Positions 1 through 64,000 of a stretch of 64,000 bases of DNA are shown here, in pieces. The position numbers were made by a program, and so were the translations under genes. This stretch comes from Candidatus Omnitrophota bacterium (lineage in GTDB: Bacteria; Omnitrophota; Gorgyraeia; JAFGHF01): positions 892,064 through 956,063 of the forward strand of contig CP070837.1 of NCBI GenBank assembly GCA_020341815.1, read 5' to 3'. Positions within the stretch are counted from its first letter, which is position 1. The number at the start of each line of letters is the position of its first letter. The notes below the pieces were generated by a model. The model was not told the origin of the DNA and did not search any database. It worked only from the letters and a program-made list of their open reading frames with translations.

Positions 1-2
1 CC

Positions 3-371
3 TCACCCATACTGGAAAAAATAGGCCTGCGCAATACTGCTCCTTTCATTGCCCTAACTATCAGAAGCTTAAGTGTGAGCGTGGCTCTATTAATAGCATT
101 GACGTGCATGGGTAAAATAAAAGATATCTTCAGTGTCGACGGCAAAACAATGACATTATTTATAGTCAGCGGAATTATGGCGGGACTCTTGGGTATGTGG
201 GCCTATTTTGGCGCGCTAAAGGCGGGTGCCACATCAAAGATAGTGCCCATAGCTGCATCTTACCCCTTAATCACTGCTCTTCTAAGTGTAATCATTCTCA
301 AGGAGGCAGTTACTCCGCTAAGATTAATAGGCACCCTGCTTATTATTGCCGGTATCTGGCTGGTTAAATAA
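3..371 (+). CDS. EamA/DMT-family transporter, C-terminal fragment (5' end lies outside the window)
   Basis: The frame is open from the window start. The hydrophobic C-terminal half carries a typical EamA-domain signature (ASYPLITALLSVIILKE...IIAGIWLV). Confidence 0.6.
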   Translation, partial: SPILEKIGLRNTAPFIALTIRSLSVSVALLIALTCMGKIKDIFSVDGKTMTLFIVSGIMAGLLGMWAYFGALKAGATSKIVPIAASYPLITALLSVIILKEAVTPLRLIGTLLIIAGIWLVK

Positions 372-388
372 TTTTTCATGTTTTTTAC

Positions 389-417
389 TTGACAAACTTT
401 TATCTATATGTTAAAAA
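389..417 (+). promoter_or_regulatory. Sigma70-like promoter upstream of the TIGR04073-like gene (TTGACA, 17 nt spacer, TAAAAA)
   Basis: TTGACA lies at 389-394, with an A/T-rich -10-like hexamer 17 nt downstream. Called by eye only. Confidence 0.35.
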
Positions 418-484
418 ATATAGAAAGGGATAATGTAAGCAATTATTTAAGCTTGCTTGAATGAAAGGGAAAGGGGGTGAAAAG

Positions 485-814
485 ATGCGTAAATTCTTTT
501 TAATTTTGGTAGCTGTCATAATGATTTCTAATTTAATTATAACGCCTTGCTCTGCTGATGATGTCCTGCGCAAGCTGGGAAGAGGCCTGGCAAACACCAC
601 AACAGGTTTCGTAGAGATCCCTAAGAAGGTTTTCCTGATCAGTAAAAATGACAATCCTCTCCTGGGTATGACCTGGGGTTGGGTTAAAGGAGCGGGAGTT
701 GGCCTGCTGCGTACAGCTGCTGGCGTATATGAGACTGTAACTTTTCCTATTCCTGCGCCTGCGAATTATGAACCAATCATACAGCCGGAGTTTGTTTTTG
801 AGGAATGGGACTAA
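485..814 (+). CDS. Small secreted protein resembling the TIGR04073 exosortase-system-associated family
   Basis: Signal peptide (MRKFFLILVAVIMISNLIITPCSA), then KLGRGLANTT...GVYETVTFPIP motifs that I recall from TIGR04073. Start placed at the internal Met after a GGGGTGAAAAG RBS. Confidence 0.55.
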   Translation: MRKFFLILVAVIMISNLIITPCSADDVLRKLGRGLANTTTGFVEIPKKVFLISKNDNPLLGMTWGWVKGAGVGLLRTAAGVYETVTFPIPAPANYEPIIQPEFVFEEWD

Positions 815-832
815 AAATAGTAAAGCGGTCAA

Positions 833-871
833 AAAGGCTCATCTTTATCTAAGAGATGGGCCTTTTAATTT
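833..871 (+). terminator. Rho-independent terminator after the TIGR04073-like gene
   Basis: AGGCTCATCT...AGATGGGCCT stem (one mismatch) followed by TTTTAATTT. Confidence 0.45.
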
Positions 872-910
872 CTGGTAATTTAGGCCGAATATTGCGCAAA
901 AGAAAAAGCT

Positions 911-2209
911 ATGTGGGCACGAAAATATACAAAATGCATAGAATGCGGAACAACAGAAATACCTCACTTTAGTAAAGGGCGCTGCAGAAGATGCTGCCAT
1001 AGGATTAGAGATAATCTGAGGATAGATAGATTAGAAATTAATAAAAGAATCGGCAGAGGTCAAAAGAAAAGATACGCATTGAAAAATAACATCAGAAATC
1101 AAATAACCAAAGATATATTAAGTGATTTATATTGTTATAGAAAAATGTCTTTCGGAGACATAGCAAAGCAATACAACTGCTCAAGAGCGTATATATTAAA
1201 GCTATGTAAATTATATAGTATTCCTATCAGAAATAAGTCCGAAGCAAGATATTTAGCACTAAAACAAGACAAGCTTCCTTTTTGTTACCACAAATTGAAT
1301 GAACAATTCTTTAAGACTTGGACTAAAGAAATGGCATATGTCCTTGGTTTACTTTATGCAGATGGCAATATGCACAAAAACAAGTCAAGCTTTTCTTTAA
1401 GCTTGAAAGAAAAAGATTTTTTAGAGCGGATTAGAAATAGCTTAGAAAGCACACATCCCATAAAGAAGAGCAAAGTCCAGGAACTCTATCATTTAACTAT
1501 CGGAAGCGGCAAAATGATTGAAGATTTGCTGAAATTAGGCTTTATCCCGAGAAAAAGCCTAAAAATCAAGTTCCCAGACATGCCAATTGCCTATATTTCC
1601 CACTTTATAAGAGGGTATTTTGATGGTGACGGAAGTATAATAAAAAAGAATGATAGCAATGTCTATAAGGCCTCTATTGTTACCGGGTCGGAAAAATTCA
1701 TTTCCAGCATAAAAATGCATTTGGAAAGACTTGTGGGTGTAAGCGTACAAAGAATCAATAAACACAAAACAGCAAACGCTTATTTCATTCATTACCACAG
1801 AAGGAGCGATATCGAGAAACTCTATAAATATTTTTATGACGAGTATACAATAAGCAATAAATTATACTTATCTAGGAAACTTTTAAAGTTTCAAGAAGCC
1901 ATTAGCAATTATAAGAAATGGGGCCTTAATCAGCTAAGGTCTTCCAGACACAACGCTAAATATAGCGCTAAGGTAAAACTGGAAAAAAATCAAACAAATG
2001 CCACAATCGAAAAGTTAATCGCCTACTGGTGTTCTTACCGCCAACTTGGCAGCAATATATCTGATTTAGCTAGATATGTCAAAGTCTCAAGGGATACGGC
2101 ATATCGTTGGTTAAACAGGAAAGCTCAGCCTAAGGAGCAAAAATTACAGCTGATTCAAGAATGGTTAAGGCAAAGGCCGAATCATCAACAAACACTTATT
2201 TATAAGTAG
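911..2209 (+). CDS. LAGLIDADG-type (double-motif) homing-endonuclease-like protein with an N-terminal C4 zinc ribbon, an internal HTH and a C-terminal AlpA/Xis-like HTH
   Basis: CxxC-x14-CxxC at the N-terminus. Two LAGLIDADG-like motifs (YVLGLLYADGNM and FIRGYFDGDGSI) about 95 aa apart. The C-terminal VSRDTAYRWLNRK...IQEWL resembles the AlpA/excisionase HTH_17 family. Confidence 0.6.
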   Translation: MWARKYTKCIECGTTEIPHFSKGRCRRCCHRIRDNLRIDRLEINKRIGRGQKKRYALKNNIRNQITKDILSDLYCYRKMSFGDIAKQYNCSRAYILKLCKLYSIPIRNKSEARYLALKQDKLPFCYHKLNEQFFKTWTKEMAYVLGLLYADGNMHKNKSSFSLSLKEKDFLERIRNSLESTHPIKKSKVQELYHLTIGSGKMIEDLLKLGFIPRKSLKIKFPDMPIAYISHFIRGYFDGDGSIIKKNDSNVYKASIVTGSEKFISSIKMHLERLVGVSVQRINKHKTANAYFIHYHRRSDIEKLYKYFYDEYTISNKLYLSRKLLKFQEAISNYKKWGLNQLRSSRHNAKYSAKVKLEKNQTNATIEKLIAYWCSYRQLGSNISDLARYVKVSRDTAYRWLNRKAQPKEQKLQLIQEWLRQRPNHQQTLIYK

Positions 2210-2233
2210 AAAGGGGAGGGTCATCGGCTAAAT

Positions 2234-2449
2234 ATGCCTCAAAATAGCTCAGAATTGGCCATATTTGAACGACTAAGGGAACATTTAGGGTTCTACAAAT
2301 ACGCGGATGTAGAACATCAATCGGTGACTGCTTTAGCCAAATATTGCAGGGTTTCAAGGAGAACTATATATAACTGGTTGAACAGCAAGACAAAGCCAAA
2401 ACAGGCTAAATTGAAGTTGATTAAGGAATGGATAGATAGTCGAATATAG
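2234..2449 (+). CDS. AlpA/Xis-like HTH protein, paralog of the C-terminus of the preceding gene
   Basis: VSRRTIYNWLNSKTKPKQAKLKLIKEWI is about 60% identical to the C-terminal 40 aa of the 432 aa protein. Good RBS (AGGGGAGGG). Confidence 0.6.
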   Translation: MPQNSSELAIFERLREHLGFYKYADVEHQSVTALAKYCRVSRRTIYNWLNSKTKPKQAKLKLIKEWIDSRI

Positions 2450-2459
2450 TATAAGGCTA

Positions 2460-2491
2460 ATAGGGCTAAAAATGGCCCTATTTTTTAATTT
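2460..2491 (+). terminator. Rho-independent terminator ending the short plus-strand gene block
   Basis: ATAGGGC-taaaaatg-GCCCTAT stem followed by TTTTTTAATTT. Confidence 0.5.
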
Positions 2492-2649
2492 CCCCCTATT
2501 TCACAGTCCTATCCATAATATATCTTATGTTAACTTCCCAATATCGGCTAAATAGGCATAACCATAGGAGAAATAGGCAGTTAAGTAATATGTAGGATAT
2601 TCTGTGGATAAACAGTTAAACGGGATATCTTGCCCCAAAAGATAAAAAA

Positions 2650-3010
2650 AGGGCCTCATTTAATTGAGTTTACTTGAACTTACTTTTGGAGGGAAACTTA
2701 CTTCCAATTAACCTTGCTTACTGCTAAAGACCCACTTAATCAGGCTTAACCAAAATTACCGCAAAAGTGTAACTTTTCTCAAGTTAACCTGGCTTACTTT
2801 TGCAAGCCAACTTAACTAAATTTCGTTACACTTACTCAAAGGACCCTATTTTACTTAGTGTTACTTTTTAGGGCTGACTTACTTATCCTTACTCAATGAG
2901 CCACGAATTACCTGTATTTACTTTTTTGAGGAAAGTTACCTGAAGTTACTCGGTGGGTTTGTTTTTACCGGAAGTTACTTGATGGGCCTATTGTTACCTA
3001 GAGTTACCTC
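2650..3010. repeat. Degenerate tandem array of about 25 TTAC(T/C)T / GTTAC(C/T) units (iteron-like) in a convergent intergenic region
   Basis: Direct reading shows GAGTTTACTT, GAACTTACTTTT, GAAACTTACTTCC, AAGTTACCTG, AAGTTACTCGG, AAGTTACTTGATG, GTTACCTAGAGTTACCTC and similar units. No ORF of 60 aa or more on either strand. Confidence 0.65.
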
Positions 3011-3014
3011 TCCC

Positions 3015-3473
3015 CTATCGCAGCGAAAATATCCTTACTCTTTCTGAACCCATATTATCTGAGTAATCGAAATCGCTGACCCAGAGGCGCACCTCTTTTT
3101 CTTGTTTCAAAGTAAAGTCTAAAGTTGCACCCACTTGACCTTCTTTTAAGGCCTGTAAAACCTCGTTTTCGGCATCGGCCTGGGAAGCTACTTTTGGGCT
3201 TGGTTCTACATATAACGTGCCTAAATTAGGCTGGTCTTGTCCGCCCAGGCAATCCGTACCTACGCATAGGCTGTAAAGCCAGCTGTAATTGGGGTGAATG
3301 GGGAAAAATAGCGCCACCGCTCCCCCGGCTGCCTCAGCGCGGTAATTGCCTTTGGGTAAGGTTATGGTTATGCCTTCGGCTTTCTCTGCCGGAACGGTAA
3401 TTGTCTTATCATACGCATAAGCAGCCGTTGAAAGCACAAGATATAACAACAGCGCAAAACTCAAAGTTTTCAT
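3015..3473 (-). CDS. Small secreted hypothetical protein
   Basis: Signal peptide MKTLSFALLLYLVLSTAAYA. RBS AAGGAG. No recognisable family. Confidence 0.6.
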   Translation of the reverse strand: MKTLSFALLLYLVLSTAAYAYDKTITVPAEKAEGITITLPKGNYRAEAAGGAVALFFPIHPNYSWLYSLCVGTDCLGGQDQPNLGTLYVEPSPKVASQADAENEVLQALKEGQVGATLDFTLKQEKEVRLWVSDFDYSDNMGSERVRIFSLR

Positions 3474-3490
3474 CTTTGTTCTCCTTCTTA

Positions 3491-3580
3491 CTCACTGAAA
3501 TCACTGAGATTATTACACTGAAGCCACTGAGACTTTATTCAGTGTTCTCAGTGTTGCTATTCAGTGTTCTCAGTGTCTCT
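3491..3580. repeat. CACTGA-rich hairpin element, copy 1 (second copy at 29101-29188)
   Basis: About 85% identical to the copy at 29101-29188. It contains direct repeats CACTGAGAACACTGAATA and their inverted complements, and overlaps the last 13 codons of the giant gene. Confidence 0.7.
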
Positions 3581-6500
3581 TGATTGATATAGTAAGTCTT
3601 ATCCTCTGTGGTTATTCTCCATACCGGGTAAAATGGTGAAGTGGTAAGCTCAGGTGAATAGACAAGCTCAGCCTTAATTTCAGCGGGCTCTTCTTCACTC
3701 TGGGCCAATACCTTCTCTATGGCTTCCTCTTTGCTAATCTGGATAAACCTTACCGGCTCATCCACCCAGGAGGCCTGTTTAAAGTAGCCCTCTTCCCTAT
3801 CAATGATTATGGCAGCATAGCTTAAGAACTGCCCCTGGAAGAAGTTGTCAAAAGGAACGAGGTAATAGTCCTTGCCTGCCTTATCCAGTCTTTGGACAGG
3901 GATAAAGCTTCTGGCAATAGAGCCCTGGATGCTTTGGGTGAACTTCTCGTCCGTAAGAAGCGAAGGGTCGATTATCTCTTTCCAGTTTATCCGGGAAGTC
4001 GCTTCGTTTTCCGGTTTGAAGATATTTAAGAGGTCTTCCTCTATGGTGTAAGAGATTAGCTCCTGCTCTTCATTAAGATTAACCACCAAGGCCCTGTCTA
4101 AAAGGTGCTTCTTGACAGGGTCGGTACTTTCTCCTGAGAGATAATCAGCTATCCTGACCAGTTCCCGGGTAGATTCATTTATTCGAGGTTCGGCTAAAGA
4201 GACCTCAGCATCACTTGGTTCAGAGGGCGGCTCAGCTACCTGAAGGTATTTGCCCTTATAATCATCTTCGGCCGTAAGAGGCAGTAGCATTGTAGCCTGG
4301 CATTCGCCAGCTGTGAGATAGTTATCCTGGCCTATGCCTTGGCCTTGCGGGTCAGTCAGCCAGAGGCCGTAGACCGTAAAGTTGCTAAGGTCTGAGAGCC
4401 GATGGTAACGGCTATGCGGCTCAAAGGGATAGGGGTTCATATCACAGGCTGCACCGTTTATCACCAGCCAGTGCCCGTATGTTCCGTAGGCAGGCACTGC
4501 AGCTGGCGTGTAGGGCTCTGCTACTAGGTCGGTTTCATCCTGGTAATTGTGCCAATCTTCCTTTGTGACAGGATAGGCTATCCAATGAGTGATGTCTCTT
4601 AGGTATTCCTTGAATTGGTCGGGTTCATACTCCTCAATGCCAAAGTTGTATCCATAGTTAGAACGACCTCCAGCTGGAGCATCACCTTCACCCAAGTTGT
4701 CATAATAATCAAAATGCCCCAAGGCATAGTCTATAGCATGAGGGTCCATTTCATCAAGGGAGGCTTTGTTGTAGGGATGGCCGTATTCATAGATCTCAAG
4801 CTGTGAGGGGGTATCATCTTCAGGACGCATCAGGTCTATAATCATCTGAGCGCTGGCTGCGCCTGATGAGGCAAAGTTATAAGGCTCAGGGAGTAACTCT
4901 TCGGCGTAATACTCAGGCAAGTCTATATGCAGAACCCAGCCTTTAAAGACTGAGATAGAGTCTTCGCCTTCGTTACCTGCTGCGTCTGTAGCAATAACCT
5001 TGACGATATTCCTCTGTCCTTCCCCTTCTATAGTTACGCCGGATGCAGAGAATGTCCCGTCACCCATATTGTCTGCCGATGAGTAATTTGTGTTAGCTCC
5101 TGTTACCTCTATTTCAACAGTTGCAGTATCATCATCTATCGTGCCTGATATGTCTATCAAGACATCATTAACTCCGGAATTATTAGCCGGATTGGTGATG
5201 GTAACCTGAGGTGCGGTCCTGTCAATGGTAAAGGAGACGCTGCCTGAGGAGCTATTGCCGGCCTCATCAGTAGCAGTTAAGGTAATAGTATAGTCTCCTT
5301 CTTCGGTATATGTATAAGTAGGAGGAAGATCATTATCACTGGTAACAACAATCTTATCCCCACTTGAACGGTCATCCTCTACTGTATAAGTTAAGGTAAC
5401 ATCCTGATTGGTCGGAGTAGATACAGGGTCAATACTGATTGTGGGTGGGGCGGTATCCGGTGAGTTCTCTAACTCCACTGTTATGCTCTGCCATGGAGAT
5501 TGATTTCCCGCTGCATCTATTGCCCGGGCTTCAAATGTTAGCGTTGAGCCGGGAGCTAAGGTGTCTGTCTGGACCAGCCCTGCCACAAAAGACCAATTGC
5601 TTATATCTTCTATGGTGACCGACACTCCTGCGTCTTCTCCATTTATCTTCGTCTCTATGGATTCCAATCCTGAATCATCTGTGGCAGTGCCGGAAAAGCT
5701 TAATGAAGTTCCTATTTGAATCTTTGCTCCGTCTTCCGGATAAGTTATAGCAACAACCGGAGGTGCGATATCTACATTGTTTACGGTTATAACGATTGTT
5801 TCCTGATTACTCCTAAGAAGTTCTTTATCGTATGCCCAGCAGGTCAATCGATAGTCTCCTCCTGCCTGGTCATATGTTGGTGTCCAACGAACAACACCTG
5901 CTTCAAACACGGCTCCTATTGGTACATCTACCCCTGCATTTTCCCATCCGTACCATACTTCCTCTCCATCGGGATCGCTGGCGGAAGGCGTAATAACTAA
6001 CTCCTGATTTTCATCTATTGTGCGATTTCCTATAGGATTTAAGATAGGCGCACGATTGACATCATTTACGGTAATCGTTACTTCTTGAGAATCAATAAAA
6101 CTGCCGTCCGAGACTGTAACTGTTACTTTATGCACTCCGGCATCATCGAATGTTGTGACATAGGTTTGCTCAATCATCCATCCAGAATAGCTATAGGTTA
6201 AAATGTCTTCTTCATCGGGGTCGGTAGCAGAAGGCGTAATAGTTATAGTCTGACCCTCAGTTACGGTTATATCGGCTATTTCATTCAGAACCGGCGGATG
6301 ATTATCGGTGAAGATAGCCTTATAATGATATCCCATATCTACCTGGTTTATATCAGGCTGAGCATTTGTACGGGTAGTATAGTTATAATTAAAGCCAAGA
6401 TTAATTGCTGCATCACTTCCTGCATCTACACAGGGTGAATATTTGTCAAGATAATATTGTCCCTGCGGTCCCTCCACAAAAAGCGGGTACATAAAGATGT

Positions 6501-8835
6501 TGCCGTCAGTATAATTACAATTACCATAATTGGCCTCTGTATTATTACAAATATTATTATAAGAAAGAGTGGGGTGGGTATTGGGAGTATAGGCATATAT
6601 CCCCCCGTTATTATTGGTTATGATGTTATTTCTGATGATCGGGCTGAAAGAAGGAGCATCGGCGATACAAACTATTCCTCCTTTACCGCCATTGCCAACA
6701 ATGGTATTATTTTCTATAATCAACTGTCCATCGGCATCAAGACCTCGACAGTAAATTCCTGCATAAGTATTATCTATTAGCAAATTATTGAATAAATTTC
6801 CGTAGGCGTTAATACTGTCAAAACCGCCTTTTTTATTTTCGGAAATTTGACAATCTCTTATCTCAAAATTAATTGAAGGCTTTCCAAAAATATAGATTCC
6901 ATACTCACTATTCTCTCTTACAATACAGTTTTCTATTGTAATTAAACAATTTGAACTACCTTCCACTCTAATGCCATGCCATGCATTTTTGATTATCTTA
7001 CAATCCTTAATAAGCATTGTAGAAGTAAGCTGTTCGTAGACATAGACACCGGACCAGGCACTCTCAGTAATGGTAACACCATCGATCACTACATCGCAGG
7101 CATTATAGAATCCTATTCCACCTTCGATAATGGTTTCGCAGAGCTCGATATTGCGTGTCCAATTAGTTGACTCATATCCGCCTAACAAAATAAATTCCTG
7201 CGGAAAGTGCGGGCTTGTTACATATGTGCCTTGAGCAACACAAATCTTTGTCCCTTTGGTGGTACGCTTCCACAAATCCTTTAAATCTTTGTATGGATTA
7301 TCCTTGCTGCCGTCTGCTTCTACTGAGGCGCTATTGGCATCCACATAAATAATAGGGATTGCCTGTTCCATATCGCTATATGTGCTGTCAATCTCAGATG
7401 TATAATAGGTATGCAGGCGATAGTAATAGACAATGCCTCCTGATTCAGCCACATCATTATCGGTAAACGTAGTAATTGCAGCATCGGATATATCGCTGCC
7501 AAGCTGAACCCAGGAAGCAGGATTTTTCGGAGTTGCAGTGCGATAAATACGGTAGAAACTAAAATCGGGATTGGTTTCCTCATCCCAGTTTAATTCTACG
7601 GAAGCTAAATCCTCTGACCATTTAACTCTTGGCTCATCTAATAACTCTTGGTTGACATTAAAATCATATCCACCATTGTAGGCAGCAATGGAATAAAAAC
7701 TTGTATCGATAAACCTTAACCACCAATCTGCATTAACACCATCCTCAGTCCAGTCTATCCAGCTACCAGTTATACCATTACCATCAGGAACAGTTTGCCA
7801 GAGACCACTTTCTTTAGCCCAAGTAAGGGCAGAATTAAGATATGACTCTTGGCCTATATCAAGCCAACAGAGTGATGCCTGAAAGGAAAACCCGGGAGAC
7901 TTCCTATTTTCCTCTGCGCCGTCATTCCAGACCACAGCCCCATCTTCTTTTTGCAGGGTATTATGTATCCACTCCCCTACCTCTTCTGAATTTACGCCCC
8001 TGCAAGGCAAATCCAGCATCTGAGGAGCATAATTAATCCATTCATGCAATCCGGGGTCTTTGGGTATTCCGTTTTCATCAATCTTTCCGTGCCAGACACC
8101 AAAATCAGAGCTCTCAGGATCATCTATATATAAGTACTCATCAATACCTTCAATTATGCGCTTTGCAGCATAATCGCAGACTTCAGAGAAGTCTGTATCA
8201 CCTTTAATCATTGCCCACTTCTGCGCTGCCTTTAATGCCTGGTAGGCATAGGCATTATCAGAAGCCCAGCGCCAGAAGCGATAAATGCCTGAGGCATCCT
8301 TGCCGCCCCCTAACAATCCGTCATCGTTACCGCCTTTATTTTCGAGTTCCTGGCAAGATATAAGATAGCCCGCACCTTTTTTCATAGAATCATATCTATC
8401 TTCCCTGTAACCCAATTTATAAAAGGCAATCATTACTTCTGCTGTCTGAGTGGGTGACTTAGCCCAATCCACGACTTCAGAGTAGCTATATTGATCGCAC
8501 CAGGCCCCATCGTCTTCTTGTTGAATGCTTATCAAATAATCGGCAGCTAATTGGGCCCTTTCTAAATAGGAAGTATCTTCTAATATATCTGAAGCCATAA
8601 TAAGTCCTAAAATCGCCATGGCATTTTCACGCGGAACTATCCAGGTTGGGCTTCCATAGACGTTATTTATACACCCGTATGCAGAGTCTGCCTGCTCCAT
8701 AAATTGACATTTAAGGATATAATCGGCCTCTGTTTTGACCAACTCTGAATCGGCAAAAGCAATACCGGAGGTGCTTGCCAAGAATAAAACTAAGCAACTC
8801 AACATTATACCTTTTAATAGATTCTTAAGTCTCAT
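3535..8835 (-). CDS. Giant secreted multidomain surface protein (about 1,767 aa): signal peptide, prenyltransferase-like alpha/alpha-toroid repeats, FN3, right-handed parallel beta-helix (PbH1 repeats), cadherin-like/Ig-like repeats and a C-terminal C39-like (Cys->Ser) domain
   Basis: Start placed at the Met of MRLKNLLKG...AFA (8835), which forms an ATGA overlap with the upstream stop. QxxDGxW repeats. FN3 motif (SVELNWDEE...FYRIYR). Many beta-helix turns (NCLITIENCIVRENSEYGIYI, IRDCQISENKKGG, IENNTIVGNGGKGGIV). DPD-rich Ig-like repeats (ITITPSATDPDEEDILTYSY). The C-terminal SSGAASAQMII...GHWLVINGA resembles a peptidase_C39_2 core with Ser in place of Cys. Confidence 0.8.
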   Translation of the reverse strand: MRLKNLLKGIMLSCLVLFLASTSGIAFADSELVKTEADYILKCQFMEQADSAYGCINNVYGSPTWIVPRENAMAILGLIMASDILEDTSYLERAQLAADYLISIQQEDDGAWCDQYSYSEVVDWAKSPTQTAEVMIAFYKLGYREDRYDSMKKGAGYLISCQELENKGGNDDGLLGGGKDASGIYRFWRWASDNAYAYQALKAAQKWAMIKGDTDFSEVCDYAAKRIIEGIDEYLYIDDPESSDFGVWHGKIDENGIPKDPGLHEWINYAPQMLDLPCRGVNSEEVGEWIHNTLQKEDGAVVWNDGAEENRKSPGFSFQASLCWLDIGQESYLNSALTWAKESGLWQTVPDGNGITGSWIDWTEDGVNADWWLRFIDTSFYSIAAYNGGYDFNVNQELLDEPRVKWSEDLASVELNWDEETNPDFSFYRIYRTATPKNPASWVQLGSDISDAAITTFTDNDVAESGGIVYYYRLHTYYTSEIDSTYSDMEQAIPIIYVDANSASVEADGSKDNPYKDLKDLWKRTTKGTKICVAQGTYVTSPHFPQEFILLGGYESTNWTRNIELCETIIEGGIGFYNACDVVIDGVTITESAWSGVYVYEQLTSTMLIKDCKIIKNAWHGIRVEGSSNCLITIENCIVRENSEYGIYIFGKPSINFEIRDCQISENKKGGFDSINAYGNLFNNLLIDNTYAGIYCRGLDADGQLIIENNTIVGNGGKGGIVCIADAPSFSPIIRNNIITNNNGGIYAYTPNTHPTLSYNNICNNTEANYGNCNYTDGNIFMYPLFVEGPQGQYYLDKYSPCVDAGSDAAINLGFNYNYTTRTNAQPDINQVDMGYHYKAIFTDNHPPVLNEIADITVTEGQTITITPSATDPDEEDILTYSYSGWMIEQTYVTTFDDAGVHKVTVTVSDGSFIDSQEVTITVNDVNRAPILNPIGNRTIDENQELVITPSASDPDGEEVWYGWENAGVDVPIGAVFEAGVVRWTPTYDQAGGDYRLTCWAYDKELLRSNQETIVITVNNVDIAPPVVAITYPEDGAKIQIGTSLSFSGTATDDSGLESIETKINGEDAGVSVTIEDISNWSFVAGLVQTDTLAPGSTLTFEARAIDAAGNQSPWQSITVELENSPDTAPPTISIDPVSTPTNQDVTLTYTVEDDRSSGDKIVVTSDNDLPPTYTYTEEGDYTITLTATDEAGNSSSGSVSFTIDRTAPQVTITNPANNSGVNDVLIDISGTIDDDTATVEIEVTGANTNYSSADNMGDGTFSASGVTIEGEGQRNIVKVIATDAAGNEGEDSISVFKGWVLHIDLPEYYAEELLPEPYNFASSGAASAQMIIDLMRPEDDTPSQLEIYEYGHPYNKASLDEMDPHAIDYALGHFDYYDNLGEGDAPAGGRSNYGYNFGIEEYEPDQFKEYLRDITHWIAYPVTKEDWHNYQDETDLVAEPYTPAAVPAYGTYGHWLVINGAACDMNPYPFEPHSRYHRLSDLSNFTVYGLWLTDPQGQGIGQDNYLTAGECQATMLLPLTAEDDYKGKYLQVAEPPSEPSDAEVSLAEPRINESTRELVRIADYLSGESTDPVKKHLLDRALVVNLNEEQELISYTIEEDLLNIFKPENEATSRINWKEIIDPSLLTDEKFTQSIQGSIARSFIPVQRLDKAGKDYYLVPFDNFFQGQFLSYAAIIIDREEGYFKQASWVDEPVRFIQISKEEAIEKVLAQSEEEPAEIKAELVYSPELTTSPFYPVWRITTEDKTYYINQETLRTLNSNTENTE

Positions 8836-9506
8836 TTTTCCTCTCCCATTCCCATTGAAAATGCTTCTTGTGCAATTTTTAACCATCTTTTATCCTTGCT
8901 AATAACGTTAAAATTCTTTAATTCAATATCTGTTGTAATCTCCTCGGCCTCTATAATTTCATTTGGGGTCCTAATGATACAATTGCCTTCGGCCAGAAGG
9001 GTTTTATCTTGATTATTCCATTTTAGTTCATTGCAAGTTAACACTCTTTTATCTTCCGTGGTCAGGGTTGCATTTCCGTAAAGCTCTACACCCTTGCTTA
9101 AGGAATTGACTACAGCTGTGCGGGCGCACGCTGTGGAAACCGCAAGGTTATTTTTATAAAAGGAGATTTTAGGCTTTTCTACTTCCATTACCTTGCCTAC
9201 ATTTATGCGAAAGATCCCGAATTTTGGGCTTTTTGTCTGTAAGCGCTCACCGGATAAGATATAGCTCTTCTCTGCCCTGCTGCTTATTTTTGCATATTCG
9301 GTAAAGCTGAAATTTCCGACATCAAGATTCTCTGCACCGGATGAGGCCCTTGAAGACTGGATGGATTCTAACCCTCTGCGGATAATTACTTCTTTGGACT
9401 TGCTTCTATTTATAATACCAATGCATAAAAGCACAATACCCAAAACAGCAATGGGTAGCACAAATATAGTTATTAGCATTTTCTTGATGTTTTCAGGATT
9501 TGTCAT
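8832..9506 (-). CDS. Membrane-anchored LptC/OstA-like protein, translationally coupled to the giant gene
   Basis: N-terminal TM helix, then a beta-rich domain with LYGNATL / AEGNCII motifs reminiscent of the LptA/LptC OstA fold. Stop TGA overlaps the downstream ATG. Confidence 0.4.
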   Translation of the reverse strand: MTNPENIKKMLITIFVLPIAVLGIVLLCIGIINRSKSKEVIIRRGLESIQSSRASSGAENLDVGNFSFTEYAKISSRAEKSYILSGERLQTKSPKFGIFRINVGKVMEVEKPKISFYKNNLAVSTACARTAVVNSLSKGVELYGNATLTTEDKRVLTCNELKWNNQDKTLLAEGNCIIRTPNEIIEAEEITTDIELKNFNVISKDKRWLKIAQEAFSMGMGEEK

Positions 9507-9531
9507 ATCTTTGTTTGGATTGGCATAGATT

Positions 9532-9582
9532 AATAAAAAGCCACTAAGGGCTCGCCTTTTTCCTCCGCCTAGTGGTTTTTTA
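9532..9582 (-). terminator. Terminator-like hairpin inside the 5' leader of the LptC-like/giant-protein operon (candidate attenuator)
   Basis: AAAAAGCCACTAaGGGC...GCCtAGTGGTTTTTT. There is a U-run on the minus-sense side, and the hairpin sits 20-70 nt upstream of the start codon and downstream of the predicted promoter. Confidence 0.35.
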
Positions 9583-9651
9583 TAAAAGTATGAATAAAGA
9601 CTATCTTGTAGGTCAAGACTTATGCAACTACTTTATAAAGTAATAAAGTAT

Positions 9652-9680
9652 AATATAGCAAAATGCAGGACATCTGTCAA
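9652..9680 (-). promoter_or_regulatory. Sigma70-like promoter (TTGACA, 17 nt spacer, TATATT) for the LptC-like/giant-protein operon
   Basis: Minus-strand TTGACA at 9680-9675 and TATATT at 9657-9652, with exactly 17 nt between them. Confidence 0.5.
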
Positions 9681-9775
9681 GAAAAATTATGAAACAATTT
9701 TTCGCAGACCTCGTGGCGAAGCTTTACGGGTCAAGGATTTTTTTTGACCGTAGAAATGTCCATCGAAAGGCAGTT

Positions 9776-10138
9776 TTAGATGCTTTTTTGGCGGTAATAG
9801 GAATAGACCCGGCCTACATCAAGGGGGTCAATGGTAATGAATTTTATACCAGTTTCATGCAAATTAATGCTTTGACCGGCTCTTTCGATTATTCCATAAG
9901 GCTTGGTCCAGACAACCTCACCCACGCCTCTAATGGCCCTCTGGGGATTGTCCGGAACGGTTATCTCCACTTCCAGTATTGTGCCTGCCTGGAGCTTCTC
10001 GGTTAAACAAACCCCCATTCCCCCGCCTCCGATATTCTGGGGCAGGGTTTCGATCTTTTCTCTATCCCGGCCCTGCACAGCATAGCGCACATTGGCAATA
10101 CCACCAAGCCGATGAAAGACTCTTCTATCTTTAGACAT
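9776..10138 (-). CDS. PilZ-domain protein (c-di-GMP receptor)
   Basis: RRVFHR (RxxxR) and NIGGGGMGV (D/NxSxGG-type) motifs. Confidence 0.8.
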   Translation of the reverse strand: MSKDRRVFHRLGGIANVRYAVQGRDREKIETLPQNIGGGGMGVCLTEKLQAGTILEVEITVPDNPQRAIRGVGEVVWTKPYGIIERAGQSINLHETGIKFITIDPLDVGRVYSYYRQKSI

Positions 10139-10150
10139 AATAACACCTCA

Positions 10151-10495
10151 TTATCTGGTATGGTAAAACTTTACCAGATGGCTGCCTTCAAAAAAAAGAT
10201 GCTGGGTTTCTGCAAGATAATCTACATTTATAGGCAAATTGGGGTAACGACCGTGATAAATCCATTCTTCCTGCACCATGCCCTGGGCATCGCTCTTGAC
10301 TACATTAACTATATCGGGGTCGCCCCACAAGGAGCGCACCTTCTCCTTGGTCATTCCTGTACGTAACGGACTTTCTCCTAATGGCTGGCGCATTATATCT
10401 TCGGGCGTAGGCGGGCTAATTTCGCTGCAGCCGGCAGAAAACAGCGCAAGAGCTAATCCTAAAAAGATTACGAGTTTATTCAGACTAAACCCCAT
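10151..10495 (-). CDS. bamE: BamE/SmpA-OmlA-like outer-membrane lipoprotein
   Basis: Lipobox FSAGC, then a GMTKEKVRSLWGDP motif typical of BamE. Confidence 0.55.
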   Translation of the reverse strand: MGFSLNKLVIFLGLALALFSAGCSEISPPTPEDIMRQPLGESPLRTGMTKEKVRSLWGDPDIVNVVKSDAQGMVQEEWIYHGRYPNLPINVDYLAETQHLFFEGSHLVKFYHTR

Positions 10496-10988
10496 TACCG
10501 CGCTCCCTCCTCTGGTTAATAAAACTGCCTAAGACAGCCTCATCTTGCGGCTCTACTTTAGTAAACTTAATTCCTGCGTTAAATAATTTTTTATCATTTC
10601 CTTCTGCACCAGGATTACCTGAGGCCTCTTTTATCCAGACTATCTCTCCTTGAGCAATGATAGTCTTCTCATTCTGCGGCAGGTTAAACTGAAGTTCCAG
10701 AAGCGTTCCGGGAAACAGCTTCTCAGTCAACCCTATACCTATGCCCCCTAAGCTAATATCCCGGCTTACAGCATCTCGCTTTTTAGCCGCATCATTGGAT
10801 AGAACTTCATAATGAACTTCAATCTCAGCGCTTACACGGGGAGTCTTCCTTCTCTCGGCTCCTTTATCCCAGACACCGTTCAGCGTTGCGCTCTTTTTAG
10901 CCAGCTTTCTTTTTCTGCGGTCGTCCTGATAAACTGCAATTAATATAAGGATTAAAAATACAATTAACCCTACCTGAACTATAATCAT
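10485..10988 (-). CDS. Membrane-anchored PilZ-domain protein
   Basis: N-terminal TM helix. RRKTPR and DISLGGIGIG motifs. Confidence 0.75.
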   Translation of the reverse strand: MIIVQVGLIVFLILILIAVYQDDRRKRKLAKKSATLNGVWDKGAERRKTPRVSAEIEVHYEVLSNDAAKKRDAVSRDISLGGIGIGLTEKLFPGTLLELQFNLPQNEKTIIAQGEIVWIKEASGNPGAEGNDKKLFNAGIKFTKVEPQDEAVLGSFINQRRERGNGV

Positions 10989-10992
10989 ATCT

Positions 10993-11442
10993 TTACTTTT
11001 CTTTGTTTAGGCGTGCAGAGACAATCTGGCTGACCAGCTTTCCATCGGCCTGCCCTTTAAAATGCGCCATGGCTGTTTTCATTACCTTACCGAAATCCGA
11101 TTTATCTTTTGCCCCTGTCTCGGCAATTACTTTATCCACCACTTTGGTAATTTCTTCGGATGAGAGCTGTTCGGGCAGATATTTTTTCAGGATTTGGAGC
11201 TCTTTGGTTTCTTTTTCTACTAGCTCCTGCCTGTTTCCCTTTTTGAATTGCTCGATGGAATCCTGATGCTGCTGCACCTGCTTGGAAATAATCTTAACAA
11301 CCTCTGCCTCCTGGAGCTTCTCGCCCTTCTTCTCAATCTGCTTATTATGGATAGCGGCCTTAAGCATCCGAAGAGTAGAGATAGCAATTGTATCTTTTCT
11401 CTTCAGGGCCTCTTTAAAATCACTTTCTATTTTCTCTATCAT
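10993..11442 (-). CDS. yqeY: GatB/YqeY-domain protein
   Basis: Full-length similarity to YqeY (ALKRKD..ISTLRML..AIHN...KE.EILKKYLP). Confidence 0.8.
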   Translation of the reverse strand: MIEKIESDFKEALKRKDTIAISTLRMLKAAIHNKQIEKKGEKLQEAEVVKIISKQVQQHQDSIEQFKKGNRQELVEKETKELQILKKYLPEQLSSEEITKVVDKVIAETGAKDKSDFGKVMKTAMAHFKGQADGKLVSQIVSARLNKEK

Positions 11443-11448
11443 CTTTGT

Positions 11449-11802
11449 TTAAATGTTTAAGTTTTTTAACTGGCTGTACATAAGATTGCATAAATATTGA
11501 AGAAAATCCTGCTTGGCTTCTTCGGAGATATGAATAAATTCTAAGCCCACGACACAACTATCCTTTCCCTCTCCGCACCAAACAACCTTGGCCTTAATTG
11601 CAACCGCATCAGATCTTGTGGGTATCTTAACATTAATATTTAAGAGGCTGCCTTTAGGTATCTCCTCTTTAACGGGGAAACTTACACCATCCGGGCTGAT
11701 ATCTTTAGTAGTGCTCTTCTGAGGCAAGGCCTCTTTCCCCTCAACAGTATAACTGACTTCTAAAGGAGTGGTCATGCGCACATATTTTCTTCTTTCTCGC
11801 AT
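11449..11802 (-). CDS. PilZ-domain protein
   Basis: RRKYVR and DISPDGVSF motifs. Confidence 0.75.
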   Translation of the reverse strand: MRERRKYVRMTTPLEVSYTVEGKEALPQKSTTKDISPDGVSFPVKEEIPKGSLLNINVKIPTRSDAVAIKAKVVWCGEGKDSCVVGLEFIHISEEAKQDFLQYLCNLMYSQLKNLNI

Positions 11803-11866
11803 TTTATTATCCTTTAGTTAAATATATTACAAAATAAATCCGAAAATCGCAAGATAAATCTTTATT

Positions 11867-12616
11867 TTAAAGAGAAAATTTCATCAAATCACTCGCGACA
11901 ACAATCTCGCCCTTAAAGGCTTTTTTGGCCTGTCTGGTTATTGCATTTGCCTCACAAACCGGATAAAGATGGGAAAGCACAAGTTTTTTACAGTTTGCTG
12001 CTTGAGCAATCTCTGCGGCCTCATAAGGCGTCAGGTGCCCTTTTACTTTCATCTCATCGGGAAAGGAGCAGTCCAAAATCAAGATATCGGCATCGCGCCC
12101 CAGCTTGACTATATTTTCGCACACATCTGTGTCACCGGAATAGACCGCTATTTTTTTACCCGACTCTATTCGGTATCCCAGGCTCTCAAGGCTATGTTGC
12201 ATCTGCGAAGTATATATCTTGTATCCGTCACCTTCAAAGAACGGCTCTTTTATTTCTCTTAAGTTAAGCTTATAAGCCTCAGGGCTTATAACATCCCCAT
12301 AAATATTCAATAATCCGTTGTAAAACTCCTGCAAGCCGCTAGGGCCAGCTAAAAGCAGTTCCTTTGTACGCAAAGATAAGGCATATTTTGCGGCGAATAA
12401 AAAAGTTGCCAGATCCAGCGTGTGGTCGGTGTGAAAATGCGTGTAAAAGATGCAATCCACATCATGATAAGTGACACCCGCCTTTAGCAGGTTCTTAATT
12501 GTTCCGGGACCCGTATCAAAAACTAAAGTCTTATTTTCTATTTTTATCAGCAAACCGGAGGCATTTCTTTTTAACGAAGGAACTCCGGTGCCTGAGCCCA
12601 GAATTGTTATTTCCAA
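11867..12616 (-). CDS. MBL-fold metallo-hydrolase (RNase Z-like)
   Basis: HFHTDH motif and an ILGSGTG..P N-terminus. Confidence 0.7.
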   Translation of the reverse strand: MEITILGSGTGVPSLKRNASGLLIKIENKTLVFDTGPGTIKNLLKAGVTYHDVDCIFYTHFHTDHTLDLATFLFAAKYALSLRTKELLLAGPSGLQEFYNGLLNIYGDVISPEAYKLNLREIKEPFFEGDGYKIYTSQMQHSLESLGYRIESGKKIAVYSGDTDVCENIVKLGRDADILILDCSFPDEMKVKGHLTPYEAAEIAQAANCKKLVLSHLYPVCEANAITRQAKKAFKGEIVVASDLMKFSL

Positions 12617-12619
12617 ATC

Positions 12620-13282
12620 TTAAACTTCCTTATCTATTTCCAAAGGACAAGTACTGCACAGCGGCTTTTTGCGGCAGAACGCTTTAGCCAGGCGCACAAT
12701 CAAGGCATGGTATTCATTGAACAGGCGCAAACTGCGAGGTAGATTTCTTTCGAATAAAGCTTGTATCTGAGCGTAAGTTGCCTGGTGCTTAATTAATTTA
12801 TGACGCGTGAGAAATCTTCTGGTGTAGGCATCTACAACGAAGACCGGCTTATCGGCCGCATACAATAAAATACTATCTGCAGTTTCAGGGCCAATTCCCT
12901 TAATCCCGAGTAATTTCTCTCTTAAAAGCGCCGGCTCCAAAGAAAACATCCGGGATAAGCTGCCCTTAAAGTCGGTAAATAAGGTTTCTAAGAAGCTTTT
13001 GATTCTGGCGGTTTTTATATTGTAATATCCGCAAGGCCTGATAGCTTCAGCTATCCTCTTTACATCGGTATGATATAACTTTTCGGGGCTGAGGAATCTT
13101 TTTTTCTTTAACTGAGAAATTGCCTTTTCTACATTTCCCCAGTTGGTATTTTGCGTAAGAATTGCACCCAGCACTACCTCAAAAGCGCTGTCTGCCGGCC
13201 ACCAATGCTGAGGACCAAAATGCGAATAAAGCTTCTTGTAAGCACCTTTTAAATATCCAGTAATATACTTATCGCGCTGCAT
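12620..13282 (-). CDS. Endonuclease III-like HhH-GPD family DNA glycosylase-related protein
   Basis: GIGPETADSILLYA HhH-GPD motif and a C-terminal Cys cluster. Confidence 0.7.
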   Translation of the reverse strand: MQRDKYITGYLKGAYKKLYSHFGPQHWWPADSAFEVVLGAILTQNTNWGNVEKAISQLKKKRFLSPEKLYHTDVKRIAEAIRPCGYYNIKTARIKSFLETLFTDFKGSLSRMFSLEPALLREKLLGIKGIGPETADSILLYAADKPVFVVDAYTRRFLTRHKLIKHQATYAQIQALFERNLPRSLRLFNEYHALIVRLAKAFCRKKPLCSTCPLEIDKEV

Positions 13283-13292
13283 CGTGCCTAAC

Positions 13293-13700
13293 TCAGGTCT
13301 CTTCCGGTGCCCCTATTTGATTAAGGAGTTCTTCCGTTGTGAAAATGGGGCATTTGGCTCTTAAGGCCAGGGCAATACTGTCACTGGGCCGGGCATCGAT
13401 GACAATCCCCTTGCCATTGTTGCCGTTCAAAACTAATTTGGCGTAAAATGTATTTTTCTGGAGCTTATCTATAATTACCTCTTTTAAACTTGCCCCCAAT
13501 CGCTCGATTGTGTTTTTGAGTAAGTCATGGGTCATCGGGCGCGGTGTGCGGATTCCGCTAATCTTGAGCTTGATGGCGGAGGCCTCAGGGATGCCAATGA
13601 TTATAGGCAGCGTGCGTTTGCCCTTCTTTTCCTTCAAGACCACCATCTGCTCCCCCCTTCTCTCGTTCATCAATATCCTGATTAATTCCATCTCTACCAT
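13293..13700 (-). CDS. Bifunctional nuclease family protein (DUF151)
   Basis: LPIIIGIPEASAI...ARPSDSIALALR signature. Confidence 0.8.
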   Translation of the reverse strand: MVEMELIRILMNERRGEQMVVLKEKKGKRTLPIIIGIPEASAIKLKISGIRTPRPMTHDLLKNTIERLGASLKEVIIDKLQKNTFYAKLVLNGNNGKGIVIDARPSDSIALALRAKCPIFTTEELLNQIGAPEET

Positions 13701-13701
13701 C

Positions 13702-14097
13702 TTAGCATTCCTGCGCTTCCTTATTATTAAAATTAGGGGATTGAAGTATGCATTGCTTAATCTTTTCTTTGTCTTTTTTGGATAAATCGGTAAAGAAAAT
13801 GGCTATATTCTGATAGGCGGTGTCTGCCTCTTTCATAATTACGGGTTCGGACCTTACCACCACTCCGTTGCATTTAACTTTTTCGGTGTTAAGCTTATTT
13901 CTGCGATAGATGGGAAGAAGCAAAATAAGGCTTATTTTGGACATCAGGGGCAGGGGTTTGTCTATGCGGCAATAGACTCCCGAACAGCTTATATTTCTGG
14001 TTTCGGTAATTACGTCTAAGCCTTTTTTGGAAATCTTAAGCGGCAGGATAGTTTGTGTACGCTGATATTTCCTTCTCTCCAGTACTGCTCTAGACAT
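13702..14097 (-). CDS. PilZ-domain protein
   Basis: RRKYQR and NISCSGVYC motifs. Confidence 0.7.
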   Translation of the reverse strand: MSRAVLERRKYQRTQTILPLKISKKGLDVITETRNISCSGVYCRIDKPLPLMSKISLILLLPIYRRNKLNTEKVKCNGVVVRSEPVIMKEADTAYQNIAIFFTDLSKKDKEKIKQCILQSPNFNNKEAQEC

Positions 14098-14127
14098 CTT
14101 TTACCTCCGCGCTTTCCAGAGCTCTCT

Positions 14128-15234
14128 TCACAAGCTCTCTGCTAAATATTTTATCGAACAGACCATCTTCTCTGCCTCTTTATAGGCGGCGGAACTCTTT
14201 CTTATCTTGTAACCGGACATCTCTCCTTGGCTATCGTAAACGCCTCTTAAATGAATAATCAAGCGATTAGCGACCAAAGGGCTAGCTTTTGGCGAATTTC
14301 CTATCTCGACTCTATAATAAAGCTTATTTCTTGTAAAAGGCCCCCACTCCTGCCGAATCTGCTCAAACAGGGAAATATCTTTTTCTTTAAAGGCCTGCAA
14401 ATTATATTTTGCGGGGTCGGCGGAAGTAATAAAACATCCGTGTTTTTTAAACACATCTATAACGGTGGAATGTATAGCTCGTTTGGAGGCGTTGATATCA
14501 ACAATTATGCTTTCCGGCTCAACCCTAACAGCTGCCTCCAGAACTTCTCCGGCCTTCTCCAACATTGCGGAGGCCTCTCTATTTTTGGGATTCAGCTTCA
14601 ATATTTCCTGGAGTTTCTCGGCGGCCAGTTCATATTCCATTTCTTTAGAATATCTCCTGGCCTGGATAAGAAGTTTCTCCACTCTATCGCGCCGGGAGGC
14701 CTTCTCTACCTTATCGAGCAATTCAAGGGCCTCTCTATTGTCCGGATCCAGCCTCAAAACCTCACCAGCCTTTTTTGTAAGCTTTAGATAATCCTTATCC
14801 TTGAAATAATCCTGGGCCTCCTTAAGAAGCTCATCTACCCTATCATGCAGAAGTTCCTTTCTCTGTTCTCGGCCAAGCATGGTCTCTTTTATGAACGGCT
14901 TTACTATATCGCCGACTTTAATAGTCTTATTTTTATAAGTACATTCTATATCGGCTCCGGTAAACTTCTTACGCACTTTCGCTGCCTTAATTTCGGCGAC
15001 TTCTGCACCCTGGCGGTAGACCCTAAAGGAGGAATCCTGCTTGATGCCGTCGTTAGCCCCTAAATCGAATATGACAAAACCCATATTTTTATCGACATAT
15101 ACAACACGCCCCGAAGACCCTTGAGCAAAACCAGATGTGCTTATAAATACAAACACAGAAATTAGCATGACAGATCTTAATAATCTCTTCATTGGTCTAA
15201 TCTCTCCTTTTGTATTCTGTACCCACAACCTCAA
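14128..15234 (-). CDS. Secreted hypothetical protein with TPR-like/coiled-coil repeats
   Basis: Signal peptide. Repeated LRLDPDNREALELL / LKLNPKNREASAML units. Has a 4 nt overlap with the upstream CobA-like gene. Confidence 0.5.
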   Translation of the reverse strand: MRLWVQNTKGEIRPMKRLLRSVMLISVFVFISTSGFAQGSSGRVVYVDKNMGFVIFDLGANDGIKQDSSFRVYRQGAEVAEIKAAKVRKKFTGADIECTYKNKTIKVGDIVKPFIKETMLGREQRKELLHDRVDELLKEAQDYFKDKDYLKLTKKAGEVLRLDPDNREALELLDKVEKASRRDRVEKLLIQARRYSKEMEYELAAEKLQEILKLNPKNREASAMLEKAGEVLEAAVRVEPESIIVDINASKRAIHSTVIDVFKKHGCFITSADPAKYNLQAFKEKDISLFEQIRQEWGPFTRNKLYYRVEIGNSPKASPLVANRLIIHLRGVYDSQGEMSGYKIRKSSAAYKEAEKMVCSIKYLAESL

Positions 15235-15740
15235 TATTCTATTCCCGCCCGGGCAACAATACCACTTTTATAATAATGCTTTAACTCTTTAATATCACTT
15301 ACCAGGTCTGCAATTTCCAAAATCTCAGGATGAGCATCTCTTCCGGTGAGAACTATCTCCAGGCGCTGGGGCCTGTTTTTTAAGATCTTTTTGAGTTCTC
15401 CGAGTTTAAACAGACCGAAGTTAAGGGCGACATTGGCTTCATCTAAAATTACTAAATCGTATTTGTCGCTTTCTATGGCTTCCTGGCTGGCGGCTAATCC
15501 CTTTTGCGCAAGCTGTTTATCTTTTAAGGACACGCTCTCGCGGCAGATTCTTTCCCCGGAGCCTGCCTGCAATATCTTAATTTTACGAAAACGGCGAAGG
15601 GCTTTTATCTCGCCGAGGTCCTTCCCTTCCTTCATAAACTGAACCAGAAAAACTCGCCTTCCCTGCCCCAGGGCCCTTAAGGCAAGCCCTATGGCTGCGG
15701 TGGTTTTGCCCTTACCGTTACCGGTATAAACTTGTAACAT
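15231..15740 (-). CDS. Cob(I)yrinic acid a,c-diamide adenosyltransferase family protein (CobA/CobO/BtuR)
   Basis: VYTGNGKGKTTAA...VQF.KEG...LDEANVAL...TGR..HPEILE.ADLVS similarity across the whole length to BtuR. Confidence 0.8.
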   Translation of the reverse strand: MLQVYTGNGKGKTTAAIGLALRALGQGRRVFLVQFMKEGKDLGEIKALRRFRKIKILQAGSGERICRESVSLKDKQLAQKGLAASQEAIESDKYDLVILDEANVALNFGLFKLGELKKILKNRPQRLEIVLTGRDAHPEILEIADLVSDIKELKHYYKSGIVARAGIEY

Positions 15741-15775
15741 TGTCTTGGGGGTGTTTTTTTATTTTCATAGAAGTT

Positions 15776-15804
15776 ATCATACAAGATAACTATTTCTTTG
15801 TCAA
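15776..15804 (-). promoter_or_regulatory. Sigma70-like promoter (TTGACA, 17 nt spacer, TATGAT) immediately upstream of the CobA-like gene
   Basis: Read from the sequence on the minus strand. Confidence 0.4.
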
Positions 15805-15845
15805 TAAAAAACGGATAAACGCGAAATACTTGCGCTCATCCGTCT
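15805..15845 (-). terminator. Intrinsic terminator hairpin downstream of GEMM riboswitch 1 (likely expression platform)
   Basis: A 12 bp stem (including two G.U pairs) ACGGAUGAGCGC...GCGUUUAUCCGU followed by UUUUUU on the minus-sense strand. Confidence 0.5.
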
Positions 15846-15997
15846 AGTCAATAATGTATGATTCCCACGAGCCGATAAAGCTAGAGGCTTTATCTCACGC
15901 ACCTCCCATGCTCCGGCAGCCCAACTACCATCTCGGAGAATGCCTGTATGTTTATTTCGACAACCTTAAAGGGAGATGTTTTTTTGGCTCCCTTTTC

Positions 15998-16092
15998 TAC
16001 ACGGCGTCCTTTTCATCTACGGCATTTCTTCCGATTTAGGCTTGCGGCTTTGCGTCCCAGCCTTTCGACTGGTTTGCCTTTATCGGCTCTAT
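15998..16092 (-). ncRNA. c-di-GMP-I (GEMM) riboswitch aptamer, copy 1
   Basis: Minus-sense AAGGCAAACCAGUCGAAAGGCUGGGACGCAAAGCCGCAAGCCUAAAUCGG... This matches the GGCAAACC-P2(GNRA GAAA)-GGGACGCAAAGCC-GCCUAAA core of V. cholerae Vc2. Confidence 0.7.
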
Positions 16093-16097
16093 AACAA

Positions 16098-16125
16098 GTA
16101 TATCACAAAAATCTTCTATCGTCAA
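16098..16125 (-). promoter_or_regulatory. Sigma70-like promoter (TTGACG, 16 nt spacer, TATACT) driving the riboswitch 1 leader
   Basis: Lies a few nt upstream of the aptamer 5' end. Confidence 0.45.
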
Positions 16126-16133
16126 GAAAACCG

Positions 16134-17294
16134 CTACTTGCCCATCCCTACCCTTTGGACAACCTGAAAGATCTTGCCCTCGGTCTGAATAGAGGGGGCA
16201 ATGATAATCTCGCTACGGTGCATCTCCTTGATATCTTTGGCCCCTATGCTGCCCATGGAGGTCTGCAGGGCCCCCATCAAGTTCTGCGAACCGTCGTCAA
16301 CCCGTGCCGGCCCAAAGAGTATCTCTTCCAGGCTACCGGCCACCCCCACCTTTATCCGTGTTCCTCGAGGGAGATTAAAATGCGGTGTAGCCATACCCCA
16401 GTGATACCCCCTGCCGGGCGCTTCATAAGTACGGGCAAAGGCCGAACCCACCATTACCGCATCTGCCCCGCAGGCAAAGGCCTTACAGATGTCTCCGCCT
16501 GTACGCATGCCTCCATCGGTAATAATGGGAACATATCTCTTGCTCTTTTTATAATAATCATCCCGGGCAGATGCTGCATCGCAAGTTGCCGTAACCTGAG
16601 GCACGCCAATGCCTAAGACACCCCTGGTCGTGCAGGCCGCCCCCGGGCCTATGCCTACCAGTATAGCACTGGCCCCTGTCTTGGCTAACTCCATGGTCAT
16701 CTCGTAAGTGACGCAGTTGCCTACAATTACGGGCATCTTGGTTTCAGTGCAGAACTTATGCAGATCTAAGGCCTTGTATTCATTGGAGATATGCTTTACG
16801 CTGCAGACAGTAGATTGCACTATGAATATATCGCAGCCTGCTTCCTGGGCAATAGAGGCAAACCTGGCGGCTTTTTGGGGTATGGCACTGACTACTGCCG
16901 GAACCCCGGCCTTTTTCACCTCTTCTATTCTCCTGGAAATAAGCTCTTCTTTTATCGGCTCAACATAAATGCTTTGGACAAGTTTCGTGGCTTCTTCAGG
17001 TTGAGCCTTGGCAATCTTGTCTAAAACCTCATTAGGGTTGTCATACCTGGTCTGCACCCCCTCTAAGTTTAAGACCGCTATACCCCCCAGCTTTCCCATC
17101 TTAATGGCAAAGGCCACATCCACTACCCCATCCATAGCCGCCGCCATAATCGGCACACTGAACTGGCGCTCGGCGATCTTCCATGTAGTATCTACCTCGC
17201 TAGGATTTATGGTCACGGAGCCGGGAACCAAGGCAACTTCATCAAATCCGTAACACCGTCGGGCTTTTCTACCCCTGCCTATAAATAATCCCAT
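16134..17294 (-). CDS. IMP dehydrogenase-family protein lacking a CBS pair (GuaB-related)
   Basis: GIGPGAACTTR catalytic-loop motif and a TIM-barrel IMPDH fold signature. 386 aa. Confidence 0.8.
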   Translation of the reverse strand: MGLFIGRGRKARRCYGFDEVALVPGSVTINPSEVDTTWKIAERQFSVPIMAAAMDGVVDVAFAIKMGKLGGIAVLNLEGVQTRYDNPNEVLDKIAKAQPEEATKLVQSIYVEPIKEELISRRIEEVKKAGVPAVVSAIPQKAARFASIAQEAGCDIFIVQSTVCSVKHISNEYKALDLHKFCTETKMPVIVGNCVTYEMTMELAKTGASAILVGIGPGAACTTRGVLGIGVPQVTATCDAASARDDYYKKSKRYVPIITDGGMRTGGDICKAFACGADAVMVGSAFARTYEAPGRGYHWGMATPHFNLPRGTRIKVGVAGSLEEILFGPARVDDGSQNLMGALQTSMGSIGAKDIKEMHRSEIIIAPSIQTEGKIFQVVQRVGMGK

Positions 17295-17366
17295 TTTTTA
17301 CCTCCATCTCATGTGAAAAATAATTATACAACTTTAACTATATTTTGTAAAGCAAAATTTCGGAGT

Positions 17367-17410
17367 AAAAAAATAAGGCCTCTTGCAGTTTAAGCCGCAA
17401 GAGGCCTTAT
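17367..17410 (-). terminator. Rho-independent terminator of groEL
   Basis: Perfect 12 bp stem AAGGCCTCTTGC/GCAAGAGGCCTT followed by a T-run on the minus strand. Confidence 0.7.
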
Positions 17411-17445
17411 ACTATGAACTATGAACTACGAACAATGAACTTATC

Positions 17446-19107
<1,662 letters not shown>

Positions 19108-19401
19108 TTACTTTATAACTGCCAGGATGTCTTCTTCTTTGACAATCAAATATTCATCGCCCTCTTTAGTAACTACCTCAGTGCCGCTATATTTGGCAAA
19201 GAGGACTTTATCGCCTACCTTTACTTCCAGGGGCTTTATTGCGCCGCCTTCAGAAGCCTTACCTTTACCCACAGCTACCACTTCACCCTCCTGGGGCTTT
19301 TCTTTGGCTGTGTCAGGCAATACTATTCCGCCTTTTGTCTTGGATTCTGCTTCTAGTACCTTAAGTAAAACACGATCTCCTAATGGTTGAATTCCTGCCA
19401 T
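19108..19401 (-). CDS. groES: Co-chaperonin GroES
   Basis: Canonical GroES sequence. Confidence 0.95.
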
Positions 19402-19435
19402 TTACTTACCTCCTTCTACTTTATTTATTTTATCT

Positions 19436-19462
19436 TTAGCACTCTCAAGGTATGAGTGCTAA
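19436..19462. promoter_or_regulatory. CIRCE operator (HrcA binding site) upstream of groES
   Basis: Perfect TTAGCACTC-N9-GAGTGCTAA. Confidence 0.9.
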
Positions 19463-19554
19463 TTTTAACCGATTACCTGCAAAAAAGCAAGTCTTATTTT
19501 GGAATATTATAGACAATTATAGGCCAAAATAGGCAATTATCAGGAAAAATTGGC

Positions 19555-20346
19555 CTATTTTCGCTCTTTTTTAATTATTTTCTCGCTCTTCCTCCCTTCT
19601 AATGCTGCCTCCATCAGGCCTTCCAGGGTTAAATTTTCATTAATCTTATTAATAGAGCGGCAATAAGGCAGCATTAAAGAAGCTCCGCCTCCTGTAGATA
19701 CGACATAAGGGCGCCCTTTTAATCCCTTTTTTAGTTCTTTTAATATCCCCTCTATCATAAAGCTATATCCGTAAACAAGCCCGCTTCTCATGCTGGAAAT
19801 CGTCTGGCGACCTAAAAGCGCCTTGGGGCGGCTTAGCTTTACCTCAGGCAATAAGTCGGCCTTGCCGGTTAAGGCCCTTAAGGAAAGCTCCATTCCGGGA
19901 ACAATCACCCCTCCCAGATAACCTCCTCTTGCCGTTACTACATCAAAGGTAACGGCAGTGCCAAAGTCCACCACAATTACCGGACCCGCATATCTCTTAA
20001 ATGCCGCCGCGGCATTGGCCAGCCTATCCTGACCGACTTCTTTCGGCTTTTTATAAAGATTCTTAATGGGGGCCGGGATATCCTCACCCAAAACCAGAGG
20101 CTTGGTCTTTAGAATAAGAAAAAGGGCCCGTTTAACTATCCTGGTAAGCTTAGGCACCACACTGCAAATGATAACCTCATCTATGGTATCAGCCTTCTGC
20201 TTTGCAAGAAGCTTTCTTAAAAGCTTTGTATAGTACTTAAGATTGGCTGCTTTATTAGTAGCCAGCCTCCAGGTGCGCATAAGCCTCTTTCCTTTAAATA
20301 GGCCCATCTTTATATTGGTGTTGCCGATATCCACTGCCAGAAGCAT
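19555..20346 (-). CDS. coaX: Type III pantothenate kinase
   Basis: MLLAVDIGNTNIKMGLF N-terminus and acetate/sugar-kinase fold motifs. Confidence 0.9.
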   Translation of the reverse strand: MLLAVDIGNTNIKMGLFKGKRLMRTWRLATNKAANLKYYTKLLRKLLAKQKADTIDEVIICSVVPKLTRIVKRALFLILKTKPLVLGEDIPAPIKNLYKKPKEVGQDRLANAAAAFKRYAGPVIVVDFGTAVTFDVVTARGGYLGGVIVPGMELSLRALTGKADLLPEVKLSRPKALLGRQTISSMRSGLVYGYSFMIEGILKELKKGLKGRPYVVSTGGGASLMLPYCRSINKINENLTLEGLMEAALEGRKSEKIIKKERK

Positions 20347-20403
20347 CTGTTTAAGTCCTTTTTAATAGACCTTTTACGAACAGGCGAAGGATTTGCTATG
20401 TGG

Positions 20404-20964
20404 TCACGTTATAATCTTAAGAATTTCATTTATACTAAGACCAAATTCTTTTGCCAAATTTATAAATAAACTTAAGAGTTGAACTACATTTGACACAGAG
20501 CCAAGTGAGCTTTTAAATCTTTGCAAGAAACTTCTTTCTTTACTCCCTTCTCTGTAACTAGGAAGTTTCTCATCAACTTTACTTTGAATATCAAGAAGCA
20601 TTTGAACATAAAAAGATTGGTTTTGCTGCTGACTTTGGCTTATGACTGTATTTGGACCACCACTAAAAGGTGCAGGTTCATTAGCAAAATACTCACCATG
20701 AAGGTTTGTAATTAAACCGCCTAACTTCTGTCGGTATGTAATAAGCGGCAAGGCTTCATTGCCGCTAGGTAAACGTTGAGGGTTAACACAAAAACGGTTA
20801 TAATCTTTTCCCGAAGTCTGGCTAACTAAGCTTACGCAGTTATTATATTGTTCCCATACAGATTTGTCGTATATATAAACATTGGGGTTTTCTGGAATTC
20901 CTGGTGCTTGTGAAAGATATCCTTGCAATTCTGAATATAAAGGTCTTAAGTTTTCTTTTTCCAT
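20404..20964 (-). CDS. Hypothetical protein, AT-rich island gene 2
   Basis: No recognisable family. Markedly lower GC than the flanking genes. Confidence 0.6.
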   Translation of the reverse strand: MEKENLRPLYSELQGYLSQAPGIPENPNVYIYDKSVWEQYNNCVSLVSQTSGKDYNRFCVNPQRLPSGNEALPLITYRQKLGGLITNLHGEYFANEPAPFSGGPNTVISQSQQQNQSFYVQMLLDIQSKVDEKLPSYREGSKERSFLQRFKSSLGSVSNVVQLLSLFINLAKEFGLSINEILKIIT

Positions 20965-21013
20965 GTAATTGTTCTCCTGAACCTAACTAAGGGTTTGCTA
21001 TGCGGACACTATT

Positions 21014-21718
21014 TTACAAATTCTTGAGATATCCAATCAAATTTTGTTGTATAATGGAGCGCCCTTTTAAAAAGCCTTTAAGAATACTATTTAATTGTGA
21101 AAGTCGTATAAATTTTTCTTCGTCGTCAAATTGATGCAAATTTTCTTTCATTATTAATAAATCATATTTTTTATTTGGAAATAAGGCTACTGCAACATAT
21201 GGAGCTCTTGAGTGTAGAAAAAGATTTCGATGTATGTCTAAAATAGCAAACCATTCATACGACTCCCCAGATTCTTCAATCATTTCTTGAATTCTTTTAC
21301 CGACATCTTTTTTTTGTAAGCTTTCACCGGTATGCAAATATATCTGTTGCAGAAACTTCGCCATTAATTCACAGCATGAATTAAATTCAAATAGAAAAGA
21401 ATCGATATCAATCAGTAACTTATATTTAAGTGTGTCATCGACCTTAAATGCATAACCAACTTTAGTCGGTGTTGAAATGTATTTATGATCTATGTTTGCT
21501 ATCTCTTTACATAATTTTCTATATTTTTCATTTATTCTCTTTATAATCCTAGGAAACATATTCGACCTGGTAGAAATAGATAACCCAAGTTGACCAAAAT
21601 CCTGGGGAAATTTTTTAATTTTTCCCCTCTTGAAGGCATCATTGATTGCTGAATAAATTGGTAAAACCCATGGATCACCACCCACTTCCATTATATGCAC
21701 CCACTGATTAATTTTCAT
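21014..21718 (-). CDS. Hypothetical protein, AT-rich island gene 1 (possible HEPN-like Rx4H motif RNLFLH)
   Basis: No recognisable family. AT-rich. An Rx4H motif lies in an alpha-helical-looking C-terminal half. Confidence 0.6.
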   Translation of the reverse strand: MKINQWVHIMEVGGDPWVLPIYSAINDAFKRGKIKKFPQDFGQLGLSISTRSNMFPRIIKRINEKYRKLCKEIANIDHKYISTPTKVGYAFKVDDTLKYKLLIDIDSFLFEFNSCCELMAKFLQQIYLHTGESLQKKDVGKRIQEMIEESGESYEWFAILDIHRNLFLHSRAPYVAVALFPNKKYDLLIMKENLHQFDDEEKFIRLSQLNSILKGFLKGRSIIQQNLIGYLKNL

Positions 21719-21973
21719 TATGCTATTTTTTCCTTCTATGAATTCTTTTCAAATCCTTCTTTTTCAGGCACAATTTTTACAAGTATTGGGGGTTATGGTT
21801 GGCTTGGTATGGTTCAAAGCGGGGTGTGTTTTGGTCGAGCGGGCAAGGTTTCGCTCTGTTTTGGAGCTCTGCGAAGAGCGAGACCAAAACCTCAAGCGAA
21901 GTTTTGCCACGCTGGGGCAAAACAAGCGTCCCCGCGTGAACCATGCCAAGTCAATCATTAACTCTACCTATCT

Positions 21974-23008
21974 TCACCCAGCCCTCCCAATCTCAACCGC
22001 CAGTTTAATCGCCTCTATCATTGAGCCGGGATTGGCCTTGTTCTTTCCTGCTATATTGTAAGCGGTTCCGTGGTCGGGTGAAGTGCGCACAAAAGGAAGC
22101 CCCAGGGTAAGATTTACCCCCTGATGAAAGGCCTGCATCTTCAAAGGAATTAGCCCCTGGTCATGATACATAGCCACCACAGCGTCAAATTTACCCTGCA
22201 GGGCGGAATAAAAAATAGTGTCTGATGGCAAGGGCCCCTCTATAGAAGCTAAAGCTTTTGCCTTTATTACTGCCGGCCGGATAATCTTGATCTCCTCCTG
22301 CCCCAAGGTCCCTTCATCCCCGCTATGGGGATTCAGGCCGCAAACAGCAATACGCGGACGGCGAATTCCAAAGTATTGCTTAAGGTAAGAGGCGCTCAAG
22401 GCTAAGGTCTCATATATCTTCTCTGTGCTTAAAGACCCGGCCACTTCTTTTAAGGGGACGTGCCTGGTTACCAGTACTACTTTAAGAGGCCCTCCTATTA
22501 ACATCATAGCAAACTTTTTGGTTTTTGTGGCCCGGGCAAGATATTCCGTATGTCCCGTAAAGACTTCGTCCACGGGACTACCCCGTGATGCGCAGCATTT
22601 TACGGGGTGCCCTTGGAAGAAAGTTCCTGTCTGGCTGATGGTATGCTTATTCACCGGCGCAGTTACCAGGACATCTATCTTTTTGGCTTTAACCAACCTT
22701 AAAGCCTCATCGATGCAATCCAAGGCCAATCTTCCATAAGCCGGGGTGCCGCGGCCAAAGACTAAACGCGATGTCTCCCCCACATCCGATAAAGCGACAT
22801 CCTTATTTAGCTTTATTCTGCACTTTCTGGCTGTCTGTTCCATTACTGAGGAGTTGCCGATAATCAGGAAGTTCGCTAGTTTCTGGACACTCTTGTCCCT
22901 AAGGGCCTTAAGAATTACTTCCGGCCCGATGCCGGCGGCATCTCCCATGGTAATACCACAGGTCAATTTATCTTTATATAAGCGCTTTGCTTTAATTCTC
23001 CCACCCAT
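21974..23008 (-). CDS. pdxA: 4-hydroxythreonine-4-phosphate dehydrogenase
   Basis: ITMGDAAGIGPEV and HSGDEGTLG motifs. Confidence 0.9.
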   Translation of the reverse strand: MGGRIKAKRLYKDKLTCGITMGDAAGIGPEVILKALRDKSVQKLANFLIIGNSSVMEQTARKCRIKLNKDVALSDVGETSRLVFGRGTPAYGRLALDCIDEALRLVKAKKIDVLVTAPVNKHTISQTGTFFQGHPVKCCASRGSPVDEVFTGHTEYLARATKTKKFAMMLIGGPLKVVLVTRHVPLKEVAGSLSTEKIYETLALSASYLKQYFGIRRPRIAVCGLNPHSGDEGTLGQEEIKIIRPAVIKAKALASIEGPLPSDTIFYSALQGKFDAVVAMYHDQGLIPLKMQAFHQGVNLTLGLPFVRTSPDHGTAYNIAGKNKANPGSMIEAIKLAVEIGRAG

Positions 23009-23889
23009 TCTCTAAACAACTCCACAAACTTTTCTTTATAGAGAAACTCTCTGATTATATCCTGGCTTTCCGAAAAATCCAGAGGCTCAGCGGGTTCTTT
23101 CTTATCCACCTTAAAAATACGATACCCCTGAGGACTCTTTATTACATCGCTAAACTCACCAATCTGCAGGCTAAAAATAGCCTTATCTATCTCTTCAATT
23201 AACTGGTCCTTCTGCACAACACCCAAATCCCGCTCCAATTCCTCAAAGGTTTCGCCATTTCTCAGGCGCTCAAGAATACTCTTGGCCTTTTGCAAGGCCG
23301 CGTATTCACTCTGCTGTTCATCCTTCTGGATAAAGATGCTTTTGACGTGGGCCTTCTCGGGCCGTTTAAGTTCGCTTTTGTGCGACTGATAAAATTTCTC
23401 TATCTCTATGGGGTCAATTTTGATTTTAGACCTTACAAAATAATCAACGGCCTTTTTCATAGTCTCCTGGGCGCTAAATCTATCCCGCAGGTCTCCTAAC
23501 GTAAGGCCCTGGTCTTCGATGGCCCACTCAAAGTCCCGTTCGCTGGGAAAGGTCTGCTTGATTTGCTCTATGCGCGCATCTATCACGCTCTCATCAATCT
23601 TGATATCATATTTTTTGGTCTCACAGAGGATAAGCTTTTCCTCCAGCATCTGACTAATAACGTTTTCTTTTGCCTGAAGAAACTTCTCGCTAAACTCCTC
23701 GGGATCCGTATAAATGATTTTGTATTCGGTCTCAATTGTAGCTAAGACTCTGTCCACATCCGTCTGGGCAATTACTTCATCATTTACAACGGCAACTATT
23801 CTGTCGATTGTCTCTGCCGCCAAAGGCTGCATAAAAAGTAAACCCAAGCTCAAGATCAACAAAATCTGTAATTTATTTTGTCTAGTCAT
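22963..23889 (-). CDS. surA: SurA-like periplasmic chaperone/peptidyl-prolyl isomerase
   Basis: Signal peptide, SurA N-terminal-like domain and PpiC-type PPIase (SPQGYRIFKV). surA-pdxA synteny as in enterics. Confidence 0.7.
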   Translation of the reverse strand: MTRQNKLQILLILSLGLLFMQPLAAETIDRIVAVVNDEVIAQTDVDRVLATIETEYKIIYTDPEEFSEKFLQAKENVISQMLEEKLILCETKKYDIKIDESVIDARIEQIKQTFPSERDFEWAIEDQGLTLGDLRDRFSAQETMKKAVDYFVRSKIKIDPIEIEKFYQSHKSELKRPEKAHVKSIFIQKDEQQSEYAALQKAKSILERLRNGETFEELERDLGVVQKDQLIEEIDKAIFSLQIGEFSDVIKSPQGYRIFKVDKKEPAEPLDFSESQDIIREFLYKEKFVELFREWVGELKQSAYIKIN

Positions 23890-25783
23890 TTTTGGAAACC
23901 TCGCTTATAGTCTCTCTGAGTAAACGGCAGTACAGGTCGAAACCTACAGCCTGAATCCAGCCGTGTTGCTGCGTACCCAGGAGGTTGCCTGCTCCGCGAA
24001 TCTGCAGGTCTTCCAGGGCAATCTTAAATCCCGAACCAAGCGCAGCAAAACGCTCAATTGCCTTAAGCCGCTTTAAGGCAGTCTCTCCCCAGGCATACTT
24101 GCGCGGAATAAGAAAGTAGGCGTAGGCCTTATATTTAAAGCGCCCGACTCTGCCCCTTAACTGGTAAAGCTCAGCCAGGCCAAAGCGGTCGGCGCGGTTG
24201 ACAATAAGTGTGTTGGCATTGGGTATATCGATACCCGACTCTACTATTGTGGTAGAGACCAATACATCGATATTGCCCTTGATAAATGATAGCATAATTT
24301 CTTCAAGCTCTCTCTCGGCCATCTGGCCATGAGCGCTTGCGATTTTTGCCTGCGGGACAATAGTCTCAATTCTTTTGGTAACCTTATCTATATCCTTGAC
24401 CCTGTTATGGATGAAAAAACACTGGCCGTGCCGGGTGAGTTCTTTGTTTATACTCCTTTTGATTAAATCCTCATCATATTCTACGACACGCGTCTCAATA
24501 GGCACTCTGCCCAGGGGCGGCGTATTTATTATGGACATATCACGCGCGCCCATCAGGGACATATATAAGGTGCGCGGGATAGGCGTAGCAGTCAGGGTCA
24601 ATACATCCACCAGGAGCCTGAAGCGTTTCAGGCTCTCTTTGTGCTTTACGCCGAAACGCTGCTCTTCATCGATAATAACCAGCCCTAAATCCTTAAATTT
24701 TATATCCGCCGAAAGCAACCTATGGGTGCCGATGATTATATCTACCTTACCCGCTCTGATCTCAGCAATAATCGCATCCTGCTCTTTAGCGCTTTTGAAT
24801 CTGCTGAGCATCTGCACATTTAGGGGAAAATCCTTCAGCCTCTGGCTGAAGGTATAATAGTGCTGCTCGGCAAGGATAGTGGTGGGCACAAGCATTGCCA
24901 CCTGTTTATTATCCATTACCGCCTTAAAAGCGGCGCGCAGGGCAACCTCTGTTTTTCCGTATCCCACCTCCCCGCAAATCAACCTGTCCATGGGCCGTTC
25001 GGACTCCATATCCCGTTTCACCTGGCGCATAGATTCAGTCTGGTCGGGCGTATCCTGATAAGGAAAAGACTTCTCCAGCTGTCTCTGCCAATCATTGTCG
25101 CGAGCAAAGCGATGTCCCTTTAAGGCATAACGGGCCGCCTGCATCCTTAAAAGTTCCGTAGCCATCGAAACAATACCCTTTTTGGTTCTGTTTTTTATGC
25201 CCTGCCAGGTCTTTGTGCCCAGCTTGGAAAGCTTCAAAGGACGCCTGCCGAGAAAAGCAATATATTTGTTGACCAGGTGCATCTCGCCGGTGGGCACATA
25301 AAGCTTATCCCCATCGGCATATTCAATCAGCATATGGTCAAGGTACTTTCCCCCTGACTTTATCTTTTTTATTCCCTGATACCTGCCGATGCCGTGATTG
25401 ACATGGACCACATAATCGCCCAGCTCCATATCAAGGAAATTATCAATGGGCAGCTTCTGTCCCAGATGGGCATAATTTTTTTTGACCTGGCCGTTTTTGA
25501 AAACATAGCGCGGCAGGATAATCACCAGATTATGCCTGTCCAGGGTTCGGCCGGAAATTACATCAAAACTGCGGATAGAGTTTATCCGCTCACCCATAAA
25601 CTCAAGACGCACCGGCCCTTCAAAGGTTACCGGAAAGATATCCAGTATTCCCCCGCGCAGGCAAAAGTCGCCCTCCTGATTAACCTCTGCAGAGGATTGA
25701 TAATTATATTCCACCAGGGTACGGACTAAGTCTTTAGGCGGGATACTTTCTTTAACATATAGTTTAAGAGAGGAAAACATCAC
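23882..25783 (-). CDS. mfd: Transcription-repair coupling factor Mfd, N-terminally truncated form (633 aa; lacks the D1a/D2 UvrB-homology module)
   Basis: CarD-like RNAP-interaction domain (DYVVHVNHGIGRY) and SF2 helicase motifs (GYGKTEVA, DEEQRFGV, QLRGRVGR). The start abuts the argS stop, so there is no room for the missing N-terminus. Confidence 0.8.
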   Translation of the reverse strand: MMFSSLKLYVKESIPPKDLVRTLVEYNYQSSAEVNQEGDFCLRGGILDIFPVTFEGPVRLEFMGERINSIRSFDVISGRTLDRHNLVIILPRYVFKNGQVKKNYAHLGQKLPIDNFLDMELGDYVVHVNHGIGRYQGIKKIKSGGKYLDHMLIEYADGDKLYVPTGEMHLVNKYIAFLGRRPLKLSKLGTKTWQGIKNRTKKGIVSMATELLRMQAARYALKGHRFARDNDWQRQLEKSFPYQDTPDQTESMRQVKRDMESERPMDRLICGEVGYGKTEVALRAAFKAVMDNKQVAMLVPTTILAEQHYYTFSQRLKDFPLNVQMLSRFKSAKEQDAIIAEIRAGKVDIIIGTHRLLSADIKFKDLGLVIIDEEQRFGVKHKESLKRFRLLVDVLTLTATPIPRTLYMSLMGARDMSIINTPPLGRVPIETRVVEYDEDLIKRSINKELTRHGQCFFIHNRVKDIDKVTKRIETIVPQAKIASAHGQMAERELEEIMLSFIKGNIDVLVSTTIVESGIDIPNANTLIVNRADRFGLAELYQLRGRVGRFKYKAYAYFLIPRKYAWGETALKRLKAIERFAALGSGFKIALEDLQIRGAGNLLGTQQHGWIQAVGFDLYCRLLRETISEVSKND

Positions 25784-27462
25784 ATCTTCTCTGGCGTCGA
25801 GACGGATAAAAGGCGCAATCCATTATTAAGAACAATCCTTGCCGCATCCGCCAATACTAATCTGGCGGAAGTAAGCTGCGCCTCATCCGTGACTACCTTA
25901 TGTTTCTCATAATAATGATGAAAGGCCCGGGCAAGCTCCTGTAAATAAGCAGTAATTCCGTGCGGCTCGAGATTAAGCGCGCAGGAAGCTACCATAGTCG
26001 AAAACTTGCCCAATACCTGAACAAGATTCAATTCCTCCGGTTTATTCAGTAAGGACAAATCCACTTTTTTATCGATAACTCTTTTGTAACCTTCGGCGCT
26101 TTTTGCAAACTTTAAGATATTTACGATGCGGGCATGGGCATACTGAATATAATAGACCGGGTTCTCCAGCGAGTGCTTCTTAGCCAGCTCTAAATCAAAC
26201 TGCAGGTGCGAGTCTCGTTTTCTCATCAGAAAGAAAAACCTGGCCATATCCTTGCCCACCGCCTGAATAATATCGCGCAGGCTGACAAATTGTCCCTGCC
26301 TTGTAGACATGGGGATAATTTTATCGGCGGAAGACAAACTAACAAGCTGAACTATTAAAACTTCCAAACACTTAACATCGTGCCCCAGGGCGCTGACTAC
26401 GGCCTTGATTCGAGGGATATAGCCGTGGTGGTCGGGCCCCCAGACATTGAGCATTTTGGAAAAACGGCGTTTGTATTTAGTCTGGTGATAAGCGATATCG
26501 GGAGCTATATAAGTAAGCGTAGAGTCGCTTTTAATCGCTACCCTGTCTTTATCATCTCCGAATCTGCTGGTAGCCAGCCACCAGGCGCCTTCTTTTTGAT
26601 AGAGAAAGCCTTTTTTCTTCAGGAACTCCAAGACGTTAGCAATCTTGCCTGTTTTGTTTAGATGCCTCTGGCTAAACCAACAATCGTATTCTACTCCGAA
26701 CTCTTTTAATTCTTCTTTTATTTCTTTTAGTATCTTGCTGTAAGCAAAGCGGGAAAAAAAGGATAGGTTTTTATCGGCATCTTTGGTGAGTTTGCGGCCG
26801 TATTTTTGCACAAGCTCACCTGCCAAGTCATCAATATATTTTCCCCTGTATCCTGCCTGAGGGAACTCTGCCGCCAACCCCAGAAGCTGAAAATATTTAG
26901 CGCGAACCGAAGCGCCCAAAATATCTATCTGCACCCCTTCGTCGTTCAGGTAATACTCCCTGAACACCCTGTATCCTGAAAACTGCAAAATATTTGCCAG
27001 GGTATCGCCAAATGCCGCCTGGCGAGCGTGGGCTACATTAAGGGGGCCTGTGGGATTGGCGCTGACAAACTCCAGATGAACCTTTTTGCCCTTGCCGAGT
27101 GATGTCCGGCCGAAATTACTTTTTTTCTTTCTTATCTCCAGGAGAACCCGATACAGATAGTCCTTGCTCAGGAAGAAATTCAGAAAACCTCCCCCGGCAA
27201 CCTCAACCCTTTCGATCTCCCCGCCAAGCATTGAACGCTTTAGCTCCTCTTCGAGCGCCTGGCGCATCTTGCGGGCAATTTCTAAAGGGGGTTTGCCCGT
27301 TTTTTGGGCAATACTTAAGGCAATATTACAAGAGATATCTCCAAATTTCTTAAGCCTGGGGCGGGATAGCGTTATAGAAAGAACTTCCTTCAATAGGCTA
27401 AACTCCTCGCTCTTTTTTATTACTTTTTTAAGCAGTTCTTCTATTCTTTTCTCGATATCCAT
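25780..27462 (-). CDS. argS: Arginine--tRNA ligase
   Basis: Full-length ArgS with an anticodon-binding DALR C-terminus. Confidence 0.95.
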   Translation of the reverse strand: MDIEKRIEELLKKVIKKSEEFSLLKEVLSITLSRPRLKKFGDISCNIALSIAQKTGKPPLEIARKMRQALEEELKRSMLGGEIERVEVAGGGFLNFFLSKDYLYRVLLEIRKKKSNFGRTSLGKGKKVHLEFVSANPTGPLNVAHARQAAFGDTLANILQFSGYRVFREYYLNDEGVQIDILGASVRAKYFQLLGLAAEFPQAGYRGKYIDDLAGELVQKYGRKLTKDADKNLSFFSRFAYSKILKEIKEELKEFGVEYDCWFSQRHLNKTGKIANVLEFLKKKGFLYQKEGAWWLATSRFGDDKDRVAIKSDSTLTYIAPDIAYHQTKYKRRFSKMLNVWGPDHHGYIPRIKAVVSALGHDVKCLEVLIVQLVSLSSADKIIPMSTRQGQFVSLRDIIQAVGKDMARFFFLMRKRDSHLQFDLELAKKHSLENPVYYIQYAHARIVNILKFAKSAEGYKRVIDKKVDLSLLNKPEELNLVQVLGKFSTMVASCALNLEPHGITAYLQELARAFHHYYEKHKVVTDEAQLTSARLVLADAARIVLNNGLRLLSVSTPEKM

Positions 27463-27495
27463 GTTATGAACACCCGGAGAGTGAATTTTTTAGGA

Positions 27496-28584
27496 TTATT
27501 GGGGTAGCGCAAGCCCCTGCGCCTTCAAAAAGGCATTAACGACTCTGGGATCAAATTGCGTGCCGGAACACCTTTTTAATTCGCTACAGGCCTCTTCGCT
27601 GGAAAAAGCTTTGCGGTAGGGACGGCGGGAAACCATAGCTTCATAGGCATCGGCCACAGCCAAAATTCGCGAGCCGATAGGAATCTTTCTATATCTCATA
27701 TTTTTATCGGGATATCCACCGCCTGCGTAACGGGCATGGTGATGCAAAATTATGGGCACCAGATTACTTAAGCTGCCGATATTATTGATTATTTTCGCAC
27801 CTACCCGGGGATGTCTATAGATACTCCTCCACTCGGTTTTACTGAGCTTCCCGGGCTTTCTTAGTGTATTGATATCAACGCAGACTTTACCTAAATCGTG
27901 AAGATAGCCCGCATATTGCAGGGCGTCTTTCTGTAGCTCAGACAGCCTCAATTCAGAGGCAATCTCCAAAGCCAGGGCCGCTACTTTTTCTGAGTGGCCG
28001 GCGGTGCAGGAGTCTTTGGCATCCAGGGCATTTGCCAGAAATTTTATGGCGCCGATATAATTCTCGCGCGCCTTTTCATATAATCTGGCATTAGAAATAG
28101 AAACTGAAGCACCCGCGGCAAAAATGGAAAGAAGCTTGACGTCCTCTTTATGAAAATGATGAGGAGCTTCGCTGTAAACACTCAAGACCCCGAAGGCCTT
28201 ACCTCTGTCCACCAAAGGCACCGATAGAAGCGAACGCAAATTTTCCTTCTGAGCAATAAAGGCATGTTGATAGCGGGAATCTTTAAATAAGTCCTTGACG
28301 ATATAGTAGTGATTTTCCTTTACTACCCTGCCGGCAATACTTTCACCGACTTTTATGCCGCCCTTACGCAGGTGAGAACGCTTATCTAACCCATAATGAG
28401 CCTTGAGAATTAATTCCTTCTTATTTCTATGAAGTAATCTTAAGGAACACCCTTCAGCCTGCATAATTTGGCAGGCCTTTTTGGTTATCAGCTTCAATAC
28501 CTGACTCAACTTCAAGCTTGAGGTGATAGATTTATTTATCTCATAAAGCGCTGTAAACTCTTCAGTCTGATTATTTCGAGCCAT
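27496..28584 (-). CDS. GAF-domain HD-GYP phosphodiesterase (c-di-GMP hydrolase family)
   Basis: N-terminal GAF. HD motifs (HSEKVA, LHDLGKV) and HHHARYAGGGYPD. Confidence 0.8.
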   Translation of the reverse strand: MARNNQTEEFTALYEINKSITSSLKLSQVLKLITKKACQIMQAEGCSLRLLHRNKKELILKAHYGLDKRSHLRKGGIKVGESIAGRVVKENHYYIVKDLFKDSRYQHAFIAQKENLRSLLSVPLVDRGKAFGVLSVYSEAPHHFHKEDVKLLSIFAAGASVSISNARLYEKARENYIGAIKFLANALDAKDSCTAGHSEKVAALALEIASELRLSELQKDALQYAGYLHDLGKVCVDINTLRKPGKLSKTEWRSIYRHPRVGAKIINNIGSLSNLVPIILHHHARYAGGGYPDKNMRYRKIPIGSRILAVADAYEAMVSRRPYRKAFSSEEACSELKRCSGTQFDPRVVNAFLKAQGLALPQ

Positions 28585-28990
28585 GGTCTTTTAAAGTTAT
28601 CTGCGGGACATCCCCCCACAAGCGTTCCAGATCGTAAAAATCTCTAACGGGAGCGTGGAAAACATGTACCACTATATCGCCGCAATCCAATAATACCCAA
28701 AGCGCGTGGTTATATCCCTCGATATGTCCGGCTCTTTGCCCTTGCTCTTTTAGCCTCTCAATAATATGATCGGATATAGCTTTAACCTGGCGGGCCGAAG
28801 TGCCGCTACAGATAATAAAAAAATCTGTAATGCCGGAGGCCTTCCTTATATCCAATATTACTATATCCTGCGCCTTTTTGTCCTGGGCAGTTTTAGCGAT
28901 AAACAGCGCTTTGGAACGGGACTTTATTTTGCCACCCCTTCCAGTTAACCCTTCATAATCCTGAAAAGAGAGGTCCCGCATACGGGGCAT
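28571..28990 (-). CDS. rsfS: Ribosome silencing factor RsfS (Iojap)
   Basis: DIVILDIRK...FFIICSG signature. The 5' end overlaps the small zinc-ribbon ORF, so the true start is uncertain. Confidence 0.8.
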   Translation of the reverse strand: MPRMRDLSFQDYEGLTGRGGKIKSRSKALFIAKTAQDKKAQDIVILDIRKASGITDFFIICSGTSARQVKAISDHIIERLKEQGQRAGHIEGYNHALWVLLDCGDIVVHVFHAPVRDFYDLERLWGDVPQITLKDHGSK

Positions 28991-29085
28991 TTGCCCTTCA
29001 TTGCCTTGCGACCGTTCTTCAAGGTCACCTCTTTGGCATCCTTCATTTCCTTCTTGGCTTTACACTTGACACAATATGCTTGCAT
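28945..29085 (-). CDS. Unannotated 46 aa zinc-ribbon protein (DUF5679-like: MQAYCVKCKAKKEMKDAKEVTLKNGRKAMKGKCPVCGTSLFRIMKG)
   Basis: Strong RBS AAAAGGAGGTGTAAG-ATG. CxxC...CxxC motif. Not in the ORF track because it is shorter than 60 aa. Confidence 0.6.
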   Translation of the reverse strand: MQAYCVKCKAKKEMKDAKEVTLKNGRKAMKGKCPVCGTSLFRIMKG

Positions 29086-29100
29086 CTTACACCTCCTTTT

Positions 29101-29188
29101 ACCACTGAAATCACTGAAATTGTTACACTGAAACCACTGAAGTTTTATTCAGTGTTCTCAGTATTATTTACTCAGTGCTCTCAGTGTT
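29101..29188. repeat. CACTGA-rich hairpin element, copy 2
   Basis: About 85% identical to 3491-3580. It supplies the stop codon and last codons of nadD and precedes the RBS of the zinc-ribbon ORF. Confidence 0.7.
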
Positions 29189-29786
29189 TCTTTATTTTAA
29201 CATGATATAGTCTTTTTTTCAATATGTATTTTCTAACTCGTTCGGGAACAAGATAGCGGATAGATTCACCGCGCTTCAGGCGCCTGCGGATATCGCTGGA
29301 TGAAATATCCAGCGACACAGTCGGTATCCTTATTGCCTGCATCTTCGCAAGGGGCTTCTTAAACGGAAAACCGGGACGCTCGGCAATCGCAAATTTGCAG
29401 ATTTTACTGAGTTTATCTACATCCTTCCACCGGGAAAACTCTTTCAAGAAATCCGAGCCCACAATAAAATATAGATTAGCCTCAGGAAAAATAGATTTGA
29501 GCTCTCTCACCGTCTGAAGCGAATAAGATATGCCACCTCGAGCAAGCTCTAAGCTGCAGGCCTCAAAATAGGGATTGGACTTTAAGGCCTGGGCAACCAT
29601 ATAATATCTCTTTTTCGCCAACTCAAGCCTCTTTTGCCTTCTTTTATGCGGACTGATATTGGTGGGAATAAATATCACCTTATCTAAGCGCAGATGCTCC
29701 CTGGCCTGCTCTGCCAGGACCAAATGGCCCATATGTATAGGATTAAAGGTCCCTCCCAATATGCCAATTTTCCTGGACTTAGACAT
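29181..29786 (-). CDS. nadD: Nicotinate-nucleotide adenylyltransferase
   Basis: GILGGTFNPIHMGHL motif. Confidence 0.9.
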   Translation of the reverse strand: MSKSRKIGILGGTFNPIHMGHLVLAEQAREHLRLDKVIFIPTNISPHKRRQKRLELAKKRYYMVAQALKSNPYFEACSLELARGGISYSLQTVRELKSIFPEANLYFIVGSDFLKEFSRWKDVDKLSKICKFAIAERPGFPFKKPLAKMQAIRIPTVSLDISSSDIRRRLKRGESIRYLVPERVRKYILKKRLYHVKIKKH

Positions 29787-29788
29787 TA

Positions 29789-31045
29789 CTAACTCCTGAT
29801 TTGGCCGCGGCCGAATATTTCATACTTGTAGGTGGTCAGCTCCTCCAAACCCATTGGTCCGCGGGCATGCAGCTTATCTGTGCTAATACCCATCTCCGCA
29901 CCCAAACCAAATTCGTATCCATCGGTAAATCTCGTGGAGGCATTGACGTAGACGCAGGCGCTGTCTACTTTAGTCAAAAACTCCTTTGCCTTTGTGCGAT
30001 TCTCTGTAATTATGGCGTCGGAGTGCCCCGAGCCGTAGCGGCTAATGTGCTCTAAGGCCTCTTTTAAGTCGCGCACAACCTTTACGGATAAAATTAAATC
30101 AAGGTATTCCGTTGACCAATCCCTTTCTGTAGCTCTTTTTGCTGCCTTATTCATCTTGCACACCTGCGCGTCTGCTCTTATCTCTACGCCGGCAGCTTGT
30201 AAGTCGTTGAGCATAATCGGCAAAAATTCTCTGACCAGCGCCTGATGCACAAGGAGCGTCTCCATAGCGTTGCAAACTCCTGGACGCTGGACTTTTGCAT
30301 TAAAGACCACCTTGCGGGCAAGGGATAAGTCTGCCTGGTTATCCACATAGATATGGCAGATGCCTTTATAGTGCTTAATCACCGGAATCATGGACTTTCT
30401 CTCAACCAGCTCGATAAGGCCCTGGCCCCCGCGCGGTATAACCAAATCAATAAACTCTTTTAAGCTCAAAAGGATATCTATGGCCTTCCTGTCGGTAGAC
30501 TTTACTAAATTAATTGCTGCGGGAGGCAACTTATATTTAACTAAACACCTGCGAAGAATATTGAAGATGGCAATATTTGAATTGATGGCTTCTCTGCCTC
30601 CGCGCAGGATTACGGCATTGCCTGATTTCAAGCACAGCCCGATACTGTCGCTGGTAACACCCGGGCGGGCCTCATAAATAATGGCCACTACCCCTATAGG
30701 CACCCTGACTTTTTTTATTAATAGCCCGTTCGGACGTCTGGTGCTTTTAATTACTTCGCCCACGGGGTCCTTCAAGGTAGCAACACTCTTAAGGGATTCG
30801 CTCATCTGGGCGATACGTTTTTCATTAAGTACTAATCTATCTAAAAAGGCTGAAGGCTTCCCCCGTCTCTTCGCCTGATGAAGGTCCTTTTCATTTGCCC
30901 GGATTAAACCGGCGGTATTTTTAATCAAACTATCGGCCATGCATAATAATGTCTTATTCTTTACCGTCTCAGACACAACCGCCAGGACCCGGGAAGCCTT
31001 TTTAGCTTTTTTTGCTATGTTCAGAATTTCTTGTTTGTTATCCAT
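29789..31045 (-). CDS. proA: Glutamate-5-semialdehyde dehydrogenase
   Basis: Full-length ProA. Confidence 0.95.
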   Translation of the reverse strand: MDNKQEILNIAKKAKKASRVLAVVSETVKNKTLLCMADSLIKNTAGLIRANEKDLHQAKRRGKPSAFLDRLVLNEKRIAQMSESLKSVATLKDPVGEVIKSTRRPNGLLIKKVRVPIGVVAIIYEARPGVTSDSIGLCLKSGNAVILRGGREAINSNIAIFNILRRCLVKYKLPPAAINLVKSTDRKAIDILLSLKEFIDLVIPRGGQGLIELVERKSMIPVIKHYKGICHIYVDNQADLSLARKVVFNAKVQRPGVCNAMETLLVHQALVREFLPIMLNDLQAAGVEIRADAQVCKMNKAAKRATERDWSTEYLDLILSVKVVRDLKEALEHISRYGSGHSDAIITENRTKAKEFLTKVDSACVYVNASTRFTDGYEFGLGAEMGISTDKLHARGPMGLEELTTYKYEIFGRGQIRS

Positions 31046-31057
31046 TTTTCTTTCAAG

Positions 31058-32164
31058 TTAAAGTATGACTAAGTTATTGCGATGAATTACCTCATCATAA
31101 TATTTATAGCCCAGGATTGCCTCAATACGGCTGCTGCTTTCGCCTTTGATTTTATTCAGCTCTTCCGAAGAATAGTTAATTAATCCGCGGGCAAATTCGC
31201 AATTTTTGCTATCTAAAACGCTTACCATATCCCCCGCGGCAAAATTTCCATTCAGATTGACTATCCCCTTGGCAAGCAGGCTTTTTTTCATTTTTACTAA
31301 TGCCTGTTTTGCCCCTTCGTCTACAACAATCTTACCCGCAGCCTTAGCGCTGAACCCAATCCACCTCTTCCTGGCCACAAGCCTCTGCTGTTTTCCGGGA
31401 AGAAACAAGGTGCCCACATCCTGCTCGTCTAATATTTTATCTAAAATATTTCCCGTTTTGCCGTTGGCAACAATACAGGCAATACCCGCTGCAGCACATA
31501 TTTTCGCCGCCTGCACTTTACTGGCCATGCCTCCGGTACCTAAAGCACCCCTCTTTGAGGCCCCGGCCAACTTTTCAATCTCACTGGTGATTTTTTCCAC
31601 TTTGCGGATGACTTCACCCGCCTGATCATAAAGGCCGTCGACATCGGAAAGGATAATCAATAACTCCGCCTGCGCAAGGGCTGCCACCTCGGCCGACAAC
31701 CTGTCATTATCGCCGAACTTTATCTCATCTACGGAAACAGTATCGTTTTCATTAATCACAGGCACTACCTTGTAACTCAGCAGGGTAAAAAGGGTGTTCT
31801 TGGCATTGAGATATCTTCTGCGATTATTCAAATCCTCGCGCGTCAGGAGAATTTGCGCGCAAAGAAGCTCATGTTCCCTGAAAAGGGTATCATATATCTT
31901 CATTAGCTGGCTCTGGCCGATAGCGGCTGTGGCCTGCTGTTGAGGCAGGAGCTTGGGCCTTGACTTCAAACCCAGCATGCCCATGCCTGAGGCAATGGCT
32001 CCGGAAGTAACCAAAATCACTTCCATATTTTTATTGATTAAAGCGGCAATCTGCGCCAGGAACTTTTTAATCCAGGTTTTGTTGAGGCGATAACCGTCCG
32101 TGAGAATGCCGCTGCCTACCTTAACTACAATTCTTTTAGGTCTAAGCGGCAAGCTTCTCTTCAT
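31058..32164 (-). CDS. proB: Glutamate 5-kinase (with PUA domain)
   Basis: Full-length ProB. Confidence 0.95.
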   Translation of the reverse strand: MKRSLPLRPKRIVVKVGSGILTDGYRLNKTWIKKFLAQIAALINKNMEVILVTSGAIASGMGMLGLKSRPKLLPQQQATAAIGQSQLMKIYDTLFREHELLCAQILLTREDLNNRRRYLNAKNTLFTLLSYKVVPVINENDTVSVDEIKFGDNDRLSAEVAALAQAELLIILSDVDGLYDQAGEVIRKVEKITSEIEKLAGASKRGALGTGGMASKVQAAKICAAAGIACIVANGKTGNILDKILDEQDVGTLFLPGKQQRLVARKRWIGFSAKAAGKIVVDEGAKQALVKMKKSLLAKGIVNLNGNFAAGDMVSVLDSKNCEFARGLINYSSEELNKIKGESSSRIEAILGYKYYDEVIHRNNLVIL

Positions 32165-32178
32165 CGCAATAACCTCCT

Positions 32179-33135
32179 CTAAAGTAATCCTCTTATGCCC
32201 TCAAGCACTTCTTCAATCCCCAGCGAACCTTTTGCAGAAACAGGATAAATCTTTTCCTTGATTTTAAAAGAAAACTTCTTTAAATTGTTTTCGGCCTCAG
32301 GCAAATCCATCTTATTGGCAATAAGGAGTTGCGGCTTAGCGCAAAGCCCCCTATCATAATCTTTAAGCTCCTGGTTTAGATTATGATAATCTTCACAGGG
32401 GTCTCTTCCCTCTGAACCTGCCATATCGATTAAATGGAGTAAGAGCTTAGCCCTTTCGGCATGACGCAAGAATTGTGCGCCCAGGCCCTTACCTTGATTT
32501 GAGCCCTTGATTAATCCGGGAATCTCTACTGCAGTCAAGAGAGGCAACTCTTCTGAAAGTTCCAGAGGCCCCAAGATGGGAGAGGTAGTCGTAAAGGGGT
32601 AGGCGGCAATCTTTGGAGAACATGAGGATATTTTGGTAAGAAATGTGGATTTGCCGCTGTTAGGATATCCGATTAGTGCTATCTCGGCAACAAGCTTCAG
32701 CTCCAGTGAAAGTTCTTTTTCTTCTCCGGGTAAGCCGCGTGTTGCCGCTTGAGTTTTCGTATTCGCCCTGCCACCCTCTCCTGCTTTGGCCGCCAGCAAT
32801 TCCTGATCCGGCTCTGTAAGCTCCCCCAGAAGAAGATTGTTTCCTACATCGCGAATAATTGTTCCCGGGGGCACTCTAATAATACAGGGGCGACTGTCCG
32901 CCCCTTTTTTCTTGTTTCCCGAGCCGTCTTTGCCCTTTTCGGCCCGAAAATGCTGTTTGCCCCGAAACTCCTTAAGCTCCCGAATATTCTTATCCACCCT
33001 GATGAGCACATCGGCACCCCTGCCTCCGCTTCCGCCATCAGGATGATGTGATCTTGTAAATTTTACCCCTTTAAAACTGTTGCAGCCGCTGCCTCCGTCT
33101 CCGGCCTTTACGTATATCCTTGCCCTGTCAATCAT
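32179..33135 (-). CDS. obg: GTPase Obg/CgtA (short form)
   Basis: Obg-fold glycine-rich N-terminus plus GYPNSGKST G-domain. Confidence 0.9.
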   Translation of the reverse strand: MIDRARIYVKAGDGGSGCNSFKGVKFTRSHHPDGGSGGRGADVLIRVDKNIRELKEFRGKQHFRAEKGKDGSGNKKKGADSRPCIIRVPPGTIIRDVGNNLLLGELTEPDQELLAAKAGEGGRANTKTQAATRGLPGEEKELSLELKLVAEIALIGYPNSGKSTFLTKISSCSPKIAAYPFTTTSPILGPLELSEELPLLTAVEIPGLIKGSNQGKGLGAQFLRHAERAKLLLHLIDMAGSEGRDPCEDYHNLNQELKDYDRGLCAKPQLLIANKMDLPEAENNLKKFSFKIKEKIYPVSAKGSLGIEEVLEGIRGLL

Positions 33136-33141
33136 TACCGC

Positions 33142-33381
33142 TTAAGGTAACACGCTAATCACACGGGACTTATTAAAGGCAACTTTCCCTCGAATTTTGG
33201 CAAAAAGCGTATGGTCTCTTCCCATACCCACATTCAGTCCGGGGAAAAATTTTGTCCCCTTCTGCCTGATGAGAATACTGCCGGCACTGACAAGCTCTCC
33301 GGCAAAGCGCTTGAGGCCTAATCGTTGCGAACGGCTGTCACGGCCGTTACGCGAGCTGCCCATTCCTTTCTTATGCGCCAT
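33142..33381 (-). CDS. rpmA: 50S ribosomal protein L27
   Basis: [16 protein letters not shown]-terminus. Confidence 0.95.
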
Positions 33382-33403
33382 TTTTTACTTCCTCCGTATC
33401 AGA

Positions 33404-33724
33404 TTATGCACTCTTGGTAACTATCTCTTTTACTTTTATCAATACCTGCTTCTGCCGATGCCCTCTCTTGGATTGAGAGCTTTTTCTGCGGCGAAACTTA
33501 AAAGCAATCTTCTTTTTATCTTTCGTATGAGCAAGCACCTCGCACTCAAGCTTGGCATTTTTTACATATGGGTTGCCGACCTTGACATCTTTGCCCTTGG
33601 CAGTCAGCAACACCTTATCCAAAACCAACTTGTGTGTGCGGGCAGGGACTGCCTTTTCTATCAGAATTTCGTCTTTTTCGGCAACCTTATATTGCCTGCT
33701 TCCTACTTCTACTATAGCATACAT
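33404..33724 (-). CDS. rplU: 50S ribosomal protein L21
   Basis: MYAIVEVGSRQYKV start. Start codon moved to the internal Met. Confidence 0.9.
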   Translation of the reverse strand: MYAIVEVGSRQYKVAEKDEILIEKAVPARTHKLVLDKVLLTAKGKDVKVGNPYVKNAKLECEVLAHTKDKKKIAFKFRRRKSSQSKRGHRQKQVLIKVKEIVTKSA

Positions 33725-33784
33725 AGCACACTCCATCTATTTTGTCCTGACATAGTAGCACAATCACGGCATACTGTCAAGCCT

Positions 33785-35299
33785 TTAGACTACTTCTATC
33801 TTGAACTCCTCTATATGCAGCCTGGGGTTGTCTCTGACTAAAATCTTGGTCTTAAACTTGGCTTCCAGGTTATGAATGGCCTGCCTATCCTCGTTTACAA
33901 CCTGAGTTACTACATTCGGATGGGCAAAGACAAGGATTGTTTTCTTATTTGCCTTCTGCAGTCTCTTTCTTATCTCCCTCAAAACCAAAATAGCCATGGT
34001 AGCGGGCGACTTCACCAGGCCTCTTCCCTGGCAATATGCGCAAGACTGATAAGCCACGCTCTCCAGGCTTCTCCTGACCCTTTGCCTGGTCATCTCTATC
34101 AATCCCAGTTCAGATACGGTTGAGATATCCGTCTTGGCATGATCGCGCCTCAAAGCCTCATTTAAGGCATCAAATACCCGCTGGCGGTGTCTAGCCCGCT
34201 TCATATCGATAAAATCGATTATAATTATCCCTCCTATATCCCGCAGTCTCATTTGCCTGGCAATCTCCCTGGCCGCCTCTAAATTGACCTGACAGGCGGT
34301 TTCTTCAGGGTCTTTCTTGCGCGTAAACTTGCCGCTGTTTACATCAATGGCCACCAGACCCTCGGTGGGCTCTATCATTATATAGCCTCCGGAGGGTAAA
34401 GATACCTTGCGGTCATAGATTTTAATAATCTCATCCTCCACGCCCCTCCTCTCAAACATAGGCACGTCGGAGCGATAAAGCTGAACCCGGGAGCGCAGAT
34501 TTGGCGAGATAATACTTAAGAATCGCATAATTCTTTTATATTCTTCTTTTGAATCTATCCATAATTTATTGGCCTGAAGAGTAAAATTGTCTCTGATTGT
34601 GCGCAGGATAAGGTCATACTCCTCATGAATCAAGGCCGGTGCGTGCTTTCTGTGCGCAGACACTCTTATTCTGCGCCATAGATTGGTCAAATAACGTAAA
34701 TCCTGCAAAAATTCCCTTTTTGTGCCACCGGCGCCGGCAGTACGCACTATCAAACCCATATTACGGGGAATATTTAAGCTTTTAAGCAGCTCTTTCAGGC
34801 GAGCCCTTTCTTTAACGTCTTTAATCCGGCGGGAAATACCCAGGTGGCTATCGCAGGGCATCAGCACGAGGTAGCGTCCGGGCAAGGCGATGTGTGTAGT
34901 CAGGCGCGCGCCTTTTGTCCCCAGGGGTTCTTTGACAATCTGCACCAGAATCTCCTGGCCAACCTTGAGCTTATCTTTAATTTCGGTATGGGCCTGAACG
35001 TGATTGTTGTCGCTGACTGTGCCTTCATAGGCATAAGGCTTATCTATAATTTCGGCCATCTTTTCATAATCCGGACGCTCTAAGTCCTGGACATATAAAA
35101 ATCCGTTTTTGGGCAAACCTATCTTTACAAAGGCTGCCCCTATAGCCGGCACAAGTGTCTCCACTACTCCTTTATAAATATTTCCTACCAGTCTCTGGGC
35201 GCCCTGCCTTTCTACATAGAACTCTTCCAAACTTCTTCCTTCGGTAATGGCTACCCTTTTCTCCTGAAGCTCTACATTAATCAGTATTTCTTGATACAT
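33785..35299 (-). CDS. rng: Ribonuclease G/E family (RNase G-length, 504 aa)
   Basis: S1 domain plus RNase E/G catalytic domain motifs. Confidence 0.85.
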   Translation of the reverse strand: MYQEILINVELQEKRVAITEGRSLEEFYVERQGAQRLVGNIYKGVVETLVPAIGAAFVKIGLPKNGFLYVQDLERPDYEKMAEIIDKPYAYEGTVSDNNHVQAHTEIKDKLKVGQEILVQIVKEPLGTKGARLTTHIALPGRYLVLMPCDSHLGISRRIKDVKERARLKELLKSLNIPRNMGLIVRTAGAGGTKREFLQDLRYLTNLWRRIRVSAHRKHAPALIHEEYDLILRTIRDNFTLQANKLWIDSKEEYKRIMRFLSIISPNLRSRVQLYRSDVPMFERRGVEDEIIKIYDRKVSLPSGGYIMIEPTEGLVAIDVNSGKFTRKKDPEETACQVNLEAAREIARQMRLRDIGGIIIIDFIDMKRARHRQRVFDALNEALRRDHAKTDISTVSELGLIEMTRQRVRRSLESVAYQSCAYCQGRGLVKSPATMAILVLREIRKRLQKANKKTILVFAHPNVVTQVVNEDRQAIHNLEAKFKTKILVRDNPRLHIEEFKIEVV

Positions 35300-36695
35300 T
35301 CATCTCTGCCTGTTCTTCTAATTCCTGTAATTCCGGAACTCCTGAATCATCCAGGAGTCTTACCGTAACGAAAATAATTAAATCGGTTGTATCTACATCT
35401 TTCTCCGTCTTGCTAAATACATATTTTAATAAAGGCAAATCACCCAAAATAGGGACCTTCTTTACATAGTTCACAGTTTCTTCCTTGATTAATCCGCCGA
35501 TAACTATGGTCTGGCCATCCTTAACCATAACCTGCGTGCTTGACTGGCGGGAAGCAAACCTGGGCGCCTGGATTGTTCCTGTGCCGGTAGTAAAATAATC
35601 CCAGCCGCTGAAAGAGCTCACCTCGGGACTCAGGTCTATAACGATGTAGCCCTCCGGATTGACATGGGGCGTTACCGTTAATTTAACCCCAATGTCCTTT
35701 TCGCTATACCCGGATACCACCAGGCGTCCCGTATCGGAATCCACTTCGTATTTGGGTATATTAAAGGTCTCGGTAACACCGATCACCGCCTCCTGGTTAT
35801 TCAAAGTGGTAATTCGCGGATTGGAAAGGGTCTTTGTATCACTGCGGGATTTCAGAATCTCAAGCGCAAATTGCAATTGTGTAAAATCCAAGGTACCGAA
35901 TGTAAAATCATCTTTTACCGCAAAGGGAAAACCCTGCTGCAGGCTATCCGTAAAATCGGATTGAGTGGTATCTACCCTGGGGAAATATTCTATGCCGGTT
36001 TTGCCGTAAGTTTTTTGGGTGGAAAAAGGCACAACCATCGGTCGTTGTGAGCCCGACCCGGCACTCTCCAGGGTCCAGTCAATCCCCAGGTCTTCGTTCT
36101 CGTCAAGAACCGTTTCGATAATCTTGGCCTCAATCACTACCTGATTAGTCTTTTTATCCAATTTCTCAATCACCTTACTGATTTTGTATAAATTGGTAGG
36201 GATGTCGGTAACCACCACCTGATTTGTGCGGTCGTCGAACTTCACTTTACCCCTATCGGAAATTATCTCGCCAATGGCCTCGGAAACTTCTTCGGCCTTA
36301 GCGTAATTTAAGATGAATACCTGAGTGGAAACCTCTTCTTTGCTTAAGTTTTCCACCGTGGTAACCCTGATAATATCTTCCTCTCTTTCATAAACAAAAC
36401 CGTTATTTTTCAGGATAACATCCAGCGCGCGTTCCCAGGGTACATCCACCAACCTTATGGTTACTGCCCCTGAGACATCCCTGCCGGCAACTATATTAAC
36501 TCCGCTTTTATAAGAAATAATCTTTAAAACACTGTGTATATCGGCCTCCTTGAAATCCACAGTGATATTACCTGCATCCGTCACCTCTTCTTCACCAGCG
36601 ATTTCCTGAGTAAGCGCAACATCATGAAAAGAAAAAATAAAAATTCCCAATAAAAGCATAAGCGGTAATTTCATCCATCCGGTCTTTCTCTGCAT
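35277..36695 (-). CDS. pilQ: Type IV pilus secretin PilQ
   Basis: Secretin C-domain in the context of pilNOP. Confidence 0.8.
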   Translation of the reverse strand: MQRKTGWMKLPLMLLLGIFIFSFHDVALTQEIAGEEEVTDAGNITVDFKEADIHSVLKIISYKSGVNIVAGRDVSGAVTIRLVDVPWERALDVILKNNGFVYEREEDIIRVTTVENLSKEEVSTQVFILNYAKAEEVSEAIGEIISDRGKVKFDDRTNQVVVTDIPTNLYKISKVIEKLDKKTNQVVIEAKIIETVLDENEDLGIDWTLESAGSGSQRPMVVPFSTQKTYGKTGIEYFPRVDTTQSDFTDSLQQGFPFAVKDDFTFGTLDFTQLQFALEILKSRSDTKTLSNPRITTLNNQEAVIGVTETFNIPKYEVDSDTGRLVVSGYSEKDIGVKLTVTPHVNPEGYIVIDLSPEVSSFSGWDYFTTGTGTIQAPRFASRQSSTQVMVKDGQTIVIGGLIKEETVNYVKKVPILGDLPLLKYVFSKTEKDVDTTDLIIFVTVRLLDDSGVPELQELEEQAEMNVSRNTD

Positions 36696-36696
36696 A

Positions 36697-37068
36697 TTAT
36701 TGCTCCTTTTTTTCTTCTTCTATAGATAGTCTCATGATATATTCTTTTCCATTCTTATAGATAACAACCTTATCTTTGCTTATATCCTGCACCATAAATC
36801 CGGAGATTGATTCTCCAACCCTTAATACCTCATCGTTAATCAACGCAGAGCTTTTCCCTTCGGGATCCCATAAAATACCAAATAGCTTAAGCTCATCGAA
36901 AGAATAAAGCGTGCCTATATCCAGTAAATAATGCCCATCTTTATCCACAAGAGGGACAAAAGGGTCCCTTTTTCCTTTATCATCATAGATAAAGGGCTCC
37001 TCCGCCGCCAGAGGTGCCAAGCTGAACATAAAGATTAAAAGTACCGACAATCGGACAAAATTATTCAT
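36697..37068 (-). CDS. pilP: Pilus assembly lipoprotein PilP-like
   Basis: Signal peptide, KRDPFVPL motif, position between pilO and pilQ. Confidence 0.6.
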   Translation of the reverse strand: MNNFVRLSVLLIFMFSLAPLAAEEPFIYDDKGKRDPFVPLVDKDGHYLLDIGTLYSFDELKLFGILWDPEGKSSALINDEVLRVGESISGFMVQDISKDKVVIYKNGKEYIMRLSIEEEKKEQ

Positions 37069-37652
37069 TTAGTCATCACATAGGTTACCACGATAAGTTC
37101 CACATTATGAATGCCTACTTTTTCGGGATCGGCTTCTATTTTAATATTATCTATTCTCATAAATCTATCGGCATTTTCCAGCTTGTTTAAAAAACGGCCC
37201 AATTGATGGTATCCGCATTCGGCCTTTAGCAAAATAGGCGCTTTATAATATATGGAAGGGGTAGCAGCCTTATCTTTCTCTTCTATGACAGGCCTGATTT
37301 CGGTTATTCTCACCTTTAATTCTTTGGCCGCATCGGAAAGATATTCCAATATAGCGGGTATCTCTTTTTCCCCGGGTAGACTTTTTTCGTAAGCAGCCAA
37401 TTTTTCATCCGAACGTGCAATCTGCTCATTAAAGGAATCGATATTTGCCCATTCTTTCTCTATATTAGTAATCTGCGATTTTAATTGTGAGGCCTCCGGC
37501 AAGAGACGAAATGTATTTCTTATTGCGGGAAATACCAATAGAATTAGATAAAAGAGCATAAGTAAAAAAGGAACCAGGGGCATAAAACTGCTGAATTTCT
37601 TAAATTGGGGGACTTTTTGAAAAAGCTCTTTAATTTTTTGCAAATCTTGCAT
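37065..37652 (-). CDS. pilO: Type IV pilus assembly protein PilO
   Basis: TM helix plus coiled-coil plus periplasmic domain. Synteny. Confidence 0.65.
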   Translation of the reverse strand: MQDLQKIKELFQKVPQFKKFSSFMPLVPFLLMLFYLILLVFPAIRNTFRLLPEASQLKSQITNIEKEWANIDSFNEQIARSDEKLAAYEKSLPGEKEIPAILEYLSDAAKELKVRITEIRPVIEEKDKAATPSIYYKAPILLKAECGYHQLGRFLNKLENADRFMRIDNIKIEADPEKVGIHNVELIVVTYVMTK

Positions 37653-37666
37653 AAATAGGCCTTCTG

Positions 37667-38311
37667 TTATTTTTTAAACCGGCCGGTCAGGATAAAATCC
37701 ATCACCTCTATCTGCTCTATTCGTCTCTCTTTAATGGGCCCTAACTCGATACCCGTAAAATCGGAAGAAAACGAAGCATCGCTTTTCAGGTTTTGCATAA
37801 ACCTGCCGATGAGGGCAGGTTCATCCTTGCCCCGCGAGGCACAGCTTCCTTCAATTATCAGATATTTTAAAACTTTGGGTTTGGCGGCCGGGGGTTTTAC
37901 CTTTGTTCTGGCAATTGCCCGGGGTTGCGCCTCTTCTTTTATTTCCAAAGAAAGCTCATTTAACCATACCCCCGGAACTGCCAGTTCGCTGATTTGATTT
38001 AATTTTTTTGACCAGAGTATCCTCTCTCTCATCAATTGCTCAATCAAAGGAATCTTCGCGTTAATCTCCTTCAGCTGGGCCTTTATTTGGTTAAGTTTTT
38101 CTCTTTTTAAAGCAATGCTTTGCCAGCTCTTCTTAAGGCTCTTCAGGCGGATTTTAGTTATGGCATTTAGGGAAATAAAAAGCAGATGAAATAACACCAG
38201 CCCTCCAAAGACCACTAGCGGTATTTTTTTATTAAAACTGAATTCGAAAGAAGGCGCCTTCTTTTTTTTCTTTTTTTGTAATTCTACAGGTAAAAGATTA
38301 ATCTCTATCAT
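37667..38311 (-). CDS. pilN: Type IV pilus assembly protein PilN
   Basis: MIEINLLP start, TM helix, coiled coil. Confidence 0.7.
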   Translation of the reverse strand: MIEINLLPVELQKKKKKKAPSFEFSFNKKIPLVVFGGLVLFHLLFISLNAITKIRLKSLKKSWQSIALKREKLNQIKAQLKEINAKIPLIEQLMRERILWSKKLNQISELAVPGVWLNELSLEIKEEAQPRAIARTKVKPPAAKPKVLKYLIIEGSCASRGKDEPALIGRFMQNLKSDASFSSDFTGIELGPIKERRIEQIEVMDFILTGRFKK

Positions 38312-38319
38312 CTTAAAAT

Positions 38320-38634
38320 TTATTTGCCTTTGCTTTTAAGTAAGGCCAGCAGCTTCTTTCCGAAAGTAATTGCTACAATAATCAGGATTATGGCAATCGT
38401 TACCTCTCTGGCAACACTGGTTGAGGGTCCTTTGGCTGCTTCAGGCAGAGAAAGCGCAGGTATTTCTTCTTTCCCTGTGAGCGGACGGCCTTCTTCGAAT
38501 GTCAGCTTCTCTCTGAGTGCTTCTCTTTCTTTTTCCTCCTGCCTAATTTTTATCTTTTCTCTTTCTTGCTCGGCCCACTTCTTAACTTCCTCCGGACTGG
38601 CATCGTCCCTATAGAGAACGAAAAGATCGTTCAT
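38320..38634 (-). CDS. Small Lys/Glu-rich tail-anchored membrane protein, unknown function
   Basis: C-terminal TM helix (VTIAIILIIVAITFG). Encoded within the pilus operon. Confidence 0.5.
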   Translation of the reverse strand: MNDLFVLYRDDASPEEVKKWAEQEREKIKIRQEEKEREALREKLTFEEGRPLTGKEEIPALSLPEAAKGPSTSVAREVTIAIILIIVAITFGKKLLALLKSKGK

Positions 38635-38635
38635 C

Positions 38636-40351
38636 TCAATCCTCCCTCCAGCTTATTGTTTCAGGCGGAGACAATTCTATCAAGACCGGTAAATATAAAC
38701 GATCGCGTTCGGTCTTTGCCCGAAGATCATGATTCATTATAATCTTACTGGTATAGATAATGGCTTCGTCCCGGCAGACAATATTGCCATTTACGGTGAA
38801 CTTCCCAACCCTTCCGGTAAAAGCGTGATTGTTATAGCTGACCGCATCCAGCGTAGTAATCTTGTTAGATGCCTCGGATATACTATCGATAAGCTCATCC
38901 GACAAAGATGATTCGTAATATTTTCTGGGCTCTTCCCCTCCCGTGCCGTCATCTTTCGCTCCTCCGTCAGCGTTTGTATAGATTCCGTCAAAATAGGGGT
39001 TGCCTTCTGCGTCATAGCCGGTGACATAACCGATATCCGCATCTTCAGCTTCAACGGTATAAGCACTGGTAAAAGGCGGCTGGAGATAATTTCCCACCGT
39101 CGACTGCCAGTCGGAAGTAGTGTAGTTGCCAAGAACCAGATTGCCTCGGCTGGCCAGACCAATAAAGTCTTTTTCGGCATTGGTCTCATCGGTCGTATCG
39201 GGGTTAACATCGGGCTTGGGCCAGGCCGGCGGATCTGCATAGGTAATATTGCCTACCACGTGGGTATTTCTGCCGCTATAGATTGTCCCCTGACCCGTTA
39301 CCACTCCTCTGATTACCACATCTCTTTCTATAACCACAGGCCCGCTAATCTCTATGGGCTCATCCTCTGTGCCGATTAAAACAACGCATCCGTCATCGGG
39401 AGTCCCCTCGATGCCATCAGGCCCTGCCTCACTGGCGTCATCGCCATAGACGGCATTTACTATCGTATCCCCTCCCTGAGAAAGGGTTCCGCCTTCGGCC
39501 ACAGCCAGGTCTCTATAGCTCTGCAGGTCACTCAGATAAGGCATTACTATTAAAGGCTGGCCGGGAAAACGCTCGCTGTCTCCGTCATAGCCATCGGGAT
39601 AACTGTAATCACCCGGCCCATCGGCAGTAGGATTGGTAGGCCGGGCCTGAAGATCGGCGCCAGCCCGATAAGCAGCTATGCTATCATTTTTGGTAACACC
39701 TGAAATATCTCCGTCGACTCCCAGTTCAGGATTTGCCGAAGCGTAAATATCGCCGTTTACCGTAGGGCTGCCATTGAAAGAAAAATCACCGTTAGAGCGG
39801 ATATTACCGTTTGCTATAATTCCCGTTCCCCAGAACCAACCCAGGTTATTAACGAAATAAGGATAGTCAAAGACCTCTGCGGGCCGCGAACCATAGCGAA
39901 GCACGGTTCTGACAGTGCGAGAGACGTTGGTGGCGCCAATAGTTCCTGTTGATTCCAAGACAACATCTGCGCCCCCTGCAGCATCTACGGTTGCAGAAAC
40001 AATGGTTACCGTATATGTCCCATCACCTAAAGAAGCGTCTGTCGGAGGACCGTCGTAATGTGGCTCAGGGGGGTTATCACCGCGAGGCTCGTTAAGTAGG
40101 TTAAACCAGTTAAAATCATCGGGTTGGGGATTAGGAAAGTTACCTGCAAACGTAACATATATTCCTCTGGCTGCATCATCTATTCCTGCCTCGGCCAGGT
40201 AAAGGGCCTTAATGGTATCTCTTTCTCTTTCGGCAATCCTCTTCTCCCCCACGCTTCGGATCAAAAAGGCGCTCCCTAAAATCGAAAGGACCACAACTAC
40301 AAGGTAGCAGGCGATAAGCATTATACCTTTTTTATCTTTTAAGGGCATCAT
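38636..40351 (-). CDS. Large PilX_N-family pilus-associated protein (571 aa; possible tip/adhesin component)
   Basis: N-terminal hydrophobic helix plus ERDTIKALYLAEAGID (PilX N-terminal domain pattern). Gly/Asp-rich beta region. Confidence 0.6.
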   Translation of the reverse strand: MMPLKDKKGIMLIACYLVVVVLSILGSAFLIRSVGEKRIAERERDTIKALYLAEAGIDDAARGIYVTFAGNFPNPQPDDFNWFNLLNEPRGDNPPEPHYDGPPTDASLGDGTYTVTIVSATVDAAGGADVVLESTGTIGATNVSRTVRTVLRYGSRPAEVFDYPYFVNNLGWFWGTGIIANGNIRSNGDFSFNGSPTVNGDIYASANPELGVDGDISGVTKNDSIAAYRAGADLQARPTNPTADGPGDYSYPDGYDGDSERFPGQPLIVMPYLSDLQSYRDLAVAEGGTLSQGGDTIVNAVYGDDASEAGPDGIEGTPDDGCVVLIGTEDEPIEISGPVVIERDVVIRGVVTGQGTIYSGRNTHVVGNITYADPPAWPKPDVNPDTTDETNAEKDFIGLASRGNLVLGNYTTSDWQSTVGNYLQPPFTSAYTVEAEDADIGYVTGYDAEGNPYFDGIYTNADGGAKDDGTGGEEPRKYYESSLSDELIDSISEASNKITTLDAVSYNNHAFTGRVGKFTVNGNIVCRDEAIIYTSKIIMNHDLRAKTERDRLYLPVLIELSPPETISWRED

Positions 40352-40360
40352 CCTCTCCTC

Positions 40361-40879
40361 CTAATTCCTCAAAGTAACCTGGAAATTCAGACTTGATTGT
40401 ATGGTCCGGCCCTGAAGAATATCCTTTTGGGCAGTAATATCTATTCTTATTTCCGAGGCAGAGACAGCGGTAAAGGAAAGCGCGCTGACATTATTAGTCA
40501 AAGCCCGTTCAAGATTTACCTGTTCGACATCGGCTCCATCAAAAACTTCCCTCAAGACCTCTCCATTACTCAACGAGTATTTAATATACCAGCCTGCGTT
40601 ACCTTCGGCCCCCCAGTCAGGATTGTCATTGATAGCAACCTGCAAGGTAAGGCTACCGTCTGGAGCAATGTTCACTTGGCTAGAGCCGGATCGGCGCAAC
40701 TCCCTGCTCATCCAATCCATCGCCCTTCTTACCTCCTGCTGCAGTTCAACTTCGGCCGTGTTCGTAAACCAGGACTGTCTGCCTGCGGTTAAAACTCCAT
40801 ATATTGCCCCCAAGACAACCGCGAAAGTGAATATGACAACCATCACTTCTACTAAGGTTAACCCCGCCCTTCTTTTCAT
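40361..40879 (-). CDS. Minor (pseudo)pilin with a prepilin-type N-terminal cleavage/methylation motif
   Basis: MKRRAG|LTLVEVMVV. Start relocated to the ATG inside the repeat element, with a good RBS. Confidence 0.7.
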   Translation of the reverse strand: MKRRAGLTLVEVMVVIFTFAVVLGAIYGVLTAGRQSWFTNTAEVELQQEVRRAMDWMSRELRRSGSSQVNIAPDGSLTLQVAINDNPDWGAEGNAGWYIKYSLSNGEVLREVFDGADVEQVNLERALTNNVSALSFTAVSASEIRIDITAQKDILQGRTIQSSLNFQVTLRN

Positions 40880-40930
40880 TACCTTCACCCTTAACTCTTG
40901 TGTAAGGCCTGGTTTTAAGAAGGGCGGGGT
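40861..40930. repeat. CCCCGCCCTTC...GAAGGGCGGGG hairpin element, copy A (embeds the RBS and start of minor pilin 1)
   Basis: One of four copies. Spacer subfamily shared with copy B. Confidence 0.7.
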
Positions 40931-40953
40931 AAATCCTTTTGAAAAATAGCTTC

Positions 40954-41493
40954 TCACCGCTCTGTCACCAATGTGGTTATCTGGGCCGGAGAGCTCAAAA
41001 CTCCATCATTGTTATCGTCCTCGCCGGCATCTAATATGCCGTCTAAATCGGTATCTTCGCCGATTTGACGGCCGCCTTTCTGAAACCAGGTAACTACAAT
41101 CCTCACCTGATAAATATCGGCATCGGGGGGCGCACCGAAGGGCGAAATGAACATTGCCCCGGCGCCATTAAGCGGAGAATCCAAAACTCCATTACCGTTA
41201 TCATCCTCACCGGCATCCAATACACCGTCTAAATCATCGTCTTCTCCGGCGGGATCAAAGAGATTAGGGGAGCCATTGACGAAAAAGTCATTAGCAATCA
41301 TATCAAAATCATCATAATTGCGAATTACCTCCAGCTGCTCCTGGGCTCCATACATGGCAATGGTGAGATTTCTTGAGGTCTCATTCAAGTTAGCGCAACC
41401 GATAAATACCCCTAAAAGACCCAGGAGCACCGCGACCAAGAGCGCCACCGCAACCATAAGTTCAACCAGGGTAAACCCCGCCCTTCTTTTCAC
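40954..41493 (-). CDS. Minor pilin with an Asp-rich DxDxDG calcium-binding-like repeat region
   Basis: (V/M)KRRAG|FTLVELMVAV. Four D-x-D-(L)-D-G-(I/V)-L-D-A-G-E-D-D-N-x-(D/N)-G-V-L repeats. Putative GTG start inside the repeat element. Confidence 0.65.
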   Translation of the reverse strand: MKRRAGFTLVELMVAVALLVAVLLGLLGVFIGCANLNETSRNLTIAMYGAQEQLEVIRNYDDFDMIANDFFVNGSPNLFDPAGEDDDLDGVLDAGEDDNGNGVLDSPLNGAGAMFISPFGAPPDADIYQVRIVVTWFQKGGRQIGEDTDLDGILDAGEDDNNDGVLSSPAQITTLVTER

Positions 41494-41544
41494 TGCCTTC
41501 GCCCTTATCTCTCGCACAAGGCCTGATTTTAGGAAGGGCGGGGT
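41475..41544. repeat. CCCCGCCCTTC...GAAGGGCGGGG hairpin element, copy B (embeds the RBS and start of minor pilin 2)
   Basis: See copy A. Confidence 0.7.
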
Positions 41545-41558
41545 AAATGCGCCTTTTT

Positions 41559-42569
41559 TCACTTATTGCTTACCCCTCTTAAAGCCAGACCGCAACCTAC
41601 CGCCAGCGTCGGAGAAACCTCATTCAACTTGGCGCTGTCGATGCCTGTAGAGTTGCCAAGCAATTTCTCCAGAGGATTCCATGTCTTAATCTCTCTGCCT
41701 AACTCGGCTTTAAAGAACTCAAGCAACCCAGGGATTTGAGCCCCTTCGCCGCTAATATAAACTACGCCTACCTGTCTTTCGAATTCACTTTCATAATAAT
41801 CAATAGAAACCCTTATCTCGCGAATTAGATTTGTCAAAAGCGGCTTTATCGTCTCAAAAAGCCCTTTTTCTTTGTTTTCCTCCTGCTGCTGCTGTTGTTG
41901 TAACAGTAGGAAATCTTCCAAGACAGAGAGGTCGCGGCTAAAAAATGGCATCTCTCCCTGAAGGATGCCTATATTCACCAAATCGAATTCCAGATTAATC
42001 AGGGCCGCCACATCCTCTTCTTTTAGCTGTGGGCCATTTACCTGAAAACAGTTTATTAAAGAAAAGATATTTACGTCGATAATATTGGGCTCAAGCCCGG
42101 CCTCGTGAATAAGCTCGACGAACTCCATTATTGCCTGCTTTTTAGCGGCCACCAGGAAAACTTTCATCCTATTGGAAGAACTCGCCACCCGAGGCGTAAG
42201 GATATGGTAATCCAGAACCACCTCTTCCATCTTAAAAGGGATATATTGTTGTGCTTCGTATGCCAGGGCCTGCCCGAGTTCCTCTCGACTCATCTTGGGT
42301 AAATTGATATACCTGACGATAACCGATTCACCCGAAACACCGATATTTACGGGATGAGCGGAAATCCCTTTTTCCTGGGCAATCTTTTTCAATGCCTCAA
42401 GCTTTTCTTCTCTGTTCTGTGGGGATTTAAGCGCAACACTGGCAAAATCAACAAGCTTAGGCCCGCCGGCAGAAGCGGTTAATTTCACCATATTGATTCG
42501 CCGCTTGCCTATATCTAACCCTATAGAAATAGCGGCCTTTCTCTTGAATATCAGATCTATCGCTTTCAA
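41559..42569 (-). CDS. pilM: Type IV pilus assembly protein PilM (actin-like ATPase fold)
   Basis: ISIGLDIGKRRINMVKL start motif and an FtsA/actin-like fold. Confidence 0.85.
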   Translation of the reverse strand: MKAIDLIFKRKAAISIGLDIGKRRINMVKLTASAGGPKLVDFASVALKSPQNREEKLEALKKIAQEKGISAHPVNIGVSGESVIVRYINLPKMSREELGQALAYEAQQYIPFKMEEVVLDYHILTPRVASSSNRMKVFLVAAKKQAIMEFVELIHEAGLEPNIIDVNIFSLINCFQVNGPQLKEEDVAALINLEFDLVNIGILQGEMPFFSRDLSVLEDFLLLQQQQQQEENKEKGLFETIKPLLTNLIREIRVSIDYYESEFERQVGVVYISGEGAQIPGLLEFFKAELGREIKTWNPLEKLLGNSTGIDSAKLNEVSPTLAVGCGLALRGVSNK

Positions 42570-42594
42570 ATTTACTTATCCTTACTTATTTTAG

Positions 42595-42623
42595 AATATA
42601 GCATAAAATAATTACTCTGTCAA
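42595..42623 (-). promoter_or_regulatory. Sigma70-like promoter (TTGACA, 17 nt spacer, TATATT) upstream of pilM
   Basis: Consensus -35 and near-consensus -10 with optimal spacing. Confidence 0.5.
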
Positions 42624-42674
42624 CACCTTTTGCTATCTTTCCTTTGCGGGCTTCTGAAGATGAATAAGGATTTT

Positions 42675-43157
42675 TCAATATGGTGCGGGCGGGCTGCTTG
42701 CGTCAGGTTCCTCTGCGTTGGTAGCGGTATAAGTGAGCTGGCCCGTTTCCATTATAAAGAAATTCTTGGCCCCCGTGCGGCCAAAAGAGCTTGGCCAGGC
42801 AACTATGGTAAAAGACTCATTGTCTGCTCCCAGCGTGTAAACATAATAATACCCCTGCATCGCCGTATTGGCTGTGATGGCATTGGCTAAGGGAATGGAA
42901 ATAAAAGGCGGGTCGGAGATGGGCAAGGTCAAATCGGTTAAGGCATTCGGATAGGTATGCGGAATGTTGGCACCATAATATCCCAGGCAGGCCTTATAAA
43001 GCGTGCGCATATTGCCGACTGCGGCCACTTCATTGGCATTTACTCTTGAACGAGCCATCTGAGGAATGGTGATAGTAGCTAAAAGCGCAATCAAGGCAGC
43101 TATTATCATTATCTCGACTAAAGTAAAGCCCCTATGTCTAGTTATAAATATTTTCAT
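42675..43157 (-). CDS. Type IV major-pilin-like protein, paralog of PilA
   Basis: MKIFITRHRG|FTLVEIMIIAALIALLA, and ...IPQMARSRVNANE parallels PilA. Confidence 0.8.
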   Translation of the reverse strand: MKIFITRHRGFTLVEIMIIAALIALLATITIPQMARSRVNANEVAAVGNMRTLYKACLGYYGANIPHTYPNALTDLTLPISDPPFISIPLANAITANTAMQGYYYVYTLGADNESFTIVAWPSSFGRTGAKNFFIMETGQLTYTATNAEEPDASSPPAPY

Positions 43158-43202
43158 TAAGCTACTCCCCCTATCCTTTTCCCCTTATTTTATTATCTTA
43201 TT

Positions 43203-43235
43203 ATAATATAATACACGAAATTTTTCAAACGTCAA
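43203..43235 (-). promoter_or_regulatory. Promoter-like region (TTGACG...TATATT/TATAAT) for the second major-pilin paralog
   Basis: By-eye match. Spacing is ambiguous. Confidence 0.35.
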
Positions 43236-43295
43236 GAAAAATCTGCTCGCGGAAGAAGCTAACCTATTATGCCGACGAGGAATGTCCTGTAGAAA

Positions 43296-43331
43296 TAAAA
43301 AAGCCCTGTACCGTACGGTACAGGGCTTTTT
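43296..43331 (-). terminator. Strong bidirectional Rho-independent terminator after pilA
   Basis: AAAAAAGCCCTGTACCGTACGGTACAGGGCTTTTTC. Perfect 12 bp stem with A-run and T-run flanks. Confidence 0.85.
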
Positions 43332-43360
43332 CAACAATCTCTGATTGTCTCGTATCCGCC

Positions 43361-43921
43361 TTATTCGGCTACCACCCAACCTGCGGCTATCAGCGCTGCA
43401 GCGCCATAGGCACCTGCAGGCACATCAAGTGTATCCAGACCATAGACTACGCCTTGTTCGTCAATATAAAAACAGCGTACGCCTGAGGTCTGGTATGCAA
43501 GCGGAGTAGCATCTATCCAGAACCGCTCAATTATAGCGTCACCGTCTGAGTCCTGAGGGTTGTAGGTAAAATCATAACCCGACCTTCTCGGTGGGTTATT
43601 AGGACCTGCAATCTCACTCCACTGCAACTCAAGATACGGCGGCTCAGGGGGAGCAATCGAATTTGAAGTCAAGGCATCAAACCCGGCTCCGGCTGCTCCT
43701 GCTGCACCCGGATAGGTAGGTACGCCCTGAGTGATATTAGCTCCGGCAAATGAATTGAGACCAGCACAAAGGGTCTTCAAAGTATTTACCGTAGCGTTCT
43801 CATTGGCGTTAAGCCTGGCTCTGAGCAAGTTCGGGATAGCAATCGCGGCTAATAAAGCTATGATAGCAACGACAATCATGATTTCTACTAACGTAAAGCC
43901 TTTGCGATTTAGCTTAGACAT
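43361..43921 (-). CDS. pilA: Type IV major pilin PilA
   Basis: MSKLNRKG|FTLVEIMIVVAIIALLAAIAIPNLLRAR. Own terminator. Confidence 0.85.
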   Translation of the reverse strand: MSKLNRKGFTLVEIMIVVAIIALLAAIAIPNLLRARLNANENATVNTLKTLCAGLNSFAGANITQGVPTYPGAAGAAGAGFDALTSNSIAPPEPPYLELQWSEIAGPNNPPRRSGYDFTYNPQDSDGDAIIERFWIDATPLAYQTSGVRCFYIDEQGVVYGLDTLDVPAGAYGAAALIAAGWVVAE

Positions 43922-44040
43922 CCTCGTTTACCTCCTTCCTTCCCAAATGGGTTACACTGGATGCCGCCTTCTCGAGAATTTGACGCCAAAAGCCTATTTA
44001 TTATAACCCGCATCTCGTTCACGCCCTACGGCAACTCAGC

Positions 44041-44066
44041 GTAGAAGGACACACCCGTCCTTCTAC
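44041..44066 (-). promoter_or_regulatory. Perfect 10 bp stem hairpin in the pilC-pilA intergenic / pilA leader
   Basis: GTAGAAGGAC-acaccc-GTCCTTCTAC. No U-tract, so it is not a canonical terminator. Confidence 0.3.
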
Positions 44067-44143
44067 CATAGAGTGTATCACCCAATATTTCCTCTGTCAA
44101 GGACTTTTTAAGGTCGTGATCTATTATATAATTATATAATATA

Positions 44144-45337
44144 TTATAACAACCTGCTAATCGTAAGGATAGGCAGAAACATCGCCGCCACAATACCCCC
44201 TACCACTACGCCTAAAAACACAATAACTATCGGCTCGATCAGGGAGGTTAAGCTGCTAACGGCAGTATCTACCTGCTCTTCGTAAAACTCGGAAATCTTG
44301 GTCAACATCTTCTCCAATTCCCCTGTCTGCTCACCCACCCCGATCATCCGGGTAACCATCGGCGGAAAGACCCCGCTTCTGGCTAAGGGCTCGGCGATAT
44401 TTTCTCCCTCACGGATATTTGTACGCACCGCATTCACCGCCGTCTCAATCACCTTATTTCCTGATGTCCTGGCGGTAATCTCCAAAGCATTGAGAATGGG
44501 CACCCCGCTCCTGACCAGCGTGGATAAGGTGCGGGAAAACCGGGCAATAGCTACTTTTCGCAAAAGGATACCGACGACGGGTAGCCGCAACATTGTCTTA
44601 TCCAGCTGTATCCGCGCCTTTTCAGTGCGAATAATTCTTGAAAGAAGGAAGCCGAAGAAAAACAGACCTCCGAAAAGAACAGGCGCACTGCGTCGGGCGA
44701 AATTACTAACGGCGATCAGTGCCTGCGTAATCTTAGGCAACTCTCCCCCTAAGGTGTCAAATATTCCTTTAAACGTGGGCACTACTTTAAAAATCAAGAT
44801 ACCGGTAATAAGCGCTGCCATTGAAACAACCAGAGCCGGATAAATAAAGCTTGACTTTACCTTATGCACAAGCGCGCTGCTTTTCTCTAAATAGCTGGCT
44901 AATCTCTCCAGGATATCGTCGAGCGTTCCACTGGACTCACCAGCCCTGACCATATGCACAAAAAGTTCGGAAAAGATTTGCGGATGGTGCGACAAGGCCT
45001 CGGACAGGCTGCTGCCTGTCTCTATATTATCTCTCAAACTGGCAATCACTGCCCGAAAATCGGGCTTTTGAATTTGCTCAACCAAAACATCCAGAGCCTG
45101 AACCAAGGGGATACCGCTATCCACCATTGTAGCCAACTGCCGGGAAAAAATCACCAAATCATCTATCTTTACCTTTGCCTTGGAGGCCAGCTTCAAGGTT
45201 TTTGTCTCTGTCACCGAAATAACAATCAGGCCCTTTTTGCGCAGCAAATCAATCAGGGTAGCCTGATCTTTACATTGCAGGGTGGCGATAATGGTTCTTG
45301 CTCGCTGGTCTTTGGCTACATATTTGAAATTCGGCAT
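44144..45337 (-). CDS. pilC: Type IV pilus inner-membrane platform protein PilC (GspF family)
   Basis: Full-length GspF/PilC. Confidence 0.9.
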   Translation of the reverse strand: MPNFKYVAKDQRARTIIATLQCKDQATLIDLLRKKGLIVISVTETKTLKLASKAKVKIDDLVIFSRQLATMVDSGIPLVQALDVLVEQIQKPDFRAVIASLRDNIETGSSLSEALSHHPQIFSELFVHMVRAGESSGTLDDILERLASYLEKSSALVHKVKSSFIYPALVVSMAALITGILIFKVVPTFKGIFDTLGGELPKITQALIAVSNFARRSAPVLFGGLFFFGFLLSRIIRTEKARIQLDKTMLRLPVVGILLRKVAIARFSRTLSTLVRSGVPILNALEITARTSGNKVIETAVNAVRTNIREGENIAEPLARSGVFPPMVTRMIGVGEQTGELEKMLTKISEFYEEQVDTAVSSLTSLIEPIVIVFLGVVVGGIVAAMFLPILTISRLL

Positions 45338-45357
45338 TTTTTCAGCCCCCCTAAAAA

Positions 45358-47055
45358 TTACTCATCGGCAGTCATTCGCAATACCTCTTCCAGGGTTGTC
45401 TCACCCCGAATGAATTTCTCTAATCCGTTCTCACGCAGAACCTTCATCCCCTGTCTACGGGCATAATCTTTAATCTGGTTACTGGGGGCACCTTTGATGA
45501 TCATTTCACGAAGCTTATCGTCCATAACCAGGACTTCCAATGTACCCATACGGCCGTAATAACCCGTCTGATTACACCTGGCGCATCCCTTTCCGTGATA
45601 GAATTTACTATCCTTTGCCACTTTCACTCCCAGCTTATCCAGCGTTGCCCGGGGTACATCGACAGGCTCTTTGCAATTCGGACATATGCGCCGGCAGAGC
45701 CGCTGTGCGGCTATCAGAATTACCGATGAGGCAATCAAAAAAGGCTCCACCCCCATATCGATTAAGCGGGTAACTGCCGAGGCGGCATCATTTGTATGTA
45801 ATGTACTTAAGACCAGCTCCCCCGTTAAGGCGGCTTTCACGGCAATATCCGCAGTTTCTCCATCGCGAATCTCCCCCACCATAATCACGTCCGGGCTCTG
45901 TCTCAAAAGTGCGCGCAGACCATTGGCAAAGGTAAGGCCGATTTCCGGCTTGGTCTGGATTTGGGTAACCCTCTCCACCTGGTATTCCACGGGGTCCTCT
46001 ATGGTAATGATATTCTTATCTGTAGTATTCAATTGGCTGAGGACCGAATAAAGGGTGGTTGATTTCCCGCAACCCGTAGGCCCAGTCAAAAGAATCATTC
46101 CGTATGGCTTGGCAATAGCATCCTTAAAAGCCTCAAGAGAAGCGGGCAGAAATCCCAAATTATCAAGCCCCAGAGATAAATTTGACTTATCCAGCGCCCT
46201 TAAAACACATTTGCCGCCAAAGCTTGTGGGTAAAAATGAGACACGAAAATCGATTTCTTTCTGGCCCATGCTAACCTTAAAGCGGCCGTCCTGAGGAAGG
46301 CGCTTCTGGGTAATATCCAGATTGGACATAATTTTCAGCCTGGTAATAAGGGCATTTTGCAGCTTTTTGGGTAGAGCATAAAACTCATGTAAAATGCCAT
46401 CGATGCGGTAACGAATACGCAGCCTGTCCTCAAAGGGTTCAAGATGAATATCGCTGGCCCGGCTCTTCAAGGCCTCATTGATAATTACATCTACCAATTT
46501 TATAATCGGGGCCTCTTTACCATCTTTGGTCATCTCAGCCAAATCGGCAATATTCAATCCCGCTACGGTTTTTTTTCGCTCTTTCTTTACTATGTCGGCC
46601 ATCTCCTCCATGCCCGGCGCATAATACCTCTCGATAGCCTGGAGAATATCATCGGCGGTGGTAACCATAGTCTGCACTTCCGATTTGGTCAATGCCTTAA
46701 CATCATCCAGGGCAAAGATATTTAAGGGGTCACTCATTGCCACGCTGACTACATTTTTAATCTTAGAAACAGGTATCACCAGATAATGGCGCGCTACGCG
46801 TTCGGGAATAAGCTTAACCACCGCAGGATCTATTTTGTACCTGGAGAGATTTATCGGAGGGATGCCCAATTGCGCGCCCAGACAAACCATCAAGTCCTTC
46901 TGGGATACCATCTTTTGCTCAATCAAGATTTTGCTTAGACTGCCTCCTTCTTCCTTCTGAATCTTTAAGGCCTTCTTGAGATCTTTCTCGCTAAGCAGGT
47001 TATTCTTCAGAAGCACTTCATTAATTTTCTTCTTTAGAGCAATTAGCTTGGGCAT
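45358..47055 (-). CDS. pilB: Type IV pilus assembly ATPase PilB (GspE family, N-terminal MshEN domain)
   Basis: Walker A GPTGCGKSTT, Asp/His boxes, tetracysteine. N-terminal LxxxxLxxxxLxxALxxQ repeats. Confidence 0.9.
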   Translation of the reverse strand: MPKLIALKKKINEVLLKNNLLSEKDLKKALKIQKEEGGSLSKILIEQKMVSQKDLMVCLGAQLGIPPINLSRYKIDPAVVKLIPERVARHYLVIPVSKIKNVVSVAMSDPLNIFALDDVKALTKSEVQTMVTTADDILQAIERYYAPGMEEMADIVKKERKKTVAGLNIADLAEMTKDGKEAPIIKLVDVIINEALKSRASDIHLEPFEDRLRIRYRIDGILHEFYALPKKLQNALITRLKIMSNLDITQKRLPQDGRFKVSMGQKEIDFRVSFLPTSFGGKCVLRALDKSNLSLGLDNLGFLPASLEAFKDAIAKPYGMILLTGPTGCGKSTTLYSVLSQLNTTDKNIITIEDPVEYQVERVTQIQTKPEIGLTFANGLRALLRQSPDVIMVGEIRDGETADIAVKAALTGELVLSTLHTNDAASAVTRLIDMGVEPFLIASSVILIAAQRLCRRICPNCKEPVDVPRATLDKLGVKVAKDSKFYHGKGCARCNQTGYYGRMGTLEVLVMDDKLREMIIKGAPSNQIKDYARRQGMKVLRENGLEKFIRGETTLEEVLRMTADE

Positions 47056-47072
47056 CTTTAAACCTCTCCTCT

Positions 47073-48794
47073 TTAAGATAATTTCTCATCCGGCACAGTA
47101 ACCCTGAGCACCTCTTCTAAAGAGGTCTCACCCCTGATTACTTTGGCCAGGCCGTTTTCCCGCAATGTGGTCATTCCTTCCCGGCGAGCGGCGTTCTTTA
47201 TCTGTACCTCAGGCGCCTTTTGAGCAATCAAGTCCTTTATCTTAGGCGTTATTCTTAAGATTTCCATAATCGCTATGCGGCCTTTGTAGCCTGTGTTATT
47301 ACACTTAGGGCAACCCTTGGGGCGATAGAACGTCAATTCTTTATTATCCTTTAAATTCAACTTTTCTTTTAAGGCCGGCGAGACTTTATAGGCCTCTTTG
47401 CAGTCGGGACAGAGAAGCCTTACCAGCCTTTGCGCCCCAACCATAAGGACTGAGGCGGTAATCAAAAAAGGCTCTACCCCCATATTGGCCAGGCGCACCA
47501 AAGAACCGGCGGCATCGGTGGTGTGCAAGGTACTTAACACCAGGTGCCCCGTGAGCGCTGATTTGATGGCGATATCTACTGTATCGTAATCACGAATCTC
47601 TCCTATCATAATTACATCGGGATCCTGACGTAAGATTGAACGTAAAGCATTGGCAAAAGTCAACCCAATTTCCGGAAGAGCAGTTACCTGATTTATACCG
47701 TCCAGCTGATATTCGATGGGGTCTTCTACGGTTACCAAATTCTTTTCTATGGAATCCACGCGCTTAAGGATAGAATATAACGTGGTGGTTTTGCCGCATC
47801 CGGTCGGACCGCAAATCAATATCATTCCATGCGGACGAAGGGTACATTCTTTTAATACCTTAAGCGGCGTCTCTTCGAAGCCGAGTTTTTCCAGATCAAG
47901 GAGCAACGTGCTTTTATCCAGAATACGTAAGGCAAGCTTCTCTCCAAAGCTGGAGGGAAGCACCGAAACGCGAAAATCCACTTCTTGTTTTCTGGCTGAG
48001 CCGTATTTAAATCTTCCGTCTTGAGGCAACCTGTGTTCGGCCACATTAAGCCTGGACATTACCTTTATTCTGGTAACAATGGCCTCATGCATACTCTTTG
48101 GCGGAGCCTGGCCCATCTGGAGAACCCCATCCACGCGGTAACGCACCTGCATAATCTTCTCTAAGGGTTCAATGAGAATATCGCTCGCCCGGCGTTTAAT
48201 TCCTTCCTCTAAAATCATATTGGTTATCTTTACCAGAGGAGCCCCTTTAACCAGCTCCATAAGGCTTTCTGTATCCAATTCCTCTTCTTTCTTCTTGGAA
48301 GGCTCTGTTACTACTGCGGTCCTGCGCTCAATTGCATCTTTGATGATTTCCTGGGCATCTGCGGAATAATATCGGCGAATAGCCTCTTTGATATCTACCT
48401 CGGTACTAAGGACGGTTTTGACTTTATATTTGGTAAGGGCGCGAATATCGTCCAGGGCCACGATATTTAAAGGGTCACTTACAGCAACAGTTAGGTTATC
48501 CCCAATCCTGGAGACCGGAATCAACTGATAATGCTGGGCTACCTGCTGAGGGATAAGCTTTATTACTTCCGGCTTAATCTTTAATTTTTCCAGGTTTACG
48601 GGCGGAATGTGCAAACTTTTACTTAGCGCTATCATCAAATCCCTCTCATCCACCAGGTTTAGGGACACCAAAATACTGCTTAGCCTTCCCCCTTTTTGCT
48701 TTTGAATATCCAATGCCTTATCCAACTCATCAGGAGTAAGGAGCTTATTTTCCGTAAGAATATTAACCAACTGTTCTTTAAGTGACTTAGCCAT
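47073..48794 (-). CDS. Second PilB/GspE-family ATPase paralog (N-terminal MshEN domain)
   Basis: Same motif set (GPTGCGKTTT, CPKC). About 50% identity by eye to the adjacent PilB. Confidence 0.85.
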   Translation of the reverse strand: MAKSLKEQLVNILTENKLLTPDELDKALDIQKQKGGRLSSILVSLNLVDERDLMIALSKSLHIPPVNLEKLKIKPEVIKLIPQQVAQHYQLIPVSRIGDNLTVAVSDPLNIVALDDIRALTKYKVKTVLSTEVDIKEAIRRYYSADAQEIIKDAIERRTAVVTEPSKKKEEELDTESLMELVKGAPLVKITNMILEEGIKRRASDILIEPLEKIMQVRYRVDGVLQMGQAPPKSMHEAIVTRIKVMSRLNVAEHRLPQDGRFKYGSARKQEVDFRVSVLPSSFGEKLALRILDKSTLLLDLEKLGFEETPLKVLKECTLRPHGMILICGPTGCGKTTTLYSILKRVDSIEKNLVTVEDPIEYQLDGINQVTALPEIGLTFANALRSILRQDPDVIMIGEIRDYDTVDIAIKSALTGHLVLSTLHTTDAAGSLVRLANMGVEPFLITASVLMVGAQRLVRLLCPDCKEAYKVSPALKEKLNLKDNKELTFYRPKGCPKCNNTGYKGRIAIMEILRITPKIKDLIAQKAPEVQIKNAARREGMTTLRENGLAKVIRGETSLEEVLRVTVPDEKLS

Positions 48795-48798
48795 TTTA

Positions 48799-49263
48799 TT
48801 ATTTATCGGCCTTTCCCTGGGTATAAATACGTTCGATCGCTTCTTTTATTTCGGTAGAGGTACCCAGAAAGACCTCTATCTTGCATTTAGTCAATGCCTC
48901 GATTTCCTTAATTGCCTCTTCATCCAGAGGATTGGCCATAACCACGGTTAAGATATCGCTCATTTTATCCACAGCTAAAACGTGATATTTACTGGCTAAA
49001 CTCTCCGGAATTAATTTTGCTACTTCAAAATCGATTTCATAATTGGCCAAAGGCAAATAAGGTAAATCGTGCTGAAGAGCCAGAATTTGAACTATATCCT
49101 CCTCCGTAACAAAACCCAGTTTTACCAAGGCCTCTCCCATGAGAATCCCTTCTTTTTTCTGAAGCTGCAAGGCCTGCTCTAACTGTTCGGGGGTAATCTT
49201 ACCCCTTTGAATCAAGAGTTGGCCTATCTGTTCTTTTGGCGTATTTTTCTTAAATGGAGTCAT
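48799..49263 (-). CDS. Standalone MshEN / T2SSE_N-domain protein (putative c-di-GMP binding)
   Basis: LEQALQLQKKEG...GEALVKLGFVTEEDI motif organisation like the PilB/MshE N-domain, with no ATPase domain. Confidence 0.65.
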   Translation of the reverse strand: MTPFKKNTPKEQIGQLLIQRGKITPEQLEQALQLQKKEGILMGEALVKLGFVTEEDIVQILALQHDLPYLPLANYEIDFEVAKLIPESLASKYHVLAVDKMSDILTVVMANPLDEEAIKEIEALTKCKIEVFLGTSTEIKEAIERIYTQGKADK

Positions 49264-49267
49264 CTTA

Positions 49268-50332
49268 TTATGCCTTTTTAAATAGCCTCTGTAAGTCCTG
49301 AACTTCTGTGGTATAGCCTAAGGCTTCCTCTTCTGTAATAATACCTCTCTGGCAAAGCTCATAAAGCGCCTGATTCATTGTGCGCATACCTTCTTTCTGC
49401 CCTGTCTGTATTGCCGAATAGACCTGATGCGCCTTTCCTTCCCGAATTAAACTGCGCACAGCATGATTGGCAGACAATACTTCCGTAGCCAGGACTCTTC
49501 CGCCTTTCTTACTGGGAATCAACTGCTGCGATAAAACACCCAGGAGAACAAAAGATAACTGCGCGCGCACCTGCTGCTGCTGGTGAGCCGGAAAGACATC
49601 CACCACCCTGTTGATTGTCTGCACGCTGTCGGAGGTATGCAGGGTAGCAAAGACCAGATGCCCTGTCTCGGCAATATTTAAAGCGGCCTGAATAGTCTCC
49701 AAGTCTCTCATTTCCCCGATAAGAATTACATTGGGGTCCTCCCTCAATATGTGCCTGAGGGCCTGGGAAAAAGAACGGGTGTCAGCCCCCACCTCCCGCT
49801 GTTCTATAACAGCCTTGATATTTTTAAAAGTGTATTCGATGGGGTCCTCAACGGTAATAATATGACAATGCCTTTCCTGATTAATCATATTTATCATCGC
49901 CGCTAAGCTTGTAGACTTTCCGCTCCCCGTTGCCCCGGTAACTAAAACCAGACCCTTGGACCTGCGGCAGAAGTCCTTAACTGCCTTCAGCGGCAAACCG
50001 CATTCATCAGGCGTCATAATCTGATAAGGAATCCTTCTTATGGCGCAGCCCACAGCCCCTCTCTGCTGATAAACATTCAGACGAAAGCGGCTTAACCCTT
50101 CGATTCCGAAGGACATATCCAATTCTAAATTTTCCTCAAATTCTTTTATCGCCTCTTTGCTCAACAGGCCGTAAGTCAATTCTTTCGCCCTTTGAGCCGT
50201 AAGGACCTTTTCTTCGGCATTAACCAGCTTGCCGTCTATGCGTAATTGGGGCGGCGCCCCGGCAGTAATATGCAAATCGGACGCCTTTTTTTCGACCATT
50301 ACCTTTAATAGCTTCTCCATAGCTTCAATCAT
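49268..50332 (-). CDS. pilT: Twitching-motility retraction ATPase PilT
   Basis: GATGSGKSTSLAAMI Walker A, PilT-length (354 aa). Confidence 0.9.
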   Translation of the reverse strand: MIEAMEKLLKVMVEKKASDLHITAGAPPQLRIDGKLVNAEEKVLTAQRAKELTYGLLSKEAIKEFEENLELDMSFGIEGLSRFRLNVYQQRGAVGCAIRRIPYQIMTPDECGLPLKAVKDFCRRSKGLVLVTGATGSGKSTSLAAMINMINQERHCHIITVEDPIEYTFKNIKAVIEQREVGADTRSFSQALRHILREDPNVILIGEMRDLETIQAALNIAETGHLVFATLHTSDSVQTINRVVDVFPAHQQQQVRAQLSFVLLGVLSQQLIPSKKGGRVLATEVLSANHAVRSLIREGKAHQVYSAIQTGQKEGMRTMNQALYELCQRGIITEEEALGYTTEVQDLQRLFKKA

Positions 50333-50344
50333 ATTCTGGCTCCT

Positions 50345-51766
50345 TTAAGAAAGGACAATTTTATTTTGTCCTCCGTTCTTGGATTTTTCGGTATAATGCA
50401 ATGCCCTGTTGATCAATTCTACCGCCGTCCTTCCGTCCACAGGAACAGCGCTGATGCCTGCACTTAACGTAAGAGAAATGCCGCCTTTAAGGGCAGCCTG
50501 CGTTAGCTTGCGTCTTTTCATCTCGCTGCATACACCTTCGGCAACATTCAATGACTGCTCTTTATTTTTCTCCGGCAGAAGCACAGCAAACTGGTGGTCG
50601 GAAAATCTGGCTGCTTTATCGATGTCTCCAGTAGCATCTTTTAAAGTCTGGGCCATTTTCTTTAAAGTGACCTCGGCTGCTTGCGCCCCCGCAACATCGC
50701 GATAGCGTTCAAAGTTAGCCACCTCAAAAATAAGAAAAGAACACGGTCTCTGGTAGGAAATCGCCCTTCTGATCTCCTCTTCTAAGCGGGTGCGTATATA
50801 GTTTTCGTTATAGAGCCCGGTAAGCTCATCGCGCACGTTTAACTCTTCTGTCTTGCGCAAAAGGATATCGTTTTCTACGGCCACAGCTACCTGTTTGGCA
50901 AAGACCCCTATCAACTCTTTCTCATCTTTGGCAAAGACAAAGTTCTCCGTGTTATTGCCCACCCCTAAAAGGCCGATGATGGTGCCAAAAGAAGTAACTG
51001 GCACAAGCAGCATATTCTTTGTTTGTAAAAGTTTTCTCAAATCTCCATCTGCGGCCTTCAGTTTATTCTGCTTATCTATAACTAAAGGCGTGGGATGGGC
51101 AAACAGCTTACCCAGGGGCCCCTGGCCGACTTTAACCTTGATGCGTCCTATCTCGGTGGCCTCTATGTTTACCTTCGCGCGCATAAGCAATTCGCCTGAT
51201 TCCTCCTCCCGAAACACAATAAAGGCACCTCCGGACTCCAGTTGAGAAAGCTTCTCTACAATTAAGCCAAAGACCTCGTCTAATTTAGCGTTGGCGGTCA
51301 TAAGGTTACCGATCTGCAATAGCGCAGAAAGGGCAAAGACCTTTTTATTGATTTCCATATTTATCTGCTTAATCTTCTCTCCGTAGGAATGAAGCTCGGA
51401 CATATTTTCCTTAAGTCTTCTGGAGAGCCGGTTTAAGGAACCGCTCAGCTCACCCACTTCATCCTCTGCCTCTATAGTTGCCTCTTCAACCAGTCTTCCT
51501 TCGGCAATCCCCTTGGCATAGGCACTGATGCTGGCAACAGGATAAACAATCTTTCTGGTCAGGTAGTAGCCCATGAGCATAAGGAAAATAGTAATGATAA
51601 AAATTAAGGAAATATTCCACAGGCTATCTATCGTAGGGAAGATATAATAGATAATCAGATAGCCGCAAACCAGCATCGGGATAACAGACATAAGAGCAAA
51701 GGCCACAACCAGCTTATGTTTTATACCCCTGCGTGTTAAGGATAGGTTTTTAAGTAGGTCTCTCAT
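50345..51766 (-). CDS. Membrane HAMP-GAF protein with a degenerate GGDEF domain (GGDEF replaced by SDHQF; likely non-catalytic)
   Basis: TM helices, HAMP, GAF, then a GGDEF-fold (DELTGLYNENY...RFSDHQFAVLLPE). Confidence 0.75.
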   Translation of the reverse strand: MRDLLKNLSLTRRGIKHKLVVAFALMSVIPMLVCGYLIIYYIFPTIDSLWNISLIFIITIFLMLMGYYLTRKIVYPVASISAYAKGIAEGRLVEEATIEAEDEVGELSGSLNRLSRRLKENMSELHSYGEKIKQINMEINKKVFALSALLQIGNLMTANAKLDEVFGLIVEKLSQLESGGAFIVFREEESGELLMRAKVNIEATEIGRIKVKVGQGPLGKLFAHPTPLVIDKQNKLKAADGDLRKLLQTKNMLLVPVTSFGTIIGLLGVGNNTENFVFAKDEKELIGVFAKQVAVAVENDILLRKTEELNVRDELTGLYNENYIRTRLEEEIRRAISYQRPCSFLIFEVANFERYRDVAGAQAAEVTLKKMAQTLKDATGDIDKAARFSDHQFAVLLPEKNKEQSLNVAEGVCSEMKRRKLTQAALKGGISLTLSAGISAVPVDGRTAVELINRALHYTEKSKNGGQNKIVLS

Positions 51767-52043
51767 TTTCCCCCTCTACTTTCTTTTGTTTTTTCATTGC
51801 CTCCATGGCCCTCTTTTCCAGCTCTTTCTTGGAATGCAGGCCTGTGCCGTCAATGCCTAATTTCCGCATTACGTTGACTATTGCCGAAATTATCTTGCTT
51901 CTTGAGAGCTTAGTCCCTGCACTAAAGAGGGCATCCTTGCCAATCTTATCCAGGAAGTCCACCTCATCCCTGGTAAGAAAGGTAATCACACGATGGGCAT
52001 TATTGCCCTGATTATCTGATTGCGTATGCGGCCTTTTGCTCAC
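51750..52043 (-). CDS. Small ribbon-helix-helix-like protein, first gene downstream of GEMM riboswitch 2
   Basis: GTG start with RBS AGAAGGAG. RVITFLTRDEVDFLDKI beta-strand/helix pattern. The longer ORF-track version would run into the riboswitch terminator. Confidence 0.5.
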   Translation of the reverse strand: MSKRPHTQSDNQGNNAHRVITFLTRDEVDFLDKIGKDALFSAGTKLSRSKIISAIVNVMRKLGIDGTGLHSKKELEKRAMEAMKKQKKVEGENERPT

Positions 52044-52060
52044 CTGGTGCTCCTTCTGGC

Positions 52061-52100
52061 AATAAAAAAGCCTTTGGCGCCTGTTACAAGCCAAAGGCCA
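52061..52100 (-). terminator. Intrinsic terminator forming the expression platform of GEMM riboswitch 2
   Basis: GGCCUUUGGC-uuguaacaggc-GCCAAAGGC followed by UUUUUUAUU, about 20 nt after the aptamer. Confidence 0.55.
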
Positions 52101-52117
52101 TAAACTCTCTTTTTATT

Positions 52118-52200
52118 CGTCTGGCAACCCAGCCATCCCTAACTCTAAGGACCTGTTGGCTTTGCGCCCCCCGACTTTCGCCGGGGTTTGCCTTTTTCAA
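52118..52200 (-). ncRNA. c-di-GMP-I (GEMM) riboswitch aptamer, copy 2
   Basis: Minus-sense GGCAAACC-CCGGC-GAAA-GUCGGGG-GGCGCAAAGCC-...-GGGUUGCC. P1 closing GGCAA/UUGCC and P2 with GNRA loop match GEMM-I. Confidence 0.7.
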
Positions 52201-52228
52201 ACGTATTTTGTTACTTTGTACAACCAGA

Positions 52229-52277
52229 AGTATAGCACAAAAAGCAGCATTTGTCAACTTGACAAATGTGCTTTTTT
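52229..52277 (-). promoter_or_regulatory. Promoter (TTGACA, 17 nt spacer, TATACT) overlapped by a 10 bp perfect palindrome CATTTGTCAA-G-TTGACAAATG; also a rodA terminator-like hairpin
   Basis: The -35 hexamer lies inside the palindrome. A-run and T-run flanks give it terminator character for rodA. Confidence 0.5.
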
Positions 52278-53382
52278 ACCTCCTCATCCCCACGTTCAGG
52301 ACCAGGGCTACGGCAACCATGGTGCTGACCAAAGAGGACCCCCCATAGCTTATCAGGGGAAGCGGCAGCCCCACCACAGGCAGCAGGCCCATGGTCATAG
52401 CAATATTTATCACGACCTGGAAAGAAAGCAGGGCAATTATGCCGTAGACGAGCAGTCTTCCCGATGAGTTTAAGGTCTGCTGGATGCAGGAAAAAGCCCG
52501 CCAGATTAAGGCAAAATACAGGGCCAGGAGCAAGGTAGCCCCCAAAAAGCCCCATTCCTCACCCACTACCGAAAAGATAAAGTCTGTGTGGCGTTCAGGC
52601 AGGAAATTCAGCTGGTTTTGCGTGCCGGCTAACCAGCCCTTCCCAAGCAGGCCCCCCGAACCAATGGCAATTTTAGACTGAATTACGGTATATCCTGCGC
52701 CCAAAGGGTCCATATTGGGGTTAATAAATACCAGTATTCTCCTCTTTTGGTAGTCCTTGAGCAGCTGCCACAAGAAAGGTGTGGTTAGTCCGAAACCCAG
52801 AAAGATTAAGATTAAGGTCCGCAGACGCGCCCCCCACCCATAAAGCACGCCGAAAAGAATGGGAACCAAAATCAGGGCAGTGCCCAAATCCGGCTGCTTA
52901 ACAATTAAAAGAAAGGGCAGGCCGATTATTAAAAAAGAGGCTATCAGGTCCTTTGCAGAAACATTCTCTTTTTGCCCCAGATACCGCGCCAGGGTCAAAA
53001 TAATCACAAGTTTGCTGAATTCCGAAGGCTGAAAGGCTATGCCGCCAAAAGTAATCCACCTTTGAGCGCCTAACCTGGTAGCCCCTGAAACCAAGACAAA
53101 AAGTAAAAGAATAAAATTTATTGCGTATAAGGGATAGGCCAGCTCCAGCCATTTTTGATACTCTACCTTAAGGACAACTACTCCAATTAAAAGAGCCAGC
53201 ATAAACCAGACAATCTGCCTCAGAAGAAAACTCTGCGGTAAGCTTCCACTATACTTATAAGCATGATGGTAAGTTGCACTATAGAGAAAGGTAAGTCCTA
53301 TAGCAAAGATAATAAGCACTATAAAAAGCAATGCAAAATCGAAGTTTCTTAATCTATTGTAGCTGAGCATAAAAATCCACAA
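52276..53382 (-). CDS. rodA: Rod shape-determining protein RodA (SEDS family)
   Basis: FtsW/RodA fold, adjacent to mrdA. Confidence 0.9.
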   Translation of the reverse strand: MWIFMLSYNRLRNFDFALLFIVLIIFAIGLTFLYSATYHHAYKYSGSLPQSFLLRQIVWFMLALLIGVVVLKVEYQKWLELAYPLYAINFILLLFVLVSGATRLGAQRWITFGGIAFQPSEFSKLVIILTLARYLGQKENVSAKDLIASFLIIGLPFLLIVKQPDLGTALILVPILFGVLYGWGARLRTLILIFLGFGLTTPFLWQLLKDYQKRRILVFINPNMDPLGAGYTVIQSKIAIGSGGLLGKGWLAGTQNQLNFLPERHTDFIFSVVGEEWGFLGATLLLALYFALIWRAFSCIQQTLNSSGRLLVYGIIALLSFQVVINIAMTMGLLPVVGLPLPLISYGGSSLVSTMVAVALVLNVGMRR

Positions 53383-55084
53383 TCTGTTTGGCCATCACGG
53401 CCGGTACATCTCCCCCGCTTCCCCCGTATTCCAAAAATACCAGCACCGAAATACGCGGCTCGTCAAAGGGGTAAAAGGCTCCGAACCATCCGTGGGCAGG
53501 ACGAGACTCCAGGGCTTGGGCGGTTCCGGTTTTGGCTGCCCACTCGACTCCGGCAATCCTCGCCCTGTGGCCCGTTCCCCGTTCATCGCCAATAACCCGG
53601 CGCATACCTTCTTTAATTATCTCTAAGGTCTCTTCCTTTAAACCTATCTTTTTCCGCGAAACAGCAGCTTCTTCCTCCCCTATCCTTTTTACTATATGCG
53701 GCCGCACAAGGTAACCTCCGTTTGCTACCGCAGAAATCAATTGCGTAATCTGTAAAGGAGTAACCAAAAGATATCCCTGCCCGATAGAAAAATTGGCCGT
53801 CTCTCCATCATACCATTTTTCCTTCTTGACTTTATACTTCCAGCTCTTGGAAGGAACAAGCCCTGTTGACTCATATGGCAAATCTACGCCTGTAGCAGAG
53901 CCTAATCCGAATCTGCGGGCAAAAGAGGATATTTTATCCGGGCCAACGGCCAATCCTAATCTATAAAAGAAGACGTTGCAGGAATGGCAAAGCGCAGAGT
54001 GTATATCTTCATTTCCGTGGCCGTCAAGATTCCAGCAGAAAAATTCGCGCCTGCCCACTTTAAAGCAACCTGGACAGTTAAACTTTTCATCAATAGTAAT
54101 CTTGCCTGTTTCCAATGCTGCTGCGGCTACCACAATCTTAAAGATTGAACCGGGAGGGTAAGTCCCTGAGATAGCTCGATTAACTAAAGGCGCCTCTTTG
54201 GAAGTAAGCAGCTCACTTATCTGTCTGCCGGCCTTAAGGTTTCCATTAAGGGCTGTAATAAACATATTGGGATCGAAATCGGGCTTGCTCACCATGGATA
54301 AAATTTCGCCACGCTCTACATCCATCACGATACAGACGCCTTTTTTTTCCTCCAGGAGACCTTCAACATACCTCTGCAGGTCTGCGTCAATGGTCAAATA
54401 AAGCTTCTCACCCGAAAGAGGCTCCCGCAGGCCCAGAACCTTGACCAGATGACCCCGGCTATCTACTTCTACCTGCTTCCCGCCCCTTTCGCCTCTTAAA
54501 TAAGCATCGAAGGCCTCCTCCACACCACTTCTGCCCACCAAGTCCTCAATCCCTCCCAAACCATATGTCTTAACTCTTTTCAATTCCTCTTCTCTGAGTC
54601 TGCCTAAATATCCAAGAATATGAGAGAAGCTCCTCCGGCTCCGATAATCCCTGAGAGACTCGGTGCGAACAACCAGTCCCGGAATGTCCGATTCCCTGCA
54701 TTCCAAGACAACAGCCTTTTCTTTAGGAATATCGCAGGCAAGGACTACCGGAATAAAGGGGGCGGAAAAGTTTCTCTTAAATTGGCGTAAGAGTCTCTGT
54801 TCGGAGATGTTTAAGATAGGGCTTAAAGCTTTGATGCTCTTTTCGATATTTCTGGTTTCCTGGGGAAGCACAGCCGCATTGAAAATAAGCCTGCGCCCGG
54901 CCAGAATCTTTCCCTTGCGGTCATAAATCTCACCGCGCGCAGCACTCAGCTTAACGAGCTTAATTCTATTATTCTGGCTTAATCTAAAATAGTAAGATTC
55001 TTTGATGAGCTGGTTATAGGCGCAAGCCGCACACAAGAGAAGGAAAAAGATAAAAATTATTTTTTTTAATAACTGGGCGCGCAT
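53354..55084 (-). CDS. mrdA: Penicillin-binding protein 2
   Basis: Transpeptidase SxxK, SxN and KTG motifs. Signal anchor. Confidence 0.9.
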   Translation of the reverse strand: MRAQLLKKIIFIFFLLLCAACAYNQLIKESYYFRLSQNNRIKLVKLSAARGEIYDRKGKILAGRRLIFNAAVLPQETRNIEKSIKALSPILNISEQRLLRQFKRNFSAPFIPVVLACDIPKEKAVVLECRESDIPGLVVRTESLRDYRSRRSFSHILGYLGRLREEELKRVKTYGLGGIEDLVGRSGVEEAFDAYLRGERGGKQVEVDSRGHLVKVLGLREPLSGEKLYLTIDADLQRYVEGLLEEKKGVCIVMDVERGEILSMVSKPDFDPNMFITALNGNLKAGRQISELLTSKEAPLVNRAISGTYPPGSIFKIVVAAAALETGKITIDEKFNCPGCFKVGRREFFCWNLDGHGNEDIHSALCHSCNVFFYRLGLAVGPDKISSFARRFGLGSATGVDLPYESTGLVPSKSWKYKVKKEKWYDGETANFSIGQGYLLVTPLQITQLISAVANGGYLVRPHIVKRIGEEEAAVSRKKIGLKEETLEIIKEGMRRVIGDERGTGHRARIAGVEWAAKTGTAQALESRPAHGWFGAFYPFDEPRISVLVFLEYGGSGGDVPAVMAKQIVDFYAQLQ

Positions 55085-55090
55085 AATGGC

Positions 55091-55576
55091 TTATTGTATA
55101 TAAAAAACCGTTTTCAAAAAATAAAATAAAACAGGTGAAACGGCTGCAGTATAAAAAGAGGCGGGTAAAATGACGGATATCAAACTGTTAAATATAGATA
55201 GATTTGCGCCGGAGGCCTGCAAAAGAAAAAATAGAAAAAAATAAATTACAAAACTAAAAATAAAAGATATGCTCATCTGGCCTAAGGCCCGCAGGCCTAA
55301 AACCCATCTGCCAAGCTGACCTAAGATGAACCCCCCGAAAGAATAGAGAAATACTACCGCAGCCGTAGGCACCGCAGACGTTGCTTCGCTGAAAAGCCCG
55401 CAAAGGGCCCCTACCACCAGGCCATAAATCCGGCCGTAATAGAAACTGAAAAAAATTACCAAAAGAAGCAGGATGTCAGGTTTGATTCTGAAAATCCGGA
55501 TATAATTAAGCAATGTAGCCTGCAAAACTGCAAATAAAATAACCAAAGAGAGAATTAATAGCTTGTTTGGCTTCAC
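55091..55576 (-). CDS. mreD: Rod shape-determining protein MreD
   Basis: Polytopic small membrane protein downstream of mreC. GTG start. Confidence 0.7.
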   Translation of the reverse strand: MKPNKLLILSLVILFAVLQATLLNYIRIFRIKPDILLLLVIFFSFYYGRIYGLVVGALCGLFSEATSAVPTAAVVFLYSFGGFILGQLGRWVLGLRALGQMSISFIFSFVIYFFLFFLLQASGANLSIFNSLISVILPASFYTAAVSPVLFYFLKTVFYIQ

Positions 55577-55646
55577 CCCGCCCTTCCTTTTCTATTACCC
55601 TCGCCCATATCTCTTATGCAAAGCTTAGTGTCTGGAAGGGCGGGGT
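55575..55646. repeat. CCCCGCCCTTC...GAAGGGCGGGG hairpin element, copy C (between mreC stop and mreD start)
   Basis: See copy A. Spacer subfamily shared with copy D. Confidence 0.7.
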
Positions 55647-56447
55647 TCATTGGTTGGTGATAATCATGAGCTCTTCTAAACTTGAGAAGTCAACTGCCGG
55701 GGTAATCTCGGCTATTTTATAGAGCTCGTCTTTATCCTCTTCCACGGCAGAAACTTTTCCAATCGAAAGACCCTTGGGATAAATTTCGCCCAGGCCTGAT
55801 GAAATAATTTCATCGCCTATCTCTACTGTGCCTTGAAGGTATTTCATCTTGCAAATCGCGCGGCCACCTTCGACAGTTCCAAAGACTATACCTTCTTCGC
55901 GGCTGCGTAAAATTTTAGCAGGAATCTTGGAATTACAATCGACAATCAAGGCAACCTTGCTGACGAAAGGATGGGCCTCGATGACTCTACCTGCTAAATT
56001 TGCTCCCAAGACCGCAGGCATACCTCTTTTTATGCCGCTCGATGTTCCTTTATTAATTATGGCAACCTGGGTCCAGTTGGAAGAATCCTTACCGATTAAA
56101 AGAGCTGCCTCTGCATCGTAAAGCTCCTGTTGCGGCAGAGATAAAAGAGCCCTCAGGCGCTGATTTTCCAAGTGCGCCTCCTCTAATCGACGCAACTCTA
56201 CCTTCAACAAATCAAGTTCGACGTTAAGTCTTTTATTTTCTCCGGATAGATCCTGGAATTTCAGGAATTGTCTGGCGCTGGCAGATACGCCTTCGCAAAG
56301 CCTCAAAGGCGGTAAGATGAGAGACGCTACTGCAGGTTTTATATATTTAGAAAGGGAGATGTAGAGAGTTAAAGAAAGGAATATTCCTCCTGATAAAACA
56401 AGAGTTTGAATAGTGGGCTTTAAATTTTTGAACCACCCTAGCCTCAC
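55647..56447 (-). CDS. mreC: Rod shape-determining protein MreC
   Basis: Coiled-coil plus beta domain typical of MreC. Confidence 0.85.
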
Positions 56448-57520
56448 GACTCTACCTTTGTGGGAACAAGGAGCTTCTTGAGGTAATGTATCTCGTCCAA
56501 GACTTTCCCTGTTCCCAAGGCCACAGAAGTTATAGGGTCTTCGGTCACATGAACAGGAAGCCCCGTCTCCTCAGAAAGCAATTTATCGATACCGCGCAGA
56601 AGCGAACCGCCCCCGGCCATGACTATTCCCCGCTCAATCAAATCCGCGGAAAGTTCAGGCGGAGTTCTCTCCAGGGCAACCCGGGCCGCCTCCACAATGG
56701 CATTAATGGGAGTGGATAAGGCCTCTCTTACTTCTTCGGAAGAAATACTGATTAATTTGGGAAGTCCCGCTACCAGGTCCCGGCCCCTGACTTCCATGGT
56801 CAGCTCTTCATCCAAAGGAAATGCCGAGCCGATTTTTATTTTTATTTCTTCTGCGGTTCTTTCTCCAACCATAAGGTTGTAGGTCTTCTTCAGATGTTCG
56901 ATAATGGCCTCATCCATCTCGTCGCCGCCAATCCTGATGCATTTGGCATAGACGATACCGGCCAAAGAAATCACCGCCATCTCCGTTGTGCCGCCGCCGA
57001 TATCGACAATCATATTACCCGCCGGCTCCTGAATAGGCATACCCACGCCTACCGCAGCGGCAATAGGCTCTTCCACCAAAAACACTTCACGCGCACCGGC
57101 GTGCTCTGCGGAATCTTTTACTGCGCGCTTCTCCACTTCCGTAATCCCCGAAGGAACGGCAATAATCATTCGCGGGCGCACAAGGACTCGTCGGTGATGG
57201 ACCTTTTTTATAAAGTAACGCAACATATTTTCCGTAATTTCGAAATCGGCTATCACGCCGTCTTTCATCGGCCGGATGGCTACGATACTGCCCGGTGTGC
57301 GTCCCAGCATTCTCTTGGCCTCCTCCCCTACCGCCAAGACACGGGAAGAGCCTTTTTGTATAGCTACTACCGAAGGTTCGCAAAGCACGATACCTTCGTC
57401 TTTAACAAAAACTAAAGTTGAAGCCGTACCCAAGTCAATGCCCATATCATTAGAAAACAACCCCATTAAATAATTTACTCCCTTAACCAGTTGTTTCCAT
57501 ATCTTTAATAAAATGTTCAT
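56444..57520 (-). CDS. mreB: Rod shape-determining protein MreB
   Basis: Canonical MreB. Confidence 0.95.
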
Positions 57521-57612
57521 TGCCTTTTCACTCCTTGAGTTTGGGTTTTGCTTATTCTATCAAACCTAAGGTCTATTGTCAAGTTAAGGATTTAATATTG
57601 AGTAAAAAATTA

Positions 57613-58917
57613 TTACAGCTTTGAAAGCTCTTCAAAGAAGTTGGGATATGAAGTAAAAACACAATCCGTATTTTTGATGGTCGTGCGACCAGAGGCGCAA
57701 AGAGCGGCAACAGCCATACACATAGCCGTGCGATGGTCGCCGAAACTTTCGACAATACTGCCGCTCAGTTTCGAAGGACCGCGGATAATTATATCATTGC
57801 CGCGACTTTCAATATCCGCTTTCATCCTGGTTAAATTAGAAATCATGGAATTAATTCTATCTGTCTCTTTAACTCTCAATTCATCTGCGCCGGCAATTAT
57901 ACTCTCGCCTTCCGCCTGCGTTGCCGCTACCATTAGAATAGGAAGTTCATCGATAAGGGAAGGAATTTCATCGGAACCGATAGTAAAAGCCTTGAGAGAG
58001 CTATACTTTGCCGTTATCTCTCCCTTTAATTCCTGGCTATAATCGCCGGAGGCGGCCTTATCATTTTCATAATTCCAGCGGATAGAGGCCCCCATTTTTT
58101 GCAATACATTTAAAAAAGCTGTGCGCGTGGGATTAAGGCCTACCGATTTTATCGAGACTCTTGAGCCTTTAGAAATGCAGGCTGCTACCAGAAAAAAACT
58201 TGCGCCAGAGGCGTCCCCCGGGATGTCTACGTCTTTAGCGATTAAATCGGCCCTGCCACTTACGGAAACCGAAAGCCCCTCCGGAGAAATATCCGCGCCG
58301 AATTTTTTCAGCATCCTCTCCGTATGGTCTCTGGATTTGGCGGACTCGATTACTTTTGTAATACCCTCGGCATAAAGGCCGGCTAAAAGGATAGCGGATT
58401 TTACCTGCGCGCTGGCTATGGGCATTTCATAAGAAATCGGTTTTAATGTTCGTCCCCGCACGGTCAAAGGGGCAAACTCATTCCCTTGGCGGCCTTTAAT
58501 TTCTGCTCCCATTAAGGACAACGGCTCAATTACCCTTTTCATCGGCCTCTTGGAAAGCGAGGCATCTCCTTCCAGTTCACTGCTAAATCGCTGAGCTGCC
58601 AGGATTCCCAACAAAAGGCGCATAGAAGTGCCGGAGTTACCCAAGTAAAGCTTACCCTTGGGTTTATGCAGACCAATTAATCCTCTTCCTTCGATATAAG
58701 AAAACTCTCCCGACTTAGTTACGGCAATGCCCATATTTTTAAAGGCATCTATGGTGCGCAGGCAGTCTTCGCAACTGGAGAGATTTTTTATTTGTGTCTT
58801 GCCGGAGGCAATAGATGCAATAATAACTGCCCGGTGGGAAATAGATTTGTCGGCAGGAGGCGTAATTTGACCGGATATTTTTTTGGCTTCAATGGTAATA
58901 TTGGACATTTTTTTCAC
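57613..58917 (-). CDS. aroA: 3-phosphoshikimate 1-carboxyvinyltransferase (EPSP synthase)
   Basis: Full-length AroA. Confidence 0.95.
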   Translation of the reverse strand: MKKMSNITIEAKKISGQITPPADKSISHRAVIIASIASGKTQIKNLSSCEDCLRTIDAFKNMGIAVTKSGEFSYIEGRGLIGLHKPKGKLYLGNSGTSMRLLLGILAAQRFSSELEGDASLSKRPMKRVIEPLSLMGAEIKGRQGNEFAPLTVRGRTLKPISYEMPIASAQVKSAILLAGLYAEGITKVIESAKSRDHTERMLKKFGADISPEGLSVSVSGRADLIAKDVDIPGDASGASFFLVAACISKGSRVSIKSVGLNPTRTAFLNVLQKMGASIRWNYENDKAASGDYSQELKGEITAKYSSLKAFTIGSDEIPSLIDELPILMVAATQAEGESIIAGADELRVKETDRINSMISNLTRMKADIESRGNDIIIRGPSKLSGSIVESFGDHRTAMCMAVAALCASGRTTIKNTDCVFTSYPNFFEELSKL

Positions 58918-59834
58918 TTATGAGAGCAGTATAACATAAAATTCTCGGGAACGCCAGATTGAAATTCAACAAATTTCCCTGTGCGAGGATGCTGAAAACC
59001 CAATACCTTTGCATGTAGCGCCAGGCGTTCGAAGTCGCCTCCTCTGCCATAGCGGGTATCTCCCAGAATTGGGTGGCCGTGAAATTTCAAATGAACCCTT
59101 AACTGATGCGTGCGGCCGGTGTGCGGGATAAGCTCAAGCAAGGTTGCACTTTTAAGCCTTTTTAGAACTTTATATCTGGTTAAGGCCGGGCGGCTTTTTT
59201 TATGAAAGCTTACCGCCATCTTCTGGCGATGGTGGGGGTCCCTGGCGATAGGCATCTCTATCTGCCCTTCATCATGGGCAACCTTTCCTTTGACCAGGGC
59301 TATATATTTGCGCCTAACAGTATGGCTGCGAAACTGCTTGGCCAGGCCCAAATGAGCAAAATCGTTTTTGGCAATAACCAAAAGCCCTGTTGTATCTTTA
59401 TCCAGGCGATGCACTATCCCCGGCCTTAAAGGGCCGTTGACCGTAGAAAGCGGACATCCGTAATGCAATAAGGCATTTACTAAAGTCCCGGAATAACACC
59501 CTGCGGCCGGATGCGTAACCATACCCGAAGGCTTATTTATTACCAGGATATCCTCATCCTCAAAGACGATATCCAGCGGTATCTCCTCAGGTGAAACTTG
59601 CATGCTGGGCTGAACCGGAGGAATATTGACGCGCAGCGCGTCATTTTCTCTAACCTTATAATGGGCCTTGGCGGGCTTTTCGTTTACGAAAACCATTCCC
59701 GTCTTTATCAGCCGCTGGATTCGCGAACGGGAGATAGGAAGTTCCAGGTTTTTGATTATAAAGTGGTCCAGCCTTAACCCCTTATCTGCGCTGCTTACTT
59801 TGAAAGTAACCTCTTGCATATTTGCACCAGGCAC
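58914..59834 (-). CDS. rluD: RluA-family 23S rRNA pseudouridine synthase (RluD-like, S4 domain)
   Basis: HRLDKDTTG motif and N-terminal S4. Confidence 0.85.
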   Translation of the reverse strand: MPGANMQEVTFKVSSADKGLRLDHFIIKNLELPISRSRIQRLIKTGMVFVNEKPAKAHYKVRENDALRVNIPPVQPSMQVSPEEIPLDIVFEDEDILVINKPSGMVTHPAAGCYSGTLVNALLHYGCPLSTVNGPLRPGIVHRLDKDTTGLLVIAKNDFAHLGLAKQFRSHTVRRKYIALVKGKVAHDEGQIEMPIARDPHHRQKMAVSFHKKSRPALTRYKVLKRLKSATLLELIPHTGRTHQLRVHLKFHGHPILGDTRYGRGGDFERLALHAKVLGFQHPRTGKFVEFQSGVPENFMLYCSHK

Positions 59835-59846
59835 GTAAAGACGCCT

Positions 59847-60641
59847 TCAGCGTCCACGTGCCAGTCTCGTGATGCGAAGCATTTTACGAGACCAGATTAA
59901 AGATGAGACTATAAAAATTACTGCGCTAATCAATTGATGCAGAGTCAAATTTGCCCATAACGGCAAATTATCACCGCGTAAATATTCCATAAAAAATCGC
60001 GATACGCTATAAAGCAGGCAGTATAAAAGAAAGACCTCGCCCGGAAAATATGCCTTTTCCTTTTTTCTCTTCGCCTGAAACATTCTTAAAATAACAAAAA
60101 TTACCAACAGATTAAACGAAGCATAAAGCTGCACGGGATGACGGCCTATATTTTCTGCGGGCCTTCCGTAACAGCAGCCGTTTAGAAAACAGCCAATTCT
60201 GCCGATTGCCTGAGCCAGGGCCAGATAAGGACAAACTATATCGAATATCTTTATGACGGAAAGTCTTTGCCTCTTCAAAAAAATGACTGCGGAAATTGTC
60301 GCCAGGATGAGCCCGCCATAAAAACTTAAGCCCCCTCTCTGAAGCATAAATATGGCGCCGGGATATTCAATATAAAACTTTAGATTCTGCAATACATAAA
60401 GCGCTCGCGCCCCTAATATTGCCGAAATCGCCAGCACCAAAGAAAGGTTTACTATTACATCGGGCTCCACATCTTGCCTTGCTGCCTCAAGGCGCGCTAA
60501 ATATGCGCCGAGGATAAAGGCAACGGCCACCATAAAGCCGTAGGAATATATTTTAAGAGGGCCTATTTCGAAAAGGATAGGGTGCATAGCTAACTTAATG
60601 TTTATGTTTGAGTATGTGTAATACCAATAAGGCCGTGCCAA
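59847..60641 (-). CDS. lgt: Prolipoprotein diacylglyceryl transferase
   Basis: Lgt signature (GRIGCFLNGCCYG). Confidence 0.9.
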   Translation of the reverse strand: MARPYWYYTYSNINIKLAMHPILFEIGPLKIYSYGFMVAVAFILGAYLARLEAARQDVEPDVIVNLSLVLAISAILGARALYVLQNLKFYIEYPGAIFMLQRGGLSFYGGLILATISAVIFLKRQRLSVIKIFDIVCPYLALAQAIGRIGCFLNGCCYGRPAENIGRHPVQLYASFNLLVIFVILRMFQAKRKKEKAYFPGEVFLLYCLLYSVSRFFMEYLRGDNLPLWANLTLHQLISAVIFIVSSLIWSRKMLRITRLARGR

Positions 60642-61065
60642 TGGTAATAGCGCTATCGGCTATATTAAAAACCGGCCAGATACGAAAATCCAGAAAATCG
60701 ATTACGAAACCAAAACGTATCCGGTCAATCAGATTACCCACTGCCCCGGCCAAAATCAGGGATAGAAAAATCTGCCTCAACTGCCGGGGGCCTTTAGCCG
60801 TCCCTTTGCCAAAAAACTCCTTATAGAAAAAAAGGGTAAAGGCAATTATTACAATGGAGACGTAGATAATCCATGCAAAGGAAGATCTTGAGTTTCCAGA
60901 GAACAGACCGAAGGCCAAGCCCTTGTTGCAGACAAGGCTGATATGAAAAATATTCTTGATTACGGGGAAAGATTGAAAAGGCTGGAAGTTCTTAAGGATA
61001 ATAAACTTGCTTAGCTGATCAAGAATTAATATCCCAAAGAAAAAGGAAACGGCCCTTTTCTTCAT
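60595..61065 (-). CDS. lspA: Lipoprotein signal peptidase II
   Basis: Canonical LspA (NIADSAITIG). Confidence 0.9.
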   Translation of the reverse strand: MKKRAVSFFFGILILDQLSKFIILKNFQPFQSFPVIKNIFHISLVCNKGLAFGLFSGNSRSSFAWIIYVSIVIIAFTLFFYKEFFGKGTAKGPRQLRQIFLSLILAGAVGNLIDRIRFGFVIDFLDFRIWPVFNIADSAITIGTALLVLHILKHKH

Positions 61066-61071
61066 AAATTT

Positions 61072-61140
61072 ACCCCGCCCTTCTTTTTATTGCCTCCGCC
61101 CATATCTATTTATACAAAGCAGGTATTAGGAAGGGCGGGG
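61072..61140. repeat. CCCCGCCCTTC...GAAGGGCGGGG hairpin element, copy D (between dksA-like stop and lspA start)
   Basis: See copy A. Confidence 0.7.
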
Positions 61141-61551
61141 CTAAGAGGCCTTCGGCTTAGCCTCTTCCTTTCTCTGGCAATCTATGCAGAGCACAGCATA
61201 GGGTACGGCCTGCAGGCGCTTGCGGGTGATAGCCTTATTACATTTCGAGCATCGGCCGTAACTCTTATCCTTTATTCTTCCCAGGGCCTCATCGATTGCA
61301 AAAATCACCTTTTGATTGTCGCTTGCCAGGTTTAAAGAAAACTCCCGGTCGTAATTATCTGAGGCCTGATCGGCCATATGGAAAGAATACCCCGAGAGGT
61401 CTCCGGAGGCCTCTCTTTGCGACTTGCTTAATGTGTCTTTGGTGATATTATTCATTTCCGAAATCAGGTCTTCTCTTTTCTTCAGAAGAATCTTTTTGAA
61501 TTTCTCCAAATCCCTTTTATTCATCTTGACTGCCTTTGCCATCTTATTCAT
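61141..61551 (-). CDS. dksA: DksA/TraR-family C4 zinc-finger protein
   Basis: C-terminal CSKCNKAI...CIDCQ zinc finger and a coiled-coil N-terminus. Confidence 0.75.
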   Translation of the reverse strand: MNKMAKAVKMNKRDLEKFKKILLKKREDLISEMNNITKDTLSKSQREASGDLSGYSFHMADQASDNYDREFSLNLASDNQKVIFAIDEALGRIKDKSYGRCSKCNKAITRKRLQAVPYAVLCIDCQRKEEAKPKAS

Positions 61552-64000
61552 CTCCTTTTTCTATAACTTCTACGCACCTCTGGCACAATGAAGGGTGCGT
61601 ATTGCTTTTCCCTACCGAAGACCGGTAATTCCAGCAACGCTGGCATTTGGGATAATTTATCTTTTCTATCCTTATTTCCAAATTCGCAATATCTCCGGAG
61701 GCATCCGAGTGAGATTCTGCGGAAGAAACCTCTGGACGCCCTACGGAAACATCGGAAACTATAAAGATTGAAATAAGCAACCCCTGGCTTGCCTTTAAGA
61801 ATTGAAATAATTCATCTGTGCGGGCAAAAAGCAGGACTCTGGCCTCCAGGGCGCTATGAATTAAGCCCTTTTCTCTTTCGTTTTCAATTGCCTTAAGCAC
61901 CGCTTCGCGCAACTTGACCAATCTCTTCATTTTCTCATCCAAAGCCGGATTAACCCACCTGCGCCCTATCTCGGGCCAGCGATGCAGCATGATTGACTCT
62001 ATTTTCTCTTCCCTCAGCACCTTGGAAAGACGCCCCCAGATTTCCTCAGCGGTGAAACTAAGTATAGGGGCAAGCATCTTTGTAAGCGCGCTAAGAATCT
62101 CACAAATTGCAGTCTGCGCCGAACGGCGCGGGAGGCTATTTCTGCCAAATGTATAGAGCCTGTCTTTGAGGACATCCAGATAAAAAGAAGACATCTCGGT
62201 TACGCAAAAATTATGCAGCCTTCGGAATATCTTATAATAACCGAAGTCGTCAAAGTCATCGCTTACGCCCTTCACTAATCTTGCCAGAGAAGACAGGGCC
62301 CATTTGTCCAGCTCCTCAAGTTCCCCGTATTTTACTTTTTTATCGGGCGTGAAGTCACAAAGGTTACCTATAAGGAAACGCAAGGTGTTACGAACCTTGC
62401 GGTAGGCATCGGAGACGCCGGATAAAATGCGGGGGGAAATCCTGACATCCTCACCATAATAGCAAGAAGCAACCCAGAGCCTTAATATCTCTGCGCCGAA
62501 TTTTTCGGTTATCTCCTCAGGCGTTATTACATTGCCCCTGGACTTGGACATCTTCTTACCCTCTCCGTCCATAACAAAGCCGTGGGTTAGCACATTAAGA
62601 TATGGGGCCTTGCCGGTTAAAGGCACAGAGGTCAAAAGCGCGGTCTGAAACCACCCGCGATGCTGGTCGCTCCCTTCAAGATAGAGCGAAGCCGGAAAAG
62701 CTAATTCCTTAGAGTTAGCCAAAACCGCCTGATGGCTGACGCCGGAGTCAAACCAGACATCGATAATATCTTCTTCCTTTGTAAACTCTTCTTCCTTGCA
62801 GCTAGGACAATGCGCCTTCCCACCCAGAAGCTCATCTACGCTTTTGCTAAACCAGGCGTCTGTCCCCTCCTCTGAAACAATTCCGGCAACCCGCTCCATT
62901 ATATCCATCTGCAAGAGTTCTTTTCCGCAGCTTTTACAATAAAATACGGGGATAGGCACGCCCCAGAATCTCTGGCGGGAAAGACACCAGTCAGGACGCA
63001 TTTGGAGCATACTCAAGATGCGCCTCTGGCTCCCTTCAGGGATCCAGCGGACTTTTCTTACCTGCTTTAATGCCTTTTCCCTTAGCTGCTTGTGCTCAAC
63101 ATTAATAAACCACTGCTTGGTGCTTCTGGTAATCAAGGGGGTTTTGCATCTCCAGCAATGAGGGTAAGAATGCAGCGTCTCTGATGCATGAAGCAGGGAC
63201 TTGTTCTTCCTCATTTTATCTATAATTAATTCATTGGCCTCAAAGACCTTCGAGCCTGCAAACTCTGTGCAGGTTTTGTCAAACCTGCCTTTCTCATCCA
63301 CCGGCATTATTACAGGCAGCTTGTATTTTAAGCCGGTCAGGTAATCCTCTTGCCCGTGTCCGGGAGCGGTATGCACACAACCCGTCCCCTCATCATTAGA
63401 AACATAATCTGCCAGGACCAGGTGCGACCGACGCTCAAGGAACGGATGAACTGCCTCTATATTTTCTAAAGCACGCCCTTTTACCTCGCCTATTTTTCTG
63501 TAATCTTTAATTCCTGTCTCATGCATTACCTTCTCTGCCAGCTCCTCAGCCAAAATCATAATTTCTTTAAGTCCATTGGGCGCAGAGGTCTCTACCAGAG
63601 AATACTTAAACTTAGGATGCACGGCAACAGCCACATTAGACATAAGGGTCCAGGGCGTAGTAGTCCAGATGAGAAAATAGACCTTATCCGGTATTTCGTA
63701 TCCCTTATCTTTTATCCAGGGCCTTACAATCTCTTTCGCATTTAAAAGGGGGAACTTTACATAAATGGATGGGGAGCGGCGGTCTTCATACTCCACCTCC
63801 GCCTCAGCCAGGGCAGTCTCACATCCTATACACCAGTTAATCGGCTTAAGACCGTGATAGATATATTTGCCCTTGGCAAGCCTGGCAAAAGCGCGGATAA
63901 TTTCCGCCTCATAAGCAAAGTCCAGGGTTAAATACGGCTTTTGCCAGTCGGCAACCAGACCCAGTTTTTTGAACTGCTCTCTCTGGATGTTTACAAACTT
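61544..64000 (-). CDS. ileS: Isoleucine--tRNA ligase (3' two-thirds; 5' end beyond the window)
   Basis: KMSKS motif. The frame stays open to the window edge and encodes ...KPINWCIGCETALAEAEVEY. The C-terminal zinc-binding tail is present. Confidence 0.95.
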   Translation of the reverse strand, partial: KFVNIQREQFKKLGLVADWQKPYLTLDFAYEAEIIRAFARLAKGKYIYHGLKPINWCIGCETALAEAEVEYEDRRSPSIYVKFPLLNAKEIVRPWIKDKGYEIPDKVYFLIWTTTPWTLMSNVAVAVHPKFKYSLVETSAPNGLKEIMILAEELAEKVMHETGIKDYRKIGEVKGRALENIEAVHPFLERRSHLVLADYVSNDEGTGCVHTAPGHGQEDYLTGLKYKLPVIMPVDEKGRFDKTCTEFAGSKVFEANELIIDKMRKNKSLLHASETLHSYPHCWRCKTPLITRSTKQWFINVEHKQLREKALKQVRKVRWIPEGSQRRILSMLQMRPDWCLSRQRFWGVPIPVFYCKSCGKELLQMDIMERVAGIVSEEGTDAWFSKSVDELLGGKAHCPSCKEEEFTKEEDIIDVWFDSGVSHQAVLANSKELAFPASLYLEGSDQHRGWFQTALLTSVPLTGKAPYLNVLTHGFVMDGEGKKMSKSRGNVITPEEITEKFGAEILRLWVASCYYGEDVRISPRILSGVSDAYRKVRNTLRFLIGNLCDFTPDKKVKYGELEELDKWALSSLARLVKGVSDDFDDFGYYKIFRRLHNFCVTEMSSFYLDVLKDRLYTFGRNSLPRRSAQTAICEILSALTKMLAPILSFTAEEIWGRLSKVLREEKIESIMLHRWPEIGRRWVNPALDEKMKRLVKLREAVLKAIENEREKGLIHSALEARVLLFARTDELFQFLKASQGLLISIFIVSDVSVGRPEVSSAESHSDASGDIANLEIRIEKINYPKCQRCWNYRSSVGKSNTHPSLCQRCVEVIEKGDE

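Follow-up and report, generated by a model that had tools for sequence, protein, structure and literature searches.

The window (the whole 64 kb stretch of DNA that was analysed, from a 94%-coding genome) carries two minor pilin genes, mreC, mreD, a dksA/traR-type gene and lspA on its minus strand, together with four copies of a hairpin element at or near the starts of four of these genes. The features are listed below by position.

40361..40957, minus: minor pilin 2 (original start, GTG at 40957, overlapping the pilin 1 stop)
40858..40861, minus: 3' flank TTAA, pilin 2 copy
40862..40929, minus: element copy, 68 nt, within the minor pilin 2 leader peptide, reading frame kept (unoccupied in L052)
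40930..40933, minus: 5' flank TTTA, pilin 2 copy (the relative's empty-site target is TTGA)
40954..41562, minus: minor pilin 1 (original start, GTG at 41562, overlapping the pilM stop as GTGA)
41472..41475, minus: 3' target-site duplication TTTA, pilin 1 copy
41476..41543, minus: element copy, 68 nt, within the minor pilin 1 leader peptide, reading frame kept (unoccupied in L052: ggcgcaTTCAccctggttgaa)
41544..41547, minus: 5' target-site duplication TTTA, pilin 1 copy
55091..55576, minus: mreD (PF04093 on orthologues)
55572..55575, minus: 3' target-site duplication TGAA, mreD copy
55573..55650, minus: candidate relay mini-ORF, mreD copy (old ATG to the TGA overlapping the new mreD GTG)
55576..55645, minus: canonical element copy, 70 nt, mreC/mreD junction (best HMM match, 44.7 bits; empty site in L053-L057)
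55646..55649, minus: 5' target-site duplication TGAA, mreD copy (holds the mreC stop TGA)
55647..56447, minus: mreC
60595..61065, minus: lspA (Peptidase_A8)
61069..61072, minus: 3' flank TAAA, lspA copy (diverged TTAA target)
61073..61140, minus: element copy, 68 nt, lying between the dksA stop and the lspA ATG
61141..61144, minus: 5' flank TTAG, lspA copy (diverged TTAA target; contains the dksA stop TAG)
61141..61551, minus: dksA/traR-type zinc-finger gene

Element copies in the window

A sequence-only reading had placed four hairpins here, all in gene-sense orientation; all four are present on the minus strand in that orientation, with coordinates offset by at most 1 nt. The copies are 68-70 nt long with perfect arms of 11-13 nt (n = 4), and the arms CCCCGCCCTTC and GAAGGGCGGGG match exactly in 4/4 copies. 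The exact arm 10-mer occurs eight times in the 64 kb, each time as an arm of one of these copies. A profile HMM trained on element copies from elsewhere found the same four in the window and no others (gene-sense 29-45 bits, antisense 15-19 bits). Pairing of the arms was confirmed in every minimum-free-energy fold (-31 to -39 kcal/mol; z-scores of the four copies -2.0 to -5.9), and an imperfect copy of the 3' arm inside the element makes an alternative pairing possible. A search of the whole window against Rfam 15 at the gathering threshold gave no match to the element, only two c-di-GMP-I riboswitches elsewhere, and a permissive scan of 40800-41600 gave only a sub-threshold snoR110 hairpin match. 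An intrinsic terminator was ruled out from the sequence, as a T-run is absent after the 3' arm in both orientations.

Several details of the first description needed adjustment. Two upstream stop codons rather than three abut the 5' arm (mreC TGA and dksA TAG), the pilM and pilin 1 stops lying 18 nt and 27 nt upstream of their respective arms. Start codons had been put 0-6 nt past the arm; the mreD GTG takes the last base of the 3' arm (G at 55576) and the lspA ATG (61065-61063) begins 7 nt beyond it. The proposed division of the spacers into a pilin/pilin and an mreD/lspA subfamily is weak, with loop identities of 78% for pilin 1/pilin 2 and 71% for mreD/lspA against 65-70% for cross pairs.

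Empty sites in relatives

At 4/4 window positions the site is cleanly empty in a relative of about 92.5% nucleotide identity, and blastn alignments to L052 and L053 (92-93% identity) stop exactly at the elements. Each window insertion is made up of the element and a duplicated 4-bp target (TGAA, TTTA or TTAA-like), a single 4-mer standing at the empty site where two flank the filled one. At mreC/mreD the empty sequence in L053-L057 is CCAA-TGAA-GCC and the window reads CCAA-TGAA[70 nt]TGAA-GCC, so that the old mreD ATG, formed by A at 55650 and the 5' TGAA duplication, is still there. The dksA/lspA site is unoccupied in L053 and L054 (GCCTC-TTAA-TTTATG) and occupied in L056 by a 107-nt relative of the element; in the window the element went into TTAA at the stop codon of dksA. 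By sequence comparison, the four window copies arrived after the split from the 92.5%-identity relative, with outgroups separating insertion from precise excision at the mreD site only.

Occupancy also differs among more distant genomes. In L016 the PBP2/rodA junction is filled and the mreC/mreD junction is not, the reverse of the window, and L056 has a 111-nt in-frame insertion (37 codons) within rluD. Some orthologous junctions are filled in several diverged genomes with perfect arms and diverged loops, which might mean that the hairpin is under selection in the host and not that insertion has recurred.

In-frame copies in the minor pilin genes

Both pilin genes gained 72 nt, equal to 24 stop-free codons in frame. 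The target of both copies was TTTA, within the Phe-Thr codons of the prepilin leader, and the 24 extra codons end in a new cleavage site, KRRAG before F or L, so that the mature pilin should be unchanged. Minor pilin 1 has an internal GTG at 41493 within the element, and both of its starts lead to a leader ending in KRRAG/FTLVELM (cleavage at the slash); for minor pilin 2 the start annotated by NCBI is the internal ATG at 40879 (P0001, 172 aa). The FTPPFLK stretch had been dismissed as an artefact of the nucleotide repeat. The element does encode it, yet the ORF sequence ahead of it (MKKGAF.. and MRSYFSKGF..) is the genuine original N-terminus, as can be seen from the pilin 2 orthologue P0002, which begins MRNYFPKGLTLVEVM and lacks the 24 added residues; the 72 inserted nt also preserve the frame.

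The family across Omnitrophota

Family statistics were drawn from 103 non-redundant copies (54-118 nt) in Omnitrophota genomes and metagenomes. More than 100 copies outside the window have perfect arms of 11-13 nt, with 1-6 such copies per GTDB representative; the arms had 0 matches in viral contigs. The terminal inverted repeats, CCCCGCCCTTC(C) and (G)GAAGGGCGGGG, are invariant in a set of which most members were collected by their perfect arms, so that arm conservation and some of the proportions given here are biased. An HMM scan of 1.2 Mb of loci gave 159 matches, and the copies found in this way, free of perfect-arm selection, have the same flanks. Unselected copies show both compensated arm changes (C..G to T..A; TTCC/GGAA to TTTC/GAAA) and uncompensated ones (GAAGAGCGGGG), a mixture that decides nothing.

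The flanking 4-mers are identical in 75/103 copies and agree at three or more of the four positions in 85/103. The 5' flank is TGAA in 63 of the 103 and TGAG in another 14, and the remaining flanks co-vary between the two sides (TGCG/TGCG, TTTA/TTTA, TAAA/TAAA, TTAA/TTAA). Neighbouring tandem copies have one TGAA in common. The base before the element is A in 84/103 copies, so the old start in these 84 read ATGAA. A start codon spanning the element end and opening an ORF of at least 70 codons was found in 83/103 copies, compared with one at the opposite end as a control; in these 83 the new start is the last base of the element plus TG, giving GTG, and copies with termini T..A have an ATG start. 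Across the family, insertions favour the TGAA that forms part of ATGAA at start codons. The association with ribosome-binding sites and start codons that had been noticed in the window is real, and stronger across the family than in the window alone. On a rough baseline from the window, about 29% of tolerated TGAA sites are start sites, and the excess may reflect selection acting on insertions once made, not targeting.

Downstream genes, named by their N-terminal sequences, include ackA, nusG, rodA, rpsF, purQ, purN, pdxJ, purA, yidC and argJ, which are unrelated housekeeping functions; the apparent link to membrane-protein genes in the window is coincidental.

Rebuilt start codons and the mini-ORF

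After insertion into ATGAA, the upstream TGAA retains the old ATG and any overlapping TGA stop, and the last G of the element joins the downstream TGAA to form a new start, GTG AA., that keeps the original frame, with a purine-rich stretch, (A)GAAAGGAAGG, about 8 nt upstream. The old ATG usually opens a mini-ORF (MNPALPK...GRAG) that runs through the hairpin to a TGA overlapping the new GTG; at mreD, where the old ATG overlaps the mreC TGA, it reads ATGA ... GTGA. This mini-ORF of 20-40 codons, dictated by the terminal inverted repeats, is the only ORF of the element.

The length of the canonical copies falls in the frame class that ends the old-ATG ORF at GTGA in 47/80 cases (chi-square p = 7e-6), and the mini-ORF ends exactly at the TGA overlapping the new start in 35/80. 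Because the conserved 5' sequence (TGA in ATGAA, TAA in CCTAAA) closes the other two frames, the frame test was restricted to the variable loop and compared with shuffles. The loop is stop-free in the relay frame in 53/80 copies, compared with 15 and 19 copies for the two alternative frames and roughly 23 for shuffled loops, a pattern that persists after clustering of the loops at 70% and 80%. A conserved protein-coding element was ruled out, since length plus 4 is found in every mod-3 class and the loops lack conservation.

The arrangement suggests how an insertion might be tolerated. Ribosomes starting at the old ATG, or coupled from the upstream gene, would translate MNPALPK...GRAG, this translation would melt the hairpin, and the ribosomes would terminate at GTGA and then re-initiate on the gene, so that insertion would cost the host almost nothing even in essential genes.

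Nature of the element

We consider the hairpins to be copies of a small, non-autonomous, MITE-type mobile element that is specific to Omnitrophota and carries a built-in translational relay (probability about 75%). They have terminal inverted repeats, a target duplication and a small size without a transposase gene, and they are dispersed and polymorphic. Of the two readings first offered, an element of MITE/REP type with target preference is strongly supported by the inverted repeats, the 4-bp duplications, the empty sites in close relatives and the many copies in Omnitrophota. The duplications point to a mover of the staggered-cut, DDE transposase type, judging from the insertion sites. Arm pairs of insertion-sequence size (150-5000 bp apart, with matching 4-mers) were sought in the 1.2 Mb of loci, where only small neighbouring copies at successive gene starts appeared, and Pfam revealed no transposase among 19 ORFs of window positions 1-36700. 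The same Pfam search recorded one LAGLIDADG+HTH protein.

The other first reading was a conserved translational operator. On this view the element would be primarily a host cis-regulatory RNA, an operator or thermosensor sequestering the Shine-Dalgarno sequence and start, with its mobility incidental or ancient. The very stable stems do contain part of the Shine-Dalgarno sequence and the start codon, orientation is gene-sense essentially always, arms stay perfect at orthologous junctions despite diverged loops, and the internal imperfect 3'-arm copy could provide an alternative pairing. Against a gene-specific regulator stand the same junctions, empty in the 92.5%-identity relative and in more distant ones, the use of different junctions of the same operon by other species, and the functionally unrelated genes downstream. 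Target duplications, in-frame intragenic copies, the lack of an Rfam family match and loops unconstrained in length and sequence save for reading frame speak the same way, and we judge this account improbable.

We also think it unlikely that the copies arose by site-specific recombination through a circular intermediate (integrase-type or IS110-type) with TGAA as the crossover core in donor and target. That scheme would suit the strong preference for one tetranucleotide, the exactly one TGAA between tandem copies, which resembles a circle junction, and the independent filling of the TTAA site in the window and in L056. It would also suit several copies whose flanks differ from each other at one position and from the empty site (pilin 2 TTTA/TTAA against TTGA; lspA TTAG/TAAA against TTAA). 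However, the non-TGAA flanks TGCG, TTTA, TAAA and TTAA co-vary perfectly, as for a true target duplication, and no recombinase gene was seen nearby. An extragenic REP/REPIN palindrome mobilised through its single-stranded hairpins by a RAYT (HUH/Y1) transposase would share the short GC-rich palindrome and the conserved tetranucleotide at the stem foot but is very improbable. Insertion by Y1 transposases takes place 3' of one fixed tetranucleotide and leaves the target unduplicated, whereas the flanking 4-mers here vary and co-vary between sides, and 83/103 copies sit on start codons, with some inside ORFs, rather than being extragenic.

Going beyond the MITE-type reading, these could be phylum-wide mini-transposons adapted to start codons, with integration actively targeted to (A)TGAA and with their own Shine-Dalgarno sequence, the G of GTG and a hairpin-unwinding relay ORF; we put this forward tentatively and hold it somewhat doubtful. 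So equipped, the element could spread into essential genes even where genomes are highly compact. The combination of hairpin and relay would also tie downstream-gene expression to mini-ORF translation, a portable coupling switch at the level of translation that hosts may have put to their own use.

Start-codon landing combined with rebuilt initiation signals would let a selfish element spread through a streamlined, 94%-coding genome without killing genes. For annotation of Omnitrophota, many GTG starts, N-terminal extensions (the pilin FTPPFLK) and small insertions (RluD) appear to be products of the element. A search target is also defined, namely a transposase recognising CCCCGCCCTTCC ends and cutting TGAA with a 4-bp stagger.

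Comparison with known systems

IS1380 and piggyBac-like transposons make a 4-bp T/A-rich (TTAA-like) target duplication and have termini CC(C) ... (G)GG. We take the duplication and termini of the Omnitrophota element to resemble these, a resemblance that is not evidence of membership because no transposase was found. A literature search for repeats or MITEs of Omnitrophica/Omnitrophota found none.

Among the closest known systems are Neisseria REP2 and the Borrelia IR repeats (PMC3184786). Unlike the Omnitrophota element, REP2 lacks terminal inverted repeats and carries a promoter, and target duplications are not reported for it in that review. Prokaryotic MITEs (Correia/NEMIS, Nezha, Chunjie; PMC3184786, PMC10969869) share with the Omnitrophota element the terminal inverted repeats, short direct target repeats, small size without a transposase, dispersed copies, filled/empty polymorphism and a stable hairpin when transcribed in operons. 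The Omnitrophota element differs in being much smaller (54-118 nt) and in that about 80% of its sampled copies coincide precisely with a start codon, which they rebuild; the terms "start codon", "ribosom" and "Shine" are absent from the main text of the 2024 MITE review (PMC10969869). Rickettsia palindromic elements (about 100-150 bp; PMC10969869) are mostly intragenic, in frame and translated within the host protein, and the two pilin copies and the L056 rluD copy are like them in behaviour only; intragenic in-frame copies are a minority in the Omnitrophota family.

The mobile translational relay, which has statistical support here, had been suggested earlier mainly for mycobacterial MIRUs. 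As far as they are summarised in a review (Supply et al. 1997, via PMC3184786), MIRUs are 40-100 bp units between operon genes, with tetranucleotide direct repeats, filled and empty sites, GC-rich internal inverted repeats and small ORFs that overlap the flanking genes at both ends as a translational-coupling relay. On that summary all of these traits are common to the Omnitrophota element, whose mreD copy (ATGA ... GTGA) shows the overlapping small ORF and whose canonical copies end so in the 35 of 80 noted above, a likeness in working and not in membership. MIRUs belong to a different phylum and, in the same summary, are mainly tandem and VNTR-like with imperfect terminal inverted repeats, whereas those of the Omnitrophota element are perfect 11-13-mers whose last base supplies the start codon.

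Copies of the element in the window

The four hairpin copies of the sequence-only reading are real, and all lie in sense orientation on the minus strand, which is also the strand of the flanking genes:

40862-40929, minus strand: element copy at pilin 2 (arms and sense orientation)
41476-41543, minus strand: element copy at pilin 1 (arms and sense orientation)
55576-55645, minus strand: element copy at mreD (arms and sense orientation)
61073-61140, minus strand: element copy at lspA (arms and sense orientation)

The arms (CCCCGCCCTTC / GAAGGGCGGGG) are exact in 4/4 copies and, as that reading had supposed, are paired in every minimum-free-energy fold (-31 to -39 kcal/mol). The exact arm 10-mer is absent elsewhere in the 64 kb window, a scan of the window allowing 2 mismatches per 12-nt arm returned no further paired copies, and a profile HMM built from the copies of other genomes matched exactly these four and no others (gene sense, 29-45 bits; antisense, 15-19 bits). 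Two details of the earlier description were revised. The 5' arm is abutted by only two stop codons of upstream genes rather than three (mreC TGA and dksA TAG), those of pilM and pilin 1 lying 18 and 27 nt upstream of it, and the division into two spacer subfamilies is weak, the loops being 78% and 71% identical inside the proposed pairs vs 65-70% across them.

Empty sites and mobility

Two contigs of a relative from sample SRR24270831 (L052 and L053) align collinearly with the window (92-93% nucleotide identity), and the alignment breaks exactly at the elements.

Table. Empty sites in the relative and the corresponding occupied sites in the window.
mreC/mreD: relative, CCAACCAA-TGAA-GCCAAAC; window, CCAACCAA-TGAA[70 nt]TGAA-GCCAAAC
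dksA/lspA: relative, GCCTC-TTAA-TTTATGAAG; window, GCCTC-TTAG[68 nt]TAAA-TTTATGAAG
pilin 1: relative, ggcgca-TTCA-ccctggttgaa; window, ggcgca-TTTA[68 nt]TTTA-ccctggttgaa
pilin 2: relative, aagggaTTGAccttagta; window, aaaggaTTTA[68 nt]TTAAccttagta

These empty sites are decisive evidence for mobility of the element. Insertion was distinguished from precise loss by outgroups at mreC/mreD only, where the empty ATGA overlap also occurs in L054-L057 (relatives with 75% and 68% MreD identity); the mreD insertion is therefore specific to the lineage of the window. The mreBCD-PBP2-rodA operon of another locus, L016, carries an element at PBP2/rodA and none at mreC/mreD, the reverse of the window. At dksA/lspA, the same TTAA site is filled in L056 by a 107-nt relative with a target repeat of TTAA/TTAA, and a further 107-nt relative (L056 5824-5930) lies in frame within an rluD-type pseudouridine synthase gene, in the region of its S4 domain, with target repeat TAAA and 111 added nt (37 codons, no stop).

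Two copies in L019 are nearly identical and the L098 copy at an orthologous site differs; subterminal motifs also vary by genome (GAGATTGG in MHFI01 copies, AGAAAGG in most others, GAAAAGA in the window). Together these patterns point to spread within genomes or gene conversion. Some orthologous junctions are occupied in several diverged genomes; possible causes are re-insertion at a hot spot, gene conversion and selection on the hairpin at the level of the host.

Collection and anatomy of the family

One genome per GTDB species was scanned for exact arms spaced 38-60 nt apart, which returned 50 loci, about 23 of them sharing the AT-rich loop architecture and coming from about a dozen MAGs labelled Omnitrophota or Omnitrophica; the remainder are GC-rich hairpins of unrelated organisms. 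Perfect-arm copies are few in each GTDB genome (1-6). The same arms were found at 120 or more loci (at least) in metagenomes and at none in viral contigs. Statistics were computed for 103 non-redundant copies from Omnitrophota genomes and metagenomes, among the matches listed; collection mostly required perfect arms, so arm conservation is biased by ascertainment.

The element begins and ends CCCCGCCCTTCC...GGAAGGGCGGGG, and the family consensus on the purine-rich strand is A-TGAA / CCCCGCCCTTCC TAAA ... loop ... AGAAAGGAAGGGCGGGG / TGAA, with a variable, AT-rich loop that often contains a further, imperfect copy of the 3' arm. The 4 bases on each side form direct rather than inverted repeats; they are identical in 75/103 copies, match at 3 or more of 4 positions in 85/103, and co-vary (TGAA/TGAA, TGAG/TGAG, TGCG/TGCG, TTTA/TTTA, TAAA/TAAA, TTAA/TTAA). 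The 5' flank is TGAA in 63/103 copies and TGAG in 14/103, and copies found by nhmmer, unselected for perfect arms, have the same flanks. Element length is 54-84 nt among the 103 copies and up to 107-118 nt in others. Length plus 4 represents all three mod-3 classes and loops are poorly conserved, which rules out a conserved coding sequence.

Several variants were observed. Tandem arrays of two or three elements stand at one gene start in L033 (3101-3218), L039 (3130-3310) and L040 (476-593), with a single TGAA or TGAG shared per pair; these are either repeated insertions into one tetranucleotide or circle-junction-like dimers. A minimal 26-nt version, hardly more than two arms (CCCCGCTCTTGCGCGCAAGGGCGGGG), has TGAA on both sides (L010 5208-5233). 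The 3'-arm variant GGAAGAGCGGGG, which with an unchanged 5' arm leaves an A-C stem mismatch, recurs on several unrelated contigs (L061 4222-4295, L096 1732-1804, L155 4558-4616, L056 4329-4438) and could represent a subfamily whose TIRs are imperfect. Another palindromic repeat in metagenome loci L094, L107, L114-L116, L143 and L176 has the same core arms but terminal CCCC on each side, together with extended inverted flanks (GGCGGGGCT-AAAG ... CTTT-AGGCCCGCC), is without start-codon association, and presumably belongs to a REP-like family of other organisms.

Insertion at start codons

In 83/103 copies a start codon is made up of the element's last base and the two flank bases that follow it (scored where the downstream ORF had at least 70 codons or continued past the contig end), a fraction possibly biased toward "healthy" copies by the perfect-arm requirement; the same test at the opposite end on the opposite strand gave 1. 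The new start is GTG in 79 copies and ATG in 4, the latter having T..A as terminal base pair. An A precedes the 5' TGAA position in 84/103 copies, which identifies the flank on the upstream side as the old ATGAA start. In 40 of the 79 copies with A/G directly before the TG.. flank, an SD-like 4-mer occurs no more than 20 nt upstream of the old start.

With 36 intergenic TGAA/TTCA sites and about 15 (A/G)TGAA start codons in the window, random insertion filtered only for gene non-disruption would place about 29% of copies at starts on this rough baseline, vs 81% observed; the excess reflects either targeting or post-insertion selection. Judged by N-terminal sequence, downstream genes elsewhere include those for acetate kinase, NusG, RodA, S6, PurQ, PurN, PdxJ, PurA, YidC and ArgJ, and the association with membrane proteins remarked on in the window is therefore coincidental.

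A proposed translated relay from the old start to the new

After canonical insertion the old ATG remains in place with its SD or the overlapping upstream TGA, and now opens the ORF ATG AAC CCC GCC CTT CC. (MNPALP...). In a set of 80 canonical, non-redundant copies, 47 have the new start at an offset of 2 mod 3 from the old ATG (chi-square p = 7e-6), and 35/80 have a mini-ORF whose stop codon is precisely the TGA that overlaps the new GTG (GTGA). Because both alternative frames are interrupted by conserved sequence at the 5' end, the frame test was confined to the variable loop, with shuffles as comparison.

Table. Stop-free loops by reading frame.
80 copies: GTGA frame, 53; other frames, 15 and 19; shuffles, about 23
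71 clusters (80% identity): GTGA frame, 46; other frames, 13 and 17
31 clusters (70% identity): GTGA frame, 19; other frames, 6 and 9

We infer that ribosomes translating the mini-ORF would pass through the hairpin and melt it, stop at GTGA and then re-initiate with the help of AAGGAAGG, located some 8 nt upstream. The mreD copy is canonical, the old ATG being overlapped by the mreC TGA and followed by a putative 25-codon relay whose TGA overlaps the new mreD GTG. The lspA copy targeted TTAA at the dksA stop codon, and the lspA ATG lies 7 nt past its 3' arm.

Insertions within the pilin genes

In pilin 1 and pilin 2 the Phe/Leu-Thr codons of the prepilin cleavage site supplied the target, TT(T/C/G)A. 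Each insertion adds 68 + 4 = 72 nt in frame without stop codons, and the original GTG starts still overlap upstream stop codons (GTGA). Long leaders run from these GTGs (MKKGAFTPPFLK...VKRRAG/FTLVELM and MRSYFSKGFTPPFLK...MKRRAG/LTLVEVM, the slash marking cleavage), and short leaders from internal GTG/ATG codons within the element; the start annotated by NCBI for pilin 2 (P0001) is the internal ATG. Its orthologue P0002, with N-terminus MRNYFPKGLTLVEVM, lacks the extra 24 residues. Whichever start is used, the mature pilin is predicted to keep its ancestral form, which explains why the insertion is tolerated.

What moves the element

Pfam searches of 19 window ORFs returned no transposase domain, and 1.2 Mb of collected loci held no IS-sized arm pairs with matching flanks. 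The variable, co-varying 4-bp duplications argue for staggered-cut (DDE-type) integration and against a Y1/RAYT mechanism. Mobilisation by a core-crossover recombinase through a circle junction of form GGGCGGGG-TGAA-CCCCGCCC would accommodate the one TGAA common to tandem copies, the one-position mismatch between some flank pairs and the independent occupation of the same TTAA site in two lineages, and we consider it improbable.

Other features of the window and its relatives

Rfam at gathering thresholds, run across the whole window, returned nothing at the element, its sole matches being two c-di-GMP-I riboswitches at other positions; with permissive settings, the region of the pilin copies gave a sub-threshold snoRNA hairpin match alone.

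15912-16088, minus strand: c-di-GMP-I riboswitch aptamer (69.8 bits) with a 93-nt insertion in the second hairpin, upstream of a CobA/BtuR-type adenosyltransferase gene (15231-15740)
52120-52202, minus strand: c-di-GMP-I riboswitch aptamer (59.7 bits) leading the pilus ATPase cluster and preceding a 114-aa ORF and a gene with HAMP-GAF-GGDEF orthologues
911-2209, plus strand (opposite to most window genes): 432-aa ORF with a LAGLIDADG_3 domain and resolvase-type HTH, which may be a free-standing homing-endonuclease-like gene
3535-8886, minus strand: 1783-aa protein with beta-helix, PKD and several bacterial Ig-like domains (Big_7, Big_13, others), probably a large surface protein

Between the EPSP-synthase gene and mreB, the 75%-identity relatives have four inserted genes (L054 5197-7916) that are absent from the window (about 57520-57613): an NTP_transf_2/HEPN pair and two genes of unknown function.

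Comparison with known elements

In every structural respect other than a partner IS, the element conforms to a MITE. We found no literature linking Omnitrophica/Omnitrophota with such repeats, and the terms "start codon", "ribosom" and "Shine" are absent from the main text of a 2024 MITE review (PMC10969869). Neisseria REP2 and Borrelia IR repeats resemble the element in carrying an RBS and start codon but are without TIRs (PMC3184786). In-frame copies in the pilin and rluD genes parallel the Rickettsia palindromic elements (PMC10969869). The nearest analogue in mode of working is the MIRUs, which are 40-100 bp long, lie between operon genes, have tetranucleotide direct repeats and filled/empty sites, and contain small ORFs that overlap the flanking genes (PMC3184786).

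Follow-up and report, generated by a model that had tools for sequence, protein, structure and literature searches.

Omnitrophota are uncultured, mostly ultra-small bacteria, and we know of nothing reported on the regulation of their type IVa pili. Attachment to host cells is the role proposed for these pili (PMC10066038). In a 64,000-nucleotide stretch of a Candidatus Omnitrophota MAG (the window), a sequence-only reading had proposed that type IV pilus genes are headed by a class I c-di-GMP riboswitch, which would control the whole extension and retraction machinery. The locus raises the question of whether this RNA is a genuine c-di-GMP sensor and, if it is, in which direction it would switch and which genes it would govern. 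We examined the aptamer, its expression platform, the genes behind it and their counterparts in other Omnitrophota; the features are collected in Table 1.

The window RNA is almost certainly a real c-di-GMP-I aptamer and, by its sequence, is predicted to bind c-di-GMP. An Rfam cmscan search returned RF01051 (c-di-GMP-I) at 52202..52120 on the minus strand with 59.7 bits (E 3.7e-09) against a gathering score of 35, the match spanning the whole model (positions 1-87), and a covariance model of our own gives the aptamer 68.8 bits. The core string from which the class had been recognised, GGCAAACC-CCGGC-GAAA-GUCGGGG-GGCGCAAAGCC...GGGUUGCC, is present as quoted, and the significant match and strong covariation both bear out the identification. 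Across 77 distinct homologous sequences, 95.5% of cells hold a pair, versus 27-42% in controls with slid 3' partners; 18 of 21 aptamer pairs show compensatory changes, the observed values are reached in none of 500 shuffles, and a P1 pair itself covaries (U-A in 24 sequences, C-G in 6). Three ligand-contact positions, G52192, A52163 and C52124, align to the model consensus G, A and C. Their names in Table 1 are those of the Vc2 positions to which they correspond when aligned with the model consensus, the mapping of Vc2 numbers to model columns being presumed in part from the Vc2 structure. In 33 relatives the A47 and C92 columns are invariant and the G20 column is at least 90% conserved. The GAAA tetraloop of the first hairpin lies at 52179-52176; the tetraloop-receptor positions are gaps in the Rfam alignment, and a near-receptor, CCUUAG...GAUGG, is visible by eye only.

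Table 1. Features of the riboswitch locus and the genes behind it, in positions of the window
Feature	Positions	Strand	Basis or remark
Perfect palindrome CATTTGTCAAgTTGACAAATG	52248..52268	-	just after rodA stop (52278-52276)
Sigma-70-type promoter: -35 TTGACA, 17-nt spacer, TG, -10 TATACT	52229..52257	-	11/12 matches
Promoter parts: TTGACA; TG; TATACT	52257-52252; 52237-52236; 52234-52229	-	
Predicted 5' leader hairpin, CAAA/GUA + UAC/UUUG	52198..52218	-	minimum-free-energy folds
c-di-GMP-I (GEMM-I) aptamer	52118..52203	-	RF01051, own covariance model, covariation
Aptamer P1, 6 bp: CGUUUG + CAGACG	52203-52198 with 52123-52118	-	
G20-equivalent	G52192	-	
GC:GC pairs	52191-52190 with 52165-52164	-	
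First hairpin, CCCCGGC-GAAA-GUCGGGG	52186-52169	-	
A47-equivalent	A52163	-	
Distal helix	52161-52126	-	
C92-equivalent	C52124	-	
Predicted antiterminator pairing	52076..52168	-	folding; aptamer core and distal-helix 5' strand with terminator
Antiterminator: GGCGC with GCGCC	52168-52164 with 52080-52076	-	
Antiterminator: AAGCCAA with UUGGCUU	52162-52156 with 52094-52088	-	
Antiterminator: AGG with CCU	52154-52152 with 52097-52095	-	
Antiterminator: CC with GG	52150-52149 with 52099-52098	-	
Intrinsic terminator	52061..52099	-	hairpin -16.3 kcal/mol
Terminator parts: GGCCUUUGGC; 11-nt loop; GCCAAAGGC; U-run UUUUUUAUU	52099-52090; (loop); 52078-52070; 52069-52061	-	
Shine-Dalgarno GAAGGAG (52056-52050) and 97-aa gene	51750..52056	-	start GTG 52043, stop 51750
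HAMP-GAF-GGDEF protein, 473 aa	50345..51766	-	Pfam; GGDEF domain 3.8e-28
PilT-type retraction ATPase, 354 aa	49268..50332	-	T2SSE 1.1e-44; without MshEN
Standalone MshEN-domain protein, 154 aa	48799..49263	-	Pfam MshEN 8.7e-19
Two PilB-type extension ATPase paralogues, MshEN + T2SSE each	45358..48794	-	Pfam
First PilB, 573 aa	48794-47073	-	
Second PilB, 565 aa	47055-45358	-	
PilC platform protein (T2SSF), 397 aa, last gene of packed block	44144..45337	-	Pfam

The strong TTGACA-17-TATACT promoter that had been described before the aptamer is in place and is the sole promoter-like site that the consensus scan finds within 51000-53000. It sets the predicted transcription start near 52222-52221 and is conserved in relatives: loci L001, L002, L004, L006 and L008 read cTTGACA-17-TGTGCTATACT, and L007 reads TTGAAA-17-TGTGTTATACT. 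The intrinsic terminator, earlier put about 20 nt behind the aptamer, is likewise present: its 10-bp stem begins 18 nt past the end of P1 (52118), and our consensus scanner missed it because the scanner's loop limit is 8 nt and the loop has 11 nt. An A-run upstream of the hairpin (52117-52110) can pair with the U-run. Of 72 related leaders, 70 likewise have a hairpin with a U-run behind the aptamer, although the sequences differ, and the terminator starts at a median of 9 nt past the end of the model match; two or three consecutive terminators occur in 28 of the 72, and the window leader has a single one. The aptamer very probably acts through this terminator, and a functional class I c-di-GMP riboswitch working by transcription attenuation is, on sequence grounds, the likely overall explanation of the locus. 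As aptamer and terminator share no nucleotides, both can form together. A second aptamer in the window (16088-15912) is also followed by a terminator, and then by a separate promoter-like site.

Behind the terminator lies the gene of a small protein. The start of the 114 aa open reading frame, TTG 52094, sits in the terminator 5' arm, and the sequence-only reading had preferred GTG 52043, which lies 6 nt after the Shine-Dalgarno sequence; the NCBI protein of the source MAG is identical to the 97-aa GTG product (100% identity and coverage) and settles the start there. The protein has 186 homologues, whose named sources are all Omnitrophota; R18, V19, L23, R25, D29, D32, K36-S41, K45, S47 and R48 are invariant in the family alignment, no membrane segment is predicted, and no second copy of the gene was found in the 64-kb window. 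The RHH strand forms only in a dimer. An RHH-like label given to the protein earlier found no support: the protein has no Pfam family, and no RHH family of Pfam matched any of 44 members at E up to 5; a PDB profile search gave no RHH support; the AlphaFold2 monomer has three helices and no strand (pLDDT 67.6), with no PDB match by Foldseek at E below 0.8; and hhalign against CopG gave a non-significant probability of 0.13%. We dropped the RHH identity as unsupported rather than disproved, the model being a monomer.

The aptamer stands directly upstream of a homologue of this gene, on the same strand, in 75 of 80 other Omnitrophota species loci; in two more, L040 and L079, it is discernible by eye with large insertions, and in L002 it has been lost. 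Since the coupling is near-universal, the small protein is a probable member of the c-di-GMP network in Omnitrophota. A pilus operon lies behind the riboswitch in about 24 of the 80 loci, and we conclude that riboswitch and small protein are an evolutionarily conserved unit, with the pilus motor operon as one of several gene sets behind it. A more far-reaching interpretation, which taken as a whole we regard as tentative and rather doubtful, would see here a phylum-specific cassette of a GEMM-I riboswitch and a ~90-aa protein (fold not assigned), with the small protein as its primary output and with an unusual antiterminator. The cassette might then be a new kind of riboswitch-controlled regulator before varied cell-surface operons, serving the pilus motor in some lineages and secreted or membrane small proteins in others, and the apex of the terminator hairpin might carry the complement of the aptamer's ligand-binding junctions. 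Examples of such apex complements are GUUUGCC versus GGCAAAC and GGCUUUGCG versus CGCAAAGCC, together with loop complements of the P1 5' strand.

The sequence-only reading gave no direction of regulation. In the pilM riboswitch the aptamer and terminator are mutually exclusive and the switch is ON; in Cd1 they coexist, both competing with an antiterminator, and the switch is OFF (PMC9262584). Layout and predicted alternative pairing incline us, with moderate confidence, to an OFF switch, since the window aptamer and terminator do not overlap, as in the Cd1 type, and the aptamer core would pair with the terminator 5' arm. RNA polymerase would start near 52222, transcribe the aptamer and reach the terminator 18 nt later. 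Without c-di-GMP, the terminator 5' arm and loop would pair with 52168-52149, and read-through would result; with c-di-GMP bound, the aptamer core would be locked, the terminator hairpin would form and a leader RNA of ~160 nt would be released. High c-di-GMP would accordingly mean less synthesis of the small protein and of the pilus motor.

Folding bears on this antiterminator, whose partners in the terminator are the 5' arm, the loop and the start of the 3' arm. For a transcript ending at 52073 the antiterminator fold has -47.8 kcal/mol versus -36.9 kcal/mol for a native-like aptamer fold, and it is the minimum-free-energy structure for transcripts ending from 52085 to 52073. In the full-length RNA the antiterminator is 5 kcal/mol less stable than the terminator fold, so that any regulation must be kinetic; to form, the antiterminator would also have to open a stable local hairpin, whose 5' strand it takes. 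In the close relatives L001, L003, L004 and L007, too, the aptamer fold is lost transiently and then regained. Over the whole family, complements of the aptamer core are overrepresented in the expression platforms, which favours the OFF direction: GGCAAAC finds its exact complement in 11 of 57 leaders versus 0.95 expected, and the P1 3' strand shows no such excess. In co-transcriptional folding of the whole family, real platforms equalled shuffled ones (mean minimum aptamer retention 0.49 versus 0.50), and thermodynamic support for the antiterminator is therefore limited to the window leader and its close relatives. Inspected by eye, the eight closest loci are suggestive in two respects: L001 has a G-to-A change in the aptamer and a C-to-U change in the terminator, and L004 and L005 carry complements that are exact over 8 and 9 nt. 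L006 and L008, however, depart from the antiterminator pattern, and we did not count this comparison as support. A classical antiterminator, formed by the P1 3' strand and the terminator 5' arm, was rejected, since in no part of the family does its complementarity exceed that of shuffled controls.

Without ligand the terminator fold is the thermodynamic ground state, which would suit an ON switch, in which c-di-GMP favours read-through and increases synthesis of the pilus motor, following the pattern of C. difficile pilA1 and Geobacter pilM. Both cyclic-dinucleotide riboswitch precedents before type IV pilus genes are ON (PMC6366702; PMC9262584), and an ON switch would make a coherent design with c-di-GMP-activated MshEN proteins. 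We nevertheless consider it unlikely. The terminator contains no aptamer nucleotide, P1 ending at 52118 and the stem starting at 52099, so the bound aptamer cannot sequester it; the non-overlapping layout recurs in 70 of 72 leaders, and all platform-aptamer complementarities found exclude the ligand-bound fold.

What the OFF switch would govern depends on how far a read-through transcript extends. The seven genes from the small gene to pilC are separated by gaps of -17, 12, 4, 4, 17 and 20 nt, and on the minus strand the block 52043-44144 holds no promoter-like site of at least 10/12 and no convincing terminator, in a scan that recognises sigma-70 consensus sites only. Judged from spacing only, co-transcription of the seven genes is quite probable; the read-through mRNA would encode the 97-aa protein and most likely also the degenerate-GGDEF sensor, PilT, the MshEN-only protein, two PilB and PilC. 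Between PilC and the first pilin gene there is a 222-nt gap with a promoter-like site (44100-44072), and both the pilin genes and pilM come with their own strong promoter-like sites. The earlier claim of control over the whole pilus machinery is therefore overstated: the riboswitch does head a seven-gene motor block, consisting on the pilus side of the motor ATPases and PilC, but the pilins and pilM have their own promoter-like sites.

The riboswitch might effectively control the small protein only, with the pilus motor genes adjacent to it and relying chiefly on internal promoters that went unrecognised. At 75 of 80 loci the aptamer accompanies the small gene, most of these loci without pilus genes behind, the gap between small gene and pilT is 80-200 nt in some pilus-linked loci, and a scan for sigma-70 sites alone could overlook internal promoters. 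In the window, however, the start of the HAMP-GAF-GGDEF gene overlaps the end of the small gene by 17 nt, no further gap exceeds 20 nt and 52043-44144 is without any site of at least 10/12; the order small gene, (GGDEF), pilT, MshEN, pilB, pilB is kept in about 24 loci, each from a different species. Mere adjacency is thus decidedly unlikely, and we retain the seven-gene transcript as the preferred reading.

Far less probable is a constitutive terminator that releases a short c-di-GMP-binding leader as a sponge or trans-acting small RNA and leaves the downstream genes to leakage. Such a role would agree with the strength of the terminator, with the tandem terminators of 28 of 72 relatives, with the separate promoter-like site behind the second window aptamer (16088-15912) and its terminator, and with Bc1, which gave no in vivo response to c-di-GMP (PMC11218506). 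It does not explain why the aptamer is always immediately 5' of the small gene on the same strand and, in most leaders, within about 40-200 nt of a Shine-Dalgarno sequence and a start codon; the consensus scan finds no separate promoter between terminator and start codon in the window, and in L002, where the aptamer is lost, the promoter remains and drives the small gene directly. Lowest of all stands a different ligand, for example 3'3'-cGAMP (GEMM-Ib) or that of the Rfam GGC variant class, to which we assign a very low probability: RF03167 (c-di-GMP-I-GGC) is the best-scoring model for several relatives and L057 has A at the G20 position, but RF03167 wins there by overall similarity only, its consensus having G at the A47 position (CGCGAAG) where the window RNA and all aligned relatives lack this defining A-to-G change and read CGCAAAG, while the best model for the window RNA is RF01051 and its G52192 is the c-di-GMP-type base at position 20, treated in the literature as the selectivity determinant, with L057 alone among aligned relatives carrying the A of GEMM-Ib.

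For the genes behind the small one, Pfam agrees with the order first proposed (GGDEF, PilT, MshEN-only, two PilB, PilC). PilT is 58-85% identical to same-position orthologues in related loci, and the two PilB paralogues are 52% identical. The GGDEF domain is degenerate, as had been said of it, with SDHQF (residues 389-393) in place of the active-site motif and GDID (380-383) in place of the RxxD I-site; the protein thus lacks both hallmarks of an active diguanylate cyclase, GG(D/E)EF and RxxD. The description of the MshEN proteins as c-di-GMP receptors holds in part: all three have the Pfam domain, but the c-di-GMP motif is intact in none. That motif consists of two tandem copies of RLGxx(L/V/I)(L/V/I)xxG(L/V/I)(L/V/I)xxxxLxxxLxxQ, of 24 residues, with a 5-residue spacer (PMC5013675). 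Regular expressions for its strict or relaxed 24-residue form found no match in the standalone protein or either PilB. In the standalone protein, residues 12-35 and 41-64 form two tandem near-motifs that are set apart by the correct 5-residue spacer and fit 9/11 and 10/11 constrained positions, and the motif is degenerate in both PilB; from its sequence, c-di-GMP binding by the standalone protein is possible.

Among known systems, Cd1, upstream of flgB in Clostridioides difficile (PMC9262584, PMC6366702), resembles the window riboswitch in being an RF01051 RNA with a non-overlapping intrinsic terminator, and each heads a long operon for motility or a surface organelle. Cd1 controls flagellar genes and uses the aptamer 3' strand for its antiterminator, whereas the window riboswitch heads pilus motor genes and would use the central junction and distal-helix 5' strand. 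According to the summary of Bordeleau et al. 2015 in PMC6366702, Cdi-2-4 upstream of pilA1 in C. difficile likewise acts by termination before type IV pilus genes. The same summary describes it, unlike the window RNA, as a class c-di-GMP-II ON switch that acts directly on the major pilin, only some transcription reading through into the pilB operon; in the window it is the motor ATPases and PilC that would be controlled, the pilins having their own promoter-like sites. The Geobacter metallireducens pilM riboswitch (PMC9262584) shares the GEMM-I fold, the transcriptional mode and the position upstream of a polycistronic pilus cluster, but is a GEMM-Ib 3'3'-cGAMP sensor and ON, whereas the window RNA has G at position 20 and separate aptamer and terminator. 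In Bc1 of Bacillus thuringiensis, as here, a long platform follows a class I aptamer; Bc1 has two tandem rho-independent terminators, found likewise in the 28 of 72 Omnitrophota relatives mentioned above, with a single one in the window leader. Its example shows that strong terminators behind a class I aptamer are no guarantee of an in vivo response to c-di-GMP (PMC11218506). A known small-protein family behind c-di-GMP riboswitches, membrane-associated and sporulation-linked, resembles the Omnitrophota protein in gene position; by description the latter is set apart from it, with no predicted membrane segment and an unrelated context.

For riboswitch biology the window RNA is a further example of an already known switch type, with little new in principle. 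Our literature search found no paper on Omnitrophota and riboswitches, or on Omnitrophota and c-di-GMP control of pili. The riboswitch offers a testable handle on pilus regulation, as the RNA can be made in vitro and probed with c-di-GMP, with no culture needed, and the terminated leader can be looked for in metatranscriptomes. Should the OFF direction be true, pilus motor synthesis would fall at high c-di-GMP, opposite to the C. difficile pilus riboswitch.

The predicted 5' leader hairpin, weakly conserved in relatives, would sequester the P1 5' strand while the aptamer is not closed, as a matter of prediction only. The palindrome CATTTGTCAAgTTGACAAATG overlaps the -35 box and is followed by a short T run; its core, TGTCAAnTTGACA, is conserved only partly in relatives, and the palindrome might serve as a weak terminator of rodA, as an operator or as both.

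Direct reading of the minus strand of 51600-52400, together with an Rfam scan of the whole window, gave two matches to RF01051 (c-di-GMP-I) that exceed the gathering score, one of them in the leader of the pilus motor operon. The sequence-only reading had placed a class I c-di-GMP riboswitch here, with a strong promoter before it and an intrinsic terminator about 20 nt behind it, and all three elements were borne out: the core string that it quoted is present on the minus strand at that site and the Rfam match is significant, the promoter is the only such site in the region scanned, and a stem followed by a U-run begins 18 nt from the end of P1, the helix formed by CGUUUG (52203-52198) and CAGACG (52123-52118). 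Our own hairpin scan assigned the terminator -16.3 kcal/mol; a consensus terminator scanner missed it because the loop exceeds the 8-nt maximum of that scanner. At 52248-52268, CATTTGTCAAgTTGACAAATG forms a perfect 10+10 palindrome that overlaps the -35 box just 3' of the rodA stop codon. Only its inner TGTCAAnTTGACA is partly kept in relatives; the palindrome may serve as an operator or as a weak terminator for rodA.

Features of the window and of related loci (L handles denote related Omnitrophota loci that hold a homologue of the small gene)
Feature	Position	Strand	Basis
c-di-GMP-I aptamer, pilus-motor leader	52202-52120	-	RF01051, 59.7 bits (gathering score 35), E 3.7e-09, full model
Promoter TTGACA-17-TATACT, TG upstream	single site in 51000-53000 scanned	-	11/12 positions matched
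Intrinsic terminator: 10-bp stem GGCCUUUGGC with GCCAAAGGC(U), 11-nt loop, then UUUUUUAUU		-	sequence reading
HAMP-GAF-GGDEF protein	51766-50345	-	Pfam
PilT	50332-49268	-	Pfam
MshEN-only protein	49263-48799	-	Pfam
Two PilB, MshEN+T2SSE	48794-47073 and 47055-45358	-	Pfam
PilC	45337-44144	-	Pfam
Promoter-like site before first pilin gene	44072-44100	-	10/12 or 11/12
Promoter-like site before second pilin gene	43200-43228	-	10/12 or 11/12
Promoter-like site before pilM	42595-42623	-	10/12 or 11/12
Second c-di-GMP-I aptamer	15912-16088	-	RF01051, 69.8 bits, 93-nt insertion in distal hairpin
Gene directly after small gene, no pilus operon (examples)	L016:4363-4680, L021:4313-4612, L030:4259-4573		

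We file the window RNA under canonical c-di-GMP-I, with its ligand predicted, because it keeps CGCAAAG and has G at the equivalent of G20, a position that the literature describes as a selectivity determinant between cyclic dinucleotides. For some relatives the top-scoring model is RF03167 (c-di-GMP-I-GGC), the consensus of which has G at the position of the intercalating adenine (CGCGAAG). Membership in this variant was rejected, since the Omnitrophota RNAs, including that of the window, retain CGCAAAG and so lack the defining A-to-G change. One related RNA, L057:3787-3873, carries A for G at the G20 equivalent (AGCAAAC), a substitution that in GEMM-Ib goes with cGAMP-type selectivity.

The first gene behind the riboswitch encodes a small protein, and scanning one genome per GTDB species for this gene yielded 80 loci. 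Rfam placed a GEMM-I clan match just 5' of the gene in 14 of the first 18, and a covariance model of our own, built from 33 of these aptamers, detected one just upstream of the gene and in the same orientation in 75/80. The five loci lacking a model match include L067, which is cut by a contig end, as well as L002 and the ambiguous L029; aptamers with large insertions were seen by eye in L040 and L079. Across 77 distinct sequences, standard pairs filled 95.5% of cells, as against 27-42% when the 3' partners were slid, and both sides changed in 18 of the 21 pairs; no shuffle reached the observed values. The proposed fold is thus upheld by covariation in homologous loci, P1 included, the innermost variable pair of which is U-A in 24 sequences and C-G in 6. 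This conservation and covariation show that the aptamer and the small gene are a phylum-level unit.

Several loci depart from the common arrangement. The close relative L002 (3860-4003), the small protein of which is 70% identical, has neither aptamer nor terminator; the same TTGACA-17-TGTGCTATACT promoter leads into a short plain leader, which points either to a clean loss of the riboswitch in this relative or to its never having been gained. One species has two tandem GEMM-I aptamers before the small gene (L043:3695-3773 and 3780-3860). In L008, L010, L011, L036, L040, L047 and L079, insertions of tens to >100 nt occupy the first/distal hairpin, and the conserved core strings are retained.

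The start of the small gene is GTG 52043, as had been suspected, and not TTG 52094, the start of a 114-aa ORF, which falls within the 5' arm of the terminator. GTG 52043 stands 6 nt behind GAAGGAG, and the assignment is settled by its 97-aa product, which is identical to an NCBI protein (P0001) of a Candidatus Omnitrophota MAG. The protein has 186 homologues, and all those with a source name are from Omnitrophota. Its description as RHH-like, which derived from the pattern RVITFL-TRDEVDFLDKIGK...KLSRSKIISAIV, found no support. The homologues contain no Pfam domain, with no family match in any of 44 members, and a profile search found no sequence relative in the PDB. The AlphaFold2 monomer has three helices and a disordered N-terminus (pLDDT 67.6), and Foldseek returned nothing significant for it; hhalign aligned the protein to CopG in the expected register at a probability of 0.13%. 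The RHH label is therefore a lead only.

Downstream of the small gene, Pfam agrees with the gene order read from the sequence (GGDEF, pilT, MshEN-only, two pilB, pilC), followed by two pilins and PilM; mreB, mreC, mreD, PBP2 and rodA lie upstream of the leader. The GGDEF protein was correctly called degenerate, because its active site is SDHQF and its I-site GDID. Between 52043 and 44144, neighbouring genes of the seven either overlap or stand no more than 20 nt apart, and the minus strand of this block holds no promoter-like site of >= 10/12 and no convincing terminator, so co-transcription of the motor block is likely, though only inferred. Strong promoter-like sites precede both pilin genes and pilM, two of the three with TG upstream, which suggests that these genes form transcription units separate from the motor block, the pilins probably being under promoters of their own. 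The proposed protein-level MshEN receptors stand in part: three window proteins carry the Pfam domain, but none of the three matches the 24-residue c-di-GMP motif as PMC5013675 defines it, whether strict or relaxed. The standalone MshEN protein comes close twice in tandem, at 9/11 and 10/11 positions and with the spacer of 5 residues that the motif calls for, both copies being without the initial Arg or Lys; degeneracy is greater at the N-termini of the PilB proteins.

Searching the related loci with the window proteins (tblastn) divided them into two groups. About 24 loci, the eight nearest relatives and several more distant species among them, retain rodA, aptamer, small gene, (GGDEF), pilT, MshEN, pilB and pilB. 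The other ~55 hold the aptamer and small gene in different settings: in 24, the gene next to the small gene encodes a ~100-aa signal-peptide protein with a conserved SC(S/T)(I/V)PAIPGVNAP motif, and a convergent gene comes after it; in 6, that next gene encodes a small membrane protein that begins (P)LEYGDNFPVP, with CvpA and DnaG further downstream in several. Neither family matched Pfam where tested. From this distribution, the constant partner of the riboswitch is the small protein, the pilus motor operon being one of several contexts. Control of the whole extension/retraction machinery, as first proposed, is supported only in part; the riboswitch heads the motor block, but the pilus link is confined to ~24/80 loci and the pilins probably bear their own promoters.

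A hairpin with a U-run is present in 70/72 leaders, at a median start 9 nt past the end of the model match, and 28/72 have two or three intrinsic terminators in a row before the start codon (e.g. L016, L022, L044, L054, L056). The terminator equals the aptamer in conservation, though its sequence varies between lineages. In the ON switch pilM, aptamer and terminator are mutually exclusive; in the OFF switch Cd1 both can be present at once, in competition with an antiterminator (PMC9262584). Those of the pilus-motor leader share no nucleotide, and the layout is thus that of an OFF switch. For transcripts that stop anywhere from the terminator loop to the beginning of its 3' arm, the minimum free energy fold pairs the aptamer segment GGCGC-A-AAGCCAA-C-AGG-U-CC (52168-52149) with the terminator 5' arm, loop and first five 3'-arm bases; this predicted antiterminator fold has -47.8 kcal/mol versus -36.9 for a native-like aptamer fold of the same length, and in the full-length leader the terminator fold is favoured by 5 kcal/mol. 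This transient pattern recurs in four close relatives (L001, L003, L004, L007). Across the family, complementarity between platform and aptamer is highest at the G20 junction (AAAGGCAAAC) and the GGGGCGCAAAG segment and is absent for the P1 3' strand; exact GGCAAAC complements occur in 11/57 leaders against 0.95 expected. These predicted pairings fit an OFF switch because all are incompatible with the ligand-bound core. Weighed against them are a family-wide co-transcriptional folding test in which real platforms behaved no differently from shuffled ones (0.49 vs 0.50) and the phylogenetic relatedness of the leaders compared, so that we favour the OFF sign with only modest confidence.

In loci without the pilus operon, GUUUGCC, the exact GGCAAAC complement, often lies in the loop or 3' arm of tandem terminators. 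By eye, the large loop of the first terminator complements 6-9 nt of the P1 5' strand in L018, L024, L028, L033, L037, L039, L042, L048 and L068 (in the last, UCACUGGUA against UACCAGUGA).

Cyclic-dinucleotide riboswitches before pilus genes have two precedents, both ON switches, namely the class II Cdi-2-4 of C. difficile pilA1 (PMC6366702) and the GEMM-Ib pilM riboswitch of Geobacter (PMC9262584). A class I OFF switch with a terminator is already known in Cd1, as are dual terminators in Bc1 (PMC11218506). For Omnitrophota, our literature search turned up nothing published on riboswitches or on control of pili by c-di-GMP. Of moderate interest are the phylum-wide coupling of the riboswitch to an uncharacterised small protein and a sign that is probably opposite to that of other pilus riboswitches.

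The second aptamer of the window is flanked by an IMPDH/GMP-reductase-like gene (17294-16134) upstream and a CobA/BtuR adenosyltransferase gene (15740-15231) downstream. After the aptamer come a hairpin and U-run (about 15843-15803), behind which TTGACA (15804-15799) and TATGAT (15781-15776), 17 nt apart, were seen by eye. Four PilZ-domain genes are found downstream (14097-13702, 11802-11449, 10988-10485 and 10138-9776).
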